Shown here in pieces: positions 1 to 64,000 of a stretch of DNA of 64,000 bases (positions within the stretch are counted from its first letter, which is position 1; each line of letters begins with the position of its first letter). The stretch comes from a virus. Made by a program: the position numbers and the translations under genes. Where the stretch lies: the IMG/VR virus record IMGVR_UViG_3300030098_005028, positions 32,001-96,000 of that record. One strand, written 5' to 3'. The notes under the pieces were generated by a model. The model ran no database searches, was not told the DNA's origin, and saw only the letters and a list, made by a program, of their open reading frames with translations.

Positions 1-1
1 T

Positions 2-691
2 CAAAATACAGAGCCTATTGGGTCTGTAAGGGTTCTGGAAAGGGATCATGCAGCACAAGCAGGGTTTTTAGAAGGAAAAATGGGTTGGGTAGGAGACATC
101 TTGAGCCTCGGCTCCTTGGGAGTGAATCAAGGTGGAAAAACAGCAAATTTCCCTCCAAAGATGTGGAAAAAGTCAAATAATATAGTTATGAAATTTATGA
201 GACTCAATCCCAATGCTGTAGTTCCTGATAACGATAGAGACAAAATTATATCTGGTCGGTCAGCAGCTATGCCATTTAGAAGAGGCGGCATGGCTAGAAA
301 ATTCCAAAATGGAGGCTCTGTTGGATCGCAATCAGGTGGCCTTGGCGATATTGCTACGGCTTTAGGAGGAGCAGTCAACAGTCTTGGAGGATCGGTTGGG
401 CCATTCGCTCAGGCAGCAATAATGCTTGGTGCTTCTCTTAATAGGTTCGCAAATGCAAAACCTGTAATGAAGATACAAGCTGCACCAATTGATGTAAGAG
501 TAGGTTTAGACAGCGGGTTTGCAACTCTTGGAGAAAGTATTTCAACTACAATCCAAGGCGCAATACATGACTACATTTGGCAAGAAATAAATACGGCAGT
601 TGAACAGTTCAGAGGCCAATTAAACCAAGGGGAAATTCCAAATCAAGCCGGAGGCCCCGGTGGAATTTTAGTACCCGGAAGAAGAAGATAA
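2..691 (+). CDS. C-terminal part of a probable tail tape-measure-like structural protein (5' truncated)
   Basis: Frame is open from base 2. Gly/Ala-rich, with 'FRRGG/FQNGGSVG' motifs common near tape-measure C-termini; it precedes tail-like genes. Confidence 0.45.
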   Translation, partial: QNTEPIGSVRVLERDHAAQAGFLEGKMGWVGDILSLGSLGVNQGGKTANFPPKMWKKSNNIVMKFMRLNPNAVVPDNDRDKIISGRSAAMPFRRGGMARKFQNGGSVGSQSGGLGDIATALGGAVNSLGGSVGPFAQAAIMLGASLNRFANAKPVMKIQAAPIDVRVGLDSGFATLGESISTTIQGAIHDYIWQEINTAVEQFRGQLNQGEIPNQAGGPGGILVPGRRR

Positions 692-700
692 GTATAAGAG

Positions 701-1393
701 ATGGCTTTTATATCAGGGGTATTCCCCTTACATATTGGTGTAAATCCTAACACTATAGGTGTTAATCTCAATATACCTGACGTTAGTCCGTCTAGGGAGC
801 ATACGTTATATATACGGGCTGGAAATCCAAGTTTTGGAACTTTGCCTTTAAATCTTCTTTCTGCTGCTAATACTGGAGTAGCAGGTTTTGCGGATCTTAA
901 TACCGCTGGATTCAATACGCCTAGTGGAACATTAACACTTTATGTCTCTGCTCCTCTTTTGAGTGGAGTTGCTAATAATATTGCGCTATTTGCAAAGGCA
1001 ATACCTGCGACTGGCTATGGCGTACATTCAATTCCTCTTTATCTCCAGCAGAATATGTTCTCTGGAGTTAATTTATATACTAAAGGAGGATGGGATAGGG
1101 CAATAGGAGTCGCTATCACCGATAGAAGTTTTTATAAACCTGTAGAAGGAACTAGAATATTACATATCGAAAGAATACCAGCGCATAATTCAACAATAGA
1201 TTTGCATATTTCTGGCACTGGTTCTGCTGGTTCTATGGACTTAGCTCTTATTAATAATGAGAAATATCTGGCTCTTAATATGTCAGACATATCTCCAAGA
1301 CAGACTACTAACTTATATGTAAGTGGTGGATGGAATGGACAACCAAATGTTCCTAATATGAGCGGCTCATTGAACATGTACATTGACATTTAA
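701..1393 (+). CDS. Hypothetical virion structural protein with repeated 'LxL(Y/F)' beta-strand motifs
   Basis: 230 aa ORF in the + strand structural operon; Gly/Ser/Asn-rich. Confidence 0.5.
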   Translation: MAFISGVFPLHIGVNPNTIGVNLNIPDVSPSREHTLYIRAGNPSFGTLPLNLLSAANTGVAGFADLNTAGFNTPSGTLTLYVSAPLLSGVANNIALFAKAIPATGYGVHSIPLYLQQNMFSGVNLYTKGGWDRAIGVAITDRSFYKPVEGTRILHIERIPAHNSTIDLHISGTGSAGSMDLALINNEKYLALNMSDISPRQTTNLYVSGGWNGQPNVPNMSGSLNMYIDI

Positions 1394-1404
1394 AGGTAAA
1401 TAAT

Positions 1405-3648
1405 ATGCCTATTATATATAGATCAAAGAAAATTATACCTGCTCCATTAGTTGGTATTGGTGTGCAACACTTCAAGCCACAGGGTGTTGGTAGTAAGGGA
1501 TATGACAATCAAGGAGGAATCTTTAATACAAATTTTGTAGATAACCTTGGTGCTACATATACCATTACTCTTCAAGGAACACTTGTAGCAGATATGGGTT
1601 CTCCTAAGTCTTACTTTGAAGACGATGATGATGCTGCTACTCCTTTGCTGGACAAAGCTAATACAACAATAAATCCCAGCACGGAACAAGAATATATAGA
1701 TGCCCTATTTACTGATCGAGCAGAGGCAGCCGATCCTCAGTCTGAAGACCTGACTACTATATCAGGAAGAGACACGATAGACCCGATGTTTCAGTCTATT
1801 CTGCAAAAACAAGAGGCTATCAGGAAACTCTTTGGCGAAGACGGTCATCTTTTTGAGATAAGAACTTATGATGGAGTAAGACCTTTCAAATGTTATCCGC
1901 AAGTAGCAGGTATTGAGTTTTCAGATCCAACACCCGGAGACAACTGGGTTCAAATATGTAGATATACCATTACATTGGTAACAGACAAGATTATAGGTCT
2001 TACTAATGTCACTGAAGATGGTACTGATGATAGTCTTGTAGATGCAGATGGACAAAGAATTCATCTTGAAGCTGCTCAAGAAAACTGGAGTCTTGAACTA
2101 GGCGATGATTATGGCGTAACAGACGAAATTCAGGCTCAGTACTACACTGCTGAAGGCATAACCAGAGATAAAACACAAAATGACCATCGTATGGGCCTTA
2201 AAGTATATACCTTAACTCACACTTTAAGCGCGACAGGTAAAAAGGTATTTACAGATGATGAAAACAAATCTGGTCAACTGGCAGCCCCCGGAGAAAACAA
2301 ACTTCTTCCAAACAGTGCAGGTGCAGGAGCATATAGAAATGTATTCAAGCCAGTTACTGCTGGTCACGCATGGGAACAGGCTCGTCAGTGGGTTCAATCA
2401 AAATTAGTAGATAATGTTGAAGAATTATTAGATGACAACTCTTTCCTGTCCCAATTTAGACAAAGTATGTCTCATAGGCCGGGTGTTTTCACTGATCTGT
2501 TAGGAGCCAATTTTGATTACAATGCTTACGATCATGCGAGAACAGAAGAAAAGGATGAATTTGCAGGTACTTATGCCATAACTGAAACTTGGGTTATAGC
2601 ACTTCATGATTACACTGAAAGTTTTTCAATAGATGTATCAGAATCTGTAGATGATCCAATAAAGAAGGTAAGTATAAAGGGAAGTATCAGAGGTCTTGAT
2701 ACTCATGACAGAGGATGGAGTCATGATGTAAGACTACAAAAAACTGGGACAAAAGCAGGCTATCCCGATGAACAGCAAACTGGTTTTGGGCAGAGTTTTG
2801 GTTCTGACTGGGCTAGTCGTTCTTCCGGTCTTATGTCTCAAGCATTCTTAAAATCAAAATGGACTGCTGCTAGTGGTAGATTTGAGGAACTAAAGTATCT
2901 TGAAGGAAGTAGTCTTAATGCTATCTACCAAAGAGTAAAGCTGTATTCAAGAGTAAATGCATTAACTCCTCAAGTAAAATCTAAAACTTTTACAATAGAT
3001 CCTCCAAATGGCACAATTGAGTATACTTATAATTTTGATACTAAACCCGGCCCATGTTTATCGGGTGCTTTGAGAGACAACATAAGTTTTTCTTGGACTC
3101 ATCCAAAAGATCAATATGCCTCTATTCCTGTCATAGGAAGAAGAATAGGGCCTGTTTTACAGAATATAAATACTAAAGCAGACGCTAGTAAAGTTGCAGT
3201 AAATATTGAAGCAATTTTGCCGATTGCTACTGGTCAATGTATGGCTGGAAATTGTGAAAGTAACGGTTGGCCAAATTTCAGAAATCTCTTTGCTATTCCT
3301 ACCTTTAATACTGGCCCCGGAGCAGATACTAATTTGAATAAATCGGGAGATGGTCAGTGCAGAGGTGTTTCGAGAGATGCAGATAACATAGTAAATCAAC
3401 TAAGGGCTTTTCTAGTTAAGAATCAGGGAAATACTGTTTTCTTAGAGTCTGACAGTGAGGCTTGGGAACCATTCACAGGAAAGTTCTCCAGAAACGTAAC
3501 ATTTGTTTATCAAAGATGTGGAGCAGTTCCTGCTTCGGCAAGAAATACTCCAGATGGTGGAGGAAGAGACTGGGCAGGCGGTTCATACGATTGTTTTGAT
3601 AAAGACGATGACTGTGCAAATGTAGACGATTGTGCTTGTGAAGACTAG
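1405..3648 (+). CDS. Putative tail/baseplate-region structural protein with Cys/Asp-rich C-terminus
   Basis: 747 aa ORF, AAGGT upstream, no enzyme motifs, located downstream of the tape-measure-like gene. Confidence 0.55.
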   Translation: MPIIYRSKKIIPAPLVGIGVQHFKPQGVGSKGYDNQGGIFNTNFVDNLGATYTITLQGTLVADMGSPKSYFEDDDDAATPLLDKANTTINPSTEQEYIDALFTDRAEAADPQSEDLTTISGRDTIDPMFQSILQKQEAIRKLFGEDGHLFEIRTYDGVRPFKCYPQVAGIEFSDPTPGDNWVQICRYTITLVTDKIIGLTNVTEDGTDDSLVDADGQRIHLEAAQENWSLELGDDYGVTDEIQAQYYTAEGITRDKTQNDHRMGLKVYTLTHTLSATGKKVFTDDENKSGQLAAPGENKLLPNSAGAGAYRNVFKPVTAGHAWEQARQWVQSKLVDNVEELLDDNSFLSQFRQSMSHRPGVFTDLLGANFDYNAYDHARTEEKDEFAGTYAITETWVIALHDYTESFSIDVSESVDDPIKKVSIKGSIRGLDTHDRGWSHDVRLQKTGTKAGYPDEQQTGFGQSFGSDWASRSSGLMSQAFLKSKWTAASGRFEELKYLEGSSLNAIYQRVKLYSRVNALTPQVKSKTFTIDPPNGTIEYTYNFDTKPGPCLSGALRDNISFSWTHPKDQYASIPVIGRRIGPVLQNINTKADASKVAVNIEAILPIATGQCMAGNCESNGWPNFRNLFAIPTFNTGPGADTNLNKSGDGQCRGVSRDADNIVNQLRAFLVKNQGNTVFLESDSEAWEPFTGKFSRNVTFVYQRCGAVPASARNTPDGGGRDWAGGSYDCFDKDDDCANVDDCACED

Positions 3649-3676
3649 TGATAAGAGAGACTGAAAAGGATTAAAA

Positions 3677-6600
3677 ATGGGATTAAGACCTATACATCCG
3701 AGAGATGCTTTAGATGGAAGAGTAGACAGAGGCTGGATAGTCGATGGTGCTTGGAATCCTTTAGGCAGAGAAATAGACTCTAAAGTAGAGACACAAGGCG
3801 AGCAAGTGTCTGGCGTGACCATTGATACAGCAGGCACTGGCTATGCAATTGGTGACGTTGTAGATTTTAGCTCTTCTGGTACTACACGTTCTGCAAGTGC
3901 ATTTGTAAGCGATGTGGGAGAAAACGGAGAGATAACAGAAATCACAATAACTGATAAGGGTAGTTACAGTAAGGCCCCAACTGCAAGCGTCACAGGCTCC
4001 AGTGGAGAAGGAGGCACATTATCTGTAGATACTGAAAGATTAGCATTAGATACCAAGAAATCATTCTATAGTGCTGGACTTGTACGCCAAGAGCCTGTTT
4101 CCCAACCTCAAAACAGATCTAACTTTGATTATTGTGAACAAGCTGATGAAACAGCCGAGCATACTTTATTCTTGGGTGCTAGTATTTCTCAGTTCAGTTC
4201 TTCTGCTGGGTGGAACTCCTCTGTCAGTACACTAAATGTAACTCTTGTTGAAGACGATTGTTGTGTCTCTCCTATAGTAGATTCTGTTACTGGCGCGCCA
4301 ATTAGAGTAACTACTGCTTCTGGGGCAATAAATGTAGACTTAAATACCTTGAGTCTTGTTAGTTCTACATTTAGAGCGGAAGAAAAAACTGATGATGGTA
4401 ACAGGGTTACTGTGACTGACTCTGGTGGTGTCACCGTAACTGGTTATGTCGTAGATGGTCAACTATATCCAACAGTAAAAGTTTATTACAACAATATACA
4501 AGAGAAGATGCATTGGGTTGGAAAAGATAGGTTCAACCCTCCTCCTATTGGTAATCCAGTACACTTTAGATATCAAGATTTCATATTTAATGGAATCATA
4601 AAGAACTGGAGTCAAGAGAGAACAACAAGCGGCACAACTTATAAAGTAAAGATAGAAGACCCAAGAGAAGTCTTAAAAGGATGCCAGCTTATCTTAGATA
4701 ACTATGATGGCGGGGTGAAAGACTGTCCCAATCTAGTGAATCCTTATGGATTGTTAGAACATCATGGTGGACAGTGCATCGACCATGAACTATTTGGTCA
4801 AGTTTGTTTTCCGGGAATGTATTGTCCTAGTGGGGAATTTGAAGGAGATATAGATTGCGGAGTAGATTATGCAGGAAGAACAGAGAATACTGGGTTTGGC
4901 GGTTCCGGTATTAATTCAGGAGGAGTCACATTTTTCTATCTTTGGCTTGCGATAGACTATCTTTGTAATAATCCTTTGGAAACTAACTACTTTCCTCAGT
5001 TTGGAGGGCCTCCTGTTCTTAGGGAAGACCCGGACGGTAAGCCAATTGAATACTTAGTGGATTTGCTGGCTTTGACTGAGACTGAACTTTTCCAAGATTA
5101 TTATAGAGTGGGTGGAGACACTAGAAGCTTAGACGATCTTATTAACAGGGTATGTAATGATGCAGCTTTGCAATATCTTGTGACTATGAGGTTTGTAGAT
5201 TACTTTGAAGTAGATCCTGAAGACGATGGGAAAATATGGGGATGGCCAGATAAAAATTTATTCCCTCAAATTCAAGTCTGGACTTATGACATATTCACTC
5301 AGCCATCCGCTCCTATAAAGGTTGACGTATATGATCAGATAACTCATCCTCCAAAAGGATGTGCTGACGAAGACCTAGATCAAATAAAAACTATTGATGA
5401 TAGATTGGCCGAAGGAGATATAGCTACAATACTTGGCCCTGATCCTGAAGTAGAGTCTTTGAGTCGTGGCTTGGAGTTAAGGAATGAACCTTGTAATTAT
5501 TTTTTAGTTGGGGACAACTTCAATCCTGTCATACAATCTCCTCAGTATAGAACAGTTCCTTATTGGGGAAGCTTTGACCAGACCATATATGTAGACGGTG
5601 CGCCAAAACAAACAAGAATGACTGCCGCTCCTTATTTTTCTATGCAAGGTGGAGCAGGCTCTGTATATTGGCCCACCATAGGTGATTTAAGTATTTTTGA
5701 CGGGGTGATGCTTCCAGCAGATTCTTGGGGCATTCCCGGATTAAGTATGTGGTTTGCTACTGTTGGTGAAATTAGATCAGCTATGGCTGGATTTACTCAG
5801 TGGCAAACATGGCAATATTGGATTGGAGATGAAGCTAGACAGAAATCTATTTGTGGTTTCAATATGCCGATTGGTTATAGAAATGCTGCTCAGGTAGAAG
5901 CATGGAGGGTCGGATTCTTCCATCAATTTCCTTGGGGGCCATTTGGTCTATCTAGAGCAATGCATTCTATTAACACAGGAAGCGCCGTTATGTCGGCTGT
6001 TGGTGGTTATCTCGCAGACATACGTGCCAATCCGCAATACGCACAGATGGTATTTGAGCAAATACAAAACTTAGGAAATGAAAATTATGGTAAAAAATGG
6101 CTCATTCGTCTTCCTGACATGTGTCTTACAGGAGAGCCAGAGACTCTTCATGTAAGAATGAATTGGGAGGTCATGAGTACGGGCTGGCAAGACGACATGT
6201 GTATTGGTCTTTCTGAACCAGAACTCATGTTTTTTAGAGACGAGCAGAACAAGCTTGAATCATTTGCTAGATTTAGCGAGATGCAAGCCATGCCAGATGG
6301 TTTTCCTGTAGGCTCTAGACGTGTTTTCAATCATGATTTTCAGCCGGGAGATTATCTGTATGATAGTCTCACTCAACAACTTTGGTGTAGAGGAAGGGTT
6401 GATGCTGAACCAATCTATAATATGGAGCTTGGTCTTTGGTACGCATTATTTGAACTAGATTCAAGTGTTAGAAATGTCAGTATGGGGGTTTATTCCTTCT
6501 TAGACCATGTCTTCTTGAATCAAGCTATGTATCTTGGTAATCTTGATGCAACAGCAAAGCATCTTAGCTTTGCAATGCCTAATCCAGCTATCAAGCCTTT

Positions 6601-8581
6601 GGAAGTAGCCGTACCCGTAAAGAGCAACAAAATTTCATATGGGCCTTGGTACAGTCAACCATTTGTTAATGGTAAAACCAGATACGAAAGAGATACAAAT
6701 TTCAACCCTTGGAACTACAATGATTGTGATGTAATGGTTCGTGCGGGTGACATTAAGGTAGCAACTGCCGTTACCCAATTACAAGTTGATGAATTTGGAA
6801 GTACTTCTATTCCCGGCCCACCAAGATTAAACTTAGGTGATCGTGCTGGTGTCATAGCAAGCCTACAACAAAATGGCCCAGTTGTAACTAATATCTCTTT
6901 TAATGTATCTAACTCTGGAATAAAAACCTCATATTCATTTAAAACATACAGTCCTTCATGGGCAGGTATGGCAAAGCAATTTTTGGATGCACTCCAAAGA
7001 AGAGCAGAAGGTCAACAAAAATTAGCATCTCAATTTAGGTTTGAGATGAAGAGGGCGCTCAAAAAATTTGGACAATATATTCGTCCTGCTAATTGGGGCA
7101 AGTGGGGGATGAATCCTCAAGGAGTCGTTTTCGATCCCGGATCTCCTCATACACTGCTGATGGGATTCATTAAAAATAGTGGTGCGGGTGATGCTTTACC
7201 TTTAACTTCTGACGCTTGGTTTGTTGATACCGCCTCTGCCATGTTCAATGTTGGAAATCAAAGTCTTTATCCAAATCTTGCTGGATTTTCATTAGAAGGG
7301 ATGTGGAGAGCAGCAGGTACCTCAGATGCAACTGGTGGCAGTTTTCCTAAGATGGAAGACACGCAGGCTGAGTTTCGAGGTAGTGCTGGACTAAAGTTTA
7401 AGAGTAGCGATCCATGTCCTAAATACTTCTCAAAAGCCCCTTCTCCTCCTGTTAGAGGCGAAGACCATCATGCGATTACAAGTAAAACTTTGAATCCATT
7501 TATAGACAACCCACTAGCTTTAAGAGAGCCTTATGAACTAGCCGACAATGGTCTTGGCCATGATATTTCGTATATTATTCGTGGAGAAGCACAACCTCAG
7601 AATCTTTCTGTTTTTATCCAGCCTACAGATGCTATGGGTGGTTGGAACGGAACGGCTCATACAACAGGAGATTACTCAGACAATAATTACAGAATAATGG
7701 CACTTCGTGGCCCAATGGTGCTTGCTGGATGGGGTTTTGATACTTATGGAAAACCTGTTCCTTCAGATGATGGGTGCAAATTTATTGACAATTGGTTGAG
7801 AAAACCTGACAAATGGAAAGTTGGGCCAGTTGATCTTAGATGGGATGATGACAGGAAAGTATGGACATCTCCTCCTAGTTTCCAAATGATGTATGGTGTT
7901 ATTGATGGTGGTGAAGGTGGTGACTGTAAGTGTTTTATCCTTCCTCCTTCCGAAGACTCGTCATGTAAAGTACGGCTTTCCAACCCTGCACCCGATGATA
8001 AAAGAGTAGACAAGGATTGTAATGAGGCAGAAGACAGTGGTTGTGGTGCTGACGTGAACAATAAGATGATAGTTGCATACAACGCAACTAATAAGCCTAT
8101 TACTAACGATTCACAAGTAGTAGTATATTTTGATCCTGCAAATTTAAGATACTATATCATTAGCGCACCAGAACCTATATTCTCAGCAAGCATAACCGAA
8201 GATGGTGTAGATGGTAAGAGTTGTGGAACCATCCCCGGTTCTTATAAAACCGAGGGTTTAGTAAAAATTGGAGGGCAAGAGTCTGTTGGGAATTGTGAAA
8301 TTAACATGATGAATGACTTGGATCAACCTCTTTGTAATGGAACAACTTGCTATGTTTGGTTAGAAGACGAATCGACTTGCCGTATTCTTCAGGCACAATT
8401 TAAACCACTCGACGTTGTCACTTGTGTTGACTGTTACGATTACAATGGTGTTCCAACATTAGAGATATGTGACAGAAGAATTTATCTTGAATCAGCATGG
8501 TGTCAACAAGATTGTGATAATGATGATCCAACGGCGGCGGGTGACACTTGTGGATATGATGGAGGCTTGTTCGATTGTTAA
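3677..8581 (+). CDS. Large putative tail/baseplate hub-like structural protein, Cys-rich C-terminus
   Basis: 1634 aa ORF, AAGGA upstream. N-terminal 'GTGY...I.EITI...G.Y..AP' module typical of phage structural proteins; hub function is inferred from size and position. Confidence 0.55.
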   Translation: MGLRPIHPRDALDGRVDRGWIVDGAWNPLGREIDSKVETQGEQVSGVTIDTAGTGYAIGDVVDFSSSGTTRSASAFVSDVGENGEITEITITDKGSYSKAPTASVTGSSGEGGTLSVDTERLALDTKKSFYSAGLVRQEPVSQPQNRSNFDYCEQADETAEHTLFLGASISQFSSSAGWNSSVSTLNVTLVEDDCCVSPIVDSVTGAPIRVTTASGAINVDLNTLSLVSSTFRAEEKTDDGNRVTVTDSGGVTVTGYVVDGQLYPTVKVYYNNIQEKMHWVGKDRFNPPPIGNPVHFRYQDFIFNGIIKNWSQERTTSGTTYKVKIEDPREVLKGCQLILDNYDGGVKDCPNLVNPYGLLEHHGGQCIDHELFGQVCFPGMYCPSGEFEGDIDCGVDYAGRTENTGFGGSGINSGGVTFFYLWLAIDYLCNNPLETNYFPQFGGPPVLREDPDGKPIEYLVDLLALTETELFQDYYRVGGDTRSLDDLINRVCNDAALQYLVTMRFVDYFEVDPEDDGKIWGWPDKNLFPQIQVWTYDIFTQPSAPIKVDVYDQITHPPKGCADEDLDQIKTIDDRLAEGDIATILGPDPEVESLSRGLELRNEPCNYFLVGDNFNPVIQSPQYRTVPYWGSFDQTIYVDGAPKQTRMTAAPYFSMQGGAGSVYWPTIGDLSIFDGVMLPADSWGIPGLSMWFATVGEIRSAMAGFTQWQTWQYWIGDEARQKSICGFNMPIGYRNAAQVEAWRVGFFHQFPWGPFGLSRAMHSINTGSAVMSAVGGYLADIRANPQYAQMVFEQIQNLGNENYGKKWLIRLPDMCLTGEPETLHVRMNWEVMSTGWQDDMCIGLSEPELMFFRDEQNKLESFARFSEMQAMPDGFPVGSRRVFNHDFQPGDYLYDSLTQQLWCRGRVDAEPIYNMELGLWYALFELDSSVRNVSMGVYSFLDHVFLNQAMYLGNLDATAKHLSFAMPNPAIKPLEVAVPVKSNKISYGPWYSQPFVNGKTRYERDTNFNPWNYNDCDVMVRAGDIKVATAVTQLQVDEFGSTSIPGPPRLNLGDRAGVIASLQQNGPVVTNISFNVSNSGIKTSYSFKTYSPSWAGMAKQFLDALQRRAEGQQKLASQFRFEMKRALKKFGQYIRPANWGKWGMNPQGVVFDPGSPHTLLMGFIKNSGAGDALPLTSDAWFVDTASAMFNVGNQSLYPNLAGFSLEGMWRAAGTSDATGGSFPKMEDTQAEFRGSAGLKFKSSDPCPKYFSKAPSPPVRGEDHHAITSKTLNPFIDNPLALREPYELADNGLGHDISYIIRGEAQPQNLSVFIQPTDAMGGWNGTAHTTGDYSDNNYRIMALRGPMVLAGWGFDTYGKPVPSDDGCKFIDNWLRKPDKWKVGPVDLRWDDDRKVWTSPPSFQMMYGVIDGGEGGDCKCFILPPSEDSSCKVRLSNPAPDDKRVDKDCNEAEDSGCGADVNNKMIVAYNATNKPITNDSQVVVYFDPANLRYYIISAPEPIFSASITEDGVDGKSCGTIPGSYKTEGLVKIGGQESVGNCEINMMNDLDQPLCNGTTCYVWLEDESTCRILQAQFKPLDVVTCVDCYDYNGVPTLEICDRRIYLESAWCQQDCDNDDPTAAGDTCGYDGGLFDC

Positions 8582-8582
8582 T

Positions 8583-9365
8583 ATGGGAAAAAGAATAACA
8601 GGCCCTACAAAAGTTATTGCAACTCCAAAAGACAGGCCTTCTAAAGTTATATTAGGAAATAAGATAAAAAAATGGGCGGTTGGAATTACCATAGCTCCAA
8701 GAAAAGAACAAACATATAATACAACTATTGATAGTTTCTTATCTTCTGGATGGGAAGAAATACATCTTTTTTGCGAACCAGATGTCATCGTCTCAGAAAA
8801 ACATTCTTGTCTTCCAATTACTAGAAGATCAAAAAGACACGGTGCTTGGTCTAACTGGTTTACTAGTTTGAAAGATTTGATTAATATATATCCAGATGCA
8901 GATTGCTACGGTTTAATACAAGATGATGTAGTTTTCTGTAAAGGTCTTAGAGTTTTTATGGAAGAAACTTTATGGCCTTCCGAAGACTGTGGACTATGTT
9001 CAGTTTTTGTCCCAAGTCATTACACAAGAAATGCTCCGGGTTGGTATAGGACTAATAAAGGATTCAGATTATGGATGGCACAAACATTCTTTTTTAGGCC
9101 AGAATCAGCTAGAAGTTGCATTGACTATGACTTTTGTAAAAACTGGAATAAAGAAAAACAAATTGACAATGTAGTTGGAAGATGGGCAAATGAGACAAAA
9201 CAATACCCTTATTATTTTTCTCCTTCTTTATCACAACACATAGGAGACACTTCAACCATTTGGAGTGAAGGAAACAGGGCAGCAGGAAAAAGAGCAGCGT
9301 CTGATTTCGTTGGCGAAGATTATAATTTACAGGAAAAGATGAGACTAAAAAATGCCGGGATATAA
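8583..9365 (+). CDS. Glycosyltransferase (GT-A fold) within the structural operon
   Basis: 'YGLIQDDVVF' DxD-like motif and 'PSLSQHIG..S' C-terminal motif. ATG 8583 lies just after the previous stop (ORF track starts at 8469). Confidence 0.65.
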   Translation: MGKRITGPTKVIATPKDRPSKVILGNKIKKWAVGITIAPRKEQTYNTTIDSFLSSGWEEIHLFCEPDVIVSEKHSCLPITRRSKRHGAWSNWFTSLKDLINIYPDADCYGLIQDDVVFCKGLRVFMEETLWPSEDCGLCSVFVPSHYTRNAPGWYRTNKGFRLWMAQTFFFRPESARSCIDYDFCKNWNKEKQIDNVVGRWANETKQYPYYFSPSLSQHIGDTSTIWSEGNRAAGKRAASDFVGEDYNLQEKMRLKNAGI

Positions 9366-10308
9366 AAGATATGGATGCCCATGTTGCAGGCCTAGCTCTA
9401 GCTCTGCCTCTAGTAGCAGTTTGTCCTCAACAGAAGATTCATCAGAATCTAGCTTCTCATCCTCATCCTCTGCCTCAACTCAATGTTGTGATTTACTCTC
9501 AACAGAACTTTATGCTAACATTCAGGTTCAACTCTATCCAAATGCCGTTGCTTGCATAAGACCTCCAAATAGAGGTGTTAGATGTTTTGTTTTTAAGTTG
9601 AGCGAAATAACACAAGCGGAGTATGAAAGCATAACTGGGTATCAAGATTGCTGTGGATCTGCCACATTTAATTATAAAAGAATTTGGCATGGAACTTTTG
9701 TTGGAAGCACAAGCCCCGTAGATGATCAGACATCTACATGTCTTGAATGTAATGATGGCTTAGGAATGATTGACAGTCATCAGAAGTGTTTGTTTGCTGG
9801 CGGTCTGGTATATACTTGTTGTTGCAATAATACGACAGATGTAGTGACTGGTGCATGTGATTCAGGAGCATTTCAGCATCTGGAGGTAATACCGGCTGCA
9901 ACCCCTATCATTTCCGGTAGCACAGCCAATTGTTGTTTTGCCACGAATGAGCAATTCTGTTCTGATCAAATATGTTTCATTGGCCCTAATTGTGGTACTG
10001 GTGGACATTGTGGAAGTAGTAATATGTTTGAGTGTTATATCGACAATGACTGCTGCGGAGGCGTTGCTGGATGTAATTGCAACGGAATGTTAGGAACCTC
10101 TTGTGTTAGGGTTGGCATTTGGACAGACAGGCCAGTCTCGGCAGCGCCAGCCTTGGCCGCTCAATGTGACGATGATACTGGGCAATGTGGTTGTTCAGGT
10201 AATGATGGCGGTGGTGGTGGAGCAGGCGCTCCTATTGCCGCCTCTGCAATTGACGCAAGAACAGGCAGACCTTTAATAGATATATTTAAGGAGATGGGGT
10301 ATGTCTGA
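9352..10308 (+). CDS. Cysteine-rich protein with N-terminal poly-Ser tract, probably virion-associated
   Basis: 318 aa, 31 Cys by manual count; 20 Ser in aa 15-43; overlaps both neighbours. Confidence 0.7.
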   Translation: MPGYKRYGCPCCRPSSSSASSSSLSSTEDSSESSFSSSSSASTQCCDLLSTELYANIQVQLYPNAVACIRPPNRGVRCFVFKLSEITQAEYESITGYQDCCGSATFNYKRIWHGTFVGSTSPVDDQTSTCLECNDGLGMIDSHQKCLFAGGLVYTCCCNNTTDVVTGACDSGAFQHLEVIPAATPIISGSTANCCFATNEQFCSDQICFIGPNCGTGGHCGSSNMFECYIDNDCCGGVAGCNCNGMLGTSCVRVGIWTDRPVSAAPALAAQCDDDTGQCGCSGNDGGGGGAGAPIAASAIDARTGRPLIDIFKEMGYV

Positions 10309-10720
10309 TTTTCCAGAATGTAGTCGTCGGGGGAAAATATTAGATGAGAATACATGCGAGTGTTTTTCTAATAGAATATACCATCCAATGATGGGGGTAG
10401 CCCATAAAAGCACTTGCTTAATTTGTCCATATAAAAGTATGGAAGATGATCCAGATTTGGCTAAAGTTGATCTTCCAGAAGGGCCAAGTTTAATAGACAT
10501 GGCCAAAAACTTTACAAAAGCAATAACAAAACATGCAAGAAACAAGTTTGATAAAGTATCAGATGAAGAGTATGATCAAAGAATGACCATTTGTCAATCT
10601 TGTGATTATTATGAAGACAAACGCTGTAAACAGAAAAACTGCGGATGTTTTATTACTAGAAAGGCTAGATGGGCTTCTGAAGAGTGTCCTATTAATAAAT
10701 GGCCTGAATTAAATGAATAA
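10301..10720 (+). CDS. Small Cys-rich, zinc-finger-like protein (DUF6171-like C-terminus)
   Basis: 'RMTICQSC...C...CGCFI..KA......CPINKW' motif recurrent in phage genomes. Confidence 0.6.
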   Translation: MSDFPECSRRGKILDENTCECFSNRIYHPMMGVAHKSTCLICPYKSMEDDPDLAKVDLPEGPSLIDMAKNFTKAITKHARNKFDKVSDEEYDQRMTICQSCDYYEDKRCKQKNCGCFITRKARWASEECPINKWPELNE

Positions 10721-10733
10721 TGGTGTATATACA
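10721..10733 (+). promoter_or_regulatory. Candidate phage late-promoter motif TGGTGTATATACA
   Basis: Intergenic, just upstream of the GGAGG SD of 10754; the core TGGTGTAT recurs at 60015-60027 (-). Confidence 0.35.
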
Positions 10734-10753
10734 CATAGATGGAGGGCTTTTAA

Positions 10754-11386
10754 ATGGCAACCTTAAAATTCTATGCTAACGAAGCTAATGAAATACCTAC
10801 TGGTTCTGGTTTAGGCTTTTATGGAGCCGCTGGATTCGGTTCATCAGTTTCTGTGGGTTCATATCAAGGTAGTACTTTTGTAACAAATTCAGCAGGTACA
10901 GTTCGTGGGCCACAGGCTGACAATATTACCTTTATGAATGCTGGAAGTGGAAAATACACATCCAGTCATTCGGGAATTGGTATAGATGCAATTCCAAACA
11001 ATAGAGCAACATTAAATATAAGATTTACTCACACAAGTGCTGTCAAAGCTCAAAATGCACAACTGAGAATATATGATAGATCTAATATTAATAATGCAGC
11101 ATCTGGTGTGACTACTAAAGTAGCAGAAATAACTCATCCTTGGTCTACCGAATCTCCTCATACAGCAGGTTCTGGAGTTAACGATGGAATATGGTACACA
11201 CCTGCTGGAAGCGGCACAGTATTCAATCTATCGCCATCACCCGGTGAAGAGGGTAAATGGGCAGGAGATGGTGCTTCTGCAAGACCAGATGATCGGCATG
11301 ATTGGTATGTTGCTATGAGCGCTTCACCAAATAGTATTGGATCAAAAAGTCAATACGGTTTGTATGTTACTCTTGAGTATCTATAA
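10754..11386 (+). CDS. Hypothetical virion structural protein
   Basis: 210 aa, Gly/Ser/Ala-rich, strong GGAGG SD; last gene of the + operon. Confidence 0.6.
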   Translation: MATLKFYANEANEIPTGSGLGFYGAAGFGSSVSVGSYQGSTFVTNSAGTVRGPQADNITFMNAGSGKYTSSHSGIGIDAIPNNRATLNIRFTHTSAVKAQNAQLRIYDRSNINNAASGVTTKVAEITHPWSTESPHTAGSGVNDGIWYTPAGSGTVFNLSPSPGEEGKWAGDGASARPDDRHDWYVAMSASPNSIGSKSQYGLYVTLEYL

Positions 11387-11881
11387 CCAATCGTGGTATA
11401 GGGATATGTAATCCTGTAGTAATCGTTTAAGAATTTTGGAATCTGACATAGAAAAGTTATGCCTGACTTTTGTTAGATTGTCACCTTTTTTAGACGACAT
11501 TTGAAACCCAAAAGCAGGCCCAGATTTTGTCTGGGCTTGCTTCATTTTTGCTACAGTATTTCCAGATCTGTTTTGGTGGAACAGGCTGATTTCTTCCTTA
11601 TCTCCTTCTAACAAAGATAGTATTTCCCCAATATCTGGTAATCCCATCTTCATAGTTATTGATTGTTTTGGGTCGCTCCATCCAAAAGAAGCATTCCCTG
11701 TAGATGAGTTTTGTCCAGTCTGGTTCGTGCAAACCCAAAATAGTTCGACAACCCTTTTCTTTCCCGGTGCTTCTTCACTATCGAGCGTTATCTTGACCTG
11801 AAAAGCAGATGCTGCTCCTTTAGATTCTCCGTATGGTTTATAGACTCTATATTCTTTAGGTCTGATTGTTTCTTTAGTCAT
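11381..11881 (-). CDS. Whirly-like ssDNA-binding protein
   Basis: Motif order YRVYK..KGAA / FGWS..KQ..MKMGLPDIGEILSL / LFH / FGFQMS / C-terminal helix ending in W parallels the plant Whirly domain. Confidence 0.55.
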   Translation of the reverse strand: MTKETIRPKEYRVYKPYGESKGAASAFQVKITLDSEEAPGKKRVVELFWVCTNQTGQNSSTGNASFGWSDPKQSITMKMGLPDIGEILSLLEGDKEEISLFHQNRSGNTVAKMKQAQTKSGPAFGFQMSSKKGDNLTKVRHNFSMSDSKILKRLLQDYISLYHDWL

Positions 11882-12777
11882 CTATTTTCTCTCCAATTAG
11901 CATCATATGTACCAACACCAACAGGCTTTTCTGACTTGCCTTGCTGTATCTTATTAAGATGTTGAATCATCTCAGATGCTTTCGTTTTACTAACTTCTTT
12001 AATGTTTTTATATTGCTTTTCTCCACTATTAACATAGTCAAGAACATTAACATCACATCGTTCAGAAACTACATCCAAAAGGGATATCTGTTCTTCGTCA
12101 ATTTGGTCATCTGGTTTCCATATGTCACCATAGTCACTGATAACTCCATCATCAGCTAATTCCTCAGCGGCGATAACTGTTCTCAAACGAAGTATCTTCC
12201 TCAACGCCCTTGCTTCTGCTCTGGTTGTTGCTGTAGCTGTCGCATGCATATGATACGGCTCTTGTGTATTGTATTTATTTACATCTGCCGCATCTTCCTC
12301 GTGAATGATTTGCTGATACAATATATGGTTAGGCATATTATTCATAACAGTTACTATACAACAAACAGTTGAAGTACCATAGTTATTTTTACTTGGTGCT
12401 TGAATCACATTAACTTTCCTACCAACTATAGGCCCAATTAGAAGCTCAGTGACTCTCCTAAGACCATCACAAGTTGGGTGTCCATTATCCATCTCATCAT
12501 CTTGGAAATGAGTCATTACATAATCTGACCATTCAGGAGAGTCTATGTTAGGAATGACAACTGGCTCTTCTTCTGCCACATTCTGAATTTCTACATCTTC
12601 GTCTTTATTTTCGCCAACAATATCGTCTTCCATTTCTGCTTGGTCAAAGACTTCGCTTTGAGACTCTGCCAAAGCTAGTTTAGCTTTAAGAATATTCTTC
12701 TTTACATTAACTTCTTCATCCGTAAATCCATGTTCTTCTTTTAGTTTCTTTCTAAGTTCTGCAACAGTCATACTCAT
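11878..12777 (-). CDS. Rad52/Sak-like single-strand annealing protein
   Basis: 'DGLRRV...EDAADV...ATATTRAEARALRK' pattern typical of Rad52-superfamily phage annealases; acidic N-terminal extension. Confidence 0.55.
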   Translation of the reverse strand: MSMTVAELRKKLKEEHGFTDEEVNVKKNILKAKLALAESQSEVFDQAEMEDDIVGENKDEDVEIQNVAEEEPVVIPNIDSPEWSDYVMTHFQDDEMDNGHPTCDGLRRVTELLIGPIVGRKVNVIQAPSKNNYGTSTVCCIVTVMNNMPNHILYQQIIHEEDAADVNKYNTQEPYHMHATATATTRAEARALRKILRLRTVIAAEELADDGVISDYGDIWKPDDQIDEEQISLLDVVSERCDVNVLDYVNSGEKQYKNIKEVSKTKASEMIQHLNKIQQGKSEKPVGVGTYDANWRENR

Positions 12778-12778
12778 C

Positions 12779-13555
12779 TTATACCTCTACCTCAATAAGT
12801 CTCTTATCTTCTTCAGGAAATTCTTTTTGTATATCAGATAACACGCCTAATACCTGAGAGAGCAGGTCTCTTTTATGTTTATTAGATACATGTTTGCTGA
12901 TATGTCGAACTCTAACAATTACAAAACCATTAGTTGTTAGTAATCCAGACTTCTGTGCGTCTGCTCTCATATTTCTTTCTAGGCTCTCTTCTCCCCATAT
13001 AGGAAAGAAGTGAGATGGGCCATCAACTTCAATTGCTGTTTTTAGTTCTGGCAGGAATAGGTCTACTTCTAGTCTTTCATTCATTATCAATCCTTTACGA
13101 TGAAATTGGACTTGGAATCCATTCTCACGCAGGCTATTGACAAGAAACTTTTCTAATCTAGAACCTTCCTTCGTGGTTCTTCTAACTGCCTCAGCAGCGG
13201 CTGATCTCAATTTGTCTTTCTGTTCTTGAGGCATATTCTCCCATTGTCTCTTGGCATTATCAACCCTCTTCTGATATTCCTCGTCACTCATGTTGCTCCA
13301 AGTATCAGATAGGGTTTCAGAAATCTTTATTTTGACTTCTTCTGATCTTGATTGCCCTTTAGTAGGATGTTTATGTCTTCCACTTTTGAGAGCCGTCCTT
13401 TGTGCTTGACTCTTATTCCTTGGTTGAATCCCAAAGTTAATAGCTGCTCTTCTTATTTTGTTTGAGTATGTCCCTAGTTCGGCAGCAATATCACGGAAGC
13501 TTCTTTTCTTTTGTATGTATTCTTCGATAAGATATTCTTTTGTTAAAGCTGGCAT
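12779..13555 (-). CDS. HTH + NUMOD3-like + DUF559/Vsr-like endonuclease (homing-endonuclease-like)
   Basis: N-terminal HTH 'SFRDIAAELG', 'SEEVKIKISE' repeat, C-terminal 'EVDLFLPELKTAIEVDGPSH'. Confidence 0.7.
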   Translation of the reverse strand: MPALTKEYLIEEYIQKKRSFRDIAAELGTYSNKIRRAAINFGIQPRNKSQAQRTALKSGRHKHPTKGQSRSEEVKIKISETLSDTWSNMSDEEYQKRVDNAKRQWENMPQEQKDKLRSAAAEAVRRTTKEGSRLEKFLVNSLRENGFQVQFHRKGLIMNERLEVDLFLPELKTAIEVDGPSHFFPIWGEESLERNMRADAQKSGLLTTNGFVIVRVRHISKHVSNKHKRDLLSQVLGVLSDIQKEFPEEDKRLIEVEV

Positions 13556-13556
13556 T

Positions 13557-14018
13557 TTATTCCTCGCATATTTTTAATATTGTATTTATGTCAAAATTTT
13601 CTAGAATATGATCTACTTTTCTGTTAAAAGAATTTTCTATCACAGAAGAATGATTATGACATCTAGATACTATTTTTATTTTATTATTAGAAAACAAATC
13701 AAGAACTGGATTATAGTTATGTGGCATACGCAGCCATTCTAAGTCCCAGACATAGTATATTTTTGTATTCGCTGAAGGATAAGATGCCATCTTCTTTGCT
13801 GTTGATAAAGAGGTAGCAATCATTATTCCTTCTTGACCCCAAGCCTCTGCCATTTGCATAGTTGGAAATCTAGCAAACATACAGTCTTTCTCTACATTTT
13901 CACAATAAACGGTTGGGTCTACGTTCCCTTTTCCAGCAACTTTGTTGAAATTATTTATCAAATAGTATGATAGCTGACTTGACCCAAGACTTCTTACTAA
14001 TGCTCCTATTTTTATCAT
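13557..14018 (-). CDS. Hypothetical protein resembling the N-terminal domain of a GT-B glycosyltransferase
   Basis: 'IATSLSTA...KIYYVWDLEW' resembles GT4 N-domain 'IAT...T...YFVQD'. Confidence 0.4.
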   Translation of the reverse strand: MIKIGALVRSLGSSQLSYYLINNFNKVAGKGNVDPTVYCENVEKDCMFARFPTMQMAEAWGQEGIMIATSLSTAKKMASYPSANTKIYYVWDLEWLRMPHNYNPVLDLFSNNKIKIVSRCHNHSSVIENSFNRKVDHILENFDINTILKICEE

Positions 14019-14953
14019 TTACTATATCCATTAACAAAATTGACAACTTTCTGAATTTCATTCTTAGTTAGTCTCTCATGATAGGGAAGACTCACTGTGC
14101 TATCAGACTCACTTATAGACTTCCGATAATCTCTGTTATATGGCATATGAATAGATATGTTTTTATAGAATGGCTTTTCATGACAATGTGTATAATGTAT
14201 TCCACATATTATGCCAGATTTTTTTGCTTGTTGAATAAAGTCTTTATTGCTTTTTACTCTTATTCTATATAGATGTCTACTTACATTTTGATAGCCAAAC
14301 TCTTGGTTGTATGTGGCTCTTATGTTATCAAGTATTTCATACTTTTCATTTAGCTTATTTAAGTTCTCATTTGCTATATATGCAGATAAAGAATTCCAGT
14401 GCATCTTATGCCCAGCAGAGCTATGAACTCTTTCCCAATTATTTTCAGAGTAACTCATGCCATTCAGCGTTTTTTCTCTGTAACTTTCTATTGCTTGTTT
14501 ATTATCAGAAACGATTATTCCTCCGTCACAACCGCCTACCGGCTTAGTTGGATAGAAGCTAAATATCATTTCTGCGTTTGGTTTTCCAAGGTCTCTAAAT
14601 TGATTCCTCGTAACTTCTTGGGCAGAATCAATCAATACCTTTTTGCCATCATCAATAAGAGTATATGCACTTCCTACCCAATCAACATCATCATAAAAAA
14701 TATATTTTGAGCCTGCCATTTCAAGAGCGTTAGGAACAACAGGAGGTATGCAACTAGGCACTGAAATTATTTGGTCGTAATCTTTTGTTGCTAGATATAT
14801 CAAGCTAGACGCACTGTTTGCAGAACAAGCATATTTAGCCCCGACATATTCCGCAAATTTTGTTTCAAATTCATTTACTATGTCGCCATGAAGCCAGTTT
14901 CCTAGATCACTGGTGTTTAGCTCATATTGGTTAATGTGAAACAAGTTTATCAT
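14015..14953 (-). CDS. DegT/DnrJ/EryC1/StrS-family PLP sugar aminotransferase
   Basis: 'FE..FAEYVG.KYA', 'IDSAQ', 'FSFYPTKP.G..DGG' (PLP Lys), 'GIHY', 'VSLP'. Confidence 0.9.
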   Translation of the reverse strand: MINLFHINQYELNTSDLGNWLHGDIVNEFETKFAEYVGAKYACSANSASSLIYLATKDYDQIISVPSCIPPVVPNALEMAGSKYIFYDDVDWVGSAYTLIDDGKKVLIDSAQEVTRNQFRDLGKPNAEMIFSFYPTKPVGGCDGGIIVSDNKQAIESYREKTLNGMSYSENNWERVHSSAGHKMHWNSLSAYIANENLNKLNEKYEILDNIRATYNQEFGYQNVSRHLYRIRVKSNKDFIQQAKKSGIICGIHYTHCHEKPFYKNISIHMPYNRDYRKSISESDSTVSLPYHERLTKNEIQKVVNFVNGYSK

Positions 14954-16712
14954 TTTGGTATCTCATTGTTTCCGTTGTTGTAAAGATTGTTGTGTTATCC
15001 ATATCCTGTATAAAGTCATATGGAATTCTAGAAACCATACTGTATCCTTCTAAAAAAGAATCAATGTCATCTGGATTCATAAACCAGAAAGGTCTAAATT
15101 TTTTATTATCAAAATTTTCTAGACTTGCACATGTTTTGGTATCTGTACAAGTCATATCTTCTATAATTATTTCTTTAGCAGAAGATTCTGTTATATCTTT
15201 TAGTATTTTTGAAGGTTCTTTTTCATATTGTACTTTTGATTTTATGTATACGACATCAGACTCCTGTAAATCAAACGTATACTCAACGTCTTCATATAGG
15301 GCATCCAATAGAGATGAAACCTCATCTTTTTCTTCTACAATGATTGAGTACCTCTTATGTTGGCCTTCTTCTATTGATGAAATTAGTCCATGATATTTTT
15401 TCTTGAAGTGTGGCAGGTCAATGCACACATCTTCTTCTTTCTGCCTAACTTCTGGCTGTTCTGTTTTTATACTAATTACTTGATCAAAAGAGTCATACAT
15501 CCCTTTATATAGTCTGCTTGATTTCTGTCTTATTATTTTTGGGGATGGAATGTGAGTTATAAACTTCCCTCCTCGGTTGGCAAAGTCAACTTCTTTGGCG
15601 AATATTTCTTCGGTAAAATTCCAAGCTCCAAGAAAGGCATAATCTACACTATCATCGAAGTGAGATGGGTCTAGTATTGGAATATGCATTCCCGGTGAAA
15701 ATTTGTTTTGCTTTACCTCTGTATTATCTACAATGTAGTCGATTATTTCTGGGCCTATATTGCAATAGTTAAATATACATGTTGATTTTGATGTTGCTCC
15801 GTAGCTAACAATCTTGCTGCCGTTCTTCTTTATAGCCGTCAACATTTCTACTAGTTCATCTCTAGAACTCTGTACATTTCTGGCAAAGGCCTGATAGGTC
15901 TCCAGATTGTCTATTCCCATAGACTGTTCTTCTCTCAAAGAGGCTTCTACACATGGATCGACCTTTACATGAGAGTTTTCTTTGGTCTTTGCAAATACTC
16001 TATTAGAACCTCCATGAACACTGGTTCTTTGTACATCAAATATCTCCATACCTGCATTCTGAAGAAGATTATTCAAAGATGTTAAAGAGAAGAGGTGTGC
16101 GTGTTCATCATATATCTGGTCATAAGAATTTCTTATAAGCATGTCTACAACACAAGGGTCTTCAAAGATAAACACACCATTAGTATCATCCAGAACGTGT
16201 CTAACCGCATGAAATGCCTCTTGTATGTCTGGAATATGACACATACAGTTTGCAGAGTAAACTAAATCCACAAAATAAAGATCTTTGATCTTCTTTGCAG
16301 ATTCCATGTTCCAGAACACATTGAATGTGTCGTAGCCCATTTCTCTGGTCATCTCAGCAAAATTTCCACACGGCTCTACTGATATCGCTTTATTGGTATC
16401 AAAGTGTTTCAAAAATACTCCGTCATTGCTTCCTATTTCTAGTATTCTGCGATATGGATTAGACTCAATCTCTTTAGCAACAGAAGCAAAGTGATCCCTC
16501 ATTGTCTGCGAACCTGAAGAATGATACATGTAGCTATCATTAAACATTAGTGGTGGATCTACAAATTCCATCAGAGAAACTAGTTTAGTCTCATCATCAA
16601 ATCCTACTTTCATGTCAAAGAAAAATTCTTCTTCATTGCTTTCTAGTTGTTCTTTTGTTAGGAAACCATTTGCTATTGGATGTCTTCCTAAGTCTAAAAA
16701 TTCGGTCTGCAT
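14931..16712 (-). CDS. NDP-hexose C-methyltransferase (TcaB9/NovU-like) with ~200 aa C-terminal extension
   Basis: 'LDLG..P.AN.F', 'LEIGSNDG', 'YDQIYDEH', 'VHGGS', 'YGA.SK', 'K..PG.HIPI', 'AWNF'. Confidence 0.9.
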   Translation of the reverse strand: MQTEFLDLGRHPIANGFLTKEQLESNEEEFFFDMKVGFDDETKLVSLMEFVDPPLMFNDSYMYHSSGSQTMRDHFASVAKEIESNPYRRILEIGSNDGVFLKHFDTNKAISVEPCGNFAEMTREMGYDTFNVFWNMESAKKIKDLYFVDLVYSANCMCHIPDIQEAFHAVRHVLDDTNGVFIFEDPCVVDMLIRNSYDQIYDEHAHLFSLTSLNNLLQNAGMEIFDVQRTSVHGGSNRVFAKTKENSHVKVDPCVEASLREEQSMGIDNLETYQAFARNVQSSRDELVEMLTAIKKNGSKIVSYGATSKSTCIFNYCNIGPEIIDYIVDNTEVKQNKFSPGMHIPILDPSHFDDSVDYAFLGAWNFTEEIFAKEVDFANRGGKFITHIPSPKIIRQKSSRLYKGMYDSFDQVISIKTEQPEVRQKEEDVCIDLPHFKKKYHGLISSIEEGQHKRYSIIVEEKDEVSSLLDALYEDVEYTFDLQESDVVYIKSKVQYEKEPSKILKDITESSAKEIIIEDMTCTDTKTCASLENFDNKKFRPFWFMNPDDIDSFLEGYSMVSRIPYDFIQDMDNTTIFTTTETMRYQNDKLVSH

Positions 16713-17038
16713 CTCAACTCCTTGTGCGGTTCTATCTTTTCTAAATCTAATGCCTCAAAAGAGTTGAAGCATCTGTCGCAAATCATTACATCGTATGCGG
16801 GTTTTTTGAATCTGAGTTCATGGTATTTGACTCCATATTTTTCAAATTGAGATTTCGTAAGTTCAGTCCAATCTTCACCGCTTACACTTCCTCTAGCTGT
16901 CCAATAAACTATGTGATGCCCTTCATCATATAATTTGTTTGCTTTTTCAATATTTTTAATTATTGGCTTTGCTTTTTTATAGTTACAATTTTTACTTTGT
17001 GTAAATATGGTATTATCTATATCTATGTATATTTTCAT
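16694..17038 (-). CDS. HAD-superfamily phosphatase (capsule-biosynthesis type)
   Basis: 'IDIDNTI', 'WTARG', 'KP.YD..I.D'. Confidence 0.85.
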   Translation of the reverse strand: MKIYIDIDNTIFTQSKNCNYKKAKPIIKNIEKANKLYDEGHHIVYWTARGSVSGEDWTELTKSQFEKYGVKYHELRFKKPAYDVMICDRCFNSFEALDLEKIEPHKELRCRPNF

Positions 17039-17688
17039 CGTGTCATGTAATGAGACCTCAAAACTAGTCTCTCATTTCCTTCTCTAAGAACTCCTCCAAA
17101 GTGAAATATATCGCTATCAAATATCAATAAATCACCAGCTTTTCCGGTCATCGGTGTCGAATCTTTTTTAGATATATCAAGATGTGGATAGTCTATTTCT
17201 ATTCTGTTTTTTACTTGACTATAATCTGATGAGTTAGACCAAGCTTTTTTTCTTAGCTGTGCGCCTAGATATCTACTTCCTTTTACGACACTAAAAGGGC
17301 CACAGTCCTCATCACAATCAGTTAGGTAAAGAAAAAATTTAAGAGTATGAAATCTATCAAAATGGAGATATCCGTTTCTAGCAAGTTCTTCATTAGCTAT
17401 ATAATCATGAGTCGCTTGGATTGCGTGTAAGTAGTTATCACCTAAGTACTCTTGTTTTGTTGACTTTATCAATTCATTATCGAATACTTTTCTTACTTCG
17501 CTTGAAGGAGGAGCCAGATTTTCCAATGGTATGAAGTTGAGTGCTTTTCCAAATTGATAGCCTCCTTCTGAAAAATTTTCTATTTTTTCCAACACTTCTT
17601 GCTTTATTGTTTCTATATCTTCTAAAGGAACAAACCCTTCTAGTTTGACTATGCCTTCTTTCAGTATTTCTCTAGGTAGATCTTGCAT
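17035..17688 (-). CDS. PhyH-family 2-oxoglutarate/Fe(II) dioxygenase
   Basis: 'LHFD' (HxD), 'YLTD....GP...GS', 'GD..IFD....H.G', terminal R. Confidence 0.85.
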   Translation of the reverse strand: MQDLPREILKEGIVKLEGFVPLEDIETIKQEVLEKIENFSEGGYQFGKALNFIPLENLAPPSSEVRKVFDNELIKSTKQEYLGDNYLHAIQATHDYIANEELARNGYLHFDRFHTLKFFLYLTDCDEDCGPFSVVKGSRYLGAQLRKKAWSNSSDYSQVKNRIEIDYPHLDISKKDSTPMTGKAGDLLIFDSDIFHFGGVLREGNERLVLRSHYMTR

Positions 17689-18607
17689 AATGTTTCACCG
17701 TCTTTTCTATATCTGAATGAAAATCGCCTTCATATTCAAAGCCTTCTGCTCTTAAAAATTGAGAACTTATAGAGTACCTTTGGTCATGACCAAGCCTATC
17801 TTCTACGAATTCAATATGCTCATCAGCTTCTTTGTTCATAACATCACAAATGAGCTTTATCATTTCAATATTTTGTAGCTCAATTCCAGAGGATATATTG
17901 TATATATTGTTTTTTAGGCTATCTCTATTTTTTATTATGAATCCTATTGCTGAGGCAGTTTCATACACAGAAGTCCATTCTCTTATTTGTTTTCCGTCTC
18001 CATAAAGAGGAACCTTCTTCCCTTCAGATATCCTAGTCACAGATTTAGGAAAAAGTTTCTCAGTATGTTGACGTGGGCCAAAATTATTAGATGGCCTAAC
18101 AATAATACATTCAACACCATATGTATTCTCATAGGCTTTTATCATCATATCTGCCGAGGCTTTTGTTGCAGCATATGGATTTTTTGGGTTCAACCTTGCA
18201 TATTCATGGAAAGAACCTTCTGCAATATCACCATATACTTCATCAGTAGAAACATGCAATAATTTGACTGAATCTTCTTTGCAAACTTCTAACAATGATT
18301 TAACACCGAGAACATTAGACCAAAGAAAATCGTCGCAAGATTCAATTGATCTATCAACGTGCGTGTGAGCAGCTAGATTTATAATCCATTGAATATCGTG
18401 ATTTTTACATATTGAGGATATATCCTGTTGTTGATTGATGTCTATTTTGTAGCCCGCTATCGCATTAGGCTCAAAATCAATCGTATTAGCTGGATTAGCG
18501 GCATATGTAAACGAGTCTATGGCCACAACACCGAAGCCGTTATTTGTAAACCAATCTGCTACATGGCTACCAATGAAACCGGCAGAACCTGTAATTGCTA
18601 CATTCAT
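17672..18607 (-). CDS. rfbB: dTDP-glucose 4,6-dehydratase
   Basis: 'TGSAGFIG', 'AA.THVDRSI', 'VSTDEVYG', 'PYAATK', 'DRLGHD.RY'. Confidence 0.95.
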   Translation of the reverse strand: MNVAITGSAGFIGSHVADWFTNNGFGVVAIDSFTYAANPANTIDFEPNAIAGYKIDINQQQDISSICKNHDIQWIINLAAHTHVDRSIESCDDFLWSNVLGVKSLLEVCKEDSVKLLHVSTDEVYGDIAEGSFHEYARLNPKNPYAATKASADMMIKAYENTYGVECIIVRPSNNFGPRQHTEKLFPKSVTRISEGKKVPLYGDGKQIREWTSVYETASAIGFIIKNRDSLKNNIYNISSGIELQNIEMIKLICDVMNKEADEHIEFVEDRLGHDQRYSISSQFLRAEGFEYEGDFHSDIEKTVKHYARST

Positions 18608-19473
18608 TAGACTATTCCGTAAAGATAATTACTGTATTCGTTCTTGCCTAGATTGCCCGCAAGATGTAAGAGTTGCCTTTTGCTGATGTAGCCTAGATTA
18701 TATGCTATCTCTTCCAAGCAGGCAATCTTCAAACCCTGTCTTTTTTCGATTGTCTGTATAAAGTTTGATGCCTCTAATAGAGAATCATGAGAACCAGCGT
18801 CGAACCAAGCATAACCTCGCCCAAATATCTCAAGCATCAACTTCTTGCTTTTCAAGTACACATTATTGACATCGGTTATTTCAAGTTCGCCTCTTGAAGA
18901 AGGACTTATGGTTTTTGCAATTTTTACTACATCATTACTATACATATATAGCCCGACAGCCGCACAATTTGATTTTGGATTTTCAGGCTTTTCCTCGATG
19001 CTTACGACACGTCTATTTCTGTTATATTCTATGACACCATATTCTCTTGCGTCATTAACATGATAACCAAATATTACAGATTTGTTATTTTCAGTTATTT
19101 CTCTGCTAGTTCTAAGAATAGTTGGTAAAGCATCTCCATAAAATATATTATCGCCAAGTATCAAACAAACAGAGTCATCGCCAATAAATTCTTCGGCTAT
19201 TATAAAGCATTCAGCTATTCCTTTTGGCGATTCTTGAATGTTATATTCAATATTTATTCCAAGATGAGAACCGTCTTCAAAAAGAGACTTATATAAATTA
19301 ATCTGGTCAGGCCTTGTAATAACCATGATATCTTTTATTCCTGCCAGCATTAATGTTGACATTGGATAATATATCATCGGCTTATTATATATAGTAAGTA
19401 GCTGCTTCGTTATTACATTAGTTGCTGGATAAAGTCTTGAGCCTGATCCACCAGAAAGCACTATTCCCTTCAT
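18607..19473 (-). CDS. rfbA: Glucose-1-phosphate thymidylyltransferase
   Basis: 'KGIVLSGGSGSRLYP.T...KQL...KPMIYYP', 'LGDNIFYG', 'EKP', 'RGELEITD', 'RG.AW.D.G'. Confidence 0.97.
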   Translation of the reverse strand: MKGIVLSGGSGSRLYPATNVITKQLLTIYNKPMIYYPMSTLMLAGIKDIMVITRPDQINLYKSLFEDGSHLGINIEYNIQESPKGIAECFIIAEEFIGDDSVCLILGDNIFYGDALPTILRTSREITENNKSVIFGYHVNDAREYGVIEYNRNRRVVSIEEKPENPKSNCAAVGLYMYSNDVVKIAKTISPSSRGELEITDVNNVYLKSKKLMLEIFGRGYAWFDAGSHDSLLEASNFIQTIEKRQGLKIACLEEIAYNLGYISKRQLLHLAGNLGKNEYSNYLYGIV

Positions 19474-20543
19474 GACATTGTTCTCAAAAAACCTTGTAAA
19501 TTATCTATTTCTTGCTCACAAAGAGAGTAAGTATCTTCTAAAAAGTAGTACTGTTCTGGCAAATCTATATTAAAAGGGTTTAGTGAACCCACTATTGTTT
19601 GTAAATCTATTAGCCTTGAATCATCACAATACTTTTTAGATTCATCTATCTTACTGACAAGAAGGTCAACATCATCGACTCTGGGGGTGTACATTTCTAT
19701 ATAGCATTTTCTAAAATGATCCCTGCATACATCAAAATCCTCGCCATCACACATAGACATCGCAAATGTGATGCCATCTGTCATTTTAGCAAAGTTCTCA
19801 GGCCATTCACCCTGTCTAATCCATGTATTTTGATCTGGAAAATGTATGTGTCTTTCTCCTCCTTCCACCCTTGGTGTACCATGCTCATGAATAATGTGAC
19901 AGAAAGAATTGTCTCTCATACCGTCTCCCCAAATTATGCTTAGAAACCCTATCATTTGATCGCAGAATCTAAGGTTAGATGGGCTAAGATACCATAATAT
20001 GCTCCAATTCATTTGTGCCGATTGAGTTCTTATAACATTATGCCAATTGCTGTGAAATCTTGTTGCTTGACTGTGAATTCTTTCTGCCGATGTGTCTCCT
20101 GTGATTGACTCAGGAAATTCGGTATACATAGGAGATCTTTCTTCGATTCCTCTCTCTCCAATATGCACCCCTGTCTTTCCCCCTCTAGCCGAACAGAAAT
20201 CTCTATTTTTGTTTAAGAAATCAATACAAGACTTTATTCCATTTATTGTAAAAAAATCATCATTGTCTATAACCATACATAGGGGCGTTTCGACTGCTAG
20301 TAATGATCTAGCGACTTTTCCATAGAAATCCTGAACTGTTTTGTCATATGGAAATCTAAGATATTCAATTTTCAATCCATCATAATAGTTTGATTCTATG
20401 CTTTTTTGTATTCTTGAGTCTATTTCTCCCCCATCAGCTATGACCAAAGGGAAAGGGCATTCTATTTCATACAAATAAGCCAAGAGACGGCGAGAATAGA
20501 ACTCTCTGCCTTTGATTGGTAATACTAGTGTTAGATCATTCAT
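19470..20543 (-). CDS. GT2-like glycosyltransferase (TIGR00180-like)
   Basis: 'LTLVLP.KGR', 'IADGG', 'DNDDF'. Confidence 0.75.
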   Translation of the reverse strand: MNDLTLVLPIKGREFYSRRLLAYLYEIECPFPLVIADGGEIDSRIQKSIESNYYDGLKIEYLRFPYDKTVQDFYGKVARSLLAVETPLCMVIDNDDFFTINGIKSCIDFLNKNRDFCSARGGKTGVHIGERGIEERSPMYTEFPESITGDTSAERIHSQATRFHSNWHNVIRTQSAQMNWSILWYLSPSNLRFCDQMIGFLSIIWGDGMRDNSFCHIIHEHGTPRVEGGERHIHFPDQNTWIRQGEWPENFAKMTDGITFAMSMCDGEDFDVCRDHFRKCYIEMYTPRVDDVDLLVSKIDESKKYCDDSRLIDLQTIVGSLNPFNIDLPEQYYFLEDTYSLCEQEIDNLQGFLRTMS

Positions 20544-21252
20544 TTAATTCTCTTTTCATTTTATCTAGATTCATAGAGGTATCTTTTGGCATTATTTCAC
20601 TAATATCTTCTAGATATATTTTTCCAACATCTGGATTATCTTTTTTTGCGAATTCATATATGCTAGACGATTTTCCTCCTATGTTTATTGTTCCTTTCTT
20701 GTCTAAAAGCATAAGTATTATGTCTGCTACGTCATCATCATATATTAGACTTTTTTTAGAATCTGCTATCGCTGATTTATGAGGAAATGGCTTAGAACAC
20801 ATCGCTACTCTTAGGATGAGATGATTGTCGTGCATTCTTACAGCACATTCGCCTCCAAGTTTAGACCAAGCATACTTATTTATTGGTAATATCGGGTCTT
20901 CTTCTTTGTAGTCTCCAGTCAATCCGGGATAAACAAAGTCAGTTGATATATAAACAAGCTTTATCCCCATCATTATGCAGGTCGCAGCGACATGAGATGT
21001 TCCAACAATATTAGTATGCAGGCTTTCCAAAGGGTTATTATCATGAATATTCATTGGCCGTGTCAATGCGGCGGTATGTATGATTACATCTGGCTTTACA
21101 GCACCAACCCAAAATGTAATGTCTGACATTGATTTGATATTCATCTCCCCTTTTGGAGGAGCGACTATGTCATGATTACGACTACGGTTTGACTGAATTA
21201 TTTTTTTTGCCAGCTTTCCTTCGCCGCCGGTAATTAATATCTTCATACCCAA
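20536..21252 (-). CDS. rfbD: dTDP-4-dehydrorhamnose reductase-like SDR
   Basis: 'ITGG.G.L', 'IH.AA.T', 'YISTDFV..G', 'Y.EED...P.NKYA.SK'. Confidence 0.85.
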   Translation of the reverse strand: MGMKILITGGEGKLAKKIIQSNRSRNHDIVAPPKGEMNIKSMSDITFWVGAVKPDVIIHTAALTRPMNIHDNNPLESLHTNIVGTSHVAATCIMMGIKLVYISTDFVYPGLTGDYKEEDPILPINKYAWSKLGGECAVRMHDNHLILRVAMCSKPFPHKSAIADSKKSLIYDDDVADIILMLLDKKGTINIGGKSSSIYEFAKKDNPDVGKIYLEDISEIMPKDTSMNLDKMKRELNE

Positions 21253-22144
21253 GTAACTCCAGAGTTTCAGCTATTGCATTTTCAACTTTTCCGCAAGGTC
21301 GCCATTCAGTTAACTCTAATAGCTTTTTATTACTGACCTTATAACTATGTTGATTTAATAATGGGGTATCAACAAATTCTACATCAAGATGACTGACATA
21401 CTTCTTTATTTCTTCTACAATTTCTGAAAGCTTGTGATTGTCTGTCAAGACATTGTATGTCTGATTATATACAAGCTCTTCGTCTAGTATATGTCTCATT
21501 AATGAACATAGATCTGACAGGCACAAATATGGCCTATAATGATGATAATTTTGTTTCCAAACACTAAGAGGCTTGTTAAAAGCTGCTTGATAACAGAATT
21601 TATTTATTGCAGTATGGAATCTCATTCCATTGCTAATTCCGTATATAGTACCAAGCCTTAAAATTATATATTTAGTTTCTTGTAGGTTTTCATTAATCCA
21701 GTCTTCTACCCATACCTTCGTCTCAGCGTAAGGGCTTTGTGCATTTACATATTTTTTATCTTCATTTACTAATTTATCTGAAGTTCCGTAGACACTGGTC
21801 GAAGATGGAAATATTACTGTCTTTACTTTTGAATGTTCTACCTTAGTTAAAAATTTACAAGTCTGTTCTACATTAACTTTCCAAACCCATTTTGGATCTC
21901 TAAAGCTAGATGCAGCATCAGTTATAGCTGCCAAATGAATAACAGCATCAAATTTATCTAAAAAAGATTTGTCTAAATCAATAAATGAATGGTCAACAAA
22001 CCTAATATTTTTTTCTAGATTGAATAATGAGCAGTACCTCTGAGTACTTAAATTGTCACATACAGTTAGATCGTAATCAGATAAAAACCTAATCAAGCCC
22101 GATCCTATATGTCCAAGACCGCCTGTTATTAAGATTCTTTCCAT
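21182..22144 (-). CDS. NAD-dependent epimerase/dehydratase (extended SDR)
   Basis: 'ITGGLGHIG', 'HLAA', 'SS.SVYG', 'PYA.TK'. Confidence 0.9.
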   Translation of the reverse strand: MERILITGGLGHIGSGLIRFLSDYDLTVCDNLSTQRYCSLFNLEKNIRFVDHSFIDLDKSFLDKFDAVIHLAAITDAASSFRDPKWVWKVNVEQTCKFLTKVEHSKVKTVIFPSSTSVYGTSDKLVNEDKKYVNAQSPYAETKVWVEDWINENLQETKYIILRLGTIYGISNGMRFHTAINKFCYQAAFNKPLSVWKQNYHHYRPYLCLSDLCSLMRHILDEELVYNQTYNVLTDNHKLSEIVEEIKKYVSHLDVEFVDTPLLNQHSYKVSNKKLLELTEWRPCGKVENAIAETLELLGYEDINYRRRRKAGKKNNSVKP

Positions 22145-22527
22145 TCTAAAAATTCCTCATAATTTCTTATGTAATCTTCTTCCATATAAAGATGGCTACA
22201 CAAAACTAAAAGTACAGAGTTATTTGTAGTGTAAACTTGCTCTGCCCAAACCCCAGCGGGTATGATAATTCCTTTACTTGCAGAGTTTATATGTATCGTT
22301 TGCTGTTCTTTTCCGTCTTTTAGTATTACAGTAATTCCACCATTTATACATACTAAGAGTTGTTCAGTCATTACATGTGCATGACCACCACGCTTTTCCC
22401 CTGCACTAACTCCATAAACATAGAATACTCTTTGGAAGTCAAAAGGTGCTTCTTTCAAGTTTTCTATTACTGTTAGGTTTCCTCTTTCGTCAGAGAATGT
22501 AGGCAAGTCAATTCTTTGAATATTCAT
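22129..22527 (-). CDS. fdtA: dTDP-6-deoxy-3,4-ketohexulose isomerase (FdtA/QdtA/WxcM-like cupin)
   Basis: 'DERGNL', 'PF..RVFY', 'RGGHAH', 'Y.E.DYIR.Y'; start chosen at the ATGA overlap. Confidence 0.9.
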   Translation of the reverse strand: MNIQRIDLPTFSDERGNLTVIENLKEAPFDFQRVFYVYGVSAGEKRGGHAHVMTEQLLVCINGGITVILKDGKEQQTIHINSASKGIIIPAGVWAEQVYTTNNSVLLVLCSHLYMEEDYIRNYEEFLEWKES

Positions 22528-22973
22528 TTGTTTTCTGTTTCCCATTCTTCACCAAAGTCACCAACCTTGGCTCTGAATTCATCTGAAGGATCATATTTTT
22601 CTGATAGATAGTATAGCATTATTGAGTTTGGCTCCAACGCTTGGTATCCATGATAAACTCCCGGTGGTATTTTTATTACTCTTTGTTCTCTTTCAGTAAT
22701 ATATAAGAACTCTGTTTTCTCTCCAGTTGACAAGCCAACTTTAAAAGAGCCTTTTATGCATACCCAAAAGTCAGTCTGTTTTTCATGCTTGTGCCAAGCA
22801 ACTATATGTTTAGTTGAATTAACATAAGAAATATTGATTTGCCCTTTCATAGAATCCTTCCCTGTAAATGAATCGTCAAATACATCTAAGTATCTTTCAG
22901 CACGATCATCTATATGGAAAGGAATCTTTTTGGCGTAATAGTTTTTTTTAGGAGATTTATCTGACTTTTTCAA
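22524..22973 (-). CDS. rfbC: dTDP-4-dehydrorhamnose 3,5-epimerase-like cupin
   Basis: 'DDR', 'AWH.H..Q.D', 'IPPGVYHGYQAL', 'YDP.DE'. Confidence 0.75.
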   Translation of the reverse strand: MKKSDKSPKKNYYAKKIPFHIDDRAERYLDVFDDSFTGKDSMKGQINISYVNSTKHIVAWHKHEKQTDFWVCIKGSFKVGLSTGEKTEFLYITEREQRVIKIPPGVYHGYQALEPNSIMLYYLSEKYDPSDEFRAKVGDFGEEWETENK

Positions 22974-23647
22974 AACAATATCCCCTGACTTATCATTTCT
23001 TCTGCTTTTTCTAAATCTTCAGCGGTATCAATGTCTACATACATTGATCTTGGTATTTCGACACCTTTGACATTTCCGACAAAAAAGTTTTTGTGTTCTC
23101 TAATATGAGACCAGTGAGACATATAGAACGAACCATTTGGCTTGTAGTATTTTTGGATGAATTTGCTGTTTGTCAATCCAGAAGTTAGGTTGTCAAAAAC
23201 TGGAAAAACGCTGTCATTCCTCTTAATCATAGCGAGTTGTATTGGTTCAGAATATTCACTAATACTAACTACAGAGTCACATTCTCGGAGAATCTCAATC
23301 GCTTTCGATATATCTTCTGTCTTCCTAAAAGGACATGTTGGCAAAAAGTAAGAAAAGACATCGTGTCTTTCCACATCTTGCATCATAGCAATTAACGCAG
23401 AAAGAACCGTTGCTTTCTCTGTAGCATACTCAGCAGGCCTATCATATATTTCTACGTCGTAATCCTTCGCTACATCTTTTATTTCTTGTGAGTCAGTAGA
23501 TACAATAATAGTATCAAATTCTCCAGAGTCTATTACTGTCTCTATTGTATGAACAATGAGTGGTCTGCCTCCTAAAAGACGAATGTTCTTATCTTTTAGT
23601 CTAGTCGATCCACCTCTCGCCGGTATAACAGCTAGTCTTGTGATCAT
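22970..23647 (-). CDS. CMP-ulosonic acid synthetase (NeuA/PseF-like cytidylyltransferase)
   Basis: 'IPARGGS.R..KN', 'VSTD', 'PT.P.R', 'NGS.Y', 'DID...D'. Confidence 0.9.
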   Translation of the reverse strand: MITRLAVIPARGGSTRLKDKNIRLLGGRPLIVHTIETVIDSGEFDTIIVSTDSQEIKDVAKDYDVEIYDRPAEYATEKATVLSALIAMMQDVERHDVFSYFLPTCPFRKTEDISKAIEILRECDSVVSISEYSEPIQLAMIKRNDSVFPVFDNLTSGLTNSKFIQKYYKPNGSFYMSHWSHIREHKNFFVGNVKGVEIPRSMYVDIDTAEDLEKAEEMISQGILF

Positions 23648-24366
23648 CCTTTTCTCCTTAGATAGCCATCTGGATGACAGGAGAACAATAGTTTGTTGCG
23701 AATCCTTTCATCTCTCTCAAAATTTTCATTAGAATCCAGAAACTCATTCAAAGCGGTTCGTGGGTTATTTCCTTTACCCCATTCTTTATCTCTGTGAAGT
23801 TTTGGCATGTCTTCAATAACAGTGTCTGCACAAATCAAGTAGCATCCTTCACTTACCAGTTCACTATATATATTAAGTTCTTTTAGTACATGTTCATGTG
23901 TATGGTGAGAGTCGAGTATTACCATGCATTTACCATCTACCTTGTTTTTTATTTGATCTAATGTTTCTTTGTGTAAAGAAGAGCCTTCTAGAAATATCAA
24001 CTCTACTCCAATATTTTTTTTAGTTACTCTATCTAACATGTCTTCTGGCATGTAGATGTCGATACCTATTAATGATTTGCCACCATACATAGCCATTAAT
24101 GTCGAGTAAAATAGTGATGATCCTCCCCAAGCTACTCCTACCTCAATAATATGGTCTGGCTTAGTATCAAGAATTATTTCTTGTATTGCAAACATATCTT
24201 GCGGTAACTGAAGGACTGGTTCTCCTTGCCAATTAGTTTGGTTAATCCAGTGATAACTGTCAGCATGACACAAAGTGCTTATTGCCTTATTCTTCAAAGA
24301 TTTGTCTTCCCACATATCTTTTGCTTCAGACAGTCGTAGTTCCTCAAATTCTTCCCTAGTGTACAC
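23644..24366 (-). CDS. CmcI (cephalosporin hydroxylase)-family SAM O-methyltransferase
   Basis: 'W.G.P..Q.PQD...QE.I...KPD.IIE.GVA.GGS', 'VILDS.HT..HVL.EL', 'NNP.TA'. Confidence 0.9.
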   Translation of the reverse strand: MYTREEFEELRLSEAKDMWEDKSLKNKAISTLCHADSYHWINQTNWQGEPVLQLPQDMFAIQEIILDTKPDHIIEVGVAWGGSSLFYSTLMAMYGGKSLIGIDIYMPEDMLDRVTKKNIGVELIFLEGSSLHKETLDQIKNKVDGKCMVILDSHHTHEHVLKELNIYSELVSEGCYLICADTVIEDMPKLHRDKEWGKGNNPRTALNEFLDSNENFERDERIRNKLLFSCHPDGYLRRKG

Positions 24367-25123
24367 AGGCTTTGATCTCCTCTTGTTTTGTAATCAAATA
24401 ATCGACTCTAGAAAGATCTATTTGGCAGTCGGCATCTGAAGTAGACGAAGGAGGATGAGGATGAACCTCGGCAAATACAGCGTCATAGCCAAACACGCCA
24501 GATGATAGAAGATATTTTTCTGCTAATGACCTATCTCCTTGAGTACCATACACATGCCTGCTTCTTTGTGTAGAGTGAGTACAGTCAATTACAACTTTGT
24601 CATAACACTTTTTCAATTCTTCTATAATAGTAAAATCGACAATCAACTTGTCGTAACCATAGTTAGAACCCCTGTCGCATACCCATGCCTCTGTACTAGG
24701 GTCTGTATCTTTAATTTTATCTAAAGACTTAATCAGGTTGTTAGGCCCGATCCACTGACCCTTCTTTATGTTTACTTTGTCAAATGACTGAGCAGAAGCA
24801 ACTATTAGGTCTGTTTGACGACATAGAAAAGCAGGGATTTGCACCAAGTCAATCACACCAGCAAGCTTTTCTACCTGCCACACTTCATGAATATCTGTGG
24901 TTAATTTTATAGTAGGGTGCTTTTCTTTTACCTCACGAAAAAGTTCAATCCCTTCTTCCAAACCAACACCACGTCCTCCGTATAAAGAAGTACGATTAGC
25001 TTTATCAAAAGAGGCTTTATAATACCAGTCACGATCACCCATTATTTCTACTAAGTGATCAGCCGTATTTAGGTACATCTCCCTGTTGTCAATAGTACAA
25101 GGCCCTAGTATCCAAGTGGTCAT
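24356..25123 (-). CDS. kdsA: 3-deoxy-8-phosphooctulonate (KDO8P) synthase-like
   Basis: 'GPC', 'KASFDKANRTS', 'TTD.HE', 'QIPAFLCRQTDL', 'N.KKGQ', 'D.THS.Q', 'F.EVH', 'SD'. Confidence 0.92.
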   Translation of the reverse strand: MTTWILGPCTIDNREMYLNTADHLVEIMGDRDWYYKASFDKANRTSLYGGRGVGLEEGIELFREVKEKHPTIKLTTDIHEVWQVEKLAGVIDLVQIPAFLCRQTDLIVASAQSFDKVNIKKGQWIGPNNLIKSLDKIKDTDPSTEAWVCDRGSNYGYDKLIVDFTIIEELKKCYDKVVIDCTHSTQRSRHVYGTQGDRSLAEKYLLSSGVFGYDAVFAEVHPHPPSSTSDADCQIDLSRVDYLITKQEEIKACVH

Positions 25124-26007
25124 TTAACAATCTCCAAAATTTTAGCAATTCTCTTTTTCTCTGTAGGTGTGACAGAAGGAAAGGGATGCCTATTGTAATC
25201 ACAAAATCCTAGCTGACGAAGAGCCTCCCTCATCGCCTTGTGCCATCCAATTGACATAAACACATCGAATAACTGTGTCTCTTTATGGATGTAGAACATA
25301 CTTTTTGTCTTAAAGTATTCTATTTCTTGCTTTGGAAACATACTTCCAATGCCAGAGACGAAGGATTGTACACCGGTGGGTTGTAGCGCATTGAAGCGAC
25401 GAATACTCCCGCCAGCAACTATAACACAGAAATTCTTCTTGTCAATATCTTTGCATACATTAAATGCCAATCCGAGGTCAGAAGTTTCTTCTTTCATGCC
25501 AAATATGTTTTTATGAGAAGAAATCTTATTAATTAATTCTGCTGTATAATCATAAGACCCTCCAGTTCCCTTACGCATGAACATACCATGAAATATTACG
25601 GGTAACTTACTTCTATCTGCTATCTTATGAAAGTAGCTAACAATGGTCTTATCGTCATAATATCTATCAGGATAAAGAGCCATTAAAAAAGTTTTATTAC
25701 TTTTCTTCATCTTTTCGTTATAAAAGTCAACATCATCAAGTACAGACCGTAAATCTTTTCCCTGAAGACCAATTATCTTTGTATTTACGAAAGAGTCATA
25801 GAGAGTAAAGTTGAGAGAAAATATTTCTTCCTTACTTAGAAGATTATATTGAGAAGTCCCTGCTGTAGTCATAACGCATTTTGCGCCATTTGATTGCAAG
25901 TATGATATGTACTTTTTTGTCTTTGCTAGATCTAGGTCTCCGTTTCTTTTATAAGAAGGAGGCAACGCAAAAGATGGTGTGTCGCATAACATTTTTGACT
26001 TATTCAT
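25120..26007 (-). CDS. DapA/NanA-family class I aldolase (dihydrodipicolinate synthase / N-acetylneuraminate lyase-like)
   Basis: 'AGTSQYNLLS.EE', Schiff-base 'GMKEE'. Confidence 0.8.
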   Translation of the reverse strand: MNKSKMLCDTPSFALPPSYKRNGDLDLAKTKKYISYLQSNGAKCVMTTAGTSQYNLLSKEEIFSLNFTLYDSFVNTKIIGLQGKDLRSVLDDVDFYNEKMKKSNKTFLMALYPDRYYDDKTIVSYFHKIADRSKLPVIFHGMFMRKGTGGSYDYTAELINKISSHKNIFGMKEETSDLGLAFNVCKDIDKKNFCVIVAGGSIRRFNALQPTGVQSFVSGIGSMFPKQEIEYFKTKSMFYIHKETQLFDVFMSIGWHKAMREALRQLGFCDYNRHPFPSVTPTEKKRIAKILEIVK

Positions 26008-26641
26008 AAGATATAATTAATCCTTTGTCTATCAATTCTTTTATTTTAGATCTTTCATATTTGTAGTGATGGGTCATATGAGTCCCTTTGTCTTCCCAGT
26101 AATGCTGCGCGAACTCGTCATTCAACCCAAAACCGAATATATGAGGTATGACACCAACACGAATACATAGGTGTATTATCGCAAAACCTATGCTTGGTCT
26201 TCTATGGCCCGTGTTAACTTGACATATGTGTTGTATTGAAGAGTAGTCTCCTAGATAAGGATCGCAAGACGAATGTATGTTCTCATGTCTTGACCTCCAT
26301 TCATCACCCCTGCCGTTATGTTCATTAGTCTGTGGGCCAATCATTAATATTTTCATATTTCTAAGATCTTTGACGAAGTTTGCTGGTTGACCTTTGTTCG
26401 TCCAGTTGCCGACTCTTGGGTGCGGCACATTTGAAAATACATGTTGATTAGCAACACGAATAGTGGTTCTAGAACCTACATGGGTTTCATAGCTTTCTGT
26501 TGGCGCTCTGTTAAATCTAACTATGTCGTCGAATTCGTCAATGAATTCACCGTATGTTCTATTAAGTATAGATGGACTAGAAGCAATTATTGCTATGTTG
26601 TTACTTACATCTAGGTCTGGAGTTACATATTGAAGTATCAT
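26000..26641 (-). CDS. GT29 sialyltransferase-like glycosyltransferase
   Basis: Sialylmotif L 'IAIIASS..L....GEFIDEFD.IVRFNRAP...YE.HVGSRTT', motif S 'PSIG...IHLC...IFGF', motif III 'HYWE', VS 'HHYKYE'. ATG at 26641 forms an ATGA overlap. Confidence 0.88.
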   Translation of the reverse strand: MILQYVTPDLDVSNNIAIIASSPSILNRTYGEFIDEFDDIVRFNRAPTESYETHVGSRTTIRVANQHVFSNVPHPRVGNWTNKGQPANFVKDLRNMKILMIGPQTNEHNGRGDEWRSRHENIHSSCDPYLGDYSSIQHICQVNTGHRRPSIGFAIIHLCIRVGVIPHIFGFGLNDEFAQHYWEDKGTHMTHHYKYERSKIKELIDKGLIISYE

Positions 26642-27321
26642 CCACAACATCCTCCTGAACTTACATTTTCAATAGCACCTAAGTCTTTTAAGAGAAGAAC
26701 GTCTACTGAGTCTTCTTCTCCGTTTGGATTTGTGCCAAATGTATCCCATTTGAATATCGTATACCCATTTTTCTTTATTGTTTGCAAAAACTCTGACTTG
26801 TTATATGAAAATTTATATGTCTTTATTCCGTATGGTGTTTGATAAACTTCGCTATTACTTTTTTCTTTTGTTATTGGTATTCTCTGCAAAATTATCATAT
26901 TTGCGCATATGCTAAGTATGTGTTCTAGGCATTCATTTCCATTTGGTAGTATGTCTATCAGCCCATTAACAACAATAAGGTCATTATCAAAAATATCATC
27001 CCACTTGATATCTTGATAAGATTTGTTATAAAAACTACCAATCTCTCCAAATGATTCACTTGCTAGGTCAACTGCCTCTTTTGAATAGTCATACCCTATG
27101 TATTGAACATCCTCAAACTCTTGCGCTACTATCATTGAGTAGGCACCACACCCACAACCAATGTCAATAACTCTAGAAATTCTCTTCCTTACCATCGTTG
27201 CCTGATCAACAAAATGGTGCCAATGTGCAGGCCATTCATTTTGAAACTGGCTTATGTTAAGTCTTAATTGCTGTACAAATACATCTCTGTTTTTCCATGA
27301 GTCAATGTGTTCGGAATTCAT
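26638..27321 (-). CDS. Class I SAM-dependent methyltransferase
   Basis: 'VIDIGCGCG', 'Y.GYD.S'. Confidence 0.85.
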   Translation of the reverse strand: MNSEHIDSWKNRDVFVQQLRLNISQFQNEWPAHWHHFVDQATMVRKRISRVIDIGCGCGAYSMIVAQEFEDVQYIGYDYSKEAVDLASESFGEIGSFYNKSYQDIKWDDIFDNDLIVVNGLIDILPNGNECLEHILSICANMIILQRIPITKEKSNSEVYQTPYGIKTYKFSYNKSEFLQTIKKNGYTIFKWDTFGTNPNGEEDSVDVLLLKDLGAIENVSSGGCCG

Positions 27322-28195
27322 TTAGCTGATCCTCAAACCTTTTTTTCAACTTGTCCATATTCTGTAGAATTATCTCTGGGTGTTCTTCTTCAAAAGGCTT
27401 TGTTCTACAAGAGCCTCTTACACTAGGTTTGAACTCATGAACACCGTCATACTCTTCTTCTATTCGACTTCTGGTTGATTGACTTCCAGTAACCCAAGGA
27501 AGGTATACATTTTCAAAATAATCATCAATACAATTTTGTTTACTTACCGCTGCTTTATAGTAGCTTACTTTTTGTTTTACTTGTTGAGGGAAGACGTAGC
27601 TGTAGTGATACATTCTGACACCAAGTTTTTCATCCAGCGTATTATGGTCTAGGTGTCTTTTTGGCAATCTTTCGTGTATAGGTATCGTGTGAGCTATAGT
27701 AGGAGGTCTATGTGTTGCCCAATAAGAACCCGGATATACCTTTCGGATTCTCATAAATTCTGCTCCTTCTTCAAATCCTCCTAATACATTATCAAATCCC
27801 CCATAGAAACTTCTGCTTCTGAAACCTACTGAAGTGATTTTGAACTCTTCCAATACCTCCATGATCGTTTCAATATCTCTTGACTTGAATACTTCATCAC
27901 AATCTAAGTTCCATATGTAATCATTGTCTTCATCCAAAAGTTTCATATATGTATTGCACTGATGATCCTTTTCCTGATATTGGCTACTTACGATCTGTAT
28001 TTTATTTTCAGGGTCTGGAATAGAATTCAATACTTCTATGGTTCCATCTGTAGACTTGGATAGTCCTTGTTGTTGCCAGTATGTTACTGGGCCTTCAGCA
28101 ATCAAAATTTGATTTGCATATGGGTAAACAGATTTTATGCACTCTTCAAGTACATAGTTTCCATTAAGAACAATCATTCCAAAGGCTATCTTCAT
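27302..28195 (-). CDS. GT2-like glycosyltransferase
   Basis: 'GMIVLNG', 'S.DGT', 'LDCDE', 'HYSY'. Confidence 0.8.
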   Translation of the reverse strand: MKIAFGMIVLNGNYVLEECIKSVYPYANQILIAEGPVTYWQQQGLSKSTDGTIEVLNSIPDPENKIQIVSSQYQEKDHQCNTYMKLLDEDNDYIWNLDCDEVFKSRDIETIMEVLEEFKITSVGFRSRSFYGGFDNVLGGFEEGAEFMRIRKVYPGSYWATHRPPTIAHTIPIHERLPKRHLDHNTLDEKLGVRMYHYSYVFPQQVKQKVSYYKAAVSKQNCIDDYFENVYLPWVTGSQSTRSRIEEEYDGVHEFKPSVRGSCRTKPFEEEHPEIILQNMDKLKKRFEDQLNEFRTH

Positions 28196-29100
28196 AGTTT
28201 ATATGTACTCTTTATCATGTATGTGCAGTCATAGTAATTGTCGTAAACATCTTTTATTCCTAAGTTAGGCAATATATTTCCCCATTCTCCATGCCTGTCT
28301 ACTCTATATAAACCCTCATCATAGTTAGGATTGAAATGGGAGAAGTGATTGAAAACTAAATCTTGAGTCACTTTCCCCTGCTTCATTACAAATTGAGAGT
28401 CCCACATTATTTTCTTATCTTGTATTTCAGCATGAGGAAAATTCCAAGGCGCACCATGCCCTATGTCTTCGTCTATAATTTTTACATTGTTCTGACCAAA
28501 TATCTCCCCAAACAACTCTAGGTACTTTTGATCTCCGCATGTGCCATGTGTGACAGAAAACCTATTATTAGTATCAACAACCACATCCTTCCAAAAACTT
28601 GAGCAGGGCAGACCTACCTCATCGTTACGGAAGTACACAATACCTACATTGTAATAACCAGTACGGCTATTAGACTCAAGCGATTGGTGCTTATGGGTAA
28701 TTAATCCAATAGAGTAATTATCTACACAGTCAAATATGACTCGTGGGTCTTTATAAAATAGAATATCGGAGTCCACATAGAGACACTCACTACATTTTTT
28801 CAATACAAAGTTTGTAAAGAAGGCCGACAAAGCCCAATGAAATTCACAATGACCATCAGGATGTGTTCCATCGTCCCTAGCGTTATTCTTCTTTAGTAGT
28901 TCAAAGTCGTCACTAGCTAAATCATCCAACCTATACGGAATAATCTCTCTGAAGTTTATATCGTTTAACTTGTGATAGGCAGTATCATCTGTACAAAGAT
29001 AATGTAATTCAAATGGTTCTGATGCGTACTGCCTTATCGAATGATACATCGTAAGACCATATGTAAGATATTTACTGTCTGAAAGAGTTGCGAATATCAT
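28192..29100 (-). CDS. GT-A glycosyltransferase (GT8-like)
   Basis: 'YVDSD..F', 'YNVG', 'GDQKYL', 'APWN', 'F.HFS'. Confidence 0.8.
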   Translation of the reverse strand: MIFATLSDSKYLTYGLTMYHSIRQYASEPFELHYLCTDDTAYHKLNDINFREIIPYRLDDLASDDFELLKKNNARDDGTHPDGHCEFHWALSAFFTNFVLKKCSECLYVDSDILFYKDPRVIFDCVDNYSIGLITHKHQSLESNSRTGYYNVGIVYFRNDEVGLPCSSFWKDVVVDTNNRFSVTHGTCGDQKYLELFGEIFGQNNVKIIDEDIGHGAPWNFPHAEIQDKKIMWDSQFVMKQGKVTQDLVFNHFSHFNPNYDEGLYRVDRHGEWGNILPNLGIKDVYDNYYDCTYMIKSTYKL

Positions 29101-29132
29101 TTTATGTAAAACCTAATTTTTATCTTAATATG

Positions 29133-29918
29133 TCATTTTAATTTGATGTAGGATATCCATGTATAATCTGACGCTTCATTTGCGTATATGTCAAAATCTT
29201 TCTTGCGATCTGTTAATAAAGGGTCTGCCGTAATGTCTAGGTACTGCTGCCTGCTGATTTTAGCCCATTTATAGCCACGATCAGAATCTACGGCAGAATA
29301 AATAGGAGGAAACTCATAGTATATCTCTATGTTGTCTTTCAGCCATTGTGCATCTTTTGTATTCAATAATAAGGACGACTTAGGAGAATATGACCTTTCG
29401 CCTTCACTCAAAGGCTCCATGTTGGCAACATTTCCATAAACCGGATGATAGCTATTACCTCTTCCATCGTGGTAGTTATCTTCGTACAGTATGTGTGTAA
29501 ACCCATGATGTGCGGCTTGTTTTACTCTATCAAGACCATAGTGGTCATCAAAAAAGCATAGTGTCTTGCTTTTATCAACTGAGTCCCAATTGATATTGTT
29601 AAAATCTGTAGTTGTGTATTTTATGCGTGGCGATATATATTGTCGAACAAGAAGGTTTGGATCAATAGATATAATTTTTGCATTTGGACATGTAGTTTCT
29701 AGTAGCCAAGAACTTTGGCCTTTCCATATACCACTTTCAATAATGTATTCAGGTTGAAGCTGTCTACACAAGAACCATGTAGCAAACATATGGGAGGAAG
29801 ACATTCCTCCTCCGTTATTACGAATCGGACGAGACGCATATACTCTCAAAAAATCTTCTAGGGAATCAATTAGGTTTTTGTTTTCCCACTGTACTTTTCC
29901 TATAGTCTCATACTTCAT
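29133..29918 (-). CDS. Methyltransferase-fold protein
   Basis: 'P..IIESG..KGQS.W', 'SIDP', 'FFDDH', 'EDNY'. Confidence 0.55.
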   Translation of the reverse strand: MKYETIGKVQWENKNLIDSLEDFLRVYASRPIRNNGGGMSSSHMFATWFLCRQLQPEYIIESGIWKGQSSWLLETTCPNAKIISIDPNLLVRQYISPRIKYTTTDFNNINWDSVDKSKTLCFFDDHYGLDRVKQAAHHGFTHILYEDNYHDGRGNSYHPVYGNVANMEPLSEGERSYSPKSSLLLNTKDAQWLKDNIEIYYEFPPIYSAVDSDRGYKWAKISRQQYLDITADPLLTDRKKDFDIYANEASDYTWISYIKLK

Positions 29919-29942
29919 AGGATAATCCCTTACTTGATAGCA

Positions 29943-30773
29943 TTATTCAAAAACCAACTCAACTTCTTGATGACACCCAACGATATTGCTAAAGTCCATC
30001 TTGTCTATATTTATTCTTTTTCCATCAATGTATTTATCATTTAGTTCTTTTAGTGATATTCCATAAAATTCACCGCTTTGGTTTTCAGATGATCCAACAA
30101 TGTTAATTGGCGTATTTACCAATACACTCTCCTTAAAGGAACACATTAGTGGAAAAAGCTGAGTTCCGACTGGAAACCTGCCTTCTAAAGAATTTGGAGT
30201 GTCATAACCATAAGAATCCAGTATTTCTATCATGTCAGACTTTCTGTAAACATGACCATCTACAGAAAAAGGATACCCGAAGTTAGAAGAGGAGGGCAGC
30301 AAGTACCATTCCCAGCCCATAAATCTATCATGTATCCAAGCACAATTTTTGGGTGTCTCTGATATTGTCTTCTTATAGGGATTTTGAATATATGTGTTTT
30401 CTCCTAATCTAAGAGATAGACACATAGCTTGATCTATATTGAACAAATTTTCTATTTCTTCATAGGAAGCCTCCATCTTCCTGTAGAGTATACTGTCATC
30501 TGTAAAGAAACAGAACAATTCATCCTGCTTTGTATGCTCCTTTAATATATACATAAGACTTTCTTTGAAACCGTATTCTGGCTTTTGTTCTTTGAACATC
30601 GTTGCCTGCGGCTTTTCTGACCTAAGAAGATTATATCCTCTTTGGAAAGAGTTATCGCTGGCAGTGAATAGAACATTTAAGTCAAATATGCCCGGAGCAT
30701 TCTTATGTATACTCTCAATACAAGCCTGTAATTGGGCAGGCCTATCTTTAGAAAAGATTATTCCTGTTATCAT
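29943..30773 (-). CDS. GT-A glycosyltransferase-like protein
   Basis: 'IIFSKDRPAQL', 'FFTDD', 'SLRLG', 'YP.S.DG'. Confidence 0.7.
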   Translation of the reverse strand: MITGIIFSKDRPAQLQACIESIHKNAPGIFDLNVLFTASDNSFQRGYNLLRSEKPQATMFKEQKPEYGFKESLMYILKEHTKQDELFCFFTDDSILYRKMEASYEEIENLFNIDQAMCLSLRLGENTYIQNPYKKTISETPKNCAWIHDRFMGWEWYLLPSSSNFGYPFSVDGHVYRKSDMIEILDSYGYDTPNSLEGRFPVGTQLFPLMCSFKESVLVNTPINIVGSSENQSGEFYGISLKELNDKYIDGKRINIDKMDFSNIVGCHQEVELVFE

Positions 30774-31689
30774 TAAACCACTCTATTGTGTCTTCCAGTC
30801 CTTCAGACAGTGAGGTCTCTGCCTCGAATCCAAATTCCTTAGCTCTACTAGTATCTAAACATCTTCTAGGCTGGCCATCTGGTTTGGATGTATCCCAGAC
30901 AATCTCACCAGTGTAACCCATTTTTTCAGATATAAGGGCAACTAAATCTCTTATAGTTATCTCTTTTCCTGTACCAATATTAACAGGCTGTGGATCATTG
31001 TGTTGTTCCATAGCAGCAACTATAGCTTCCGCACAGTCTTCAACAAACAAAAACTCTCTACTTGCAGATCCACTTCCCCATACAACAACTTCTTTTTTGT
31101 TGCTCTTTATGGCTTCGTCAAACTTTAAAATTAAAGCAGGAATAACATGACTAATTGCTGGATCAAAGTTATCATTTGGCCCATACATATTTACTGGTAT
31201 TAAGTTTACTCCATTAAAACCATATTGTTCTTTGTAGGAAATTATCATTTGCATCAATGCTTTTTTTGCTATTCCATAAGGAGCATTTGTTTCCTCTGGA
31301 TAACCATTCCATATTTCTTCTTCTTTAAACGGCACAGGAGTAAACTTTGGATAAGCACAGACCGTTCCAATCATCACGAATTTTTTTAGATCATAATGCC
31401 TTGCTGTTTCGATAACATTCATTCCCATAGCCAAGTTGTCATGAATGAATTTTCCGGGATTTTCTTTATTTGCCCCAATCCCTCCGACCTTAGCTGCTAG
31501 ATGAAGTACAACTTTTGGATTAAACATATCAAAAACTCCCGCACACAAGACTGGATCAGTCAAATCATAGACAGAACCTACGGGAAATATTTTTTTGTAT
31601 CCTTTAAACTTGAGTTCTTGAAGAACTGACTTTCCTAAAAATCCAGTTGCTCCAGTTAGCAAGATGCTATCGTCTTTATTTATTTCCAT
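30748..31689 (-). CDS. fcl: GDP-L-fucose synthase
   Basis: 'AAKVGGI.AN', 'CAYPK', 'PEETNAPYG.AK', 'P.N.YGP.DNF', 'SHVIPAL', 'WG.G..SREF', 'KPDGQPRR'. Confidence 0.95.
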   Translation of the reverse strand: MEINKDDSILLTGATGFLGKSVLQELKFKGYKKIFPVGSVYDLTDPVLCAGVFDMFNPKVVLHLAAKVGGIGANKENPGKFIHDNLAMGMNVIETARHYDLKKFVMIGTVCAYPKFTPVPFKEEEIWNGYPEETNAPYGIAKKALMQMIISYKEQYGFNGVNLIPVNMYGPNDNFDPAISHVIPALILKFDEAIKSNKKEVVVWGSGSASREFLFVEDCAEAIVAAMEQHNDPQPVNIGTGKEITIRDLVALISEKMGYTGEIVWDTSKPDGQPRRCLDTSRAKEFGFEAETSLSEGLEDTIEWFNDNRNNLF

Positions 31690-32704
31690 TTAAAATCTCC
31701 AAACATTTTTCCGCTTCTTCTTTGTATTGTAAGTGACGTAGCAGACTATTTATCCTGTGGCAATATGTATGTTCTTTCATGACAGTCTCATAACAAGCCT
31801 CTGCATGAGACTTTCTTAAATTAGGACTATCAATAAAATATTCTATCATCTTGATAAATTCATTTTCGTCTCTTGCGACTGGCATCTCATTCTTTGTGAA
31901 TACATCTTCTACAAGAGAGTCTATATGATCGGAGATACAAAAAGACTTGCAAGCAGAAATTTTGAAAACTCTTTCATTAACTTCAAATCCAAACTTATTT
32001 GCGTGAGGCTCGCTTACATTTGGGCATATCTTAGAAGAACAGAATAATTTTCTTACGGTGTCATCATCTGTTACACCGCAATATTGTGGTATTCCCCATC
32101 CAGTACCAAATACTTTCATTCTATATTTACCAACCGGATTAGTAAGTGGGAATAGATACTTAGATAAATTTTGACCTTTATAAGACCAGTAGCCACCAAC
32201 AAATGAAATATCACACTCAAGTTTTTCATCAGGATAGTCTGGGTAGTACACAAAGTGATCTGCTGCTGGCTGCATAGGAATAACATTTATTCCACTATCA
32301 ATCCAAGAAAGCATAGTGTCATGTATTCTTTTAGGATGATAAAAATTGAACAGGGAGAGCCTGTCGCCTATTAGTTGAGAAAGCTTGTAAGCACTTTCTT
32401 TTTCTTTCTGATCAGCAATACCAATTGGGTATTTTTTAATATCTATTATGTCGTCGTAAGGCCCCCAATTATTTGCTTTCAATACTGCCTTAGTATTATT
32501 TATAGCTAAACATTTCGCTGTAGCCCTATCTAAATCATAGGTCGTACCTATAAAAATATCTGGCTTAAACTCATCGAAACAATCAAAGATAGGCTTTGTA
32601 CCATCCCACCATGCCCAGTCCCATCCAATAGACGTAAATACATTCTTCCACCCAGAAATAATGTGGTGTAAAGCAGATGGAAATGTTTTAGACAATACTC
32701 TCAT
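31676..32704 (-). CDS. GT-B glycosyltransferase (CgeB/Glyco_trans_1_2-like)
   Basis: 'DISFVG', 'SKI..N', 'NERVF', 'EHTY.HR'. Confidence 0.8.
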   Translation of the reverse strand: MRVLSKTFPSALHHIISGWKNVFTSIGWDWAWWDGTKPIFDCFDEFKPDIFIGTTYDLDRATAKCLAINNTKAVLKANNWGPYDDIIDIKKYPIGIADQKEKESAYKLSQLIGDRLSLFNFYHPKRIHDTMLSWIDSGINVIPMQPAADHFVYYPDYPDEKLECDISFVGGYWSYKGQNLSKYLFPLTNPVGKYRMKVFGTGWGIPQYCGVTDDDTVRKLFCSSKICPNVSEPHANKFGFEVNERVFKISACKSFCISDHIDSLVEDVFTKNEMPVARDENEFIKMIEYFIDSPNLRKSHAEACYETVMKEHTYCHRINSLLRHLQYKEEAEKCLEILNGNK

Positions 32705-33447
32705 ATTAACTTTATATTCATATTTAGTGTCTGTAAGTCTTTAGGAGAATCTATTTCAAAAATTCTCATACCATTGGGTTCAGATCCAGCAAACCTTCCC
32801 CCTTCTTCTATTACTTTATTTATTGCTTCGTATCCAAACCATTTTTCATGATTGTCTTGTATAGTTATATCTTCTAGATATGTCAATTCCCTGCCATGAA
32901 GATATGCTATCTGACACCATTTGTGTTTTAATCCAAAGGACAGGTTCGTCACCACGTTGTCATCAGACAAGAGAAGCCCAACCTCCTCATCTTTAAAAAA
33001 ACCTTTTGTATCGACGACTAACTTTGATACTCCATCGTGAATACCTTTGATAGCTTTGTAATTAAAGACTAAGTCTCCATACATCAACAACACATTTTTT
33101 CTGTTGCAAACTTGTAAGCCAATGCCAATGCTTCGGCATACATTGTTATTTTCATAATCAAAGTTGTATACAAGTTTTACCGGATATCTTCTTCTTATCT
33201 TTTCTCTTACTAGGTTTGCACCAAATCCCACTACGACAATTATTTCACTTTGAGGATAATATTTATGTATTAGCTTTATTTGTCTCTCAATTATTGAGCT
33301 ATCTTTAATATGTATCAAAGACTTTGGCCCATGAGACTTCATCCTTCTTCCTATTCCAGCAGCAGGTATAACGACAGACAGATCTTCTCCCTTTTGATCT
33401 ACCTGTTGCTCTTTTGCTTTGACTACATTTCTAGACGCTGCTGACAT
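32701..33447 (-). CDS. NTP transferase (LicC/phosphocholine cytidylyltransferase-like)
   Basis: 'IPAAGIGRRM....PKSL', 'N..Y..NN', 'GD', 'EIDS..DL'. Confidence 0.75.
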   Translation of the reverse strand: MSAASRNVVKAKEQQVDQKGEDLSVVIPAAGIGRRMKSHGPKSLIHIKDSSIIERQIKLIHKYYPQSEIIVVVGFGANLVREKIRRRYPVKLVYNFDYENNNVCRSIGIGLQVCNRKNVLLMYGDLVFNYKAIKGIHDGVSKLVVDTKGFFKDEEVGLLLSDDNVVTNLSFGLKHKWCQIAYLHGRELTYLEDITIQDNHEKWFGYEAINKVIEEGGRFAGSEPNGMRIFEIDSPKDLQTLNMNIKLI

Positions 33448-33459
33448 TACGATTCCGCA

Positions 33460-34206
33460 TTAAGTTGATTGAGAGGATTCCTTTTGCAATCTAATTCTAT
33501 CCCTTATCTTTTCCCAGTTTTTGTGCCATATTTCTGAAGGCACTGTATCTGATGCATTGAATCCTGTTACAGAATATGTTGACAACGGAACAGGTATATG
33601 TATAGCAACAAATTTACTTGTAATTCTTAGCCACAAGTCCCAGTCTTCGGCTGTCCTCATAGACTCATCATAAAGACCAACTTGATCTAATGCCTTTTTA
33701 TTTATAAGAGGAGTATTGGAGATGATGCACTCCTTCTCTATTTCCTCTCTACTGTATGGTCTTCTTAGTTCGAGCATCTGCGTATTATTCTCTATGTTTT
33801 GAATTAATACATCAGCATATACAAGACCTATGTTAGAAATGTCTTCTTTAATTATTTCTACAGACATACTAATCTTATTTGGAAGATAAGTGTCATCTGC
33901 ATCCAGCATGCAAAAGAAGTCAGTTTCATTCCAAAATTTTTGTATTGCTACATTCCTTGCGGCAGATGGGCCTGTAGGAAATGTATTGTATATAGCGTCT
34001 ATACCTATCTCTTCAGACATTGATTCTATTTTTTGTTTAGAACCATCAGTAGATCCATCATCTACTACGACAACACGTTTATTTCCATAGTCTTGATCTA
34101 GAACACTTTGAACTGCACGCTCAACATACATTTCGTGATTGTGACATGGAATTACAACTGTTACGCTTGGAGTACTTGTTCCAGATTTCTTACCAAGTGT
34201 TTGCAT
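33460..34206 (-). CDS. GT2 glycosyltransferase
   Basis: 'VVIP.HN', 'VVDDGSTD', 'G.S.ARN', 'LDADD', 'EDWDLW'. Confidence 0.93.
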   Translation of the reverse strand: MQTLGKKSGTSTPSVTVVIPCHNHEMYVERAVQSVLDQDYGNKRVVVVDDGSTDGSKQKIESMSEEIGIDAIYNTFPTGPSAARNVAIQKFWNETDFFCMLDADDTYLPNKISMSVEIIKEDISNIGLVYADVLIQNIENNTQMLELRRPYSREEIEKECIISNTPLINKKALDQVGLYDESMRTAEDWDLWLRITSKFVAIHIPVPLSTYSVTGFNASDTVPSEIWHKNWEKIRDRIRLQKESSQST

Positions 34207-35048
34207 CCTTGACTCTCCGAAATTCTCTTTATTTTGTCAATAAATAATTCTTCTCTTTCCTCTTCCGTGTCCAAATTTCCACCAGTCATTTTGTAGGCTT
34301 TCGTCTGGTACACGTCTCCATTTCCCTCATCTCCTTCTATGGCTAATATCTGTTCAAGATCATCAACTATCGCTGTGTTTATTTTTGAGTAGAAATCTTT
34401 TATTGGTATATGTCCAGCATCAAATACGCTTATATAACCAAAGAAATTAGCATTAACCTTATTAGCGGCAATATTAACGCAAAGTCCTCTTGTTAGTGAT
34501 TTATCATTTATATGTTCGATTGAAAAACTTATGTTAAATCTATTACAAAGTCTTTTTAATCCTATTGGCTGTATAGAAGAATTGTTGTTGATAAATGTTA
34601 CATGTTTAGGTTGAAGGTCTTGTTCTAATACAGATATCAATGTTTCTTCAACATCTTCCATATCATTACTTTCGCTGATATAAATTATGCATTTGAATTT
34701 TATTTTTGACTCTCTTCTTACTGCGAAGACTGGGTCTTTATGTACGTTGGCCCAGTCCTCGTTTCTCCAAAAAACACAATATCTGTCACGAATGACAAAG
34801 AACTCATTTCCTTGGTCATCATAGCAGTCATCAACAACGACACCCTTATCTTTGAACTTTTGTATTCTTCCTAACTCACAAGAAGTTTGTGTGTTTTCCT
34901 CATAAACTGCGAAAATGCAATTTCTGCACACCGTCTCTGGCGTTTCGGCTTCAGGTGAGAGATGAGATTCTTGCTTTAATGTTTTGTCTAAGAAAGCATC
35001 GGGCGGCTCTGCAAATTCATTGGAAAGACGATCATTATCTTCTGACAT
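34161..35048 (-). CDS. Hypothetical protein (N-terminal Cys cluster, possible degenerate GT-A fold)
   Basis: 295 aa; 'CRNC...C...C' followed by 'L.SV..Q...P' and 'VFDAG'. Confidence 0.45.
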   Translation of the reverse strand: MSEDNDRLSNEFAEPPDAFLDKTLKQESHLSPEAETPETVCRNCIFAVYEENTQTSCELGRIQKFKDKGVVVDDCYDDQGNEFFVIRDRYCVFWRNEDWANVHKDPVFAVRRESKIKFKCIIYISESNDMEDVEETLISVLEQDLQPKHVTFINNNSSIQPIGLKRLCNRFNISFSIEHINDKSLTRGLCVNIAANKVNANFFGYISVFDAGHIPIKDFYSKINTAIVDDLEQILAIEGDEGNGDVYQTKAYKMTGGNLDTEEEREELFIDKIKRISESQGCKHLVRNLEQVLQA

Positions 35049-35509
35049 TATGGTCTTTGTCCCTCTACTAATAACTTATGTTCAAAAGTCTGTTTTTTAA
35101 TTATCTTTAACCCATGTGTTGACTCTAGATAATGAGCTAAACTAATTACAGTGATAGCGTTTTTTCTGATAAACGGTTCTTCTTCACCATATAGCATAGA
35201 ATTTATGTCTGCTATACTAATGTCGTGTTCATAAAAAGACTTGCATATAGAATGTGAGTCAGCAGCACCAATAATTATTTTTCCACCATGTCTAAGTTTG
35301 CTGACCCAATGGTCTATTATACCTAACACTTCATTTTTACAGAAAAAATTTATAACATCTAATGCTAATATTTCAGAAGCTTCTGCGTCGTCAATGAATT
35401 CTGTCAAGTCTGTCATGTTTCCATGATGACAACCTTCAGAAGCACCTAAATGGTTTACATTCAAATATCCACTGAGTGGTGCGCCTCCATATAATAAGTT
35501 AACCTTCAT
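35048..35509 (-). CDS. Short methyltransferase-like protein
   Basis: 'KVNL..G....GY.N', 'L..GG.I.I'. Confidence 0.55.
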   Translation of the reverse strand: MKVNLLYGGAPLSGYLNVNHLGASEGCHHGNMTDLTEFIDDAEASEILALDVINFFCKNEVLGIIDHWVSKLRHGGKIIIGAADSHSICKSFYEHDISIADINSMLYGEEEPFIRKNAITVISLAHYLESTHGLKIIKKQTFEHKLLVEGQRP

Positions 35510-36524
35510 CTGATGCTTCCTCGAATAGTATATTCCAATTTGTTAAAAATTTGTCTAAAGAAAATCTTTCTTCTATTGTTTTTCTCGCCGCTTCACCCAT
35601 TTTTTTTGCTAAAGAATCATTTAAAAGAAGTTCTTGTGTGTACTGACGAAGATCCATTGGGTCATTAGACAGAAATCCATTCACTCCATGTTCTATAATT
35701 TCTGGAATCATACAATTATTTGTAGAGACTATAGCACATCCGCAAGACATCGCCTCTAACATAGATGTAGGTATTGGTGATGCTGTAGACGTATTTAGAT
35801 AAACTCTTGAGTTATCGTAAACAGAAGCCAGTTCTTTAGTATCAGTAGCAGGTTTTGATATTCCGGGATTGTCACCAATAACTTTGACGGGAACGACTTG
35901 ATTATGAGGAAAGCCAGTAGCGGTTCTCCATAGCGTAAACCCACAGCACCAGTCTCTGTTAGCCCAATCATTAACAACTGACAGGGCAACCTTTTCCCTG
36001 TCTAATATATCTGTAGAGCATTTAAAAACATCCATATCAATTCCATGATGGATAACATGATATGGGTTTTCCCACTCCCATGCTTGCCTATTGTATTCTG
36101 AAATATACACATTGTAGTCAGCAATCATCTTTTTGCTCTCTGTCAATGCATCTTGATGCAAGGGGTTTGCTGTAGTCGTAGTGGTATGTTCTATATTGAT
36201 AAGAGAACAGCCTATCTGTCTGGCTAGATCTTGTCCTACCCAAAATTGTCCATACTTATTCTGACTAAGGACAAGGTCTATATCTATGTACGAAGGAACT
36301 TCTATATTATCTGGATTAGAATATATGATATGGTAGTTGCTTGGAATTTCCGCATACTGTTCATTCCAGTTTCCTTTTGTAAAGTCTTTTATTGCGAGAG
36401 AATAGAAGTTATGGCCTGTCTTACATAAGTTGCTTTCATATCTCTCATGAGTAGGAAAAGTTATTATGTTTAGAGGTTCGCCTTTTTCTCTAGTCGCTTT
36501 TCTAAGTAATGTTCTTAATAGCAT
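35499..36524 (-). CDS. GT4 glycosyltransferase
   Basis: 'I.HGID', 'P.S.LEAMSCG..IVS', 'I.HG.NG'. Confidence 0.9.
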   Translation of the reverse strand: MLLRTLLRKATREKGEPLNIITFPTHERYESNLCKTGHNFYSLAIKDFTKGNWNEQYAEIPSNYHIIYSNPDNIEVPSYIDIDLVLSQNKYGQFWVGQDLARQIGCSLINIEHTTTTTANPLHQDALTESKKMIADYNVYISEYNRQAWEWENPYHVIHHGIDMDVFKCSTDILDREKVALSVVNDWANRDWCCGFTLWRTATGFPHNQVVPVKVIGDNPGISKPATDTKELASVYDNSRVYLNTSTASPIPTSMLEAMSCGCAIVSTNNCMIPEIIEHGVNGFLSNDPMDLRQYTQELLLNDSLAKKMGEAARKTIEERFSLDKFLTNWNILFEEASDEG

Positions 36525-37629
36525 CTTTCATTTCTTTCCCAACATTGCTCAACGAAAAATCATAAGCCCTATTAATTCCAGAATCAGACTTGCTTTTCCT
36601 TTTTTCATGATCTTTGTATGCTTCTCTCATGCATCTCATCAAGTCAAGAACATCAATGTTCCACCAGTTCTCTCTGGCAGAAAACATTGAAGGAAGAGAG
36701 CTATTACTCATTCCAAAAACAGGTTCTTGATTATTCTTGACAAGCCATCCATTACTGTCGTCGATAAATTCAGTCATCCCGCCTACATTATTAACGATAG
36801 GTGTATTTCCCATAGCCATTGCATCAAAAGCAGGCATGCACCATCCTTCACCAAAAGACGGCATTACAAAACAGTCACATGTCTGATGAACAACCATCAT
36901 CATTTCCTGACTAAGATTTTGACAGAGAATGAGTTCTTGCTTATAGTCATTTTTGTTTTTATATATTTTAAGTTCTGTTTTAACTGTGTCACACATTTCC
37001 TGTACTTTTTGCGAGCATTCAGCGTCTGACATTCCCGAAAGATTCGCCTTTATTAACAGGTGTACATTTTCAGAAGGAGCAAACTCTAAATGAAAAGCCT
37101 TGAGCAAAGCTACTAGATTTTTTCTTCGTGTTACTTCACCAACAAAGTAGAAAACAAAATTGTCTTTTAGTTCTGGTAACTGTTGATATAAGTTGTCATA
37201 TTCTTTTTCATAAACAGAAGTGTCTACTGGAACATGAAACTTTCTAATTGGAATATTAACTCCACTGGATTCAGAAACTTTTCTTGATTGAAAGTTTGCT
37301 ACCCAAGCTTCATCTAAGAGATTTATCTTTTCTACCCATCCAGATCTTTTTATGCTACTAGTCTCAGTAAAATACAATCCGACGTTCTTCAACTTGCCGT
37401 GATATTCCATCTGGTAAGGAAGTATATTTTGAATTACTAATTCACATCCACTGATATCTTTCTTCTCAAGCTCAAGTATTCTTTCTGGAACATCTGCTTG
37501 GTTGTTATTCAGTTTTATATGTCTAGGAACAACATCAACATTTGCAGCATCCAAAGCTAGTATGTAATTTTGGGCTGCGTTTCCCCACCCTGTTCCGTCT
37601 CTATAGACTCCAACAAATAAAGTTTTCAT
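36502..37629 (-). CDS. GT4 glycosyltransferase
   Basis: 'RKN...L..AF', 'DCFV.PS.GEGW..P..DAMA.G'. Confidence 0.9.
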   Translation of the reverse strand: MKTLFVGVYRDGTGWGNAAQNYILALDAANVDVVPRHIKLNNNQADVPERILELEKKDISGCELVIQNILPYQMEYHGKLKNVGLYFTETSSIKRSGWVEKINLLDEAWVANFQSRKVSESSGVNIPIRKFHVPVDTSVYEKEYDNLYQQLPELKDNFVFYFVGEVTRRKNLVALLKAFHLEFAPSENVHLLIKANLSGMSDAECSQKVQEMCDTVKTELKIYKNKNDYKQELILCQNLSQEMMMVVHQTCDCFVMPSFGEGWCMPAFDAMAMGNTPIVNNVGGMTEFIDDSNGWLVKNNQEPVFGMSNSSLPSMFSARENWWNIDVLDLMRCMREAYKDHEKRKSKSDSGINRAYDFSLSNVGKEMKDAIKNIT

Positions 37630-39314
37630 TTTGGATCAGCGGCCTTTATAAATTCTGGAACATAATCACTAGGATTTGTTCTGATATGCTCCCAATAGTT
37701 ATTTACTTCACACATTTCTTGGCAGAATTCAATCACCTCTTTAGATGTATAAGGAACTTGCGACCTTCTTCTCTCAGCAAATGCCGAAGATTCATCTAAA
37801 TTGTATGCACCATTGATTGGAGAAACAGAGAATCCTATGTTGAGGTCTCTAAGCATCCTTTGACATAGATAGCTATCTTTCTTACCTACGTCTCCCCATA
37901 TATTGCATATGCACCATTCAACAAAGTCTTTCTTAGACAAGTTAGTAGGAATTTCTTGCTGTGGATTATGTGTTCTTGCAGGAGAGTCCCAAGTCTGGTC
38001 ATGAGGAACTATCTCTACAGTATCAAAGTGGTCTTCCCATTTTTTTGCTGTTTTGTCCCAGTCGTATCTATCTGTTGCGCATTTGTAAGTATTCTTGGAA
38101 ATACTATCTCTTTCTTCTTTACTTTTTGAAAGTAGAGAATACAACTTTGTAATGAAATCTTCTTCTATTGGGTATGCTCTGTATGTGTGGGTCTCATATT
38201 CTCTGAACATAGTGCAGTCGATAGGCACGCCTCCTACATTTCTTACCACAGATGACATTGCAGAATAATCAACAGACATAACTGGCACGCCACAAAAAGC
38301 AGCTTCAACTTGTGGCATACCAAAGCCTTCACATATGCTGTACTGAACATAGACATCAAAACAGTTAATAATGTTTGCTAACTGCGAAGATGATATTCCT
38401 CCTTGAGTAGAAGGCATAAAAGCTGAAATATTACCCGTTGGAGGACAGACGGTTCTTCCTCCTTTAAAGAATGAAGGGAATGTATACTCACAATCTTTAC
38501 AGTCGTAAGTCACAAGCACTTTACTACCAACTCCTGATTCCCTTATTAATCTAGGAATGTCCCATCCTAAGTCTGGATAGGTTGTGTGCATGTAAAGATA
38601 AGTCTTCTCTCCAATCTCAGGGTATCGTTTCACAAACTCTGCAAATGCCTGAAGAAGCTCTGGGTATAGTTTTCTTTTTTGATTCCTCATGACGGTTCCA
38701 ATGATGAAAATATCATCTTCAAAACCCATTTCTTTACGAAATTTTTTCCTATCTTGTGGCGGCTTAAATATTTTTCTATCTGCCGCTGGAGAGCATATGT
38801 CTAATACCTCAATTAGGCCATTGGTCTCTTCCTCTAAAACTTCTTTTCCATATTCAGAATATGTGAACACGGCATCAGCATCCATATAGGTAGCAAGCCA
38901 TTCTTCTTGGTTTGGCGCTGAGTCTATAGTAGGCATAATTACCCAATGATAAAAAGGTCTAAAAGGAGACCTTTGCTCAAACTCCATCATCCACCAGTCA
39001 CGAATATCGCAAACTATGTCTGGCTTAAAGTTCAGACAGACATCTTCAAACCTCCAAGCCCCAAATTGATTCAATGCATTAGACATGTACTGTTGGTGTG
39101 CGACAGTATCATTTTCATGAGGAGCATTCCCATAAAACTTCCAAGGAATACCTGCTCTTCTTTTGTCGTCATAAGTTGAATAACAGGCGAACTCAGCAAG
39201 TTCGTATTTTCCAGTAGCATACAGTCTGGACATAACCTCCTTCGTATAGATGGAGTATCCAGTATGCATGAAAGATGCTTCTGTACAAAAAAGAATTCTA
39301 GGTTTTCTATTCAT
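37626..39314 (-). CDS. Large GT4 glycosyltransferase
   Basis: 'TGY', 'RNQ.RK', 'EGFG.P..EA..CGVP'; probable start 39314 (ORF track 39341). Confidence 0.88.
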   Translation of the reverse strand: MNRKPRILFCTEASFMHTGYSIYTKEVMSRLYATGKYELAEFACYSTYDDKRRAGIPWKFYGNAPHENDTVAHQQYMSNALNQFGAWRFEDVCLNFKPDIVCDIRDWWMMEFEQRSPFRPFYHWVIMPTIDSAPNQEEWLATYMDADAVFTYSEYGKEVLEEETNGLIEVLDICSPAADRKIFKPPQDRKKFRKEMGFEDDIFIIGTVMRNQKRKLYPELLQAFAEFVKRYPEIGEKTYLYMHTTYPDLGWDIPRLIRESGVGSKVLVTYDCKDCEYTFPSFFKGGRTVCPPTGNISAFMPSTQGGISSSQLANIINCFDVYVQYSICEGFGMPQVEAAFCGVPVMSVDYSAMSSVVRNVGGVPIDCTMFREYETHTYRAYPIEEDFITKLYSLLSKSKEERDSISKNTYKCATDRYDWDKTAKKWEDHFDTVEIVPHDQTWDSPARTHNPQQEIPTNLSKKDFVEWCICNIWGDVGKKDSYLCQRMLRDLNIGFSVSPINGAYNLDESSAFAERRRSQVPYTSKEVIEFCQEMCEVNNYWEHIRTNPSDYVPEFIKAADPK

Positions 39315-39654
39315 TAAGATCTTGCCACTGAGGGTATTCAAATTCGTTTACTCTAAATCTGACTTTTTGTGTTTTGTGTCCATCGTCATCAGTATAAGTA
39401 TCTACTTTTGCAGAACTATGGACAGCAATCCAGTCTCCAACATCAAAGCTGTCAAAGATTCTTTGGCCACCAGAATCCCAAGCCTCAAAGTCTAAATAAC
39501 TTTTGCGTGTGCCTGCTTCTCCGTTTTTCTTTTCAAATTTTCTCCCAACTTCGAGAGTAAAATTAATTACTGGAACACTTCTTCCGTCTTTTCTTTCAAC
39601 AACTTTGCGAAGTATTGGCCTAGCAATTTTTCCAACAAAATGACATTTGTTCAT
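39307..39654 (-). CDS. ssb: Single-stranded DNA-binding protein (OB fold, no long acidic tail)
   Basis: 'MNKC.FVG.I', 'NFTL.V.R', 'DFEAW', 'GD.I.V'. Confidence 0.85.
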   Translation of the reverse strand: MNKCHFVGKIARPILRKVVERKDGRSVPVINFTLEVGRKFEKKNGEAGTRKSYLDFEAWDSGGQRIFDSFDVGDWIAVHSSAKVDTYTDDDGHKTQKVRFRVNEFEYPQWQDLNE

Positions 39655-39691
39655 GAATACACCCTTACCTAAAATAAAACTAAATACTCAA

Positions 39692-39700
39692 ATTATAACA
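39692..39700 (-). promoter_or_regulatory. Extended -10 sigma70-type promoter (TGTTATAAT) upstream of ssb and the glycan island
   Basis: Exact TGnTATAAT in the short dnaE-C/ssb intergenic gap; no good -35. Confidence 0.55.
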
Positions 39701-39716
39701 AGACATAAAGAATGTC

Positions 39717-41303
39717 CTAGATTTGCGTAACCTCTTTTACAACAAGGCCGTTTCTTTTCTTGTCTCTCTCGCCTTGAATTAAAACCGTATTTCCTTCTTG
39801 CAGTAGGCCTTGATATTCAGACCATTCTTCAGGAAAGCATACTACACTGTCAACAACGCATGAACCATCAGAAATAGACATAAATGCCATCTTAGATCCG
39901 GGATTCTTGCCGTTTTTTGTGGTTATCTCATTTGATCTAACAATTTCTACGCCCATAACAATGTAACCAGACTTGCCATCCAAAAATTCTTTGCAGGTAG
40001 TATTAGACTCTACAGATTTTTCGCAAGCATCAACCTTGTTGCAAGTAATAGATATTCCGAGATGCTTCTTTTCATTCCAAGCAATCTGTCCTGCGCTATC
40101 ATCAAGACTATGTGGAGGATTGTCTAAAACTTTAATCAAGTCATTCAGAACATCTACACGCTTGTAATTGCTACATCCCCCACCCTGCTTCTTTGGAAAG
40201 GCACATGCACCAAGAGCATCTTTCAGAGTGTCCCATTTTTCTCCCTGCATCCATTCTCTTTCCTTGTCCGTCAACTTACCCCAAATCTCAATCTCATAAA
40301 GCATTCTGTTTCTTGACACACCAAAACAATCCATAGCACCAGAGCAAATCATTGCCTGATTTGCCATAGAGTTTATTTTTTTTGAGTGATGAATTAAGAA
40401 TGTTATCCAATCCAAATTTTCTAAGTTATCTACAGATGAGAAATTTTCTATTATCTTTTCAACGGCTGATTCGCCTACGCCTTTTATGTCAGATAAACCA
40501 AAATATATATGGTTGTCTTTTATGTAAAATGTTTTCTTCTGATGTTTGATGTTAGGTGTTCTAACTTCTATTTCGCTTATTTTTGCATCAGATACAAGTT
40601 CATATATTTCTTCATGACTATTTTGCTTCCAAGCAGAACCTATAAGGTATGAACAAAAGAATTCGACAGGAAAATGTGCTTTGCAGTATGCAGACCAATA
40701 GGCATTTTTTGCATAACTAACAGCATGAGACTTGTTGAAAGAATATCTTTGAGATTCTCTAATCCAGCCGAATATTTCCTTTGCTTCTTCTTTAGATACT
40801 AATCCTTTGCTATCGCATCCCTTTAGAAATTGCCCTTCTACTTTGGACATAACATCGGCTTTTTTCTTTCCAATCGCTTTCCTTAAAACATCTGCCTCTT
40901 GAAGGCTGAACCCTGCTAAAGATTGTGCTATCTGCATGGCCTGTTCTTGATATACCAAAACGCCATAGGTTTTATTCAATATTGGTTCTAACGACTCATG
41001 AAAATACTCTATGCTCTCAAGACCAGCTTTACGATCAACATAACGCTGAGTCATGCTTTTAGGTGGATTTCCACTTACTGCCCTGAGACATCCCGGTCTA
41101 ATAAGGCTTACGAGTGCCGCTAAATCTTCAATGCTGTTTGGCTTTAACCTTTTTGACCATTCTTTTCCAAGCTGGCTTTCTAGCTGAAAGACACCTTTTG
41201 TTGCGCCTTCATGAAAAAGCTTCCAAGTAGCAGGGCATTCCAAATTTATCTTATAGAAGTCAATAGTGCCTTCTAAAACACAACCGCAATCAAAATTAAT
41301 CAT
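39717..41303 (-). CDS. dnaE: DNA polymerase III alpha, C-terminal half (fingers, HhH, OB)
   Basis: 'GVFQLES', 'RPG', 'TYGVLVYQEQ', 'YSFNKSHA', 'FGLSDIKGVG', 'MAF..I.D'; probable start 41303. Confidence 0.93.
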   Translation of the reverse strand: MINFDCGCVLEGTIDFYKINLECPATWKLFHEGATKGVFQLESQLGKEWSKRLKPNSIEDLAALVSLIRPGCLRAVSGNPPKSMTQRYVDRKAGLESIEYFHESLEPILNKTYGVLVYQEQAMQIAQSLAGFSLQEADVLRKAIGKKKADVMSKVEGQFLKGCDSKGLVSKEEAKEIFGWIRESQRYSFNKSHAVSYAKNAYWSAYCKAHFPVEFFCSYLIGSAWKQNSHEEIYELVSDAKISEIEVRTPNIKHQKKTFYIKDNHIYFGLSDIKGVGESAVEKIIENFSSVDNLENLDWITFLIHHSKKINSMANQAMICSGAMDCFGVSRNRMLYEIEIWGKLTDKEREWMQGEKWDTLKDALGACAFPKKQGGGCSNYKRVDVLNDLIKVLDNPPHSLDDSAGQIAWNEKKHLGISITCNKVDACEKSVESNTTCKEFLDGKSGYIVMGVEIVRSNEITTKNGKNPGSKMAFMSISDGSCVVDSVVCFPEEWSEYQGLLQEGNTVLIQGERDKKRNGLVVKEVTQI

Positions 41304-41973
41304 CTGAAAAAGAGCCTTCCATTTTAAGACGAGCTTCTTTTCCATCACTACCAGTCAAGTTTCTCTGCATTTGAAGAAGCCTGATGATTATTCTTGCTGT
41401 ATTCATTACGTCTTGTAATGCGTCATGTGCATTCTCAATATCTGCTTTTGCAAATCCCAGCCACTCACAAACTGAAGTTAACTTCAATGATTTAAGATTC
41501 GGATTGTTTTCAGTCCAAAACCACATATGGTGCATAAGATCAAATTTGTGTATAGGATTAAATAATTTTTGTTGTCCTCTGTTATCATTATACGGGCCGT
41601 ATTTTTTGCAGTATCTATCTACAATTATCATGTCGTATCCAAGAATATTATATCCAGCAGGAATAGGTGCCATATAAGTACCTATATTTCCTTTAGATTT
41701 GTTATGCTTGTTTACCCAGTCTACAAATTGGCCCCATACAATTTTTATATCTGGCGCTTGCTCAAGCTGTTCTAATGTAAAGCCCGTAACCTCCAATGCT
41801 CCTTGTTCTACCCTATCTAAATTTTCTGGTCTCGCCATAGATTCAAATGTGTCTATTATTTTCAGATCCCACCTATTGATAATGCAAGCTCCGATTTGTG
41901 TTATTTCACATTCGTTAGGGTTTGCGCCTCCCGTTTCAAAGTCAAAGACGCAAATTTGGTTATAGGTTCCCAT
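41296..41973 (-). CDS. DEDDh 3'-5' exonuclease (DnaQ/epsilon-like)
   Basis: 'FDFETGG', 'GYNI..YD', 'AHDAL.D'. Confidence 0.92.
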   Translation of the reverse strand: MGTYNQICVFDFETGGANPNECEITQIGACIINRWDLKIIDTFESMARPENLDRVEQGALEVTGFTLEQLEQAPDIKIVWGQFVDWVNKHNKSKGNIGTYMAPIPAGYNILGYDMIIVDRYCKKYGPYNDNRGQQKLFNPIHKFDLMHHMWFWTENNPNLKSLKLTSVCEWLGFAKADIENAHDALQDVMNTARIIIRLLQMQRNLTGSDGKEARLKMEGSFSDD

Positions 41974-43915
41974 TATATTTCTCCAATATCATATTTTGAA
42001 CGCCATGAACCTTATCTAGTAAAGCAATACCAAGTATGTCAAACTTTACATGACCCATAGCCTCTAAGTCGTTCATTTCCATTCCGGCAATATTTTGTCC
42101 TGTTCTCTTATCGTATAAGATGGGACATATCTCATTTAATGGCTCTTGTGCTATTACAATTCCGGCTGCATGTTTAGACTGAGATCTATTTGTGCCTTCA
42201 AGCCTAATTGCTTGCTCGAATCTTTTTGCCATACTTCCTTGCAATTTTCCGTTTGCATCTTTATAACACCAATTCTCAAGTTCTTTAGAATTATTTTCTA
42301 ATGCCCATCTTATGATACTAGCCTCTCCATCTTCTCTCATCTCTTCTAGCTGATCTGATATTTCTGCTTCATCTGGAATCCATTTGGTTATTCGATTCAT
42401 TTCTTCAAAACCACATGCTGAGTGAACACGAAGAACATCTTTAAGAACACTTCTGCCTTGCATTCTTGTGTAAGTTAATATTTGAGCTACTCTGTCAGAG
42501 CCAAATCTATCTTTGATGTATTGTATTGTGTCGTCTCTTTTTTGAATTTCAAAATCCATGTCAACATCAGGCAAACTAACACGGTCTTTTGTATTTCTTC
42601 CGGCGTTATAGAACCTCTCAAAATAGAGATCGTACTCTATTGGATCTACATCAGTAACTCCTAGTAGATAAAGAACAAGACTACCAGCAGCAGATCCTCT
42701 TCCTGCACCAACTATTTCTCCTCTGTCTCTTGCTGCATTAATGATGTCATGAACAATAAGAAAATAGTCATTTAAATCAGCACCTGTAAGAACTTCTAAT
42801 TCTTTCTTAAACCTATCGCCATATTGTTTTTTTCTTTTCTTGTACTGTTCTTCAGTGATATATCCGCATCGCTTTATAGAATCTTCGATCTGTTCTTCTC
42901 TTTTCTTCCATCCATCACGACACAGCTTTGTAAGATAATCTTCCGATGTCATACCATCGGGACAAGGGAATTTGGGCAACCTTGGTTTTCCAGTGATATC
43001 ATATTCTTCACACATGTCAGCTATGACGCACGTGTTGTTTATCTCCTCGTCAGTGTGTATCTCTTTCATTTCTTCAAGGCTAGGTATGTGGTAGTTAGAT
43101 GACTTAAAAAATATTGATAATGCAAAGTCCTTGTCTCCCCTCATCTTATTATCTACATCTTGAAGCGTTGTCTCTAACTTATTGCATAAAAGAACACGTT
43201 GGTCATATGCGTCTTCACGTCTAGCATAATGTGCGTCTGGAGTTGCCACAGGAGGTATTCCAGTTTTTTTGCTAACGTACCTCAACGCCTCTGCTACTAC
43301 TTTAGCTGCTGGAAAAGAATTTTGATCAATAAGCTGAATCTCAATAAAAAAGTTTTCTTCTCCAAAAATGTTTTGATATTTGGTTGCAAGACTGCAAGAC
43401 AACTCATACCAGTTGTCTCTGACTAAAGACTTTGCTTCTTCGTATGTTGAGCAATTGTAAGCTTGATATGGGTCAGAGAAGATGATGTTGGCTAAGTCAC
43501 TTCCTGCGTGTCCACTAAAGGCTATAAGATTGCCATCAGCAAAATTAGACAATCTTTCTAAATCAAGTCTGGGTTTATAATGAAAATTTTCTGGCTTATT
43601 GGACTCAGAAGTTGCCTGTAGTAATCTTTTCCATCCTATTTCATTTTTAGCCAAAACAACTAGATGGGTAAGTTTTTCTCTAGGTGGCTTTTCAGATATG
43701 TCTTTAGATAGATAAAATTCGCAACCAAGTATGGCTTTCTTTCCTTTTGACTTCATTGCATTGATGAAAGATACGGCACCTCCAACATTTCCATGATCTG
43801 TTAGTGCAGAACCTTCAAGACCAAGTTCTTCACACCTTTTTGCAATGTCTTTTGGCTTACTAAGTCCATCTAAAAGCGAATAATGACTATGTACATGAAG
43901 AGGAAAAAACCTCAT
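41960..43915 (-). CDS. dnaE: DNA polymerase III alpha, N-terminal half (PHP + palm)
   Basis: 'LHVHSHYSLLDG', 'ALTDHG', 'DAHY', 'GRGSAAGSLV', 'FERF', 'PDVDMDF', 'HAAG', 'KFD.LG'. Confidence 0.95.
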   Translation of the reverse strand: MRFFPLHVHSHYSLLDGLSKPKDIAKRCEELGLEGSALTDHGNVGGAVSFINAMKSKGKKAILGCEFYLSKDISEKPPREKLTHLVVLAKNEIGWKRLLQATSESNKPENFHYKPRLDLERLSNFADGNLIAFSGHAGSDLANIIFSDPYQAYNCSTYEEAKSLVRDNWYELSCSLATKYQNIFGEENFFIEIQLIDQNSFPAAKVVAEALRYVSKKTGIPPVATPDAHYARREDAYDQRVLLCNKLETTLQDVDNKMRGDKDFALSIFFKSSNYHIPSLEEMKEIHTDEEINNTCVIADMCEEYDITGKPRLPKFPCPDGMTSEDYLTKLCRDGWKKREEQIEDSIKRCGYITEEQYKKRKKQYGDRFKKELEVLTGADLNDYFLIVHDIINAARDRGEIVGAGRGSAAGSLVLYLLGVTDVDPIEYDLYFERFYNAGRNTKDRVSLPDVDMDFEIQKRDDTIQYIKDRFGSDRVAQILTYTRMQGRSVLKDVLRVHSACGFEEMNRITKWIPDEAEISDQLEEMREDGEASIIRWALENNSKELENWCYKDANGKLQGSMAKRFEQAIRLEGTNRSQSKHAAGIVIAQEPLNEICPILYDKRTGQNIAGMEMNDLEAMGHVKFDILGIALLDKVHGVQNMILEKYNGNL

Positions 43916-44136
43916 ACCAACCTCTTAATTTCTTCAATAATTTTGTCAATTTGTCTTTGTCTTTTATAGTTCCCGAATAGACCTTTGTCTTCTTCGGTAT
44001 CAACAAGTCTTCTCAATATCAATCTTAAATTTTTAAGATCATAGCACATTTTAAAAATAGCAGTACCCATTATGGGCTTACCTTCTCTGCTTAATTCTAA
44101 AATTTGGTCTAGTTGCTCATCGCTTAATAACTTCAT
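43912..44136 (-). CDS. Hypothetical protein
   Basis: 74 aa, coupled to both neighbours. Confidence 0.6.
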   Translation of the reverse strand: MKLLSDEQLDQILELSREGKPIMGTAIFKMCYDLKNLRLILRRLVDTEEDKGLFGNYKRQRQIDKIIEEIKRLV

Positions 44137-45158
44137 TAGCCCGGAGCCTCATAATAATCAAAATGATGATTTGGATTGATGTCTTCTACCAAAGAGGCAT
44201 TCATTCCCTTTTTTCTAATTTTGTTTGCAACATATGAACATATTGTGTGTGGATTACCAGTCTTTGGGTTTATCTCCCCACTAGGATGTTCGTTTTTGCC
44301 GAAATGACAAATTCTAGTACATTTCCAAGATTTCTTTAATGATGGAACTTTCGTTCTTTTTATTTCTTGGAACCTTTTCTTTATCATTTTTTTTGTGTCT
44401 TCCATATCATCTTTTGTGAAAGAAAGAGTATATGGGCCACCATCTTTTATAAAAAATATAGTCATTATAAACTGTTCTATATCAGGATATATTTTTGACA
44501 GAGCGTAATGATAAATTCTTAGCTGTGGGTCAGTTGTAAGCTTCTTATAAGTCTTCTCTTTGCCAGTCGCCCAGTCTAGTCTCCTTCCTGTTTTCCAATC
44601 TATTACTTCATAAATCCCCGGTCTTACTTCAGTAATTAAGTCAATTGTCCCTTTCATAGATAATTTACCAGAAAGAGCCTCACCACTCGGCAGTTCATAT
44701 TCATAGTTAGACCAATCTTCATCTATTTCAAAATTAAACGCTCCTTCAGGTTCAACTATATTTCTTTTTCGTGGATCAAATGCTCCATTGCAATATTCAA
44801 TAGCGTCCCAACTCCATTTTCTACATTCTTTAAAATGTCTAGGTTGCCAATGATGAAGTGAAGACTTAGTGTAATGATCTATGCTTCTTTCAATAAGCTC
44901 TTTGATATATTCATCTGTATACATATATTCATAATCAACCGTCATCTCTCCGAAAGCGTCATCAACGAAAGTATTTGTTTGGTCTTGATGGCATTTTTTT
45001 GCCGCCGCAAGACATTCCATCACTTTGTGGACTATTGTTCCTTGTTCTGCCTTCTGACCTGAAGGTGAAGAGTGACCAAGGACATAGGTTAAGTAGTAGG
45101 CATGTGGACACATGCTGTATTGATTGTATGAGCTTGATCTGAAATATGTGATTATCAT
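44136..45158 (-). CDS. Cas4/RecB-like PD-(D/E)XK exonuclease
   Basis: N-terminal 'CP', 'G..VH', 'G.IDL', 'IDWKTG', 'QL..Y', C-terminal Cys cluster. Confidence 0.85.
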   Translation of the reverse strand: MIITYFRSSSYNQYSMCPHAYYLTYVLGHSSPSGQKAEQGTIVHKVMECLAAAKKCHQDQTNTFVDDAFGEMTVDYEYMYTDEYIKELIERSIDHYTKSSLHHWQPRHFKECRKWSWDAIEYCNGAFDPRKRNIVEPEGAFNFEIDEDWSNYEYELPSGEALSGKLSMKGTIDLITEVRPGIYEVIDWKTGRRLDWATGKEKTYKKLTTDPQLRIYHYALSKIYPDIEQFIMTIFFIKDGGPYTLSFTKDDMEDTKKMIKKRFQEIKRTKVPSLKKSWKCTRICHFGKNEHPSGEINPKTGNPHTICSYVANKIRKKGMNASLVEDINPNHHFDYYEAPG

Positions 45159-46022
45159 TTATTTTCTTGCCCTTGCAACATATCCATCTTGTGCAGTAGG
45201 AGCAGGAACTTTCATTGGCTTTGGTATATCGACGTTATTTACAATAAAATCTTTTTCTACCCACCCCCATTCAGCGAGTGCGTCATAAACTATCTTATTC
45301 GTCTCTTTGACAGCTAAATTTTCATTGTTTATTACCAAATCAAAGTTATTCCAATCGTAGTTTTCTTTTTCTAAAGCAAGCTCACTCTCATGTTTGTCTT
45401 CAGGACTTTTCACTCTTGTCAGCCTTATTACTTTACCTCCATTTTTCTGTATTGCCTCTACTTCATTAGGAAATCTAACATCAGTAAATATTGCAAGTTG
45501 AGACCCATGAGATAATGCCATTTTTATTCCACAGTCAGCCCAAACGTCAGGGTAAATTCTTCTAAAGAAGTCTGTCCCTACATATTGCATGACCTCCCTA
45601 GCCGTCATCTTCTTGCTTTTGAGATTTGTATTGGGCGTAGGAAGGTCGCGCCAATAAATATGAGTCTCTGTGTTCTTTTCTTCATCAGTTCCGTAGCATT
45701 GTTCATGCGTTAGGCCAAGTATGTCAATGCATACATTTCGTTTCAAAACATCTGCAAATGAGTAGTCTTTTATAAATGGCCACAACTGATCAATAGCCCA
45801 TCCTACAAATTCATCATCTGTTCTTGTAACATCGAACTCTCCCCATACTATCTTCTCTTCGCCTTTCTCGACGATAAGAGAAGGAACAACAAGATTTCCA
45901 TTATCTCCCATTTGGAATTTTTCAATCATTTTAAGAGAGATCATTTCCATTCCATAGAGAAAGTTACAGGTGGTATTTTTGCCGCTCTGCTTCCTGCCAG
46001 ATATCCCAAGTATTTTTGTCAT
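45159..46022 (-). CDS. Deoxynucleoside monophosphate kinase
   Basis: 'GISGRKQSGK', 'SFAD.LK', 'R..MQ..GT', 'DVRFPNE', 'H.SE'. Confidence 0.88.
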   Translation of the reverse strand: MTKILGISGRKQSGKNTTCNFLYGMEMISLKMIEKFQMGDNGNLVVPSLIVEKGEEKIVWGEFDVTRTDDEFVGWAIDQLWPFIKDYSFADVLKRNVCIDILGLTHEQCYGTDEEKNTETHIYWRDLPTPNTNLKSKKMTAREVMQYVGTDFFRRIYPDVWADCGIKMALSHGSQLAIFTDVRFPNEVEAIQKNGGKVIRLTRVKSPEDKHESELALEKENYDWNNFDLVINNENLAVKETNKIVYDALAEWGWVEKDFIVNNVDIPKPMKVPAPTAQDGYVARARK

Positions 46023-47080
46023 ATTACACTCACAGCCTTGTTTAATATTGGTTCAATATCTTTTGTAATGTCATCAGTATTCATGTCGCCAACGTCTGTC
46101 TTGATCTTAGGAAAGTATAATCTAAATATACGCCCGCACTTTTCTTTAATTTTTTGAGCAGACAAAATTCCCGCCTTATCGTTATCGGTCATTACGATTA
46201 TGTTCAATGCTCCAGATCTCTCCAGTATTACCATCTGCTCTTCAGATAATTCAGTTCCGAACATTGCTACAGAATTATGTATACCGTTTTCCTCTAACTT
46301 CCACACATCTCCCGGCCCTTCGACCAAAATCACTTGCTTGCTTTTGTAAATATCTTCTTTCGCAAACCAAAAATTATATAAGCAATGATTTGCTCTAAAC
46401 CCAGAGGTGTGAATCCATTTGTTCTTAGGATCTTGCCAAGTTGCTCTGCCGGTTAAACCTATTGCGTGCGTATATTCATCATTATAAATTGGAACAACAG
46501 CCCTGCCTTTGAATCTTCCATTACTACTAAGTCCAACATCATACTTGTCTAGTATGGATTTACTGTATCCCCTGTCTATATAGTAGTTGCATGGTATTTT
46601 CAATCTTTGTCTTATTAATGATCTAGGGAATATGCCTTCTTGCTTCTGAGGTTCTCGATCTAAATATGCATCTACAGACCAATCCTTTTTAATTACGACA
46701 ATACTATCATCATTTTTTATCTGTTCAATTGGTATTCCTAGAAACTCTGTTGCCCAGTCTACTGTTTTGAACCAATTTTTGCCAAATTGTTTAACTCCCC
46801 TAATCAAACCTAACAAGTTATCTTTGCATTCTTTTTCACAATGCTGCGATCTACAAATCCAATTGCCTTTTAGTCCATTCTCAAGCTCTTCTATATACAA
46901 GTTCCATGCGGTACTATTGTCTCCTTCGTGAACAGGGCAATTTCCAACAATCATCTTGCCTGAGTATCTAAATTCTATATTCAATGCTAACAGCATATCG
47001 TTCAAATTTTGAAACAAAAGCTCCTGTATTTTTCTTAATACCTCTTGATCAAAATATAAGTCTTTATTTTGTTTCTTCAT
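46019..47080 (-). CDS. dnaG: DNA primase (zinc finger + TOPRIM)
   Basis: 'CPVH...C...C', 'R...PI', 'VEG..D', 'D.D.AG', 'D'; ORF track start 47116. Confidence 0.88.
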   Translation of the reverse strand: MKKQNKDLYFDQEVLRKIQELLFQNLNDMLLALNIEFRYSGKMIVGNCPVHEGDNSTAWNLYIEELENGLKGNWICRSQHCEKECKDNLLGLIRGVKQFGKNWFKTVDWATEFLGIPIEQIKNDDSIVVIKKDWSVDAYLDREPQKQEGIFPRSLIRQRLKIPCNYYIDRGYSKSILDKYDVGLSSNGRFKGRAVVPIYNDEYTHAIGLTGRATWQDPKNKWIHTSGFRANHCLYNFWFAKEDIYKSKQVILVEGPGDVWKLEENGIHNSVAMFGTELSEEQMVILERSGALNIIVMTDNDKAGILSAQKIKEKCGRIFRLYFPKIKTDVGDMNTDDITKDIEPILNKAVSVI

Positions 47081-48554
47081 TAGACGGTTTTCCCATAGAT
47101 ACTTGCTCATCCCCATCGACGCTCATCTTCGGAGGATTAGATCTAGCAGACTGTGTACTCTGTCTAAGATTATCTCTAGTATCTTTCTCAATTACTCTTG
47201 CAAACTTACCAACCATATACATATTAATGTAGTTACCTCCTGATAACCCTCCTCCATGTCGAGCTTTAATTACTACAAGCTTTCTGTTCCCATTTTCTTC
47301 TCCGTCATCTTGAACAATTTCTTCTTCTGTTTTTGGTTTAAATATTGTTAGATTAGACGTAAGCCATACAACACGATCAGAACCAGAGACAGCGGCAGTG
47401 CTTTCCTTGTCAATTCCATCTCTATTCAATTGGATAAATGTTACGATAGGGAGATTATTCCTAACAGCAAAATTGTGGAAAGTAGTGGCCATGAATCCAA
47501 GTATCTGGTACTCCTGCATTGAGGAAGTAATTCCTTCTCCAGACATCATCTTTAAGTAGTCATAAATTATTAAGCAATCATTTGTATTTCCGTTCTCGTC
47601 ATAACCGACAACCTTATGAACCCATCGTCTCATGATGGATATAGTTTCTTCAAAAGGTCTTCCAGATATATTTAGGTAGTGTAAAGGTATTTCAAGAGTT
47701 TTTGCTGAATCTCTTACGGACTGTTTTTTCATTGTATTAGTAACATATGTACCAGTCTCAATCTCATTGATCGGCACACTAGCTTTATTTGCTAAAATTC
47801 TTACCCAATGGTCTTCAGTCGTCATTTCCGTATCCAGATACAATACTGGTATACCAAGCTTTTCAGCGACATGAACACCGATGTTGTCGGCAAGCATACT
47901 CTTCCCTATGCCAGTTCTAGCCCCAATCATATTGACAGATTTTCTTCTAAACCCTCCACCAATGGCAGAGTCATAATGAGTAAATCCACTACTAATACCT
48001 ACAGTGTCGGTTGGATTCTCTTCGATTGTATCTAAGAATGTATCAATTCCATCGTGTATCAGAGTCGGATCGTTTTGTCCATCATCAGAAACTAAGCTCG
48101 CAAAATCAAAAATCCTTTGCTCTGCCAAACCAATAATGTGGGCTATTGGTTCTTCTCCCTTTAGTTCGGATATTTCTTTTTGGCAATCGCTAAGTTGTTG
48201 ATTAAGAAGTCGTATAACATGTAGCTTCCTTATTTTCGCTGCCCATCCCCTAACATTCTCAAGATTAACCGGAGTATTTAGTGCTGCTCTAACGATTCTC
48301 CAATCATCTTTTGCAAAATGTTTATCGACATTTAACTCATTTGCTATAGCTAACAATGAAGGCTTATCAATGTTTGACATCTTCTTAACTTGAAAGCCGT
48401 GGAAAAAACACTTAAATAAACACTGGTGCGTTAAGTCAGTGAAAGTGTCTTCCTGTAAGAAATCTACTACATCTATATATGCGTCTTGTCCGTGTTGAAA
48501 AAGACCTGCTAAAACTACCCTTTCAGCCGATACATCTGTGTGTATTTCCATCAT
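47064..48554 (-). CDS. dnaB: Replicative DNA helicase
   Basis: 'GARTGIGKS', 'TEM', 'DYL', 'QLNR', 'KARHG'. Confidence 0.93.
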   Translation of the reverse strand: MMEIHTDVSAERVVLAGLFQHGQDAYIDVVDFLQEDTFTDLTHQCLFKCFFHGFQVKKMSNIDKPSLLAIANELNVDKHFAKDDWRIVRAALNTPVNLENVRGWAAKIRKLHVIRLLNQQLSDCQKEISELKGEEPIAHIIGLAEQRIFDFASLVSDDGQNDPTLIHDGIDTFLDTIEENPTDTVGISSGFTHYDSAIGGGFRRKSVNMIGARTGIGKSMLADNIGVHVAEKLGIPVLYLDTEMTTEDHWVRILANKASVPINEIETGTYVTNTMKKQSVRDSAKTLEIPLHYLNISGRPFEETISIMRRWVHKVVGYDENGNTNDCLIIYDYLKMMSGEGITSSMQEYQILGFMATTFHNFAVRNNLPIVTFIQLNRDGIDKESTAAVSGSDRVVWLTSNLTIFKPKTEEEIVQDDGEENGNRKLVVIKARHGGGLSGGNYINMYMVGKFARVIEKDTRDNLRQSTQSARSNPPKMSVDGDEQVSMGKPSNEETK

Positions 48555-48928
48555 TTATCCCTTCTTTCAAACACTCTCTTAGGCGTAGTGCCTAAGTGCG
48601 GATTATTTTTGACTGAATCCTCTTTAGCTATTGTCCCGTCATCTGTCCATCCCAATTCACGATTGCCTTCACTTGGTATTTGCATTGGCTCTCTTTTTGC
48701 GATTCTACCGACATCGCCTTTAATAGGCTCGTCTCTATCTCTCATCTTAAACTTTTCATATTTTTGTGGAGGAGTATCAACATCCTTAAAGCTAATTTCA
48801 CTATCGCTATCTTCGGAAACAATATTTTCGTCAGTCAGATTTTCACCAGTTAACATTTGGTGAGCCTGTGAGACTAAAGACCAGTCGTTCTCTTCGTAAG
48901 CTCGCTTCAAAATATCTGGAATAGACAT
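48551..48928 (-). CDS. Hypothetical protein
   Basis: 125 aa ORF packed in the operon. Confidence 0.6.
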   Translation of the reverse strand: MSIPDILKRAYEENDWSLVSQAHQMLTGENLTDENIVSEDSDSEISFKDVDTPPQKYEKFKMRDRDEPIKGDVGRIAKREPMQIPSEGNRELGWTDDGTIAKEDSVKNNPHLGTTPKRVFERRDK

Positions 48929-48929
48929 G

Positions 48930-49430
48930 TTAATTCCTTTTCGTTTGTTGAAGTTCTAAAAGTGTTTTGCACATGTAATTTATCCTTGCCGGTATATACT
49001 CCAGCCTATCTATTACTTGCTTTGCCTTATTTTTTATTTCAAGCAATTTCTTTGCGTAACCGTTGTCCTTTATTGCCATCATTTTCTTCTCAGCAAAAGG
49101 CGTATATTGCCCACCATAATTATTAACTTGTCCACAAATAATAGCATCAATATTGCTGTCAGCCCAACTAATACGCTGATTATTTCTATTAATCTGATGC
49201 TGAATATATAAAGTTTGTTGAGAAAGGATGAAAGCGTATTCACCACACTGCTCCGCACTAAGCTTTCTTAGCTGCTCAGATTTCATACTAAAGATATGTG
49301 TTGTCTCTTCAGTATTAGTTGTCGGTATAATTCCGAGTGATTTTTCAAAATCATCAAGAATTTTTTCTACTTCAGCAAGCCTGTTATCTACCTTTAACTC
49401 GCTGTTTCCATTCGTCGTCTGATTCGTCAT
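48930..49430 (-). CDS. Hypothetical helical protein (possibly UvsY-like mediator)
   Basis: All-helical pattern near recA; probable start 49430. Confidence 0.45.
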   Translation of the reverse strand: MTNQTTNGNSELKVDNRLAEVEKILDDFEKSLGIIPTTNTEETTHIFSMKSEQLRKLSAEQCGEYAFILSQQTLYIQHQINRNNQRISWADSNIDAIICGQVNNYGGQYTPFAEKKMMAIKDNGYAKKLLEIKNKAKQVIDRLEYIPARINYMCKTLLELQQTKRN

Positions 49431-49782
49431 ATGGAAGTTCCACAATTCTAATATTGTTAATTTCACACCACTCAACCTTCTTGCGGTCATTGTGTGTGTA
49501 TTCAAAAAATCCTAATTTGCTACCATGAAAATGTGCAACAAATTCATAATGTTGTCTTCCGTGACATTCTATGATTAATTTTCTATCTGGAAGATAAAAA
49601 TCTGCTCTGAGATTTCCTGTTCCCGGAAGAACCACTTCTTCTAGAAGAATGTCTAGTGGATATATTTTTTTAAGAAGTGATCTAGTTCTTTTATGTAATT
49701 TTGAAGCATTCTTCTGTTCTTTCTTCAGCTTATGTTTTTTGGGGAATTTGTATTCCCTTCCATCAAAACCTGTAACTTTCAA
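49384..49782 (-). CDS. DUF559/Vsr-like endonuclease
   Basis: 'RADFYLP...IE.HG.QH', 'D..K..WC..N.I....L'. Confidence 0.75.
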   Translation of the reverse strand: MKVTGFDGREYKFPKKHKLKKEQKNASKLHKRTRSLLKKIYPLDILLEEVVLPGTGNLRADFYLPDRKLIIECHGRQHYEFVAHFHGSKLGFFEYTHNDRKKVEWCEINNIRIVELPYDESDDEWKQRVKGR

Positions 49783-50273
49783 AGTAATACATCCTCAAGT
49801 TGATCTATTCTCAAGTTGTAGCAATCAGCCTTTACAACGAACTTATTAGACCCATCGAGTTGTCCTTTAAGAAGCTTTCTTCCTTTTCTAAAGTATTCAT
49901 TTCTATCAATTCTTCCACAGATCCAAGCTCTCTTCCAATCATTTGGTTTAGACTTATTCCATTCTATCCTAACAAATATGTACTCAGTACATTTTTGATG
50001 TGTGCTAGTGCTTGCGATTGAACAATCATAGAACCCTTTAGGTCTTGAAGTGCATCGTTTTGTCTTTACGTCTATCAATCTGTGACCAACTATGATGTCA
50101 TAATCGTAATGATCTACAATTTTTCCACCAATATATTCATTGACTACTTCTTCTCCTATAAATCCAGCTATGTTACCCTGACCAGAAGTGATTGAGTTTC
50201 TGATGCTACCCATCTTTCTTGATCGCAGTATTGCACGATTGATCATGTCTTGTTTTATTTTGACTTCTATCAT
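49779..50273 (-). CDS. PD-(D/E)XK nuclease-like protein
   Basis: 'G..GE', 'YD...IDVKT'; start at the ATGA overlap with recA. Confidence 0.55.
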   Translation of the reverse strand: MIEVKIKQDMINRAILRSRKMGSIRNSITSGQGNIAGFIGEEVVNEYIGGKIVDHYDYDIIVGHRLIDVKTKRCTSRPKGFYDCSIASTSTHQKCTEYIFVRIEWNKSKPNDWKRAWICGRIDRNEYFRKGRKLLKGQLDGSNKFVVKADCYNLRIDQLEDVLL

Positions 50274-51343
50274 GTCAACATGCTCTTTATTTCTTTCTCT
50301 AGTATCGAAAGCCATTCAGGATTTTCTCTCAGAAGATTAGACAACTTTTCTTGACCTTGAGCTTTGCATCTTTTTTGAGTTTCTTCATCCCATTCCTTAG
50401 CATCTAACACATCTAAATGTTCTTGCATGAAGTTACATGTGTACCAGCCTTTTCCTGTTATGAAACCCAACTTTTGCCCAAGTGTTACCAGTTCCGTAAT
50501 TTCATCAATACCTTTACCATATCTTAAATATGAAGTGATTTTTCTTCCCGGAGGTACTATGGCTGTTGATTCTGTAATCCAAGTGATTATTTGTCCTACA
50601 GGTGCCTCTTTTAAATCGTCTATTTTTTTTGACGAAGAAGCAAACCATTTTTCTACCTTTGACGCATGCATTTTTATGTCTACTGCATATGCAATTTTTC
50701 TTCCACCACTTTCAACCTTTGTCTTTCCATAACCGCTGATATTTGCTATGAGGTGAGTAATGGCAATGACTATGTTTCCATTTACCGGAAGCAGATTGGC
50801 AACCCTCCTGCAAAATTGTGATACTACTTTCGCACCCGGCGCTCTGTGTGCTTCTCCCATTTCTCCTTCAAGTTCTTTTTGAGTTATTAGTTGAGAAACA
50901 GAATCAATAATAACTAAACATCCCGGATCATCTTTTAGAATTTTTTCTGCATAACTCAAATATTCTTCTGCTGTTAGTATTCTCCCTTCTCCGGTTTTCT
51001 TGTCGTAGTAAGATTGGACAGAGAAAAACTTGTCCATCTTCAAGTTTGGTATGCCTTCTAGGTCTCTCTGTTTTAGTCTGCCCTCAATATTTAAGTAGTA
51101 TACATTTCGTTCTCCGTGTTCCTTACTTTGACATTTAGCAGCGAAGTGCAATGCGCTAGTTGTCTTTCCACACTTAGGCTCTCCTGTAAGAGTGACCCAG
51201 CTACCTTCAGGGACTCCTCCTCCGAGTATAATGTCAACACATGGACTCCAAGGAATGATTTGCTTTTCTTCTTCAAGAATAGCGTCACCAGATATCAAAA
51301 CGTCTTTGCCAATGATATCTGCTATTTCTTTTGTTTTACTCAT
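50270..51343 (-). CDS. recA: RecA/UvsX recombinase
   Basis: 'GGGVP.G', 'GEPKCGKTT', 'IIDSV', 'SGG', 'YG.GID'. Confidence 0.92.
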   Translation of the reverse strand: MSKTKEIADIIGKDVLISGDAILEEEKQIIPWSPCVDIILGGGVPEGSWVTLTGEPKCGKTTSALHFAAKCQSKEHGERNVYYLNIEGRLKQRDLEGIPNLKMDKFFSVQSYYDKKTGEGRILTAEEYLSYAEKILKDDPGCLVIIDSVSQLITQKELEGEMGEAHRAPGAKVVSQFCRRVANLLPVNGNIVIAITHLIANISGYGKTKVESGGRKIAYAVDIKMHASKVEKWFASSSKKIDDLKEAPVGQIITWITESTAIVPPGRKITSYLRYGKGIDEITELVTLGQKLGFITGKGWYTCNFMQEHLDVLDAKEWDEETQKRCKAQGQEKLSNLLRENPEWLSILEKEIKSMLT

Positions 51344-51785
51344 TTTCTGTTTCTTCCAATAGAGCTAATATGTTTTTACTGCCCGTTGGTTTTCTTGGTT
51401 TATCTGTTACTGACTTTCTAGGGCTTATTTGAACTTCTTTTGACTCTTGATACTGAATATGTTTCTGATTAGTATCTAATATTTTTTTCAAATTACCAGA
51501 CTTTTTAAAAATACCAAAAGAGTAAACGCTCCGACATCTTTTGTCTCGGAGCGTCTTTAATATAGCGTGTGGGCTATATTCTTTAAGTAATCGGTTTACA
51601 AGAACAACCTGATACTGAAAGTCTTTCTTCCAGTCTTCGTGATTCCAAAAGTTCTCTGGTAAATCTATATTCTTAGATTTTGCTATAAGATAGAACAACG
51701 CTTCAGTAATATATTGTGCGGCAGTTACATAACTATTACTATATATTGACCGAAACTTACTCTTATCTGACTTTTGCCTTGCCAT
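51336..51785 (-). CDS. Hypothetical protein
   Basis: 149 aa, basic, in operon. Confidence 0.6.
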   Translation of the reverse strand: MARQKSDKSKFRSIYSNSYVTAAQYITEALFYLIAKSKNIDLPENFWNHEDWKKDFQYQVVLVNRLLKEYSPHAILKTLRDKRCRSVYSFGIFKKSGNLKKILDTNQKHIQYQESKEVQISPRKSVTDKPRKPTGSKNILALLEETENE

Positions 51786-52224
51786 GAATTAACTTATCCA
51801 AATTATCCAAATCATCAATAGTCAAGCGGTCATTTCGGAATCTAGTTACCTCTGGCACTCTCCACCAAGATTTCATAACCGTTCCACCGTAGACTTTTCC
51901 AATAATAATATAGTTGTCTTGGCTCTGATCTTCTCCAAACATTAAGCCAACGCCACGAGTGAACACATACTGATCTGCATCGTGGCCTACAACTTCCGTG
52001 TGATCTCTAAACCTAATTCTTAATTCTTCTATACAAGCTTCATTTTCACAGCAATACTTTTGAAGACTTAGCCATCCCTCAGTATCATTCAGGTAAGCTG
52101 TCTCATCATTATCTAAAGCGATCTCAGCCCATGTATCATTTTCCATCTTTTCTGGACTGTAAAAGTTCTTCAAACCATATTCTGTTAAGCAAGACTTGCT
52201 CTCTTTATTTGCATCCTCAGTCAT
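51763..52224 (-). CDS. Hypothetical protein
   Basis: 153 aa, in operon. Confidence 0.6.
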   Translation of the reverse strand: MTEDANKESKSCLTEYGLKNFYSPEKMENDTWAEIALDNDETAYLNDTEGWLSLQKYCCENEACIEELRIRFRDHTEVVGHDADQYVFTRGVGLMFGEDQSQDNYIIIGKVYGGTVMKSWWRVPEVTRFRNDRLTIDDLDNLDKLIHGKAKVR

Positions 52225-52567
52225 TTCTTATCCTATGAATTCTGTCGCTTGTATTAGATCGTGCCTCTTCTGTATTAACTGCACTTCTGTGTTCGTCTGC
52301 TAATTCGCTTGCTTCTTGTGTCATTACCACAACGCCATACTCTTCATTGCGAGATAACAGATTACCAGCCTTATGCCCACCAGAGTCCTCTGATTTTGCC
52401 GTGGCAATATTCTCTTGACCCTGTTCCCCCTCGTCAAGTGTATCTAGATAAGATTCGACAGTCTTAGGGCCAATGCCATCAAGTTTACTAGCGATTTCTT
52501 GACTTGTCAAGTGTTTGTGTTCACGAATGTAAAATTTTTCTATGTCACCTAGTGTTTTTTTAGGCAT
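52217..52567 (-). CDS. Hypothetical protein with possible N-terminal HTH
   Basis: 'LTSQEIASKL.GIG.KTV..Y'; probable start 52567. Confidence 0.5.
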   Translation of the reverse strand: MPKKTLGDIEKFYIREHKHLTSQEIASKLDGIGPKTVESYLDTLDEGEQGQENIATAKSEDSGGHKAGNLLSRNEEYGVVVMTQEASELADEHRSAVNTEEARSNTSDRIHRIRND

Positions 52568-52952
52568 TTCTGGACTCCCGTTGAGCATTGTGTAGCCAAG
52601 CAGGATTCCTGCTAGACAAAAACTGTTTATAAAAATTGAACGACTTAAAAGAAACTTCAACTAAATTCCAAACATATTTACCCCTATGTTTTGCAAACTT
52701 GTTTGAGCTTCCTTCTGAATACATTCCCCAAGGATTGAAAAGCTCGCCGGTACTGCCAACCTTTACATAATACTTGTGTCTTTCACCCGCCTCACTAACT
52801 ATCACTACTGATTTAGCAAGACATTCTTGGCTATCAGCGTCTACTTCAGTAAGACCTTCTGCATATCCTATTACGGAAGAGGTAGTTCCAGCAGAATCTA
52901 GAACCTCTCCTTTTTGTTCTTTTGAAGAATTGATTTTATGTATATGTTCCAT
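52560..52952 (-). CDS. Hypothetical protein
   Basis: 130 aa, in operon. Confidence 0.6.
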   Translation of the reverse strand: MEHIHKINSSKEQKGEVLDSAGTTSSVIGYAEGLTEVDADSQECLAKSVVIVSEAGERHKYYVKVGSTGELFNPWGMYSEGSSNKFAKHRGKYVWNLVEVSFKSFNFYKQFLSSRNPAWLHNAQRESRNA

Positions 52953-52958
52953 GTTATT

Positions 52959-53198
52959 CTATTCCGTTCTTTTGGCTATTACATTGACAGCGCCTTCTTC
53001 ATACTCAATGTCTTGCACTTCTACCATGCCCTCTAGTTGACCAACTGCAAAGTCACCAACTACACCAACAGAATGTGTTTCATTACAGCAAGATAAAGAT
53101 ATATCAGTTTTTTTGAAAGTGCTTGGGTCATGAACCCAAATGTCAACTACTGGAGATTTACACTTTTTGCAGGACAATACTATGTGGTGGTCTTCCAT
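52959..53198 (-). CDS. Small zinc-ribbon-like protein
   Basis: 'CKKC...CC'. Confidence 0.5.
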   Translation of the reverse strand: MEDHHIVLSCKKCKSPVVDIWVHDPSTFKKTDISLSCCNETHSVGVVGDFAVGQLEGMVEVQDIEYEEGAVNVIAKRTE

Positions 53199-53380
53199 AA
53201 TGCTTTACATTCCTTTAAAAATTTATCCATCTTTTTTTCCGATTCTTCTTCAGTCATTCCATCAAAGTACAAAACTAGATGTCTGACATTAGACTCTGTT
53301 TGTTTTTGAGTTCCGTCTGGATTGATCTTATACACAAATCCGTTTATTGAAAGCCGGGCTTGATGCGGTATTCTATCCAT
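53180..53380 (-). CDS. Hypothetical protein
   Basis: 66 aa, overlapping neighbours. Confidence 0.5.
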   Translation of the reverse strand: MDRIPHQARLSINGFVYKINPDGTQKQTESNVRHLVLYFDGMTEEESEKKMDKFLKECKALWKTTT

Positions 53381-53834
53381 CTTTAATCCATTTTGCCTTT
53401 TCTTTATCTGTCATCTTGTGTATTTTCTTCATAGACAATTCTTTTTCTCTTTGTTCATTTGCCTTGTCTACGATGTCGTCATAACTCATTGGCTTGTCTG
53501 TCTTCACTCTTACCATACCATCTGGAAGATCCTTAGAGCTTGGAATTCTTTTCGTTTTATTCTTTGCATGAATAGCCATCTTGTGGTCATTAGAAAGCGT
53601 TTCAGAGTTACGTTCTGCAAGATGACCTAGATTTTTTATTTCTGAAGAGGCTGCTCTGACAGAAAAATGAGGAGCCTGCAAAATTACCTGTTTGACTTCA
53701 GGGTTTCCTTCACAACACGGTTCGTCAAGTTCAAGATCAGAAACAGTGTCTGGTTTTGCCTCATTGAATCGTTTGTAGACTTCGTGAACCTCTCCACATT
53801 TTTGGCACTCAAAATCGTATGTAGGCATCTTCAT
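53373..53834 (-). CDS. FmdB-family zinc-ribbon protein
   Basis: 'MPTYDFECQKCG...E'. Confidence 0.75.
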   Translation of the reverse strand: MKMPTYDFECQKCGEVHEVYKRFNEAKPDTVSDLELDEPCCEGNPEVKQVILQAPHFSVRAASSEIKNLGHLAERNSETLSNDHKMAIHAKNKTKRIPSSKDLPDGMVRVKTDKPMSYDDIVDKANEQREKELSMKKIHKMTDKEKAKWIKDG

Positions 53835-54232
53835 TCCTTTATGTAGACTGGAGAAACATAAATTGTTCCGTCCTCTAGCTTCTGTAAGTTGTACAGATTC
53901 TTGGAGCCAGTATATTCTTCTTTGGGCTTGCTATAGACATAGTATATTAAGAAAGTTTGAAAAATTACTATGCCAGTTATGACTGACCAAGCCAACTTCT
54001 TATTTTTATTATAAAGAGCAGAAAGTATCATGACCACAAATATTGTGCCTAAAAACTTAAAAGACATAAACAAGGCAACGCTATCGTCATTTTTTTCTAT
54101 CAAGAACACACCAATAGGATTCTGTTCTATATCTAATAAAACTTCATGTATTTTTATAGACCAGTACATATCAATAGAAGATACTACTGCTATATAAATA
54201 ATCATAATGTAATAAAAGATCTTAGAAATCAT
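53831..54232 (-). CDS. Membrane protein (DUF5658-like)
   Basis: Three hydrophobic segments, 'D...S...E.NP...K'. Confidence 0.65.
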   Translation of the reverse strand: MISKIFYYIMIIYIAVVSSIDMYWSIKIHEVLLDIEQNPIGVFLIEKNDDSVALFMSFKFLGTIFVVMILSALYNKNKKLAWSVITGIVIFQTFLIYYVYSKPKEEYTGSKNLYNLQKLEDGTIYVSPVYIKE

Positions 54233-55229
54233 CTTCTATGTTTCCACTAGAGTACTCAGTCACCCTTGTCTCAAAAAAGTTTTTGCATTTTTCTAGATCA
54301 ATTATTTCGCTCATCCAAGGAAAAGGATTCTTTGCATCTTTGTATGGAGAATCCATATTGAGATTGACTAGCCTTCTATTCGCTATGTATTTTACATAGT
54401 CTATAAACATATCAGAGTTTAGTCCGAGTATTCCGTTTGGCAAAACATCTTTTGCGTATTGAACTTCAAGCTCGATTGCTTTTTCAATGTGAGACATAGT
54501 CTCTTGCTCAAAAGACTTGCTCCACACTTTTGGGTTGTCCTCTCTAATTCTGTTGATTAGGTTGGTTCCGAATTTGATGTGTAAACTTTCATCTCGTAAT
54601 GTGTATTGAATTTGCTCTCCAATTCCCGGCATCTTGTTTTGTCTATTAAGAGAAAGAAGCATAGCAAAACCTGAAAAGAAGAATATTCCTTCACAAATTA
54701 CATAGTAAGTAATTATGTTTCTTAGGAACTCTTTCTTTCCTTCAATAGTATTTATGTTGAAGTTAGGCCTATTTATGTCTGTACTAATTTCCATAAGAAA
54801 GTCATCTTTGACTTTGATGCTAGGTATAGATAGATAAGCCTGATAGACTTCATCAATATCTAAACCCAAAGAATCGCACACATAAACAACGGTAAGGTTA
54901 TGCAGGCTTTCTTCATAAGCCTGTCGCAATATATATTGTCTACACTCAGCATCAGTAACAAACTTAAATATGCTTAGTAGTAAGTTATTAGCCACTAAAG
55001 ACTCTGATCCAGCAAAAAACCCAAGACACCTTTTGACCATCAGTCTCTCATCATCAGACAGTTGGGAAGATCTCCACTGTTCAATATCCTTTGACATTGG
55101 TACTTCTGTTGGCATCCAGTTATTTGCTGCTCCATCTAAGAACAGTTGCCAAGCCCACTTGTTTGTGTGCGGAAGAATCTGATTTACAACTGAAACCTTG
55201 TCTGAAATTATTTCTTTACTTTTTTTCAT
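54222..55229 (-). CDS. nrdB: Ribonucleotide reductase beta subunit, class Ic (R2c, Mn/Fe)-type signature
   Basis: 'NNWMPTE', 'FFAGSESLV', 'EESLH', 'EGIFF', 'RDESLH', 'NFFETRV.EY'. The first ligand is Glu and the radical-Tyr position is Val. Confidence 0.93.
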   Translation of the reverse strand: MKKSKEIISDKVSVVNQILPHTNKWAWQLFLDGAANNWMPTEVPMSKDIEQWRSSQLSDDERLMVKRCLGFFAGSESLVANNLLLSIFKFVTDAECRQYILRQAYEESLHNLTVVYVCDSLGLDIDEVYQAYLSIPSIKVKDDFLMEISTDINRPNFNINTIEGKKEFLRNIITYYVICEGIFFFSGFAMLLSLNRQNKMPGIGEQIQYTLRDESLHIKFGTNLINRIREDNPKVWSKSFEQETMSHIEKAIELEVQYAKDVLPNGILGLNSDMFIDYVKYIANRRLVNLNMDSPYKDAKNPFPWMSEIIDLEKCKNFFETRVTEYSSGNIEDDF

Positions 55230-55350
55230 CCTGCAATCTCTCAATAATTTTTTGTAGAAGGTCTTTTACTTTTTCTGCTTCTTCTGGTTTAAGTTCTAAT
55301 ATGTATCTCAATGGAGAAGTTCTAGATTGTCTATGCTCACTGAACTTCAT
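55216..55350 (-). CDS. 44-aa hypothetical protein between nrdA and nrdB (not in ORF track)
   Basis: MKFSEHRQSRTSPLRYILELKPEEAEKVKDLLQKIIERLQDEKK*; ATGA overlap with the nrdA stop, and overlaps the nrdB start. Confidence 0.55.
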   Translation of the reverse strand: MKFSEHRQSRTSPLRYILELKPEEAEKVKDLLQKIIERLQDEKK

Positions 55351-57797
55351 TGGCAACTCTCACAGTCTGGATCAAGTATTGAACATGCTTTGACGTTTCT
55401 TAGATCCTCTTCAGGCACTTCTTCTTCTACAATGTTTTGCACGGTTGACTTTTCTACTCTGGTCGCCGCTTTGCTTCTCAAATAATACGTTGTCTTTAAT
55501 CCTTTTTCCCAACAATACATATACATATCATTAAGAAATTTAAGACTACTGGCCTTGTTGTATAAATTCAATGATTGACCCATATCAATCCATTTTTGTC
55601 TTGCTGAAGCAGCATCTATTAATACATTATAATCAATATCAAACGCAGTCAAGAATTCTTCTTTAATATTTTTTTCAATAGATAGTAAAGAAATATCTCC
55701 ATCTACTTCTTTAAGTGCATCAACAAGTTGATTGCACCATATTCCTTTCTTTTTGGCTATTTCAACAAAGTGTTCATTCACCATAGTAAACTCCCCACTT
55801 AATGTTGAATAAACATAAAGCACAGAGTAGTCAGGTTCAATAGACTGAGAGCATCCTTGTATGTAAGATATAGTCGCTGTAGGAGCGATTGCCATGACAT
55901 TAGAGTTTCTGACACCATGATCTTCGACATGGCTTCTCACTTTATCCCATTCGAGATTCTCAAGCGTAGATGCTTGATAAGTATCGGTAGATTCTCTTTC
56001 GTTCATCATTGAACAGTAGGTATCAATCGGAAGGTTTCCTTTGTACCATTCTGATCCTACATAAGAAGGGTACTGGCCTCTTTCTTTTGCCAGCTTCGAT
56101 GAGGTAAGGATTGCGTGAAAAGATATAAACTCTTGTATAGAATCGCAAAGAGATACGGCCTCCTGAGAGTTGTATGGGATTCCTAATTTATGAAGGACAT
56201 CGTGTGTACCCATCACCCCTAAACCAACAGGCCTGTTTCTTAGATTAGAATTTTTAGCCTCTTCTGTAGGGTAAAAGTTCAAGTCAATAACATTGTCGAG
56301 TCCTCTAATCGCAACATTAACTGTTTCCTCAAGCTTTTTCCAATCAACAGTCCTTACCTTCAAATGATTTGAAAGATTGATACTGGCTAAGTTGCAGACT
56401 GCTGTTTCTCCTCTTTGCTTGACGTTACCGTTTTCATATGTTGTAGGCTTGGTATGTAACAAAATTTCTGTGCAAAGATTTGAAGAATGAACAACACCTT
56501 CATGCTTGTTGCTATACCTAATATTAGAAGCATCTTTGAAGGTAATCCAAGGATGGCCAGTTTCATATAAAGACGTGAGTATCTTTTTCCACAGGTCTTT
56601 GGCATTGATGATCCTGAAGTTGTGAACTTCCCCATCGTCTGCCATCTTTTTGTACTTCTCGTAGTATTTTGTGAATTCTTTTCCATATGTTTCATGCAAC
56701 TCTGGACATTCTTTAGGATCAAACAAATACCAATCTGACTCTTTTTTGGCGGCGATAATAAAATCATCACATACCCAAAGAGCAGTATTCATGTCATGAC
56801 ATCTTCTTCTGTCATCTCCAGTATTTTTTCTGAGATCGAGAAACTCTTCAACATCCATATGCCAGACTTCTAAGTAAGCACAGCCAGCACCTTTCCTCTT
56901 TCCTCCTTGATTAACACCAACAAGAGTATCGTTGAATATTTTTAACCAAGGAATAAGTCCAGAAGATATTCCATTTGTTCCTTGAATATGAGAACCAGTA
57001 GATCTTACAGGAGTCCAATCAACTCCTAAGCCGCCAGCGTATTTAGACAATCTCGCTTGACCATGAATAGTACCAAATATTCCGTCGATAGAATCATCGA
57101 CTGTACTTAGATAACAAGAAGAAAGCTGAGACCTAGCAGTGCCACTGTTAAACAATGTTGGTGTAGAAGGGCAGTATCTGAAAGAAGATATCATTTCATA
57201 TATCTCTATCGCTCTTTCTTCCTTGTTTTCCTCATTAATGCACAGCCCCATAGCCACTCTCATCCAAAATGACTGAGGTGCCTCCATCCTTCTACCTTCA
57301 ATATGAATGAAGTATCGGTCATATAGAGTCTGTATTCCTAAATACTTGAATTGAGAGTCTCTTTTTGTATCAAGTTTTTCAGCCAGAAGTTTCAAATTAA
57401 AGCTTAGAAGTTTCTCACTAAGCCTTTTTTCTCTGACTAATTTTTTTATGTTTTGTATAAAAGACTTCTTATGTTGAAGATCGAATGTGTCTGAGTCAAC
57501 AGTTTCGCCAAATACCTCTTTGTATATATTATTCAGAAGCATCCTAGCTGCGATTTTTGAGTAGTTAGGCTCTTTTTCTATCTTAGACCTTGCAGACATA
57601 ATAAGAGCTTTGTCAATTTCAGCCGTGGTAATTTTGTCATATAATTGAAGGCTTGCATCTAGTACAACTTCACTTACAGACACATTCTCAAGATTAGATG
57701 ATGCTCTCTCAACGCATTCGTTAATTTTGTCTAAGTTTACTTCTTGTAGTCTTCCGTTTCTTTTCTTTACTCTAATCTCTCTCTGAGTCACAGCCAT
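55347..57797 (-). CDS. nrdA: Ribonucleotide reductase alpha subunit with N-terminal ATP cone
   Basis: 'VKKRNG', 'PSTPTLFN', 'SSCY', 'QGGKRKGA', 'SNLCTEI', 'CNL.S', 'APTAT', 'KTTYY', C-terminal 'CESCQ'. Confidence 0.97.
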   Translation of the reverse strand: MAVTQREIRVKKRNGRLQEVNLDKINECVERASSNLENVSVSEVVLDASLQLYDKITTAEIDKALIMSARSKIEKEPNYSKIAARMLLNNIYKEVFGETVDSDTFDLQHKKSFIQNIKKLVREKRLSEKLLSFNLKLLAEKLDTKRDSQFKYLGIQTLYDRYFIHIEGRRMEAPQSFWMRVAMGLCINEENKEERAIEIYEMISSFRYCPSTPTLFNSGTARSQLSSCYLSTVDDSIDGIFGTIHGQARLSKYAGGLGVDWTPVRSTGSHIQGTNGISSGLIPWLKIFNDTLVGVNQGGKRKGAGCAYLEVWHMDVEEFLDLRKNTGDDRRRCHDMNTALWVCDDFIIAAKKESDWYLFDPKECPELHETYGKEFTKYYEKYKKMADDGEVHNFRIINAKDLWKKILTSLYETGHPWITFKDASNIRYSNKHEGVVHSSNLCTEILLHTKPTTYENGNVKQRGETAVCNLASINLSNHLKVRTVDWKKLEETVNVAIRGLDNVIDLNFYPTEEAKNSNLRNRPVGLGVMGTHDVLHKLGIPYNSQEAVSLCDSIQEFISFHAILTSSKLAKERGQYPSYVGSEWYKGNLPIDTYCSMMNERESTDTYQASTLENLEWDKVRSHVEDHGVRNSNVMAIAPTATISYIQGCSQSIEPDYSVLYVYSTLSGEFTMVNEHFVEIAKKKGIWCNQLVDALKEVDGDISLLSIEKNIKEEFLTAFDIDYNVLIDAASARQKWIDMGQSLNLYNKASSLKFLNDMYMYCWEKGLKTTYYLRSKAATRVEKSTVQNIVEEEVPEEDLRNVKACSILDPDCESCQ

Positions 57798-57837
57798 TTC
57801 CTCATAGTGCAATTTTTATGTAAATAATTTTTAATTT

Positions 57838-58509
57838 TTATAAATCATTGGGATCAACTGAAACCGAATTAATATCAACAGATGATAGTTTATGAATGTA
57901 ATTCAGGTATTCGGGATTGATTATACTATCATATGTCTTTCGGTCTATATTTGGTGCTTTCCGATCTATGTTTACAGTTTGCCCATTACATTGTATTACA
58001 AGTACCGAAAACCCATAAAATTTTTTATCTGGCTCCCAACCCGGTGGATTGTAAGGCATGGATACAATATCACCGCCGTAAATGCTCTGTATCTCTCTTG
58101 CCGTACCAAGTTGCATTCCATATTCATAATCAGTATTTATACCACACATGATTACTGGATTGGTTGTTCCACGCAATTCTAGAATTTTCTCCACCCACCA
58201 TTGCATCCCACTCGTTTTTTTTCTATAGTTTGTCCAAAAGTAAAACACGTCTGGATTTATGTGCGTGTTTTCTTTTAAAAAATTATAAGCGTCAGCATGT
58301 ACTATGCTTGTTTCACACTTATAATCCCTTGCGTTCGCTGAATCTATAAACGGTAAATCTACTTCTATGCCGATTGCTTTCTTAGCATATTTTGACATCT
58401 CGTATAATACCGCTCCATCTGCACAACCAATTTCACAGACAAATTTATTAGAGATGAATTTATTTAGCCGATCTGATATAGCCAATCCTCTTTCCGTCCC
58501 ATCTTCCAT
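57838..58509 (-). CDS. Class I SAM-dependent methyltransferase
   Basis: 'VCEIGCADG', 'GIEVD', 'AD'. Confidence 0.75.
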   Translation of the reverse strand: MEDGTERGLAISDRLNKFISNKFVCEIGCADGAVLYEMSKYAKKAIGIEVDLPFIDSANARDYKCETSIVHADAYNFLKENTHINPDVFYFWTNYRKKTSGMQWWVEKILELRGTTNPVIMCGINTDYEYGMQLGTAREIQSIYGGDIVSMPYNPPGWEPDKKFYGFSVLVIQCNGQTVNIDRKAPNIDRKTYDSIINPEYLNYIHKLSSVDINSVSVDPNDL

Positions 58510-58533
58510 TTTTGATCTTCCTTAACAATTTTG

Positions 58534-58568
58534 AAAAAAAAAGCCCGTAGCCAAAGCTACGGACTTTT
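58534..58568 (-). terminator. Rho-independent terminator
   Basis: Minus strand GTCCGTAGC-TTTG-GCTACGGGC followed by a T-tract, just downstream of the 57-aa membrane gene. Confidence 0.8.
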
Positions 58569-58591
58569 ATGAATCCTAAGCATTTGTTTTG

Positions 58592-58765
58592 CTATTCAGT
58601 GATTCTCAAACTGTCACCTACGATCCAAGCTACACCTAATGCAACAATGCTGTTGGCTGTATTTTCTGGAAGCCCAATAAGATCTTGCAAACAAACTACA
58701 GCGACACCGCCTACGGCAGTCCAAAATCGTCTAGAATTGATAAGTGATTTGAATTTTTCTTTCAT
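58592..58765 (-). CDS. 57-aa two-TM membrane protein, holin-like (not in ORF track)
   Basis: MKEKFKSLINSRRFWTAVGGVAVVCLQDLIGLPENTANSIVALGVAWIVGDSLRITE*; 'SR(K/R)FW' motif; GGAG SD. Confidence 0.65.
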   Translation of the reverse strand: MKEKFKSLINSRRFWTAVGGVAVVCLQDLIGLPENTANSIVALGVAWIVGDSLRITE

Positions 58766-58798
58766 CAGAATTACTCCAAAGATAAATAGTTTGTGATT

Positions 58799-58827
58799 AA
58801 TTTAACACCGAAATCCGTGTCAGTCAA
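58799..58827 (-). promoter_or_regulatory. Sigma70-type promoter TTGACT-N17-TAAATT
   Basis: Near-consensus hexamers with exact 17 bp spacer upstream of 58765. Confidence 0.55.
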
Positions 58828-58852
58828 GCTTCTTTTTATAAATTCTGATACG

Positions 58853-59146
58853 TTATTGTCTTTCTATAGAATCTAATTTTTCCCTGAGCTTCGCTATCTC
58901 AACATTCAATTCGTTCAACACTGCTGTATTAGCACTAAGATTCAATCTTACTTCGTTCAATGTTGCGCGAACTAGCTCTTTATCAATAACGTAAGGAGAT
59001 TCCTTTTGAATCATTTCCGATACTTTATTTTCCGTAACGTATGCCTTTGCCTCAACCAGCCAAAACCCAACCATTAGGACGATACAGCTTATCGCAGTCA
59101 CAGTTGTTGTTTTCCAAATGGTTTCTTTATCAGACTTATCACCCAT
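58853..59146 (-). CDS. Single-TM membrane protein with coiled coil
   Basis: One hydrophobic segment, heptad-rich C-terminus; GAGGGG SD. Confidence 0.65.
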   Translation of the reverse strand: MGDKSDKETIWKTTTVTAISCIVLMVGFWLVEAKAYVTENKVSEMIQKESPYVIDKELVRATLNEVRLNLSANTAVLNELNVEIAKLREKLDSIERQ

Positions 59147-59166
59147 GTCGATCCCCTCTGTGAGAA

Positions 59167-59204
59167 GAATACCGCCGCACCCTTTCGGGTGCGACGGATT
59201 ATTC
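59167..59204 (-). terminator. GC-rich stem-loop with GAAA tetraloop after the 59214 gene (terminator or mRNA-stabilising hairpin)
   Basis: Minus strand CCGTCGCACCC-GAAA-GGGTGCGGCGG; weak U-tract. Confidence 0.6.
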
Positions 59205-59213
59205 TAATTCAAA

Positions 59214-59942
59214 CTAACCTACCAAGCTGGAGCTTGCTTTGCTGCGATCAGTACCTTCGTACTCATCTCTGGTCGCACCAGTGGTGTTACCAACAACTGC
59301 ACCTGATTCGCTACCAGTTGGGAATGCTTTACCTTCGTGATAGGTAAGCTGACCCGGAATAGCGTAAACAGAAGTATCTCCAACTTGAACTGCGTAGTCA
59401 TAAATACTTCCAGCAATTTTGTGGAAGGAACTACCCAGAGCAGCAGGGGCTTCTGCGGCGTTTGAAGCATCAACCCAGTTATGTCTTGAACCAGATGTAC
59501 CAGTCCAAGAGAACTGATTTGCTCTCCATTTAGTAAGAGTCTTAGCACCAACAGGAGTTGGGTTTCTTTCCGTAGTACCATCAGCTACAGCATAAGTTGC
59601 CGAAGCCATATACATGGCACTGTTTGCAGATCCACCACTTACTCCAGCGAGAATAGTTGGTAATCTCAACATAACGAATCCAGTGTCTGTCTTTGAACGA
59701 GACGTAGTCACATGTGGATTGTGAGCGAAATTACCACCACTCACAGCCTTAGAAGCGGTAGCAGCAGTTGCTCCTTCTCTTGGGCTGTTACTGTGAGAAG
59801 TATCTATTGTTCTACCCGGAGTAATAGACTTAGTAATCTGATTTGTGCTGTCAATGTTTCCTGCGTGGAAAATTGTTCCACCATTATTAACATCGTTAGC
59901 TGGTGTATTAGCAAGATGGTTATTGCCTACTGGGACTGCCAT
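59214..59942 (-). CDS. Putative virion structural protein
   Basis: Ala/Gly/Ser/Thr-rich, GGAGG SD, own leader and 3' hairpin; probable start 59942. Confidence 0.55.
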   Translation of the reverse strand: MAVPVGNNHLANTPANDVNNGGTIFHAGNIDSTNQITKSITPGRTIDTSHSNSPREGATAATASKAVSGGNFAHNPHVTTSRSKTDTGFVMLRLPTILAGVSGGSANSAMYMASATYAVADGTTERNPTPVGAKTLTKWRANQFSWTGTSGSRHNWVDASNAAEAPAALGSSFHKIAGSIYDYAVQVGDTSVYAIPGQLTYHEGKAFPTGSESGAVVGNTTGATRDEYEGTDRSKASSSLVG

Positions 59943-60014
59943 AATTAAAACCTCCATAAATGGAACGTGTACATCCTAGCAAGATCCTAAAATAAATTCC
60001 TATGTCCCGGCAAC

Positions 60015-60027
60015 ATATAATACACCA
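60015..60027 (-). promoter_or_regulatory. Candidate phage late-promoter motif TGGTGTATTATAT
   Basis: Intergenic; shares TGGTGTAT with 10721. Confidence 0.35.
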
Positions 60028-60039
60028 GAAAAATGCCGA

Positions 60040-60531
60040 TTAATTTTCAGAATTAAAATTTATCATTTTGTCTAATATCGTGTTTGACGCTTCATTCTCA
60101 TGCTTCTTGACTTTATCATTTATCTCTTTTCTGACTTTAGAAGCTTCAAATAATCCAGTCATAGGTATACCTATTCGTAACCGATACCTAGAATACACGT
60201 CTAATGTTTCTACGCCAGAAATTTTACTGATTATATCGACTATTTTTTCTGTAATGTCAAAATTAGTATGCATTAGCCAAAAGTTAAACTTTTCGCATAA
60301 CAATGCCTCATCTGATATAGAGTATAGTCCAAGTGGAGTGTGAATTAGTTTTGAAGAGCCAATATCAAACTCATCACTAATTTCAGAAAACAAGTCTTCT
60401 CCAAATTGTTCCTCTTCATCAGACGAAGAATTTACAACTTTGGTTACATTTCCAAAAAGAGGATCGTTCCACTTCTCCCATATTATCTCTTTAGCCACCG
60501 ATATCACCAGCTTTTCTAAACTCAAATACAT
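60040..60531 (-). CDS. Hypothetical protein
   Basis: 163 aa, in operon. Confidence 0.6.
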   Translation of the reverse strand: MYLSLEKLVISVAKEIIWEKWNDPLFGNVTKVVNSSSDEEEQFGEDLFSEISDEFDIGSSKLIHTPLGLYSISDEALLCEKFNFWLMHTNFDITEKIVDIISKISGVETLDVYSRYRLRIGIPMTGLFEASKVRKEINDKVKKHENEASNTILDKMINFNSEN

Positions 60532-60832
60532 TGATAGGAGAGACGTATGGGTCTTTTTCTTTGTCTGAGATTATACGTCGCTTCCATTTAGTCATAATTT
60601 TTTTAACTGTAGTTTCTGTATTGTTGGTAATTCCATATGAAATCATGGACTTAGCTGTATCTTCAATAAATGAACCATTGGAAATAGAATGAAGCATATT
60701 AGAAATGTCTTCACATACTTTTTCATCTCCAAAGTATGGACTTATATTAGTTTTTACATATATACAATCTTCATCATGGTCATATTCGTATTTTACATAT
60801 GATCTCATGCTAGTTTCAAATTCGTCAATCAT
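60491..60832 (-). CDS. Hypothetical protein
   Basis: ATGA-coupled ORF. Confidence 0.55.
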   Translation of the reverse strand: MIDEFETSMRSYVKYEYDHDEDCIYVKTNISPYFGDEKVCEDISNMLHSISNGSFIEDTAKSMISYGITNNTETTVKKIMTKWKRRIISDKEKDPYVSPINVFEFRKAGDIGG

Positions 60833-61209
60833 GATACAAAACAAGCCTTTCTACAAACAGTGAGGTGGGGAACAGAGGTGTCTGCCTCTAATTCTCTAAT
60901 ATTTTTCCAAACCATTCCCTCCTCAAGATTATTCATTATTGGAGGAAGTTTAACTCTAAAGGTTAGATAGACAGTCTTTTCTTCTGCCACGATCATTTCT
61001 ACAAAACCTATGTTTTCAACAGACAGCCATCTTATTTCACAAAGTGTATACTTTCTTGCAATTGATAATGCTAATTGTTCAGATTCTTTCTCGTTATCAA
61101 CATCGCAAGTGGGTATTAAAAACACACCATCTTCTTCTACAAATCCGCATTCTTCTGGTTGTTTCTCTGCTGACCATTTTACAAAGACAACTGCTATTTT
61201 AACTTTCAC
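60829..61209 (-). CDS. Hypothetical protein (possible degenerate NUDIX-like fold)
   Basis: 126 aa; only weak pattern resemblance. Confidence 0.45.
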   Translation of the reverse strand: MKVKIAVVFVKWSAEKQPEECGFVEEDGVFLIPTCDVDNEKESEQLALSIARKYTLCEIRWLSVENIGFVEMIVAEEKTVYLTFRVKLPPIMNNLEEGMVWKNIRELEADTSVPHLTVCRKACFVS

Positions 61210-62161
61210 TAAACACTTTCCCCCAATAGCTCAATTTTAATTTTTCTATAGTAGACCAGTCTGGAAATCCATTCATTATCAATTCATATTGTTCATCAAG
61301 AAAATCTTTTGTAATACAATACATGTTCTCAACTATTAGAATTGGAAGATCAGAAAAAGACTCTGAAACATAACTTCTTTCAACAATAGGAATAGTACCA
61401 AGGGCTAATGCTTCCCAAGTTCTAAAGCAATCTATCCCGTTTCCATTTGGACAGAGGACAAACTTGTGAGAAGATAATTCATTCAAATAAGTTTCGTTAT
61501 CTTTAGCTTCATCTACATATGTACAAAACGAAAAGTTTGAGTCTCTGTAAAAACTTTTTATATTCAGTCTTTCTACAGTATATGTTTGAAAGTTTACATA
61601 CAGAGACTTATCTTGTCTCTTTTCTGTAAGATTAATATTGTCCAGTATTTCATATGACCAGCTAGGTATTCCAAAAGGTATGCACTCAATCTTAGGATGC
61701 TTGCACATCATATTGACAGTAAACCATTTTCTGATGTTACTAGGAATATCTGAAAACGTAGACTTTGTATAACTATCACATTTGACTGAGAAAAGATCTG
61801 ATTGATTACAGTTCTCTACATCGCATCTTGGGGGAACAATAAAGTGTCTATAGCCTAACTGAGACAAGTCTACAGTATGATCATACGGAATACTTTTGAT
61901 CGCTTTGTGCATGTCCATCCATACCGAATGTTCATGTTGGTAAGCAATACCAAAGTCGCTTCTAGGACTAACAATTACATATTCTCTTCCATTGTCGCCA
62001 CATCTGTTAAAAAATTCAGATATTTCATCATTGTGGACTTGTACAATTCCAGAATCAGGAACATGTTTTAGGTTGTCGTACTTGTATTCATCATCACAAT
62101 ATTTGATATATGATTGTGATTCAAGACAATCAGACGATGGAATTATCAGTTTCTTTTCCAT
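61199..62161 (-). CDS. Exostosin/GT47-like glycosyltransferase
   Basis: 'YL.EL..HKFVLCP.GNGIDCFR.WEAL.LG.IPIV'. Confidence 0.8.
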   Translation of the reverse strand: MEKKLIIPSSDCLESQSYIKYCDDEYKYDNLKHVPDSGIVQVHNDEISEFFNRCGDNGREYVIVSPRSDFGIAYQHEHSVWMDMHKAIKSIPYDHTVDLSQLGYRHFIVPPRCDVENCNQSDLFSVKCDSYTKSTFSDIPSNIRKWFTVNMMCKHPKIECIPFGIPSWSYEILDNINLTEKRQDKSLYVNFQTYTVERLNIKSFYRDSNFSFCTYVDEAKDNETYLNELSSHKFVLCPNGNGIDCFRTWEALALGTIPIVERSYVSESFSDLPILIVENMYCITKDFLDEQYELIMNGFPDWSTIEKLKLSYWGKVFSES

Positions 62162-62366
62162 AATGTTTTTTCAACACCTCTATCCTGTCCGTTGCGTCTA
62201 CCAACATGTCTAAAGCTTGGTCTAGGTTTTCGTGATAGTCTACAGTAGAGTGATCACCAATGCCAACTCCATTATTCAATAAAAGCTCAAAAGAAAGATG
62301 TGCCTTATTTTTATCTGAAATAGCCTTATTCCATAGGTAGTCTAAAGAATGTTTTCTAATTGACAT
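62130..62366 (-). CDS. Small hypothetical phage protein
   Basis: 'L.N.VGIGDH' motif recurrent in small phage proteins. Confidence 0.6.
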   Translation of the reverse strand: MSIRKHSLDYLWNKAISDKNKAHLSFELLLNNGVGIGDHSTVDYHENLDQALDMLVDATDRIEVLKKHYGKETDNSIV

Positions 62367-62481
62367 TTTTATTCCTTCTATTTATCACTTTTTTTTCCTC
62401 TCTTTTTAGTAGAAACATAGCAGACAAAGCCACAAAAATTTCTATAGACCAAGCTAAAAGTCCAGCTAGTATGGCTTCCAC
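62356..62481 (-). CDS. 41-aa single-TM peptide (not in ORF track)
   Basis: GTG start adjoining the GT4 stop; MEAILAGLLAWSIEIFVALSAMFLLKREEKKVINRRNKNVN*. Confidence 0.45.
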   Translation of the reverse strand: MEAILAGLLAWSIEIFVALSAMFLLKREEKKVINRRNKNVN

Positions 62482-63536
62482 TACAGCCCCTCCATAACTT
62501 TTTGTGCAGAATTAGTCCATGAAAAATTTTCTGCTGTCAAACGGCCTTCTTCATTATATGTCTTGCCTGATTGAACCTTGTCATGAACAGTTCTCATTAT
62601 ATCAACCATTTCATCAATATGTCTATCTTCTATTTTTGCCCAGTTTCCTTGTCCATTGAACCATATTCCATCAAATGCCTTTTCTGTTTTTTGTATATCA
62701 ACTAGATGGCAATTGTCTTGATTGCAAAATTCTGTGTGGGCAGAGTAGTTAGTAGATATTACATGCTTTCCACAAGACATCATCTCTAGAAGCTCAAGAT
62801 TCCAGCCCTCTGCTCTTGAAGGGAATAAGCCACAATGCGAGTCACCCATTATTCTTGATAGTTCTTCATGAGTTTCTACACGAGGAATAATTTTTACTTT
62901 GTCTCCTAGTTTTGAACCTCTATAAAATCTCTGCCAGTTATGTGTTTGTTCATCACTAAGAAATGGGTTGCTGTTCATCATCCATAATTGAACATTATCT
63001 TTTTTGGTAAAGGCTTTATTAAATATCTTAGCAATAATATCGTGTCCTTTTCTCTTTTCCCACTTACCAATATTTATAAACACAGTATCTGACTGATTAG
63101 ACTCTTGAACAGAGAATACGTTTGAGTCAACGCCAAGAGGGGCGACACTAACATCCATGTCTGGGATGTGGTTTAATATTATTGACTTCGCCCATTCTGA
63201 GCAAACGATTATAGAATCTAACTGTGACAGGTGATGCATCTCTTGTGTTGAGAACTTATCTAACTCAAATATAGGAAAGCCTACACGTTTTCCTCTTCCG
63301 ACATGCATTGCCATATCATGCTGATGCCAAAGTCTCAAGCTAACAGCATCAGGATTAAAAAGCTTTTGATTTTCTATGTAATGAGCAACAGATTCAGCAT
63401 CTGCCTTACTATCTACTTCAGGACTTCCTATTGGAAAATAACAAACATCTGCCATTACTCCCAACTTTTTTAATATATTCCATCCTGCTACTCCATATCC
63501 CAAACTATTAACGGGGGAAATGTAATTGATATCCAT
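62481..63536 (-). CDS. GT4 glycosyltransferase
   Basis: 'GYG', 'PLGVD', 'GKWEKRKG', 'PSRAEGWNL..LE.M.CG'; probable start 63536. Confidence 0.9.
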   Translation of the reverse strand: MDINYISPVNSLGYGVAGWNILKKLGVMADVCYFPIGSPEVDSKADAESVAHYIENQKLFNPDAVSLRLWHQHDMAMHVGRGKRVGFPIFELDKFSTQEMHHLSQLDSIIVCSEWAKSIILNHIPDMDVSVAPLGVDSNVFSVQESNQSDTVFINIGKWEKRKGHDIIAKIFNKAFTKKDNVQLWMMNSNPFLSDEQTHNWQRFYRGSKLGDKVKIIPRVETHEELSRIMGDSHCGLFPSRAEGWNLELLEMMSCGKHVISTNYSAHTEFCNQDNCHLVDIQKTEKAFDGIWFNGQGNWAKIEDRHIDEMVDIMRTVHDKVQSGKTYNEEGRLTAENFSWTNSAQKVMEGL

Positions 63537-63550
63537 CCTTATTCCTAAAT

Positions 63551-63826
63551 CTACATTCTTTGATTCCATCTATTTTTGGCATCATCAAAGCTACTACAGT
63601 CCTCAGTCATGCACCCACAGTCTTCACACTCATACCAATAGTAAGGATTAACACCCCATGTGCTTGCCTGCGCCATCGCTGATCCTCCACAAAAAGGACA
63701 CGGCAAGAGGGATTCCCCCGTAAACTTTGACACTTGGATGTCATGCCTGCCACACTTTATGCACCATATTGGTTTGTTGTCTGCATTTACGATTCTACTG
63801 CAACAACTAAGTATATATCTGTCCAT
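63551..63826 (-). CDS. Lar (restriction alleviation)-family zinc-finger protein
   Basis: 'LLPCPFCGG...C..CG...A...WN.R'. Confidence 0.75.
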   Translation of the reverse strand: MDRYILSCCSRIVNADNKPIWCIKCGRHDIQVSKFTGESLLPCPFCGGSAMAQASTWGVNPYYWYECEDCGCMTEDCSSFDDAKNRWNQRM

Positions 63827-63838
63827 AGTCTAGCGTCT

Positions 63839-64000
63839 TTACCACATTTTGCATGACCAATATCTTGGCGTTGTTTTGTCCTTAGCCGTATCGCATTTGT
63901 GTCTGGCACGAAAACTTTTTCTTCTAGCGGGGTTATCTCTTTTTATTTCCATGTTTGGATCGCCAAAGTTGACTTTAATAACATTGCCTTTTTGGTTTTT
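63839..64000 (-). CDS. C-terminal part of a conserved basic phage protein (truncated by window end)
   Basis: KNQKGNVIKVNFGDPNMEIKRDNPARRKSFRARHKCDTAKDKTTPRYWSCKMW*, a motif widespread in aquatic phages. Confidence 0.75.
   Translation of the reverse strand, partial: KNQKGNVIKVNFGDPNMEIKRDNPARRKSFRARHKCDTAKDKTTPRYWSCKMW

Follow-up and report, generated by a model that had tools for sequence, protein, structure and literature searches.

What would a tailed phage assemble with ~26 kb of genes for rare sugars, and on which acceptor? The locus lies in the 143-kb record of an uncultured aquatic tailed phage (estimated 95% complete), of which a stretch of 64,000 nucleotides forms the window (its positions are used below unless genome positions are named). 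The island (13557-39314) encodes 31 soluble enzymes for activated rare sugars and their joining, and the sugar-gene island described in the initial annotation is confirmed as a whole.

Results

As called, the island spans 13557-39341 and comprises 31 ORFs, all on the minus strand, with the ATG at 39314 as the likely start of its first gene. This ATG overlaps the ssb stop codon, placing the island directly downstream of ssb as proposed, and the run of coupled genes is indeed unbroken: 27 of the 30 junctions overlap and the widest gap is 32 nt. The island had been placed inside the replication block; it is attached to the replication operon, but at the 3' end rather than mid-block, and it would be transcribed as the tail end of that operon. 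It converges on the tail module and lies between ssb and a conserved nuclease:

39692-39700 (minus): TGTTATAAT, extended -10-like site within the 62-nt gap upstream of ssb, at most a plausible promoter
39307-39654 (minus): SSB, conserved proximal flank (Pfam SSB, E 4e-10; in 95 related loci)
13557-14018 (minus): terminal 153-aa protein of the island, conserved, function unknown (adjoins the nuclease in G001-G005)
12779-13555 (minus): Vsr/DUF559-like nuclease, conserved distal flank (DUF559, 21.7 bits vs 20.6 cut-off; 58 loci)

The promoter sequence proposed earlier is present upstream of ssb, but its single copy in the window is no better than chance (1.66 expected). The nuclease has 740 homologues (JGI name, very-short-patch-repair endonuclease); the terminal protein matched no family in Pfam, NCBIfam or a further profile search.

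The island belongs to the phage genome and is no chimera. A tape measure of 1991 aa and a large terminase mark the record as phage, and codon use in the island follows that of the replication genes (r 0.96-0.97; GC3 0.29). Bacterial DNA joined to a phage contig would fit the bacterial type of the island enzymes and a source record that is a metagenome assembly, but the junctions of SSB with GT4 and of the terminal 153-aa protein with the nuclease recur in more than 50 independent contigs from different samples, flanks and island share strand, tight coupling and codon usage, the sole run of Ns (genome 121268-121277) lies 50 kb away, and the nearest bacterial RmlA relatives are at most 61% identical and of mixed phyla; we regard such contamination as extremely improbable. 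The island contains no direct repeats and a single weak 27-nt inverted repeat.

Its setting is shared by related phages, with the order DnaE-SSB-GT4 in 107 of 112 related viral contigs and the distal nuclease close to GT4 in most. Because GT4 and the nuclease are 2-6 kb apart in most relatives (~55 loci), 9-19 kb apart in five that are closer and 24 kb apart in this phage, the architecture is one of a conserved core (31676-39314) and a phage-specific, swappable cargo (14015-30773), whose content varies among relatives yet stays sugar chemistry. The core consists of the eight proximal genes, in an order kept in closer relatives:

37629-39314 (minus): GT4 of GT-B fold ("GT571") with a zinc-ribbon insertion (CxxC..CxxC) and a helical domain at the C terminus (Pfam Glycos_transf_1)
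36502-37629 (minus): GT4 (Glycos_transf_1, E 9e-16; 57 loci; collinear in G001-G005)
35499-36524 (minus): GT4 (Glycos_transf_1, E 8e-17; collinear in relatives)
35048-35509 (minus): 153-aa protein, function unknown (conserved in G001-G003)
34161-35048 (minus): protein with N-terminal Cys cluster and weak GT-A-like body (PDB profile match 5tze, E 1e-3)
33460-34206 (minus): GT2 (Glycos_transf_2, E 2e-24)
32701-33447 (minus): sugar-phosphate nucleotidyltransferase, LicC/GlmU-N-like (NTP_transf_3, E 3e-10; NCBIfam matches; 55 loci)
31676-32704 (minus): Glyco_trans_1_2 (CgeB-like) glycosyltransferase (E 1e-21; collinear in relatives)

GT571, the GT4 of those 107 loci, gave an AF2 model (pLDDT 92.7) whose closest structural match in the PDB is chlorovirus B736L (3oy2, E 3.5e-19), and residues C272/C275/C290/C293 and E329..E337 are invariant. 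Its homologues number 1257 representatives at E<=1e-30, and intein-like inserts (Cys...HN|C) occur in 43 of the best 150, at five or more sites, which suggests that this first GT4 is conserved and indispensable to the phages, not an accessory gene of sporadic occurrence. The 34161-35048 protein has no Pfam match; its cysteines C41/C44/C57/C91 are invariant, and 5tze is deposited as "glycosyl transferase". For the 153-aa core protein, Pfam gave no match and a profile comparison with the PDB only insignificant methyltransferase-type matches.

The genes distal to the core are:

30748-31689 (minus): GDP-L-fucose synthase (Fcl)-like SDR (NF047922, E 5e-91; 305 bits, under the 500-bit cut-off)
29943-30773 (minus): probable glycosyltransferase, GT-D/GT-A-like, a lead only (Atlas structure match GT-D, PF08759, TM 0.84 by query)
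29133-29918 (minus): probable methyltransferase, a lead only (Atlas feature matches to O-methyltransferase and Methyltransf_24 clusters, 0.91-0.97)
28192-29100 (minus): GT8-like protein, weak (Glyco_transf_8, E 0.004, below cut-off)
27302-28195 (minus): GT2 (Glycos_transf_2, 23.9 bits vs 23.3 cut-off)
26638-27321 (minus): class I SAM methyltransferase (Methyltransf_31/12/25)
26000-26650 (minus): GT29 (sialyltransferase-family) protein without membrane anchor, candidate CMP-sugar transferase (PF00777, E 3e-21, 76 bits)
25120-26007 (minus): DHDPS/NAL-family class I aldolase (PF00701, E 1e-9; weak NCBIfam matches)
24356-25123 (minus): KdsA, Kdo-8-phosphate synthase (NF003543, 247 bits vs 242 cut-off)
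23644-24366 (minus): CmcI/rhamnosyl-type O-methyltransferase (PF04989, E 3e-61)
22970-23647 (minus): CMP-ulosonic-acid synthetase, more PseF/NeuA-like than KdsB-like (CTP_transf_3, E 6e-27; TIGR03584, E 9e-41 vs kdsB, E 6e-10)
22524-22973 (minus): cupin, WbuC/FdtA/RmlC-like (weak Pfam/NCBIfam matches)
22129-22545 (minus): FdtA-type dTDP-sugar 3,4-ketoisomerase (PF05523, E 4e-47)
21182-22144 (minus): SDR epimerase/reductase (PF01370, E 8e-29)
20536-21252 (minus): short RmlD-like reductase, matching in its N-terminal half only (TIGR01214, E 5e-29, model positions 1-149 of 285)
19470-20543 (minus): TIGR04440-type glycosyltransferase (120.9 bits vs 70 cut-off)
18607-19473 (minus): RmlA (TIGR01207, 415 bits vs 360.65 cut-off)
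17672-18607 (minus): RmlB (TIGR01181, E 3e-94)
17035-17688 (minus): PhyH-family 2OG/Fe(II) oxygenase (PF05721, E 1e-10)
16694-17038 (minus): small HAD-like phosphatase, candidate Kdo-8-P phosphatase, weak (TIGR01689, E 1e-4, below cut-off; weak Pfam HAD matches)
14931-16712 (minus): sugar C-methyltransferase (Zn-binding N-domain plus Methyltransf_14) fused to a second methyltransferase-like domain (Methyltransf_14/13, E 1e-48)
14015-14953 (minus): DegT/DnrJ/EryC1-type sugar aminotransferase, short at 312 aa (PF01041, E 2e-28)

Family calls come from profile searches of the island ORFs against Pfam and NCBIfam with curated cut-offs; those for the GT8-like protein, the HAD-like phosphatase and the ORFs at 34161-35048, 29943-30773 and 29133-29918 are weakly based. 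Profile matches bear out the earlier calls of FdtA, DegT, C- and O-methyltransferases, KdsA, the CMP-synthetase, the LicC-like transferase and PhyH, as well as Fcl, whose partner Gmd is encoded outside the window (genome 8235-9200) and scores above its cut-off. In the claimed rfbABCD set RmlA and RmlB are solid, but RmlC is a weak cupin match and RmlD a partial one. The estimate of about ten glycosyltransferases holds in that eight pass curated cut-offs (GT29, two GT2, three GT4, Glyco_trans_1_2 and TIGR04440), but the three others, including the GT8-like protein, are weak. The 29943-30773 protein, with no match in Pfam, also resembles in structure an Atlas viral cluster of 1278 members, and the GT29 protein has one match only (LR756508.1) in 50,697 phage records. 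Together the enzyme families support a capacity for donors that are methylated, acidic (Kdo-type), amino-deoxy or of fucose type. The phage lacks a gene for arabinose-5-phosphate isomerase, and the Kdo branch would therefore depend on the host.

Consistent with the reported lack of wzx/wzy, exporter and initiating transferase, a hydropathy scan of the whole 143-kb genome found no flippase-, polymerase-, initiating-transferase-, ligase- or exporter-like protein; five hydrophobic stretches are the most in any protein of the record, and the protein with five is only 151 aa long. The island proteins likewise have no TM segment, except that the GT29-like protein has one internal hydrophobic stretch. 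Because most O-antigen and capsule glycosyltransferases are soluble too, the lack of TM anchors is compatible with a host lipid-linked primer and host export. The proposal of a cytoplasmic system independent of lipid carriers thus stands in that the system is phage-borne, soluble and without lipid-carrier membrane steps, but use of a host carrier and host exporters would be compatible with the same genes.

Glycosyltransferase genes also occur elsewhere in the window:

8583-9365 (plus): GT-A-fold glycosyltransferase within the tail module (AF2 model pLDDT 79.6; best PDB match POMGnT1, 5ggi, E 5e-10)
9352-10308 (plus): candidate acceptor in the tail module, a protein with 31 Cys and a tract at positions 14-43 in which 22 of 30 residues are Ser/Thr
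61199-63569 (minus): first part of another glycosyltransferase cluster (GT47/RXYLT1-like followed by GT4), the second in the genome, extending past the window to genome 108036

The GT-A protein has no Pfam match, but every PDB match listed for its model is a glycosyltransferase or an enzyme containing one, the best including the protein O-glycan enzymes POMGnT1, ppGalNAc-T and LH3 and mimivirus R699/R655, and Q113-D114-D115 is invariant. No protein of the genome other than its neighbor has a Ser/Thr tract, and a GT-A gene paired with a Ser-/Cys-rich protein recurs in relatives L203 and L205.

Discussion

Because the tail-module GT-A gene adjoins the poly-Ser protein and, likewise as indirect evidence, the core GT4 is conserved and often bears intein-like inserts, we favor, with about even confidence, a phage-encoded cytoplasmic glycosylation factory without lipid carrier that acts on a phage product, most likely a virion surface protein; the acceptor is proposed from gene neighborhood and fold. 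RmlA and RmlB would supply dTDP-4-keto-6-deoxyglucose, which FdtA, DegT, the C-methyltransferase and SDR reductases could turn into 3-amino and branched or 6-deoxy sugars; KdsA, the small HAD-like phosphatase and the NeuA/PseF-like synthetase would yield a CMP-Kdo-type acid, with the anchor-less GT29-like enzyme as candidate transferase and the CmcI-type enzyme for methylation; and Gmd with Fcl would produce GDP-fucose. Some eleven soluble island glycosyltransferases, probably joined by about eight more from the second cluster, would build the chain straight on the acceptor, with the cargo setting the glycan type and the GT-A enzyme a candidate for priming on the poly-Ser protein. This pair may instead form a small system of its own that has no link with the island. 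Counting against a virion protein, Kdo, dTDP-6-deoxy sugars and the products of FdtA are characteristic components of LPS, capsule and S-layer glycans, and the core adjoins replication and recombination genes, not structural ones.

Alternatively, one could envision a phage that extends or replaces the LPS O-antigen, capsule or S-layer glycan of its host on host lipid-linked intermediates, with host flippases, polymerases or ABC exporters moving the product out, which would block superinfection or alter cell-surface properties during infection. The dTDP-6-deoxy and 3-amino sugars, Kdo-type acid and fucose form a bacterial envelope repertoire, the variable cargo resembles O-antigen and capsule loci, and the absence of the isomerase implies that Kdo precursors are already made by the host. 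To our knowledge, no study has demonstrated host-surface action of the cyanophage clusters, and here it is at odds with 143 kb lacking every membrane step, with a core GT4 that is near-universal in relatives and often bears intein-like inserts, unlike sporadic accessory genes, with a glycosyltransferase embedded in the tail module, and with the lack of an integrase or sign of lysogeny among the annotated regions (part of the ORFs scanned). We consider it rather unlikely, although the same interpretation is the one given to cyanophage "LPS" clusters and has been published for those of P-SSM2, pelagimyophage and S-SCSM2R (PMC1079782, PMC7029224, PMC7824862, PMC12801897). Less probable still is glycosylation of phage bases against restriction by the conserved GT4 and its neighbors, with cargo diversifying the sugar. 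The core directly follows DnaE and SSB and precedes a nuclease/annealase pair, the operon also encodes a dNMP kinase, and the second cluster contains a weak nucleoside-deoxyribosyltransferase-like ORF; inteins are commonest in DNA-metabolism proteins, so that a DNA target would fit the inserts equally well. Yet all described routes that we know of start from a hydroxylated base, which comes either from a thymidylate-synthase homologue or from a C5-methyltransferase together with a TET/JBP dioxygenase, and a whole-record search found no match to Thymidylat_synt, Thy1 (ThyX) or DNA_methylase (C5-methyltransferase), nor to Tet_JBP, a weak negative as its control matched nowhere. The island oxygenase is PhyH-type and the Vsr-like flank nuclease lacks an HxD..H triad. 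Phage DNA glycosyltransferases do include GT-B enzymes, and some clusters add up to trisaccharides to DNA (bioRxiv 10.1101/2023.12.21.572611; PMC13326640), but no known DNA glycan comes close to requiring ~14-20 glycosyltransferases, three donor pathways and several methyltransferases. A soluble product, either a glycosylated small molecule or an oligosaccharide in free form, acting on host or competitors seems very unlikely: the amino, C-methyl and O-methyl deoxysugars match those found in natural-product glycosides, pathways for antibiotic deoxysugars commonly contain TylC3-type C-methyltransferase, DegT, FdtA and O-methyltransferases, and for one cyanophage cluster Iyer et al. proposed a secondary metabolite derived from sugars (PMC7824862), but no PKS, NRPS, terpene or aminocyclitol aglycone enzymes occur among the annotated ORFs, so many glycosyltransferases imply an oligo- or polysaccharide, and a lineage-wide core argues for a phage-intrinsic target.

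Whichever the acceptor, marine phages are already known to carry large sugar clusters. The initial annotation held the island to be far larger than described phage loci, which is true of mycobacteriophage glycosylation loci but overstated given published cyanomyoviruses, whose sugar genes number 22-24 and glycosyltransferases 13 (PMC1079782, PMC7824862, PMC12801897), and the giant virus CroV, whose 38-kb cluster of 34 ORFs (PMC9614988) likewise has a Kdo route. This island is a large variant among known marine-phage sugar clusters, in which a conserved core is joined to swappable cargo.

Results

The virus record spans 143,058 bp and is estimated to be 95% complete. Its plus-strand structural module (approximately genome 2975-43386, ending at window position 11386), which holds the large terminase (phrog_2, E 4e-23) and a 1991-aa tape measure, is followed by a single minus-strand block running from window 11386 to the far end of the record. 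Within this block the island (window 13557-39314) comprises 31 minus-strand ORFs; 27 of the 30 junctions between them overlap, and the widest gap is 32 nt. Immediately upstream are SSB and then a split DnaE with a DEDDh-type exonuclease gene between its halves, and further upstream lie genes for a PD-(D/E)xK nuclease, a dNMP kinase, a primase-like Toprim protein, DnaB, RecA and class I ribonucleotide reductase. Immediately downstream, a Vsr/DUF559-like nuclease and two more small genes precede a hairpin at 11512-11542. This was the sole strong hairpin in the terminator scan (bidirectional, terminator-like, with a 14-bp stem), and the same scan detected no strong internal terminator; the hairpin sits within the 3' part of a minus-strand ORF (11381-11881), where the convergent transcription blocks meet. 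Promoter-like sites were fewer than in shuffled sequence, and of the TGTTATAAT promoter proposed in the initial annotation the site itself was found, but it lies upstream of ssb and its single copy is not above chance. The tRNA scan returned one tRNA-Arg(TCT) across the entire record and none within the window.

Several features of the flanks merit description in their own right. Within window 39717-43915, the N-terminal ORF of the split DnaE carries the PHP domain and polymerase core and the C-terminal ORF the finger, HhH and OB domains, and this arrangement with its intervening exonuclease gene is retained in approximately 110 related loci. The nuclease at 12779-13555 has 740 homologues of near-constant length, mostly on phage-sized contigs of ~142-151 kb, making it a handy marker gene for the lineage. 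A weak 2OG-FeII_Oxy_2 match (E 0.006) raised the idea that this protein modifies DNA bases as a dioxygenase, which was rejected because the alignment lacks the HxD..H triad and Vsr-type endonuclease is the name given to the homologues. One short tandem repeat (GTCTGCCGATT-like units) makes up both ends of the record (genome 1-60 and 142999-143058). Assembly probably stopped within an array of repeats, and the genome may be essentially complete.

Searches against Pfam and NCBIfam bore out nearly all of the family assignments in the initial annotation. The glycosyltransferases above curated cut-offs are one GT29, two GT2, three GT4, one Glyco_trans_1_2 and one TIGR04440 protein; the sugar enzymes at this level are RmlA, KdsA, FdtA, DegT, PhyH, a CmcI-type O-methyltransferase, CTP_transf_3, NTP_transf_3 and a C-methyltransferase with Methyltransf_14 and Methyltransf_13 domains. 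RmlA and KdsA, along with a Gmd encoded outside the island, also exceed equivalog cut-offs, and RmlB (E 3e-94), Fcl (E 5e-91) and the CMP synthetase are strong matches below that level. The full rfbABCD set originally proposed thus stands for RmlA and, at sub-threshold strength, for RmlB, but the RmlD-like ORF matches in its N-terminal half only and the cupin at 22524 matches weakly. Weak matches were also obtained for a GT8-like ORF (E 0.004) and a HAD-like phosphatase (E 1e-4). Neither a SIS-type arabinose-5-P isomerase nor NeuB was found, and the 153-aa proteins at 13557-14018 and 35048-35509 have no significant PDB relatives. Three further proteins are candidate leads:

34161-35048, minus strand, Cys-cluster protein with a faint GT-A-like body
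29943-30773, minus strand, GT-D fold match in Atlas
29133-29918, minus strand, methyltransferase-like protein

The ORF at 26000-26650 encodes an anchor-less 216-aa protein of the GT29 family (PF00777, the sialyltransferase family of CAZy; 76.4 bits against a cut-off of 23, model positions 58-271 of 272). Just one of 50,697 phage records, that of an uncultured 484-kb phage (LR756508.1), holds a relative, in four copies. From the adjacent KdsA and CMP-synthetase genes we infer that the enzyme would use a CMP-activated ulosonic acid donor.

To determine relationships at the locus level, 112 related viral contigs were retrieved using DnaE-C and GT4 proteins as queries. The order DnaE-SSB-GT4 is retained in 107 of these 112 loci, and the distal nuclease is also present in 58 of them and in five closer relatives (G001-G005). 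Codon frequencies of core and cargo, as delimited below, correlate with those of the replication genes (r 0.96-0.97), GC3 is uniform (0.29 in the island, 0.29-0.32 elsewhere), and the sole run of Ns is 50 kb distant. The repeat scan of the island gave no direct repeats and one weak inverted repeat, so a transposon or recent duplication is not indicated. Contiguity was judged by synteny, and since the same junctions recur in independent related phage contigs and this contig itself carries the terminase and tape measure as phage hallmarks, we conclude on these grounds that the island is native phage DNA, as the initial annotation had supposed, and not a chimera. That it entered the contig through chimerism or contamination is hardly credible: codon usage and GC3 are continuous with the flanks, and the most telling point against it is the recurrence of DnaE-SSB-GT4 across related contigs.

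GT4 and the nuclease are 2-6 kb apart in ~55 loci, 9.4-18.6 kb in the five closer relatives and 24 kb here. The closer relatives are collinear in the order GT4-GT4-GT4-153 aa-Cys/GT-A-like-GT2-nucleotidyltransferase-CgeB-like GT-[variable]-153 aa-nuclease, with Fcl placed on either side of the variable stretch. From this order we define 31676-39314 as a core and 14015-30773 as cargo specific to this phage; in the same slot one relative carries other SDRs, a GT25-like protein, a HAD-nucleotidyltransferase fusion, WavE and a cupin. No cultured relative emerged when the 50,697 phage records were searched by megablast with the island and by tblastn with DnaE-N, the core GT4 and TerL. The best DnaE identity was 35%, and core GT4 matches, at just 20-23% identity, were to the cyanosiphoviruses S-CBS4 and S-EIVl and Tetrasphaera phage TJE1. 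An attempt to infer host or donor from RmlA was uninformative, the best genome matches (53-61% identity) being scattered across Bacillota, Bacteroidota, Campylobacterota, archaea and others.

The core GT4 (37629-39314), the first island gene after SSB, has a predicted GT-B structure (pLDDT 92.7) whose closest PDB structure is the chlorovirus NY-2A enzyme B736L; the fold is that of a generic GT4. Its C-terminal domain gave only an insignificant PDB match, to a type I restriction enzyme fragment (8tzm, E 0.006). An invariant CxxC..CxxC insert and an E-x7-E motif are shared across the family, for which a profile search of 1.84 billion representatives returned 1257 at E<=1e-30. Among the 150 best representatives, 43 are two to three times longer because each carries one or two inserts of 137-400 aa; these begin with Cys, end in HN|C and occupy at least five sites (after residues 102, 109, 124, 132, 212 and 328-332 in the numbering of the window protein). 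The window's own copy is insert-free, and a PDB search with a single insert-bearing homologue (P0029) gave no matches. Judged by insert boundary residues only, the family carries intein signatures and would be an intein hotspot, which suggests that the core GT4 is a strongly conserved, indispensable gene.

Sugar genes are also found elsewhere in the genome. A second glycosyltransferase cluster, from window 61199 to approximately genome 108036, lies upstream of the replication genes and contains GT47/RXYLT1-like, GT4, Nucleotid_trans, CAP59-like, NodZ-like, GT64-like and GT2 proteins and an O-methyltransferase, broken up by a matrixin-type (M10) metallopeptidase (E 1e-38) and a weak nucleoside 2-deoxyribosyltransferase-like ORF. 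Gmd (GDP-mannose 4,6-dehydratase; genome 8235-9200, plus strand, 421 bits, above cut-off) precedes the terminase and, with the Fcl of the island, would complete a GDP-L-fucose route; four ORFs near it upstream of the terminase have no informative PDB relatives. Counted by curated cut-offs, the genome thus encodes 13 glycosyltransferases, of which eight lie in the island and five in the second cluster; one more is assigned by fold and approximately six by weak matches. None of the 13, nor the fold-assigned enzyme, has a TM anchor.

The glycosyltransferase identified by fold lies within the tail module. The ORF at 8583-9365 has no Pfam match, but its model adopts a GT-A fold and carries an invariant QDD; all listed PDB matches are glycosyltransferases or glycosyltransferase-containing enzymes, the best being POMGnT1 and others including GnT-I, LH3, ppGalNAc-T and mimivirus R699/R655. 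The overlapping gene (9352-10308) encodes the sole Ser/Thr-tract protein of the genome, with a 30-residue stretch close to the N-terminus in which 22 residues are Ser/Thr, and with 31 Cys in all. A GT-A gene followed by a Ser- and Cys-rich protein occurs in two relatives (L203 and L205), in which the whole trio at 8583-10720, with a DUF6171-like Cys-rich protein as its third member, recurs. A PHROGs search of the tail genes yielded almost no matches.

Discussion

The island brings nucleotide-sugar genes and several glycosyltransferases together, the operon arrangement of O-antigen and capsule loci, and also combines the two elements of virus-autonomous glycosylation, virus-encoded soluble glycosyltransferases and virus-encoded nucleotide-sugar synthesis. 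Consistent with the initial annotation, which had reported glycosyltransferases without TM anchors and no wzx/wzy, ABC exporter or initiating transferase, a hydropathy scan found no TM segments in island proteins apart from one internal hydrophobic stretch in the GT29-like protein, and genome-wide it found no polytopic membrane protein and no lookalike of a flippase, polymerase, initiating transferase or permease. Pfam searches of the island ORFs agreed, with no above-threshold match to ABC or Polysacc_synt and none to an initiating polyprenyl-phosphate glycosyl transferase (WecA/WbaP type, polytopic).

We favor, at roughly an even chance, glycosylation that takes place in the cytoplasm, needs no lipid carrier and acts on a phage product, probably a virion protein. 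The main rival, which we consider rather unlikely, is remodelling of the host envelope through the host's own carrier and export systems; O-antigen pathways ordinarily use soluble glycosyltransferases, and the sugars are of envelope type. One could also envision hypermodification of DNA, as in phage clusters (T4 a/b-GT; MT + 5mYOX + GT; arabinosyl-5hoC) whose glycosyltransferases likewise adjoin DNA-metabolism genes, are related to LPS/teichoic-acid enzymes and handle diverse sugars (10.1101/2023.12.21.572611, PMC13326640). The position of the island adjoining replisome genes and the inteins would both fit. However, the scale would far exceed that of known DNA glycans and the known base-activating enzymes were not found: PF00303, PF02511 and PF00145 (thymidylate-synthase homologue, ThyX and C5-methyltransferase) were absent in searches whose controls worked, whereas the lack of matches to PF12851 (Tet/JBP, the base-hydroxylating type) is uninformative, its control likewise having matched nowhere. 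We regard this reading as improbable, and a small-molecule product as very unlikely indeed.

Returning to glycosylation of a virion protein, we tentatively propose that these aquatic tailed phages, a widespread and uncultured lineage, glycosylate their own tail or virion proteins in a giant-virus-like manner. The tail-module GT-A would prime the poly-Ser protein, the lineage-wide core of soluble glycosyltransferases, its first member often intein-bearing, would elongate the chain, and the swappable rare-sugar cargo would set a phage "serotype", the resulting glycans being complex and strain-variable. The poly-Ser protein beside the GT-A gene is the best, if indirect, clue to the acceptor; it is a candidate only, and the pairing does not by itself connect the large island to it.

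Reports of large sugar-gene clusters in marine phages go back to 2005, and to our knowledge the function or target of these clusters has never been shown. The island resembles the "LPS / cell-wall synthesis" clusters of cyanomyoviruses and pelagimyophages (P-SSM2, S-SCSM1, S-SCSM2R), which are lytic aquatic tailed phages (PMC1079782, PMC7824862, PMC12801897, PMC7029224). P-SSM2 has 24 sugar genes across two clusters (PMC1079782), the major one of 15 genes (PMC7824862); S-SCSM2R has 22, including KdsA/KdsB, and 13 glycosyltransferases, according to its authors possibly the highest number for a marine phage (PMC12801897); and pelagimyophages also carry many (PMC7029224). Common to these clusters and ours are many SDR epimerases, cupin isomerases and nucleotidyltransferases, KdsA with CMP-Kdo synthetase, up to 13 glycosyltransferases, and differences between relatives. 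In contrast to the cyanomyovirus clusters, the island is one contiguous 31-gene operon in a siphovirus-like 143-kb genome without a cultured relative, a core shared across the lineage anchors its proximal end at an unvarying position after SSB, eukaryote-type families including GT29 are represented, and a glycosyltransferase lies within the tail module. The glycosyltransferase count of this genome, weak matches included, is at least the published maximum, in a genome presumably about half the size of those of the cyanophages.

A parallel in logic exists with giant viruses (chlorovirus capsid glycans, Mimivirus/Megavirinae fibrils, CroV), in which donor pathways and soluble glycosyltransferases are virus-encoded (PMC9614988, PMC10117803, PMC4691112) and rare, bacterial-like, methylated sugars are assembled cytoplasmically, with no recourse to the ER/Golgi or to lipid-carrier export. 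CroV has a 38-kb, 34-ORF cluster combining Kdo-8-P synthase, a CMP-NeuAc-synthetase-like activator and a 3-O-methyltransferase (PMC9614988), a trio of activities matched by window 22970-25123, and B736L, the structure closest to the core GT4, is likewise viral. This likeness is one of enzyme families and logic rather than demonstrated orthology, and unlike the giant viruses ours is a tailed phage, its host presumably a bacterium.

Mycobacteriophage glycosylation loci consist of a few glycosyltransferases adjoining structural genes and draw on host donors; the present system has 31 genes and three predicted donor pathways beside replication genes. In the account of Freeman 2023 given in PMC12619734, virion glycosylation of phages is experimentally known in mycobacteriophages only; as that work is cited there and in PMC12801897, glycosyltransferases of Che8, Corndog and Myrna modify the phages' own capsid and tail-tube proteins. 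Glycosylation of Gram-positive serine-rich-repeat adhesins (GtfA/GtfB, GT-D/DUF1792 dGT1) also employs soluble GT-B, GT-A and GT-D enzymes, in stepwise cytoplasmic O-glycosylation of a poly-Ser protein, and here a glycosyltransferase gene abuts a Ser-tract protein. GT-D has a role in Fap1 glycosylation. The core GT4 gives weak profile matches to Gtf1 (4pqg, 5e9t) and the protein at 29943-30773 is weakly tied to the GT-D fold; these similarities are weak or fold-level, and the SecA2/Y2 export system of the adhesins is absent.

The island is an unusually large, enzyme-rich variant of a known, functionally unsolved kind of phage cluster, and the lineage offers a cleaner system for asking what such clusters act on. 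Its assets are a fixed set of core enzymes, all soluble, whose order the closer relatives preserve and at whose head stands a GT4 found in nearly every related contig; a hypervariable cargo resembling bacterial serotype loci; the absence of membrane parts; and a glycosyltransferase in the tail operon adjoining an obvious candidate acceptor. The anchor-less glycosyltransferases (GT29-family in the island; GT47-, GT64- and GT77-like in the second cluster) and rare-sugar enzymes are also a source for glycoengineering. If DNA or the host envelope is the target, the island would represent an unusually elaborate anti-restriction or superinfection-exclusion system. If the virion is the target, complex self-made glycan coats would extend beyond giant eukaryotic viruses and a few actinophages, and phage particles would have glycan types under diversifying selection, with consequences for host recognition, for the stability of the particles and for grazing or immune recognition.

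What the first reader, a model, noticed from the sequence alone, without database searches (positions are those of the whole stretch)
22970..26641. Self-contained ulosonic-acid module ending in a eukaryote-type GT29 sialyltransferase
Seen: adjacent GT29 (all four sialylmotifs L, S, III and VS; no TM anchor), DapA/NanA-like aldolase, KdsA-like synthase (N-terminal GPC Cys of the metal-dependent type), CmcI methyltransferase and NeuA-like CMP-synthetase, with a HAD phosphatase at 16694. Known: synthase, phosphatase, CMP-activation and transfer is the canonical logic for Kdo/sialic acids, and GT29 is mainly eukaryotic with scattered bacterial and viral members. Inference: pairing KdsA (not NeuB) with a NeuA-type (not KdsB-type) activator, an extra aldolase and GT29 suggests a non-standard, possibly O-methylated, 8- or 9-carbon keto acid transferred by a phage enzyme.
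Basis: partly seen in the sequence, partly recalled or inferred. Interest (0 to 1): 0.8.

Follow-up and report, generated by a model that had tools for sequence, protein, structure and literature searches.

The report
Phage Kdo-type sugar module with GT29
An uncultured 143-kb phage carries a tightly packed gene set that most likely builds an eight-carbon acidic sugar related to Kdo, activates it with CMP and attaches it with a small soluble relative of animal sialyltransferases; one conserved enzyme in the set has no known role in such pathways.

Summary
Five overlapping minus-strand genes (22970-26650) encode a NeuA/PseF-type cytidylyltransferase, a CmcI methyltransferase, a metal-type KdsA, a divergent DHDPS/NAL-family protein and a real GT29. 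The GT29 passes the Pfam cut-off, has all four sialylmotifs and its model matches sialyltransferase structures. It has no anchor and lacks the motif-L Cys.

Comparison adds four points.
- DHDPS-like and KdsA are a near-obligate pair: 26 of 29 viral loci, and also bacterial polysaccharide loci, in the order phosphatase, DHDPS-like, KdsA, methyltransferase, cytidylyltransferase.
- The small HAD at 16694 belongs to the module. Its orthologue is fused to the DHDPS-like protein in another phage.
- Two close relatives share GT29, CmcI and cytidylyltransferase at 86-89% identity, but one has KdsA and the other NeuB.
- One contig fuses GT29, cytidylyltransferase and NeuB in one ORF.

The DHDPS-like enzyme keeps the Schiff-base Lys but has His where the family's catalytic Tyr lies. 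This points to a modified, probably O-methylated, Kdo-derived sugar.

"Self-contained" is overstated: the genome has no arabinose-5-phosphate isomerase, and the phosphatase lies 6 kb away. Sugar identity, acceptor and host are unknown.

The scan noted similar modules before on other DNA. I found no paper describing it in the library searched.

The parts
26000..26641 (-). Minimal soluble GT29-family glycosyltransferase, the proposed CMP-ulosonic acid transferase. The ORF runs to 26650; the likely start is 26641.
   Evidence: PF00777 at 76.4 bits. phmmer hits to ST6Gal1, ST3Gal1 and ST8SiaIII. AF2 model pLDDT 92.9; Foldseek top hit ST8SiaIII at E 6.6e-11. Four sialylmotifs. SD and ATGA start.
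25120..26007 (-). Divergent NAL/DHDPS-superfamily enzyme. It keeps the Schiff-base Lys172 and has His140 in place of the catalytic Tyr. Its role in the pathway is unknown.
   Evidence: PF00701 at 38 bits. Profile against PDB E 8e-18, with K/H mapping. AF2 pLDDT 96.6; TM about 0.8 to DHDPS, NAL, KdgD and L-KDA dehydratase alike. Paired with KdsA in 26 of 29 viral loci.
24356..25123 (-). Metal-dependent-type Kdo-8-phosphate synthase (KdsA).
   Evidence: NF003543 at 247.2 bits against a 242 cut-off. 1FWN E 1.9e-53 with Cys, His, Glu and Asp ligands, KANR and CRQTD conserved. It is the only PF00793 gene in the genome.
23644..24366 (-). CmcI/RMNT-family SAM methyltransferase, the proposed O-methylase of the acid sugar.
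   Evidence: PF04989 at 207.4 bits. Recurs next to KdsA- or NeuB-type modules in L003, L004, L013, L014, L021 and L024.
22970..23647 (-). NeuA/PseF-type CMP-ulosonic acid synthetase.
   Evidence: PF02348 at 95.4 bits. PseF model 139.9 bits (below cut-off) against 65.6 or less for KdsB. PDB NeuA 1.7e-23. It is the only PF02348 gene in the genome. Orthologues at 60-72% identity follow KdsA directly in most of 11 other viral loci.
16694..17038 (-). Small HAD phosphatase (DxDxT), the proposed Kdo-8-P phosphatase. In this phage it is displaced from the module.
   Evidence: Motifs. The orthologue is fused to the DHDPS-like protein in L020 (398 aa, 55% identity) and lies just upstream of DHDPS in L022, L053/54, L056, L069 and L074.
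17035..17688 (-). PhyH-family 2OG/Fe(II) oxygenase, a possible tailoring enzyme of the acid sugar.
   Evidence: PF05721 at 42.2 bits. Homologues sit directly beside KdsA or the cytidylyltransferase in L006, L053/54, L058-65 and L071.
26638..29100 (-). Conserved block just upstream of GT29: class I methyltransferase (26638-27321), GT2-like (27302-28195) and GT8-like (28192-29100). Proposed builders of the acceptor glycan.
   Evidence: Pfam. The same order GT8-like, GT2-like, MT, GT29 occurs in most related phage loci, with the GT2-like protein 58-64% identical.

Best explanation
The five genes, together with the displaced HAD phosphatase and probably the PhyH oxygenase, are a phage copy of a conserved cassette. 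The cassette makes and transfers a CMP-activated, Kdo-derived eight-carbon 2-keto-3-deoxy acid sugar.

Proposed steps:
1. Host arabinose-5-phosphate and PEP are condensed by the metal-type KdsA to Kdo-8-P. This is inferred from full conservation of KDO8PS signature residues.
2. The small HAD removes the phosphate. This is inferred from the gene fusion and adjacency.
3. The NAL-superfamily enzyme forms a Schiff base at C2 through Lys172 and changes the C2-C4 head of the sugar, for example by C4 epimerisation through retro-aldol and re-addition, or by dehydration. This is inference; the reaction is unknown.
4. CmcI O-methylates the sugar, at an unknown stage.
5. The NeuA/PseF-type enzyme makes the CMP-sugar.
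6. The soluble GT29 transfers it as a cap onto a glycan built by the adjacent conserved GT8-like and GT2-like enzymes.

The 35 ORFs of the 28-kb island contain no membrane-spanning segment. The acceptor is therefore most likely cytoplasmic, plausibly a phage structural protein.
For: - Family assignments and the GT29 fold.
- The genome has one KdsA, one PF02348 gene and one GT29, and no NeuB or KdsD.
- The genes overlap like an operon, and GT29 has an SD and ATGA start.
- GT29, DHDPS-like and KdsA recur together in 10 GT29-centred loci. DHDPS-like is paired with KdsA in 26 of 29 DHDPS-centred viral loci.
- The same order GT29, ~100-aa ORF in the HAD position (no Pfam hit), DHDPS, KdsA, MT, cytidylyltransferase occurs on a 512-kb contig.
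- A cassette of phosphatase, DHDPS-like, KdsA, MT and cytidylyltransferase lies in two polysaccharide loci with Wzx or Wzm/Wzt genes, one in a Spirochaetota MAG and one on an unclassified metagenome contig.
- Fusions: HAD with DHDPS, and GT29 with cytidylyltransferase and NeuB in one ORF.
- Two related phages carry either KdsA or NeuB with GT29, CmcI and cytidylyltransferase 86-89% identical.
- In the DHDPS-like family Lys172 and His140 are invariant in 56 sequences.
- No transmembrane segments in the island.
- O-methylated Kdo and Ko exist in nature (PMC10052234).
Against: - No biochemical data exist for any member.
- The KdsA passes only one of two NCBIfam KDO8PS equivalog cut-offs (238 against 314 for TIGR01362), so its aldose substrate could differ.
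- Fold comparison cannot tell what the DHDPS-like enzyme does.
- The window's cytidylyltransferase is only 30-37% identical to those in many other KdsA loci.
- The phosphatase and oxygenase are not contiguous with the module here.
- The acceptor, host and timing of methylation are unknown.
- The cytoplasmic-acceptor idea rests on a simple hydropathy scan and ignores host export machinery.
Confidence: 0.6

Rival explanations
1. The module makes ordinary CMP-Kdo. The DHDPS-like protein is an auxiliary Kdo aldolase that feeds Kdo from pyruvate plus D-arabinose, or balances the pool, rather than a modifying enzyme. The only novelty is the use of NeuA-type and GT29 enzymes for Kdo.
For: The KdsA signature residues are canonical. 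NAL-family enzymes are classically reversible pyruvate aldolases (established knowledge; PDB neighbours). GT29 has been linked to Kdo transfer in an E. coli K6 capsule ORF (PMC13171606).
Against: The polysaccharide-locus cassettes on non-viral contigs carry their own KdsA-like, phosphatase and NeuA-type genes beside the DHDPS-like gene; a dedicated set fits a distinct sugar better than plain Kdo, but the rest of those genomes could not be searched. The DHDPS-like/KdsA pairing is nearly obligate. The catalytic Tyr is replaced by an invariant His and the GxxGE motif is altered. The HAD-DHDPS fusion places the enzyme after dephosphorylation in the main line.
Confidence: 0.2
2. There are two parallel routes. 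The DHDPS-like enzyme, together with the HAD, is itself a synthase that condenses pyruvate with a dephosphorylated aldose into a second 2-keto-3-deoxy acid, independent of the KdsA product.
For: The HAD-DHDPS fusion is equally compatible with phosphatase followed by aldolase acting on an aldose. The DHDPS-like enzyme also accompanies NeuB in L014 and L025. Earlier scan notes describe phage modules with an aldolase but no KdsA or NeuB (unchecked).
Against: The genome has only one PF02348 cytidylyltransferase and one GT29. The DHDPS-like gene is almost never found without KdsA or NeuB in the loci examined.
Confidence: 0.1
3. The glycan is not put on a phage component. It remodels the host surface (LPS, capsule or S-layer glycan) during infection, using host lipid carriers and exporters, for example to exclude other phages.
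For: The related cassettes on non-viral contigs sit in Wzx or ABC-transporter polysaccharide loci. Published phage notes treat KdsA and KdsB as cell-wall modification genes (PMC12801897).
Against: The 35 ORFs of the island contain no initiating transferase, flippase, polymerase or other membrane protein. The island is very large for a lytic-type phage with its own replication genes. This rival concerns only the acceptor, not the sugar pathway.
Confidence: 0.25

Closest known systems
Canonical bacterial Kdo pathway (KdsD, KdsA, KdsC, KdsB, then WaaA GT30 or KpsC/KpsS-type transferases)
   Same: A KdsA with the complete KDO8PS signature (Aquifex metal type). The order of phosphatase step, CMP activation and transfer is the same.
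   Different: No KdsD. The phosphatase is a 114-aa HAD rather than KdsC. The activator is of NeuA/PseF type, not KdsB. The transferase is GT29. An extra NAL-family enzyme and a methyltransferase are conserved parts of the set.
Bacterial nonulosonic acid systems (NeuB, NeuA, sialyltransferases of GT42/52/80/38)
   Same: A NeuA-type cytidylyltransferase and a CMP-dependent transferase. Related phages carry NeuB in place of KdsA at the same position.
   Different: This genome has KdsA and no NeuB. The transferase is GT29, which is not among the bacterial sialyltransferase families listed here (my own knowledge of those families).
Eukaryotic GT29 sialyltransferases (ST3Gal, ST6Gal, ST6GalNAc, ST8Sia), plant GT29-like proteins proposed as Kdo/Dha transferases, and the E. 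coli K6 GT29-GT107 ORF
   Same: Pfam GT29 membership, all four sialylmotifs and the same fold (Foldseek E 6.6e-11 to ST8SiaIII).
   Different: About 213 aa with no transmembrane anchor, so presumably cytoplasmic. Ile replaces the motif-L Cys of ST6Gal1 and ST3Gal1. It belongs to a clade found mostly on virus contigs. The donor is probably an 8-carbon acid.
NAL/DHDPS superfamily (NanA, DapA, KDG aldolase YagE, KdgD, L-KDA dehydratase)
   Same: TIM-barrel fold (TM about 0.8) and a Schiff-base Lys in the GxK motif.
   Different: The catalytic Tyr of YNxP is replaced by an invariant His. GTTGE is replaced by GTSQ(F/Y). Identity to any solved member is 14-18%. The enzyme is embedded in an ulosonic-acid biosynthesis cassette.
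Synechococcus phage S-SCSM2R KdsA/KdsB pair (PMC12801897) and O-methylated Kdo/Ko in Methylobacterium LOS (PMC10052234)
   Same: A phage-borne KdsA next to a cytidylyltransferase, and a natural precedent for methylated Kdo-type sugars.
   Different: tblastn found no DHDPS-like or GT29 match in any cultured-phage record, S-SCSM2R included. Its KdsA is 40% identical to the window's. The Methylobacterium sugar has no known gene link to this cassette.

Membership tests
GT29 (CAZy) / Pfam PF00777 | HMM score above the curated cut-off | tested here: met
   76.4 bits against a 23 cut-off. The same gene is found in the whole genome at 74.2 bits.
GT29 (CAZy) / Pfam PF00777 | Sialylmotifs L, S, III and VS in order | tested here: met
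   L 19-50, S 152-175, III HYWE 183-186, VS H194...E199. All are conserved in 8 to 98 homologues.
GT29 (CAZy) / Pfam PF00777 | Sialyltransferase fold (modified GT-A) like solved ST structures | tested here: met
   AF2 pLDDT 92.9. Foldseek hits to ST8SiaIII, ST3Gal1, ST6GalNAc2 and ST6Gal1 at E 6.6e-11 to 2.7e-7, ahead of GT42 CstII.
GT29 (CAZy) / Pfam PF00777 | Type II membrane topology and the motif-L Cys (my own knowledge: it pairs with a motif-S Cys in animal enzymes) | tested here: not met
   No N-terminal hydrophobic segment. Ile aligns with the motif-L Cys of ST6Gal1 and ST3Gal1. The motif-S position was read by hand from a short weak alignment and is less certain.
GT29 (CAZy) / Pfam PF00777 | Transfer from a CMP-activated ulosonic acid | not testable with these tools
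   Supported only by context: adjacency to cytidylyltransferase and synthase genes, and a GT29-cytidylyltransferase-NeuB fusion ORF.
Kdo-8-phosphate synthase (KdsA, EC 2.5.1.55) | Equivalog HMM above cut-off | tested here: inconclusive
   NF003543 at 247.2 against 242 is met. TIGR01362 at 238.3 against 314 is not met.
Kdo-8-phosphate synthase (KdsA, EC 2.5.1.55) | Metal ligands Cys/His/Glu/Asp of the Aquifex type, the KANRS motif and the CRQTD segment | tested here: met
   Cys9, His183, Glu219 and Asp230, plus KANR 41-44 and CRQTD 101-105, aligned to 1FWN.
CMP-ulosonic acid synthetases (PF02348): NeuA/PseF versus KdsB | Family HMM, then equivalog-level assignment | tested here: inconclusive
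   PF02348 is met at 95.4 bits. PseF TIGR03584 at 139.9 is below its 205.7 cut-off. KdsB models reach 65.6 bits or less against cut-offs of 155 or more. It is nearest to NeuA and PseF but is an equivalog of neither.
NAL/DHDPS superfamily (PF00701) | Family HMM, TIM-barrel fold and Schiff-base Lys | tested here: met
   38 bits against a 22.1 cut-off. Profile against PDB E 8e-18. TM about 0.8. Lys172 is invariant.
NAL/DHDPS superfamily (PF00701) | Catalytic Tyr (YNxP) and GxxGE carboxylate-binding motif of DapA and NanA | tested here: not met
   His140 aligns with the Tyr. GTSQY replaces GTTGE. The DapA equivalog scores 37.8 against 206.
Canonical Kdo pathway | KdsD (SIS-domain A5P isomerase) present | tested here: not met
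   No PF01380 match in the 143-kb genome, while all 14 control genomes matched.

The most novel reading that the evidence does not exclude
The Lys/His NAL-family enzyme, obligately paired with a dedicated KdsA in phages and bacteria, defines an undescribed Kdo-derived sugar. It could be a C4 epimer or a dehydrated derivative, often O-methylated, with its own CMP-activating enzyme. The anchorless GT29 proteins of about 200 aa, found mostly on virus contigs, would then be a large hidden reservoir of sialyltransferase-type enzymes that can cap a conserved glycan with either 8- or 9-carbon acids, and would bear on the origin of eukaryotic GT29.
Probability: 0.35. Interest if true: 0.85.

Novelty: new variant of a known kind. 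Interest (0 to 1): 0.72.

Why it matters
- It gives a concrete, testable gene set for an unknown acidic sugar made by marine phages and some bacteria.
- GT29, usually regarded as a eukaryotic sialyltransferase family, has a large clade of small soluble members found mostly on virus contigs. At least 120 clusters at 50% identity score E 1e-30 or better.
- The natural KdsA/NeuB swap beside near-identical transferase, methyltransferase and activator offers a ready-made experiment on donor tolerance.
- Small GT29 enzymes with no membrane anchor and no motif-L Cys could be useful for glycoengineering in bacteria.

Tried and rejected
- blastn of 22000-28000 against 50,697 GenBank phage records found no match. 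The window has no tRNAs.
- tblastn against the same collection: GT29 matched only one uncultured 484-kb phage, the DHDPS-like protein matched nothing, and KdsA matched four records. No cultured model system was found.
- Host guess Verrucomicrobiota, prompted by two Opitutales MAG hits and an Atlas cluster, is not supported. GT29 was found in 1 of 301 genomes sampled and the DHDPS-like subfamily in 0 of 301. The Opitutales locus looks like a bacterial glycan locus without KdsA or NeuB.
- Fold search of the DHDPS-like model could not separate aldolase, synthase and dehydratase subfamilies.
- The promoter and terminator scan was uninformative: 66 promoter-like sites against 73 expected.
- Paper searches for phage GT29 or a DHDPS-KdsA cassette found nothing specific.
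- Counting KdsA copies in the genomes that carry the bacterial cassette was not possible, because those genomes are not held.
- A GT29 tree rooted with eukaryotic sequences was not built. Only motif L aligns by BLAST to the long eukaryotic forms.

Full report
**Setting.** The window is bases 32001-96000 of a 143-kb IMG/VR virus record rated 95% complete. It encodes phage replication genes: a split DnaE-type polymerase, a DnaB-like helicase, ribonucleotide reductase and a UvsX-like recombinase. From about 13.5 to 39.3 kb the minus strand carries an unbroken run of sugar-nucleotide, methyltransferase and glycosyltransferase genes. The finding lies in the middle of this island.

**Observation.** Five genes with overlapping ends occupy 22970-26650. 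Pfam assigns them, in order of transcription:
- GT29 (PF00777, 76.4 bits)
- DHDPS family (PF00701, 38 bits)
- DAHP_synth_1 (141.6 bits)
- RMNT_CmcI (207.4 bits)
- CTP_transf_3 (95.4 bits)

All are above the curated cut-offs.

The synthase is a KdsA. It reaches the NCBIfam KDO8P synthase equivalog NF003543 (247.2 against 242) but not TIGR01362. It aligns end to end with Aquifex KDO8PS, keeping the four metal ligands, KANR and CRQTD.

The cytidylyltransferase is nearest to PseF and NeuA and far from KdsB.

The GT29 protein hits ST6Gal1, ST3Gal1 and ST8SiaIII directly by phmmer and shows motifs L, S, III and VS. Its AF2 model (pLDDT 92.9) matches vertebrate sialyltransferase structures ahead of bacterial GT42 enzymes. 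It has no anchor, and Ile aligns with the motif-L Cys of ST6Gal1 and ST3Gal1. Its real start is probably the ATG at 26641, which has an AGGAGG 9 nt upstream and an ATGA overlap with the preceding gene.

**The GT29 family.** The word-indexed search found only eight relatives. A full HMM search of 1.8 billion representatives found 120 clusters at E 1e-30 or better and 1306 at 1e-10 or better. Most of the 150 best-scoring clusters are 190-235 aa long. IMG/VR gave 38 loci, and 185,579 species genomes gave two, both Opitutales MAGs. GenBank phages gave one uncultured megaphage. This is a clade found mostly on virus contigs, not a stray eukaryotic gene.

**Conserved context.** A tblastn map of the loci shows a conserved block, GT8-like, GT2-like, methyltransferase, GT29, followed by a variable donor pathway.
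- Ten loci, including the window, have DHDPS-like then KdsA.
- Eight distinct locus types have NeuB instead (Pfam 207-268 bits).

A scan centred on the DHDPS-like protein found 29 viral loci. Of these, 26 carry KdsA, immediately downstream in 24, and 3 carry NeuB. Cytidylyltransferases 60-72% identical to the window's occur in eleven of these loci, directly after KdsA in most.

Homologues of the window's small HAD (16694-17038, DxDxT motif) lie just upstream of the DHDPS-like gene in several phages. In L020 the HAD is fused to it in one 398-aa ORF. A 398-aa family member recorded on two contigs (P0177) may be the same fusion. A PhyH oxygenase like the window's 17035-17688 gene often sits beside KdsA or the cytidylyltransferase. 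In this window, about 5.3 kb of dTDP-sugar genes separate the oxygenase and HAD from the rest of the module.

**Beyond phages.** The DHDPS-like family occurs on long contigs that do not look viral. One is an unclassified JGI metagenome contig and one is in a Spirochaetota MAG. In both, the order Hydrolase_3 phosphatase, DHDPS-like, KdsA-like, class I methyltransferase, CTP_transf_3 lies inside polysaccharide loci with Wzx or Wzm/Wzt genes. Identities to the window proteins are 52-55% (KdsA), 45% (DHDPS-like) and 36% (cytidylyltransferase). A 512-kb contig shows GT29, a ~100-aa ORF in the HAD position (no Pfam hit), DHDPS-like, KdsA, MT and cytidylyltransferase in one run. The phage module is thus a copy of a wider, uncharacterised cassette, with GT29 added as the transferase.

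**Two natural experiments.**
- L024 and L014 are closely related phages, with neighbouring proteins 54-97% identical. Their GT29, CmcI and cytidylyltransferase are 89, 88.5 and 86% identical. The block between GT29 and CmcI differs: DHDPS-like plus KdsA in one, and a NeuB-SAF-AP_endonuc_2 fusion, a second DHDPS-like protein and an APH-family kinase in the other. Either the downstream enzymes tolerate both 8- and 9-carbon donors, or both routes converge on similar sugars.
- One contig carries a single uninterrupted 695-aa ORF joining GT29, CTP_transf_3 and NeuB. This ties the small GT29 directly to ulosonic-acid synthesis and CMP activation.

**The odd enzyme.** Across 56 family members, Lys172 (the Schiff-base Lys of GxK) and His140 are invariant. 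His140 aligns with the catalytic Tyr of DapA and NanA, and GTTGE is replaced by GTSQ(F/Y). The model is confident (pLDDT 96.6). It is equally similar to DHDPS, NAL, HOGA, YagE, KdgD and L-KDA dehydratase, at 14-18% identity. Because the enzyme accompanies both KdsA and NeuB, I infer that it acts on the shared 2-keto-3-deoxy head of these acids. Epimerisation at C4 or dehydration are chemically plausible, but neither is shown.

**Mechanism proposed.** Host A5P and PEP give Kdo-8-P (KdsA). The HAD removes the phosphate. The Lys/His enzyme modifies the sugar. CmcI methylates it, and PhyH possibly hydroxylates it. The NeuA-type enzyme makes the CMP-sugar, and GT29 caps a conserved glycan with it.

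The genome has no KdsD and no NeuB, and it has a single KdsA, a single PF02348 gene and a single GT29. The three must therefore work together unless the host supplies the donor. None of the 35 island ORFs has a transmembrane segment, which favours a cytoplasmic acceptor. A host-surface target remains possible.

**Known and new.**
- Methylated Kdo and Ko exist in Methylobacterium LOS (PMC10052234).
- A GT29-GT107 ORF is proposed to make poly-Kdo in E. coli K6 (PMC13171606).
- Papers on rhamnogalacturonan-II discuss plant sialyltransferase-like proteins together with Kdo and Dha (titles only). That these proteins are proposed Kdo/Dha transferases is my own knowledge.
- One cultured cyanophage is annotated with KdsA and KdsB (PMC12801897).

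I found no paper on phage GT29 enzymes or on the DHDPS-like/KdsA cassette.

Earlier AI notes of this scan describe similar modules on other DNA and reach similar readings. They are not independent evidence.

**Verdict.** This is a real, well-supported phage module and a new variant of the CMP-ulosonic acid pathway. It has one enzyme of unknown role, and the sugar, acceptor and host are unknown.

Noticed in passing
L020:8676-9872: A single 398-aa ORF fuses the small HAD phosphatase to the DHDPS-like enzyme. A 398-aa family member (P0177, not compared) is on record from two contigs. The same locus has two tandem GT29 paralogues (6549-7208 and 7983-8597).
   Followed up: partly
L080:4788-6875: One uninterrupted 695-aa ORF joins a GT29 domain, a CTP_transf_3 domain and a NeuB domain. 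Its GT29 part has a degenerate motif III.
   Followed up: partly
L014:8621-10474 and L017:9225-11114: NeuB-SAF fused to an AP_endonuc_2 (xylose-isomerase-like TIM barrel) domain. In L014 it is followed by a second type of DHDPS-like protein and an APH-family kinase. This looks like an unusual precursor-supply arrangement for a nine-carbon acid.
   Followed up: no
L003, L004, L010, L014, L047, L081: Sulfotransferase genes (PF00685, PF13469, PF03567, PF17784) recur next to the acid-sugar modules. In L081 the DHDPS-like ORF is 435 aa long with a faint Sulfotransfer_4 hit on its extra part. This hints at sulfated glycans.
   Followed up: no
window 14015-22973: A dTDP-sugar block separates the module from its HAD and PhyH genes. 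It contains RmlA, RmlB, two FdtA-like proteins, two SDRs (one only 238 aa, covering half the RmlD profile), a 593-aa C-methyltransferase, a DegT-like protein matching only the C-terminal 60% of the profile, and a TIGR04440 glycosyltransferase.
   Followed up: no
window 39717-43915: The DnaE-type polymerase is split into two ORFs (651 and 543 aa matching successive parts of phrog_405), with a 225-aa ORF between them.
   Followed up: no
window 37626-39341 and 62481-63569: Two further phrog_2170 glycosyltransferases. The second lies 23 kb beyond the island, among replication genes.
   Followed up: no
L007:7983-8624 (Opitutales MAG): A bacterial GT29 of the same small type (36% identity) sits with methyltransferases and a GT8-like gene. 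No KdsA or NeuB lies within 8 kb. This is the only hit in 301 Verrucomicrobiota genomes sampled.
   Followed up: partly
GenBank LR756508.1 around 324887-325342: An uncultured 484-kb phage has four places matching the small GT29.
   Followed up: no
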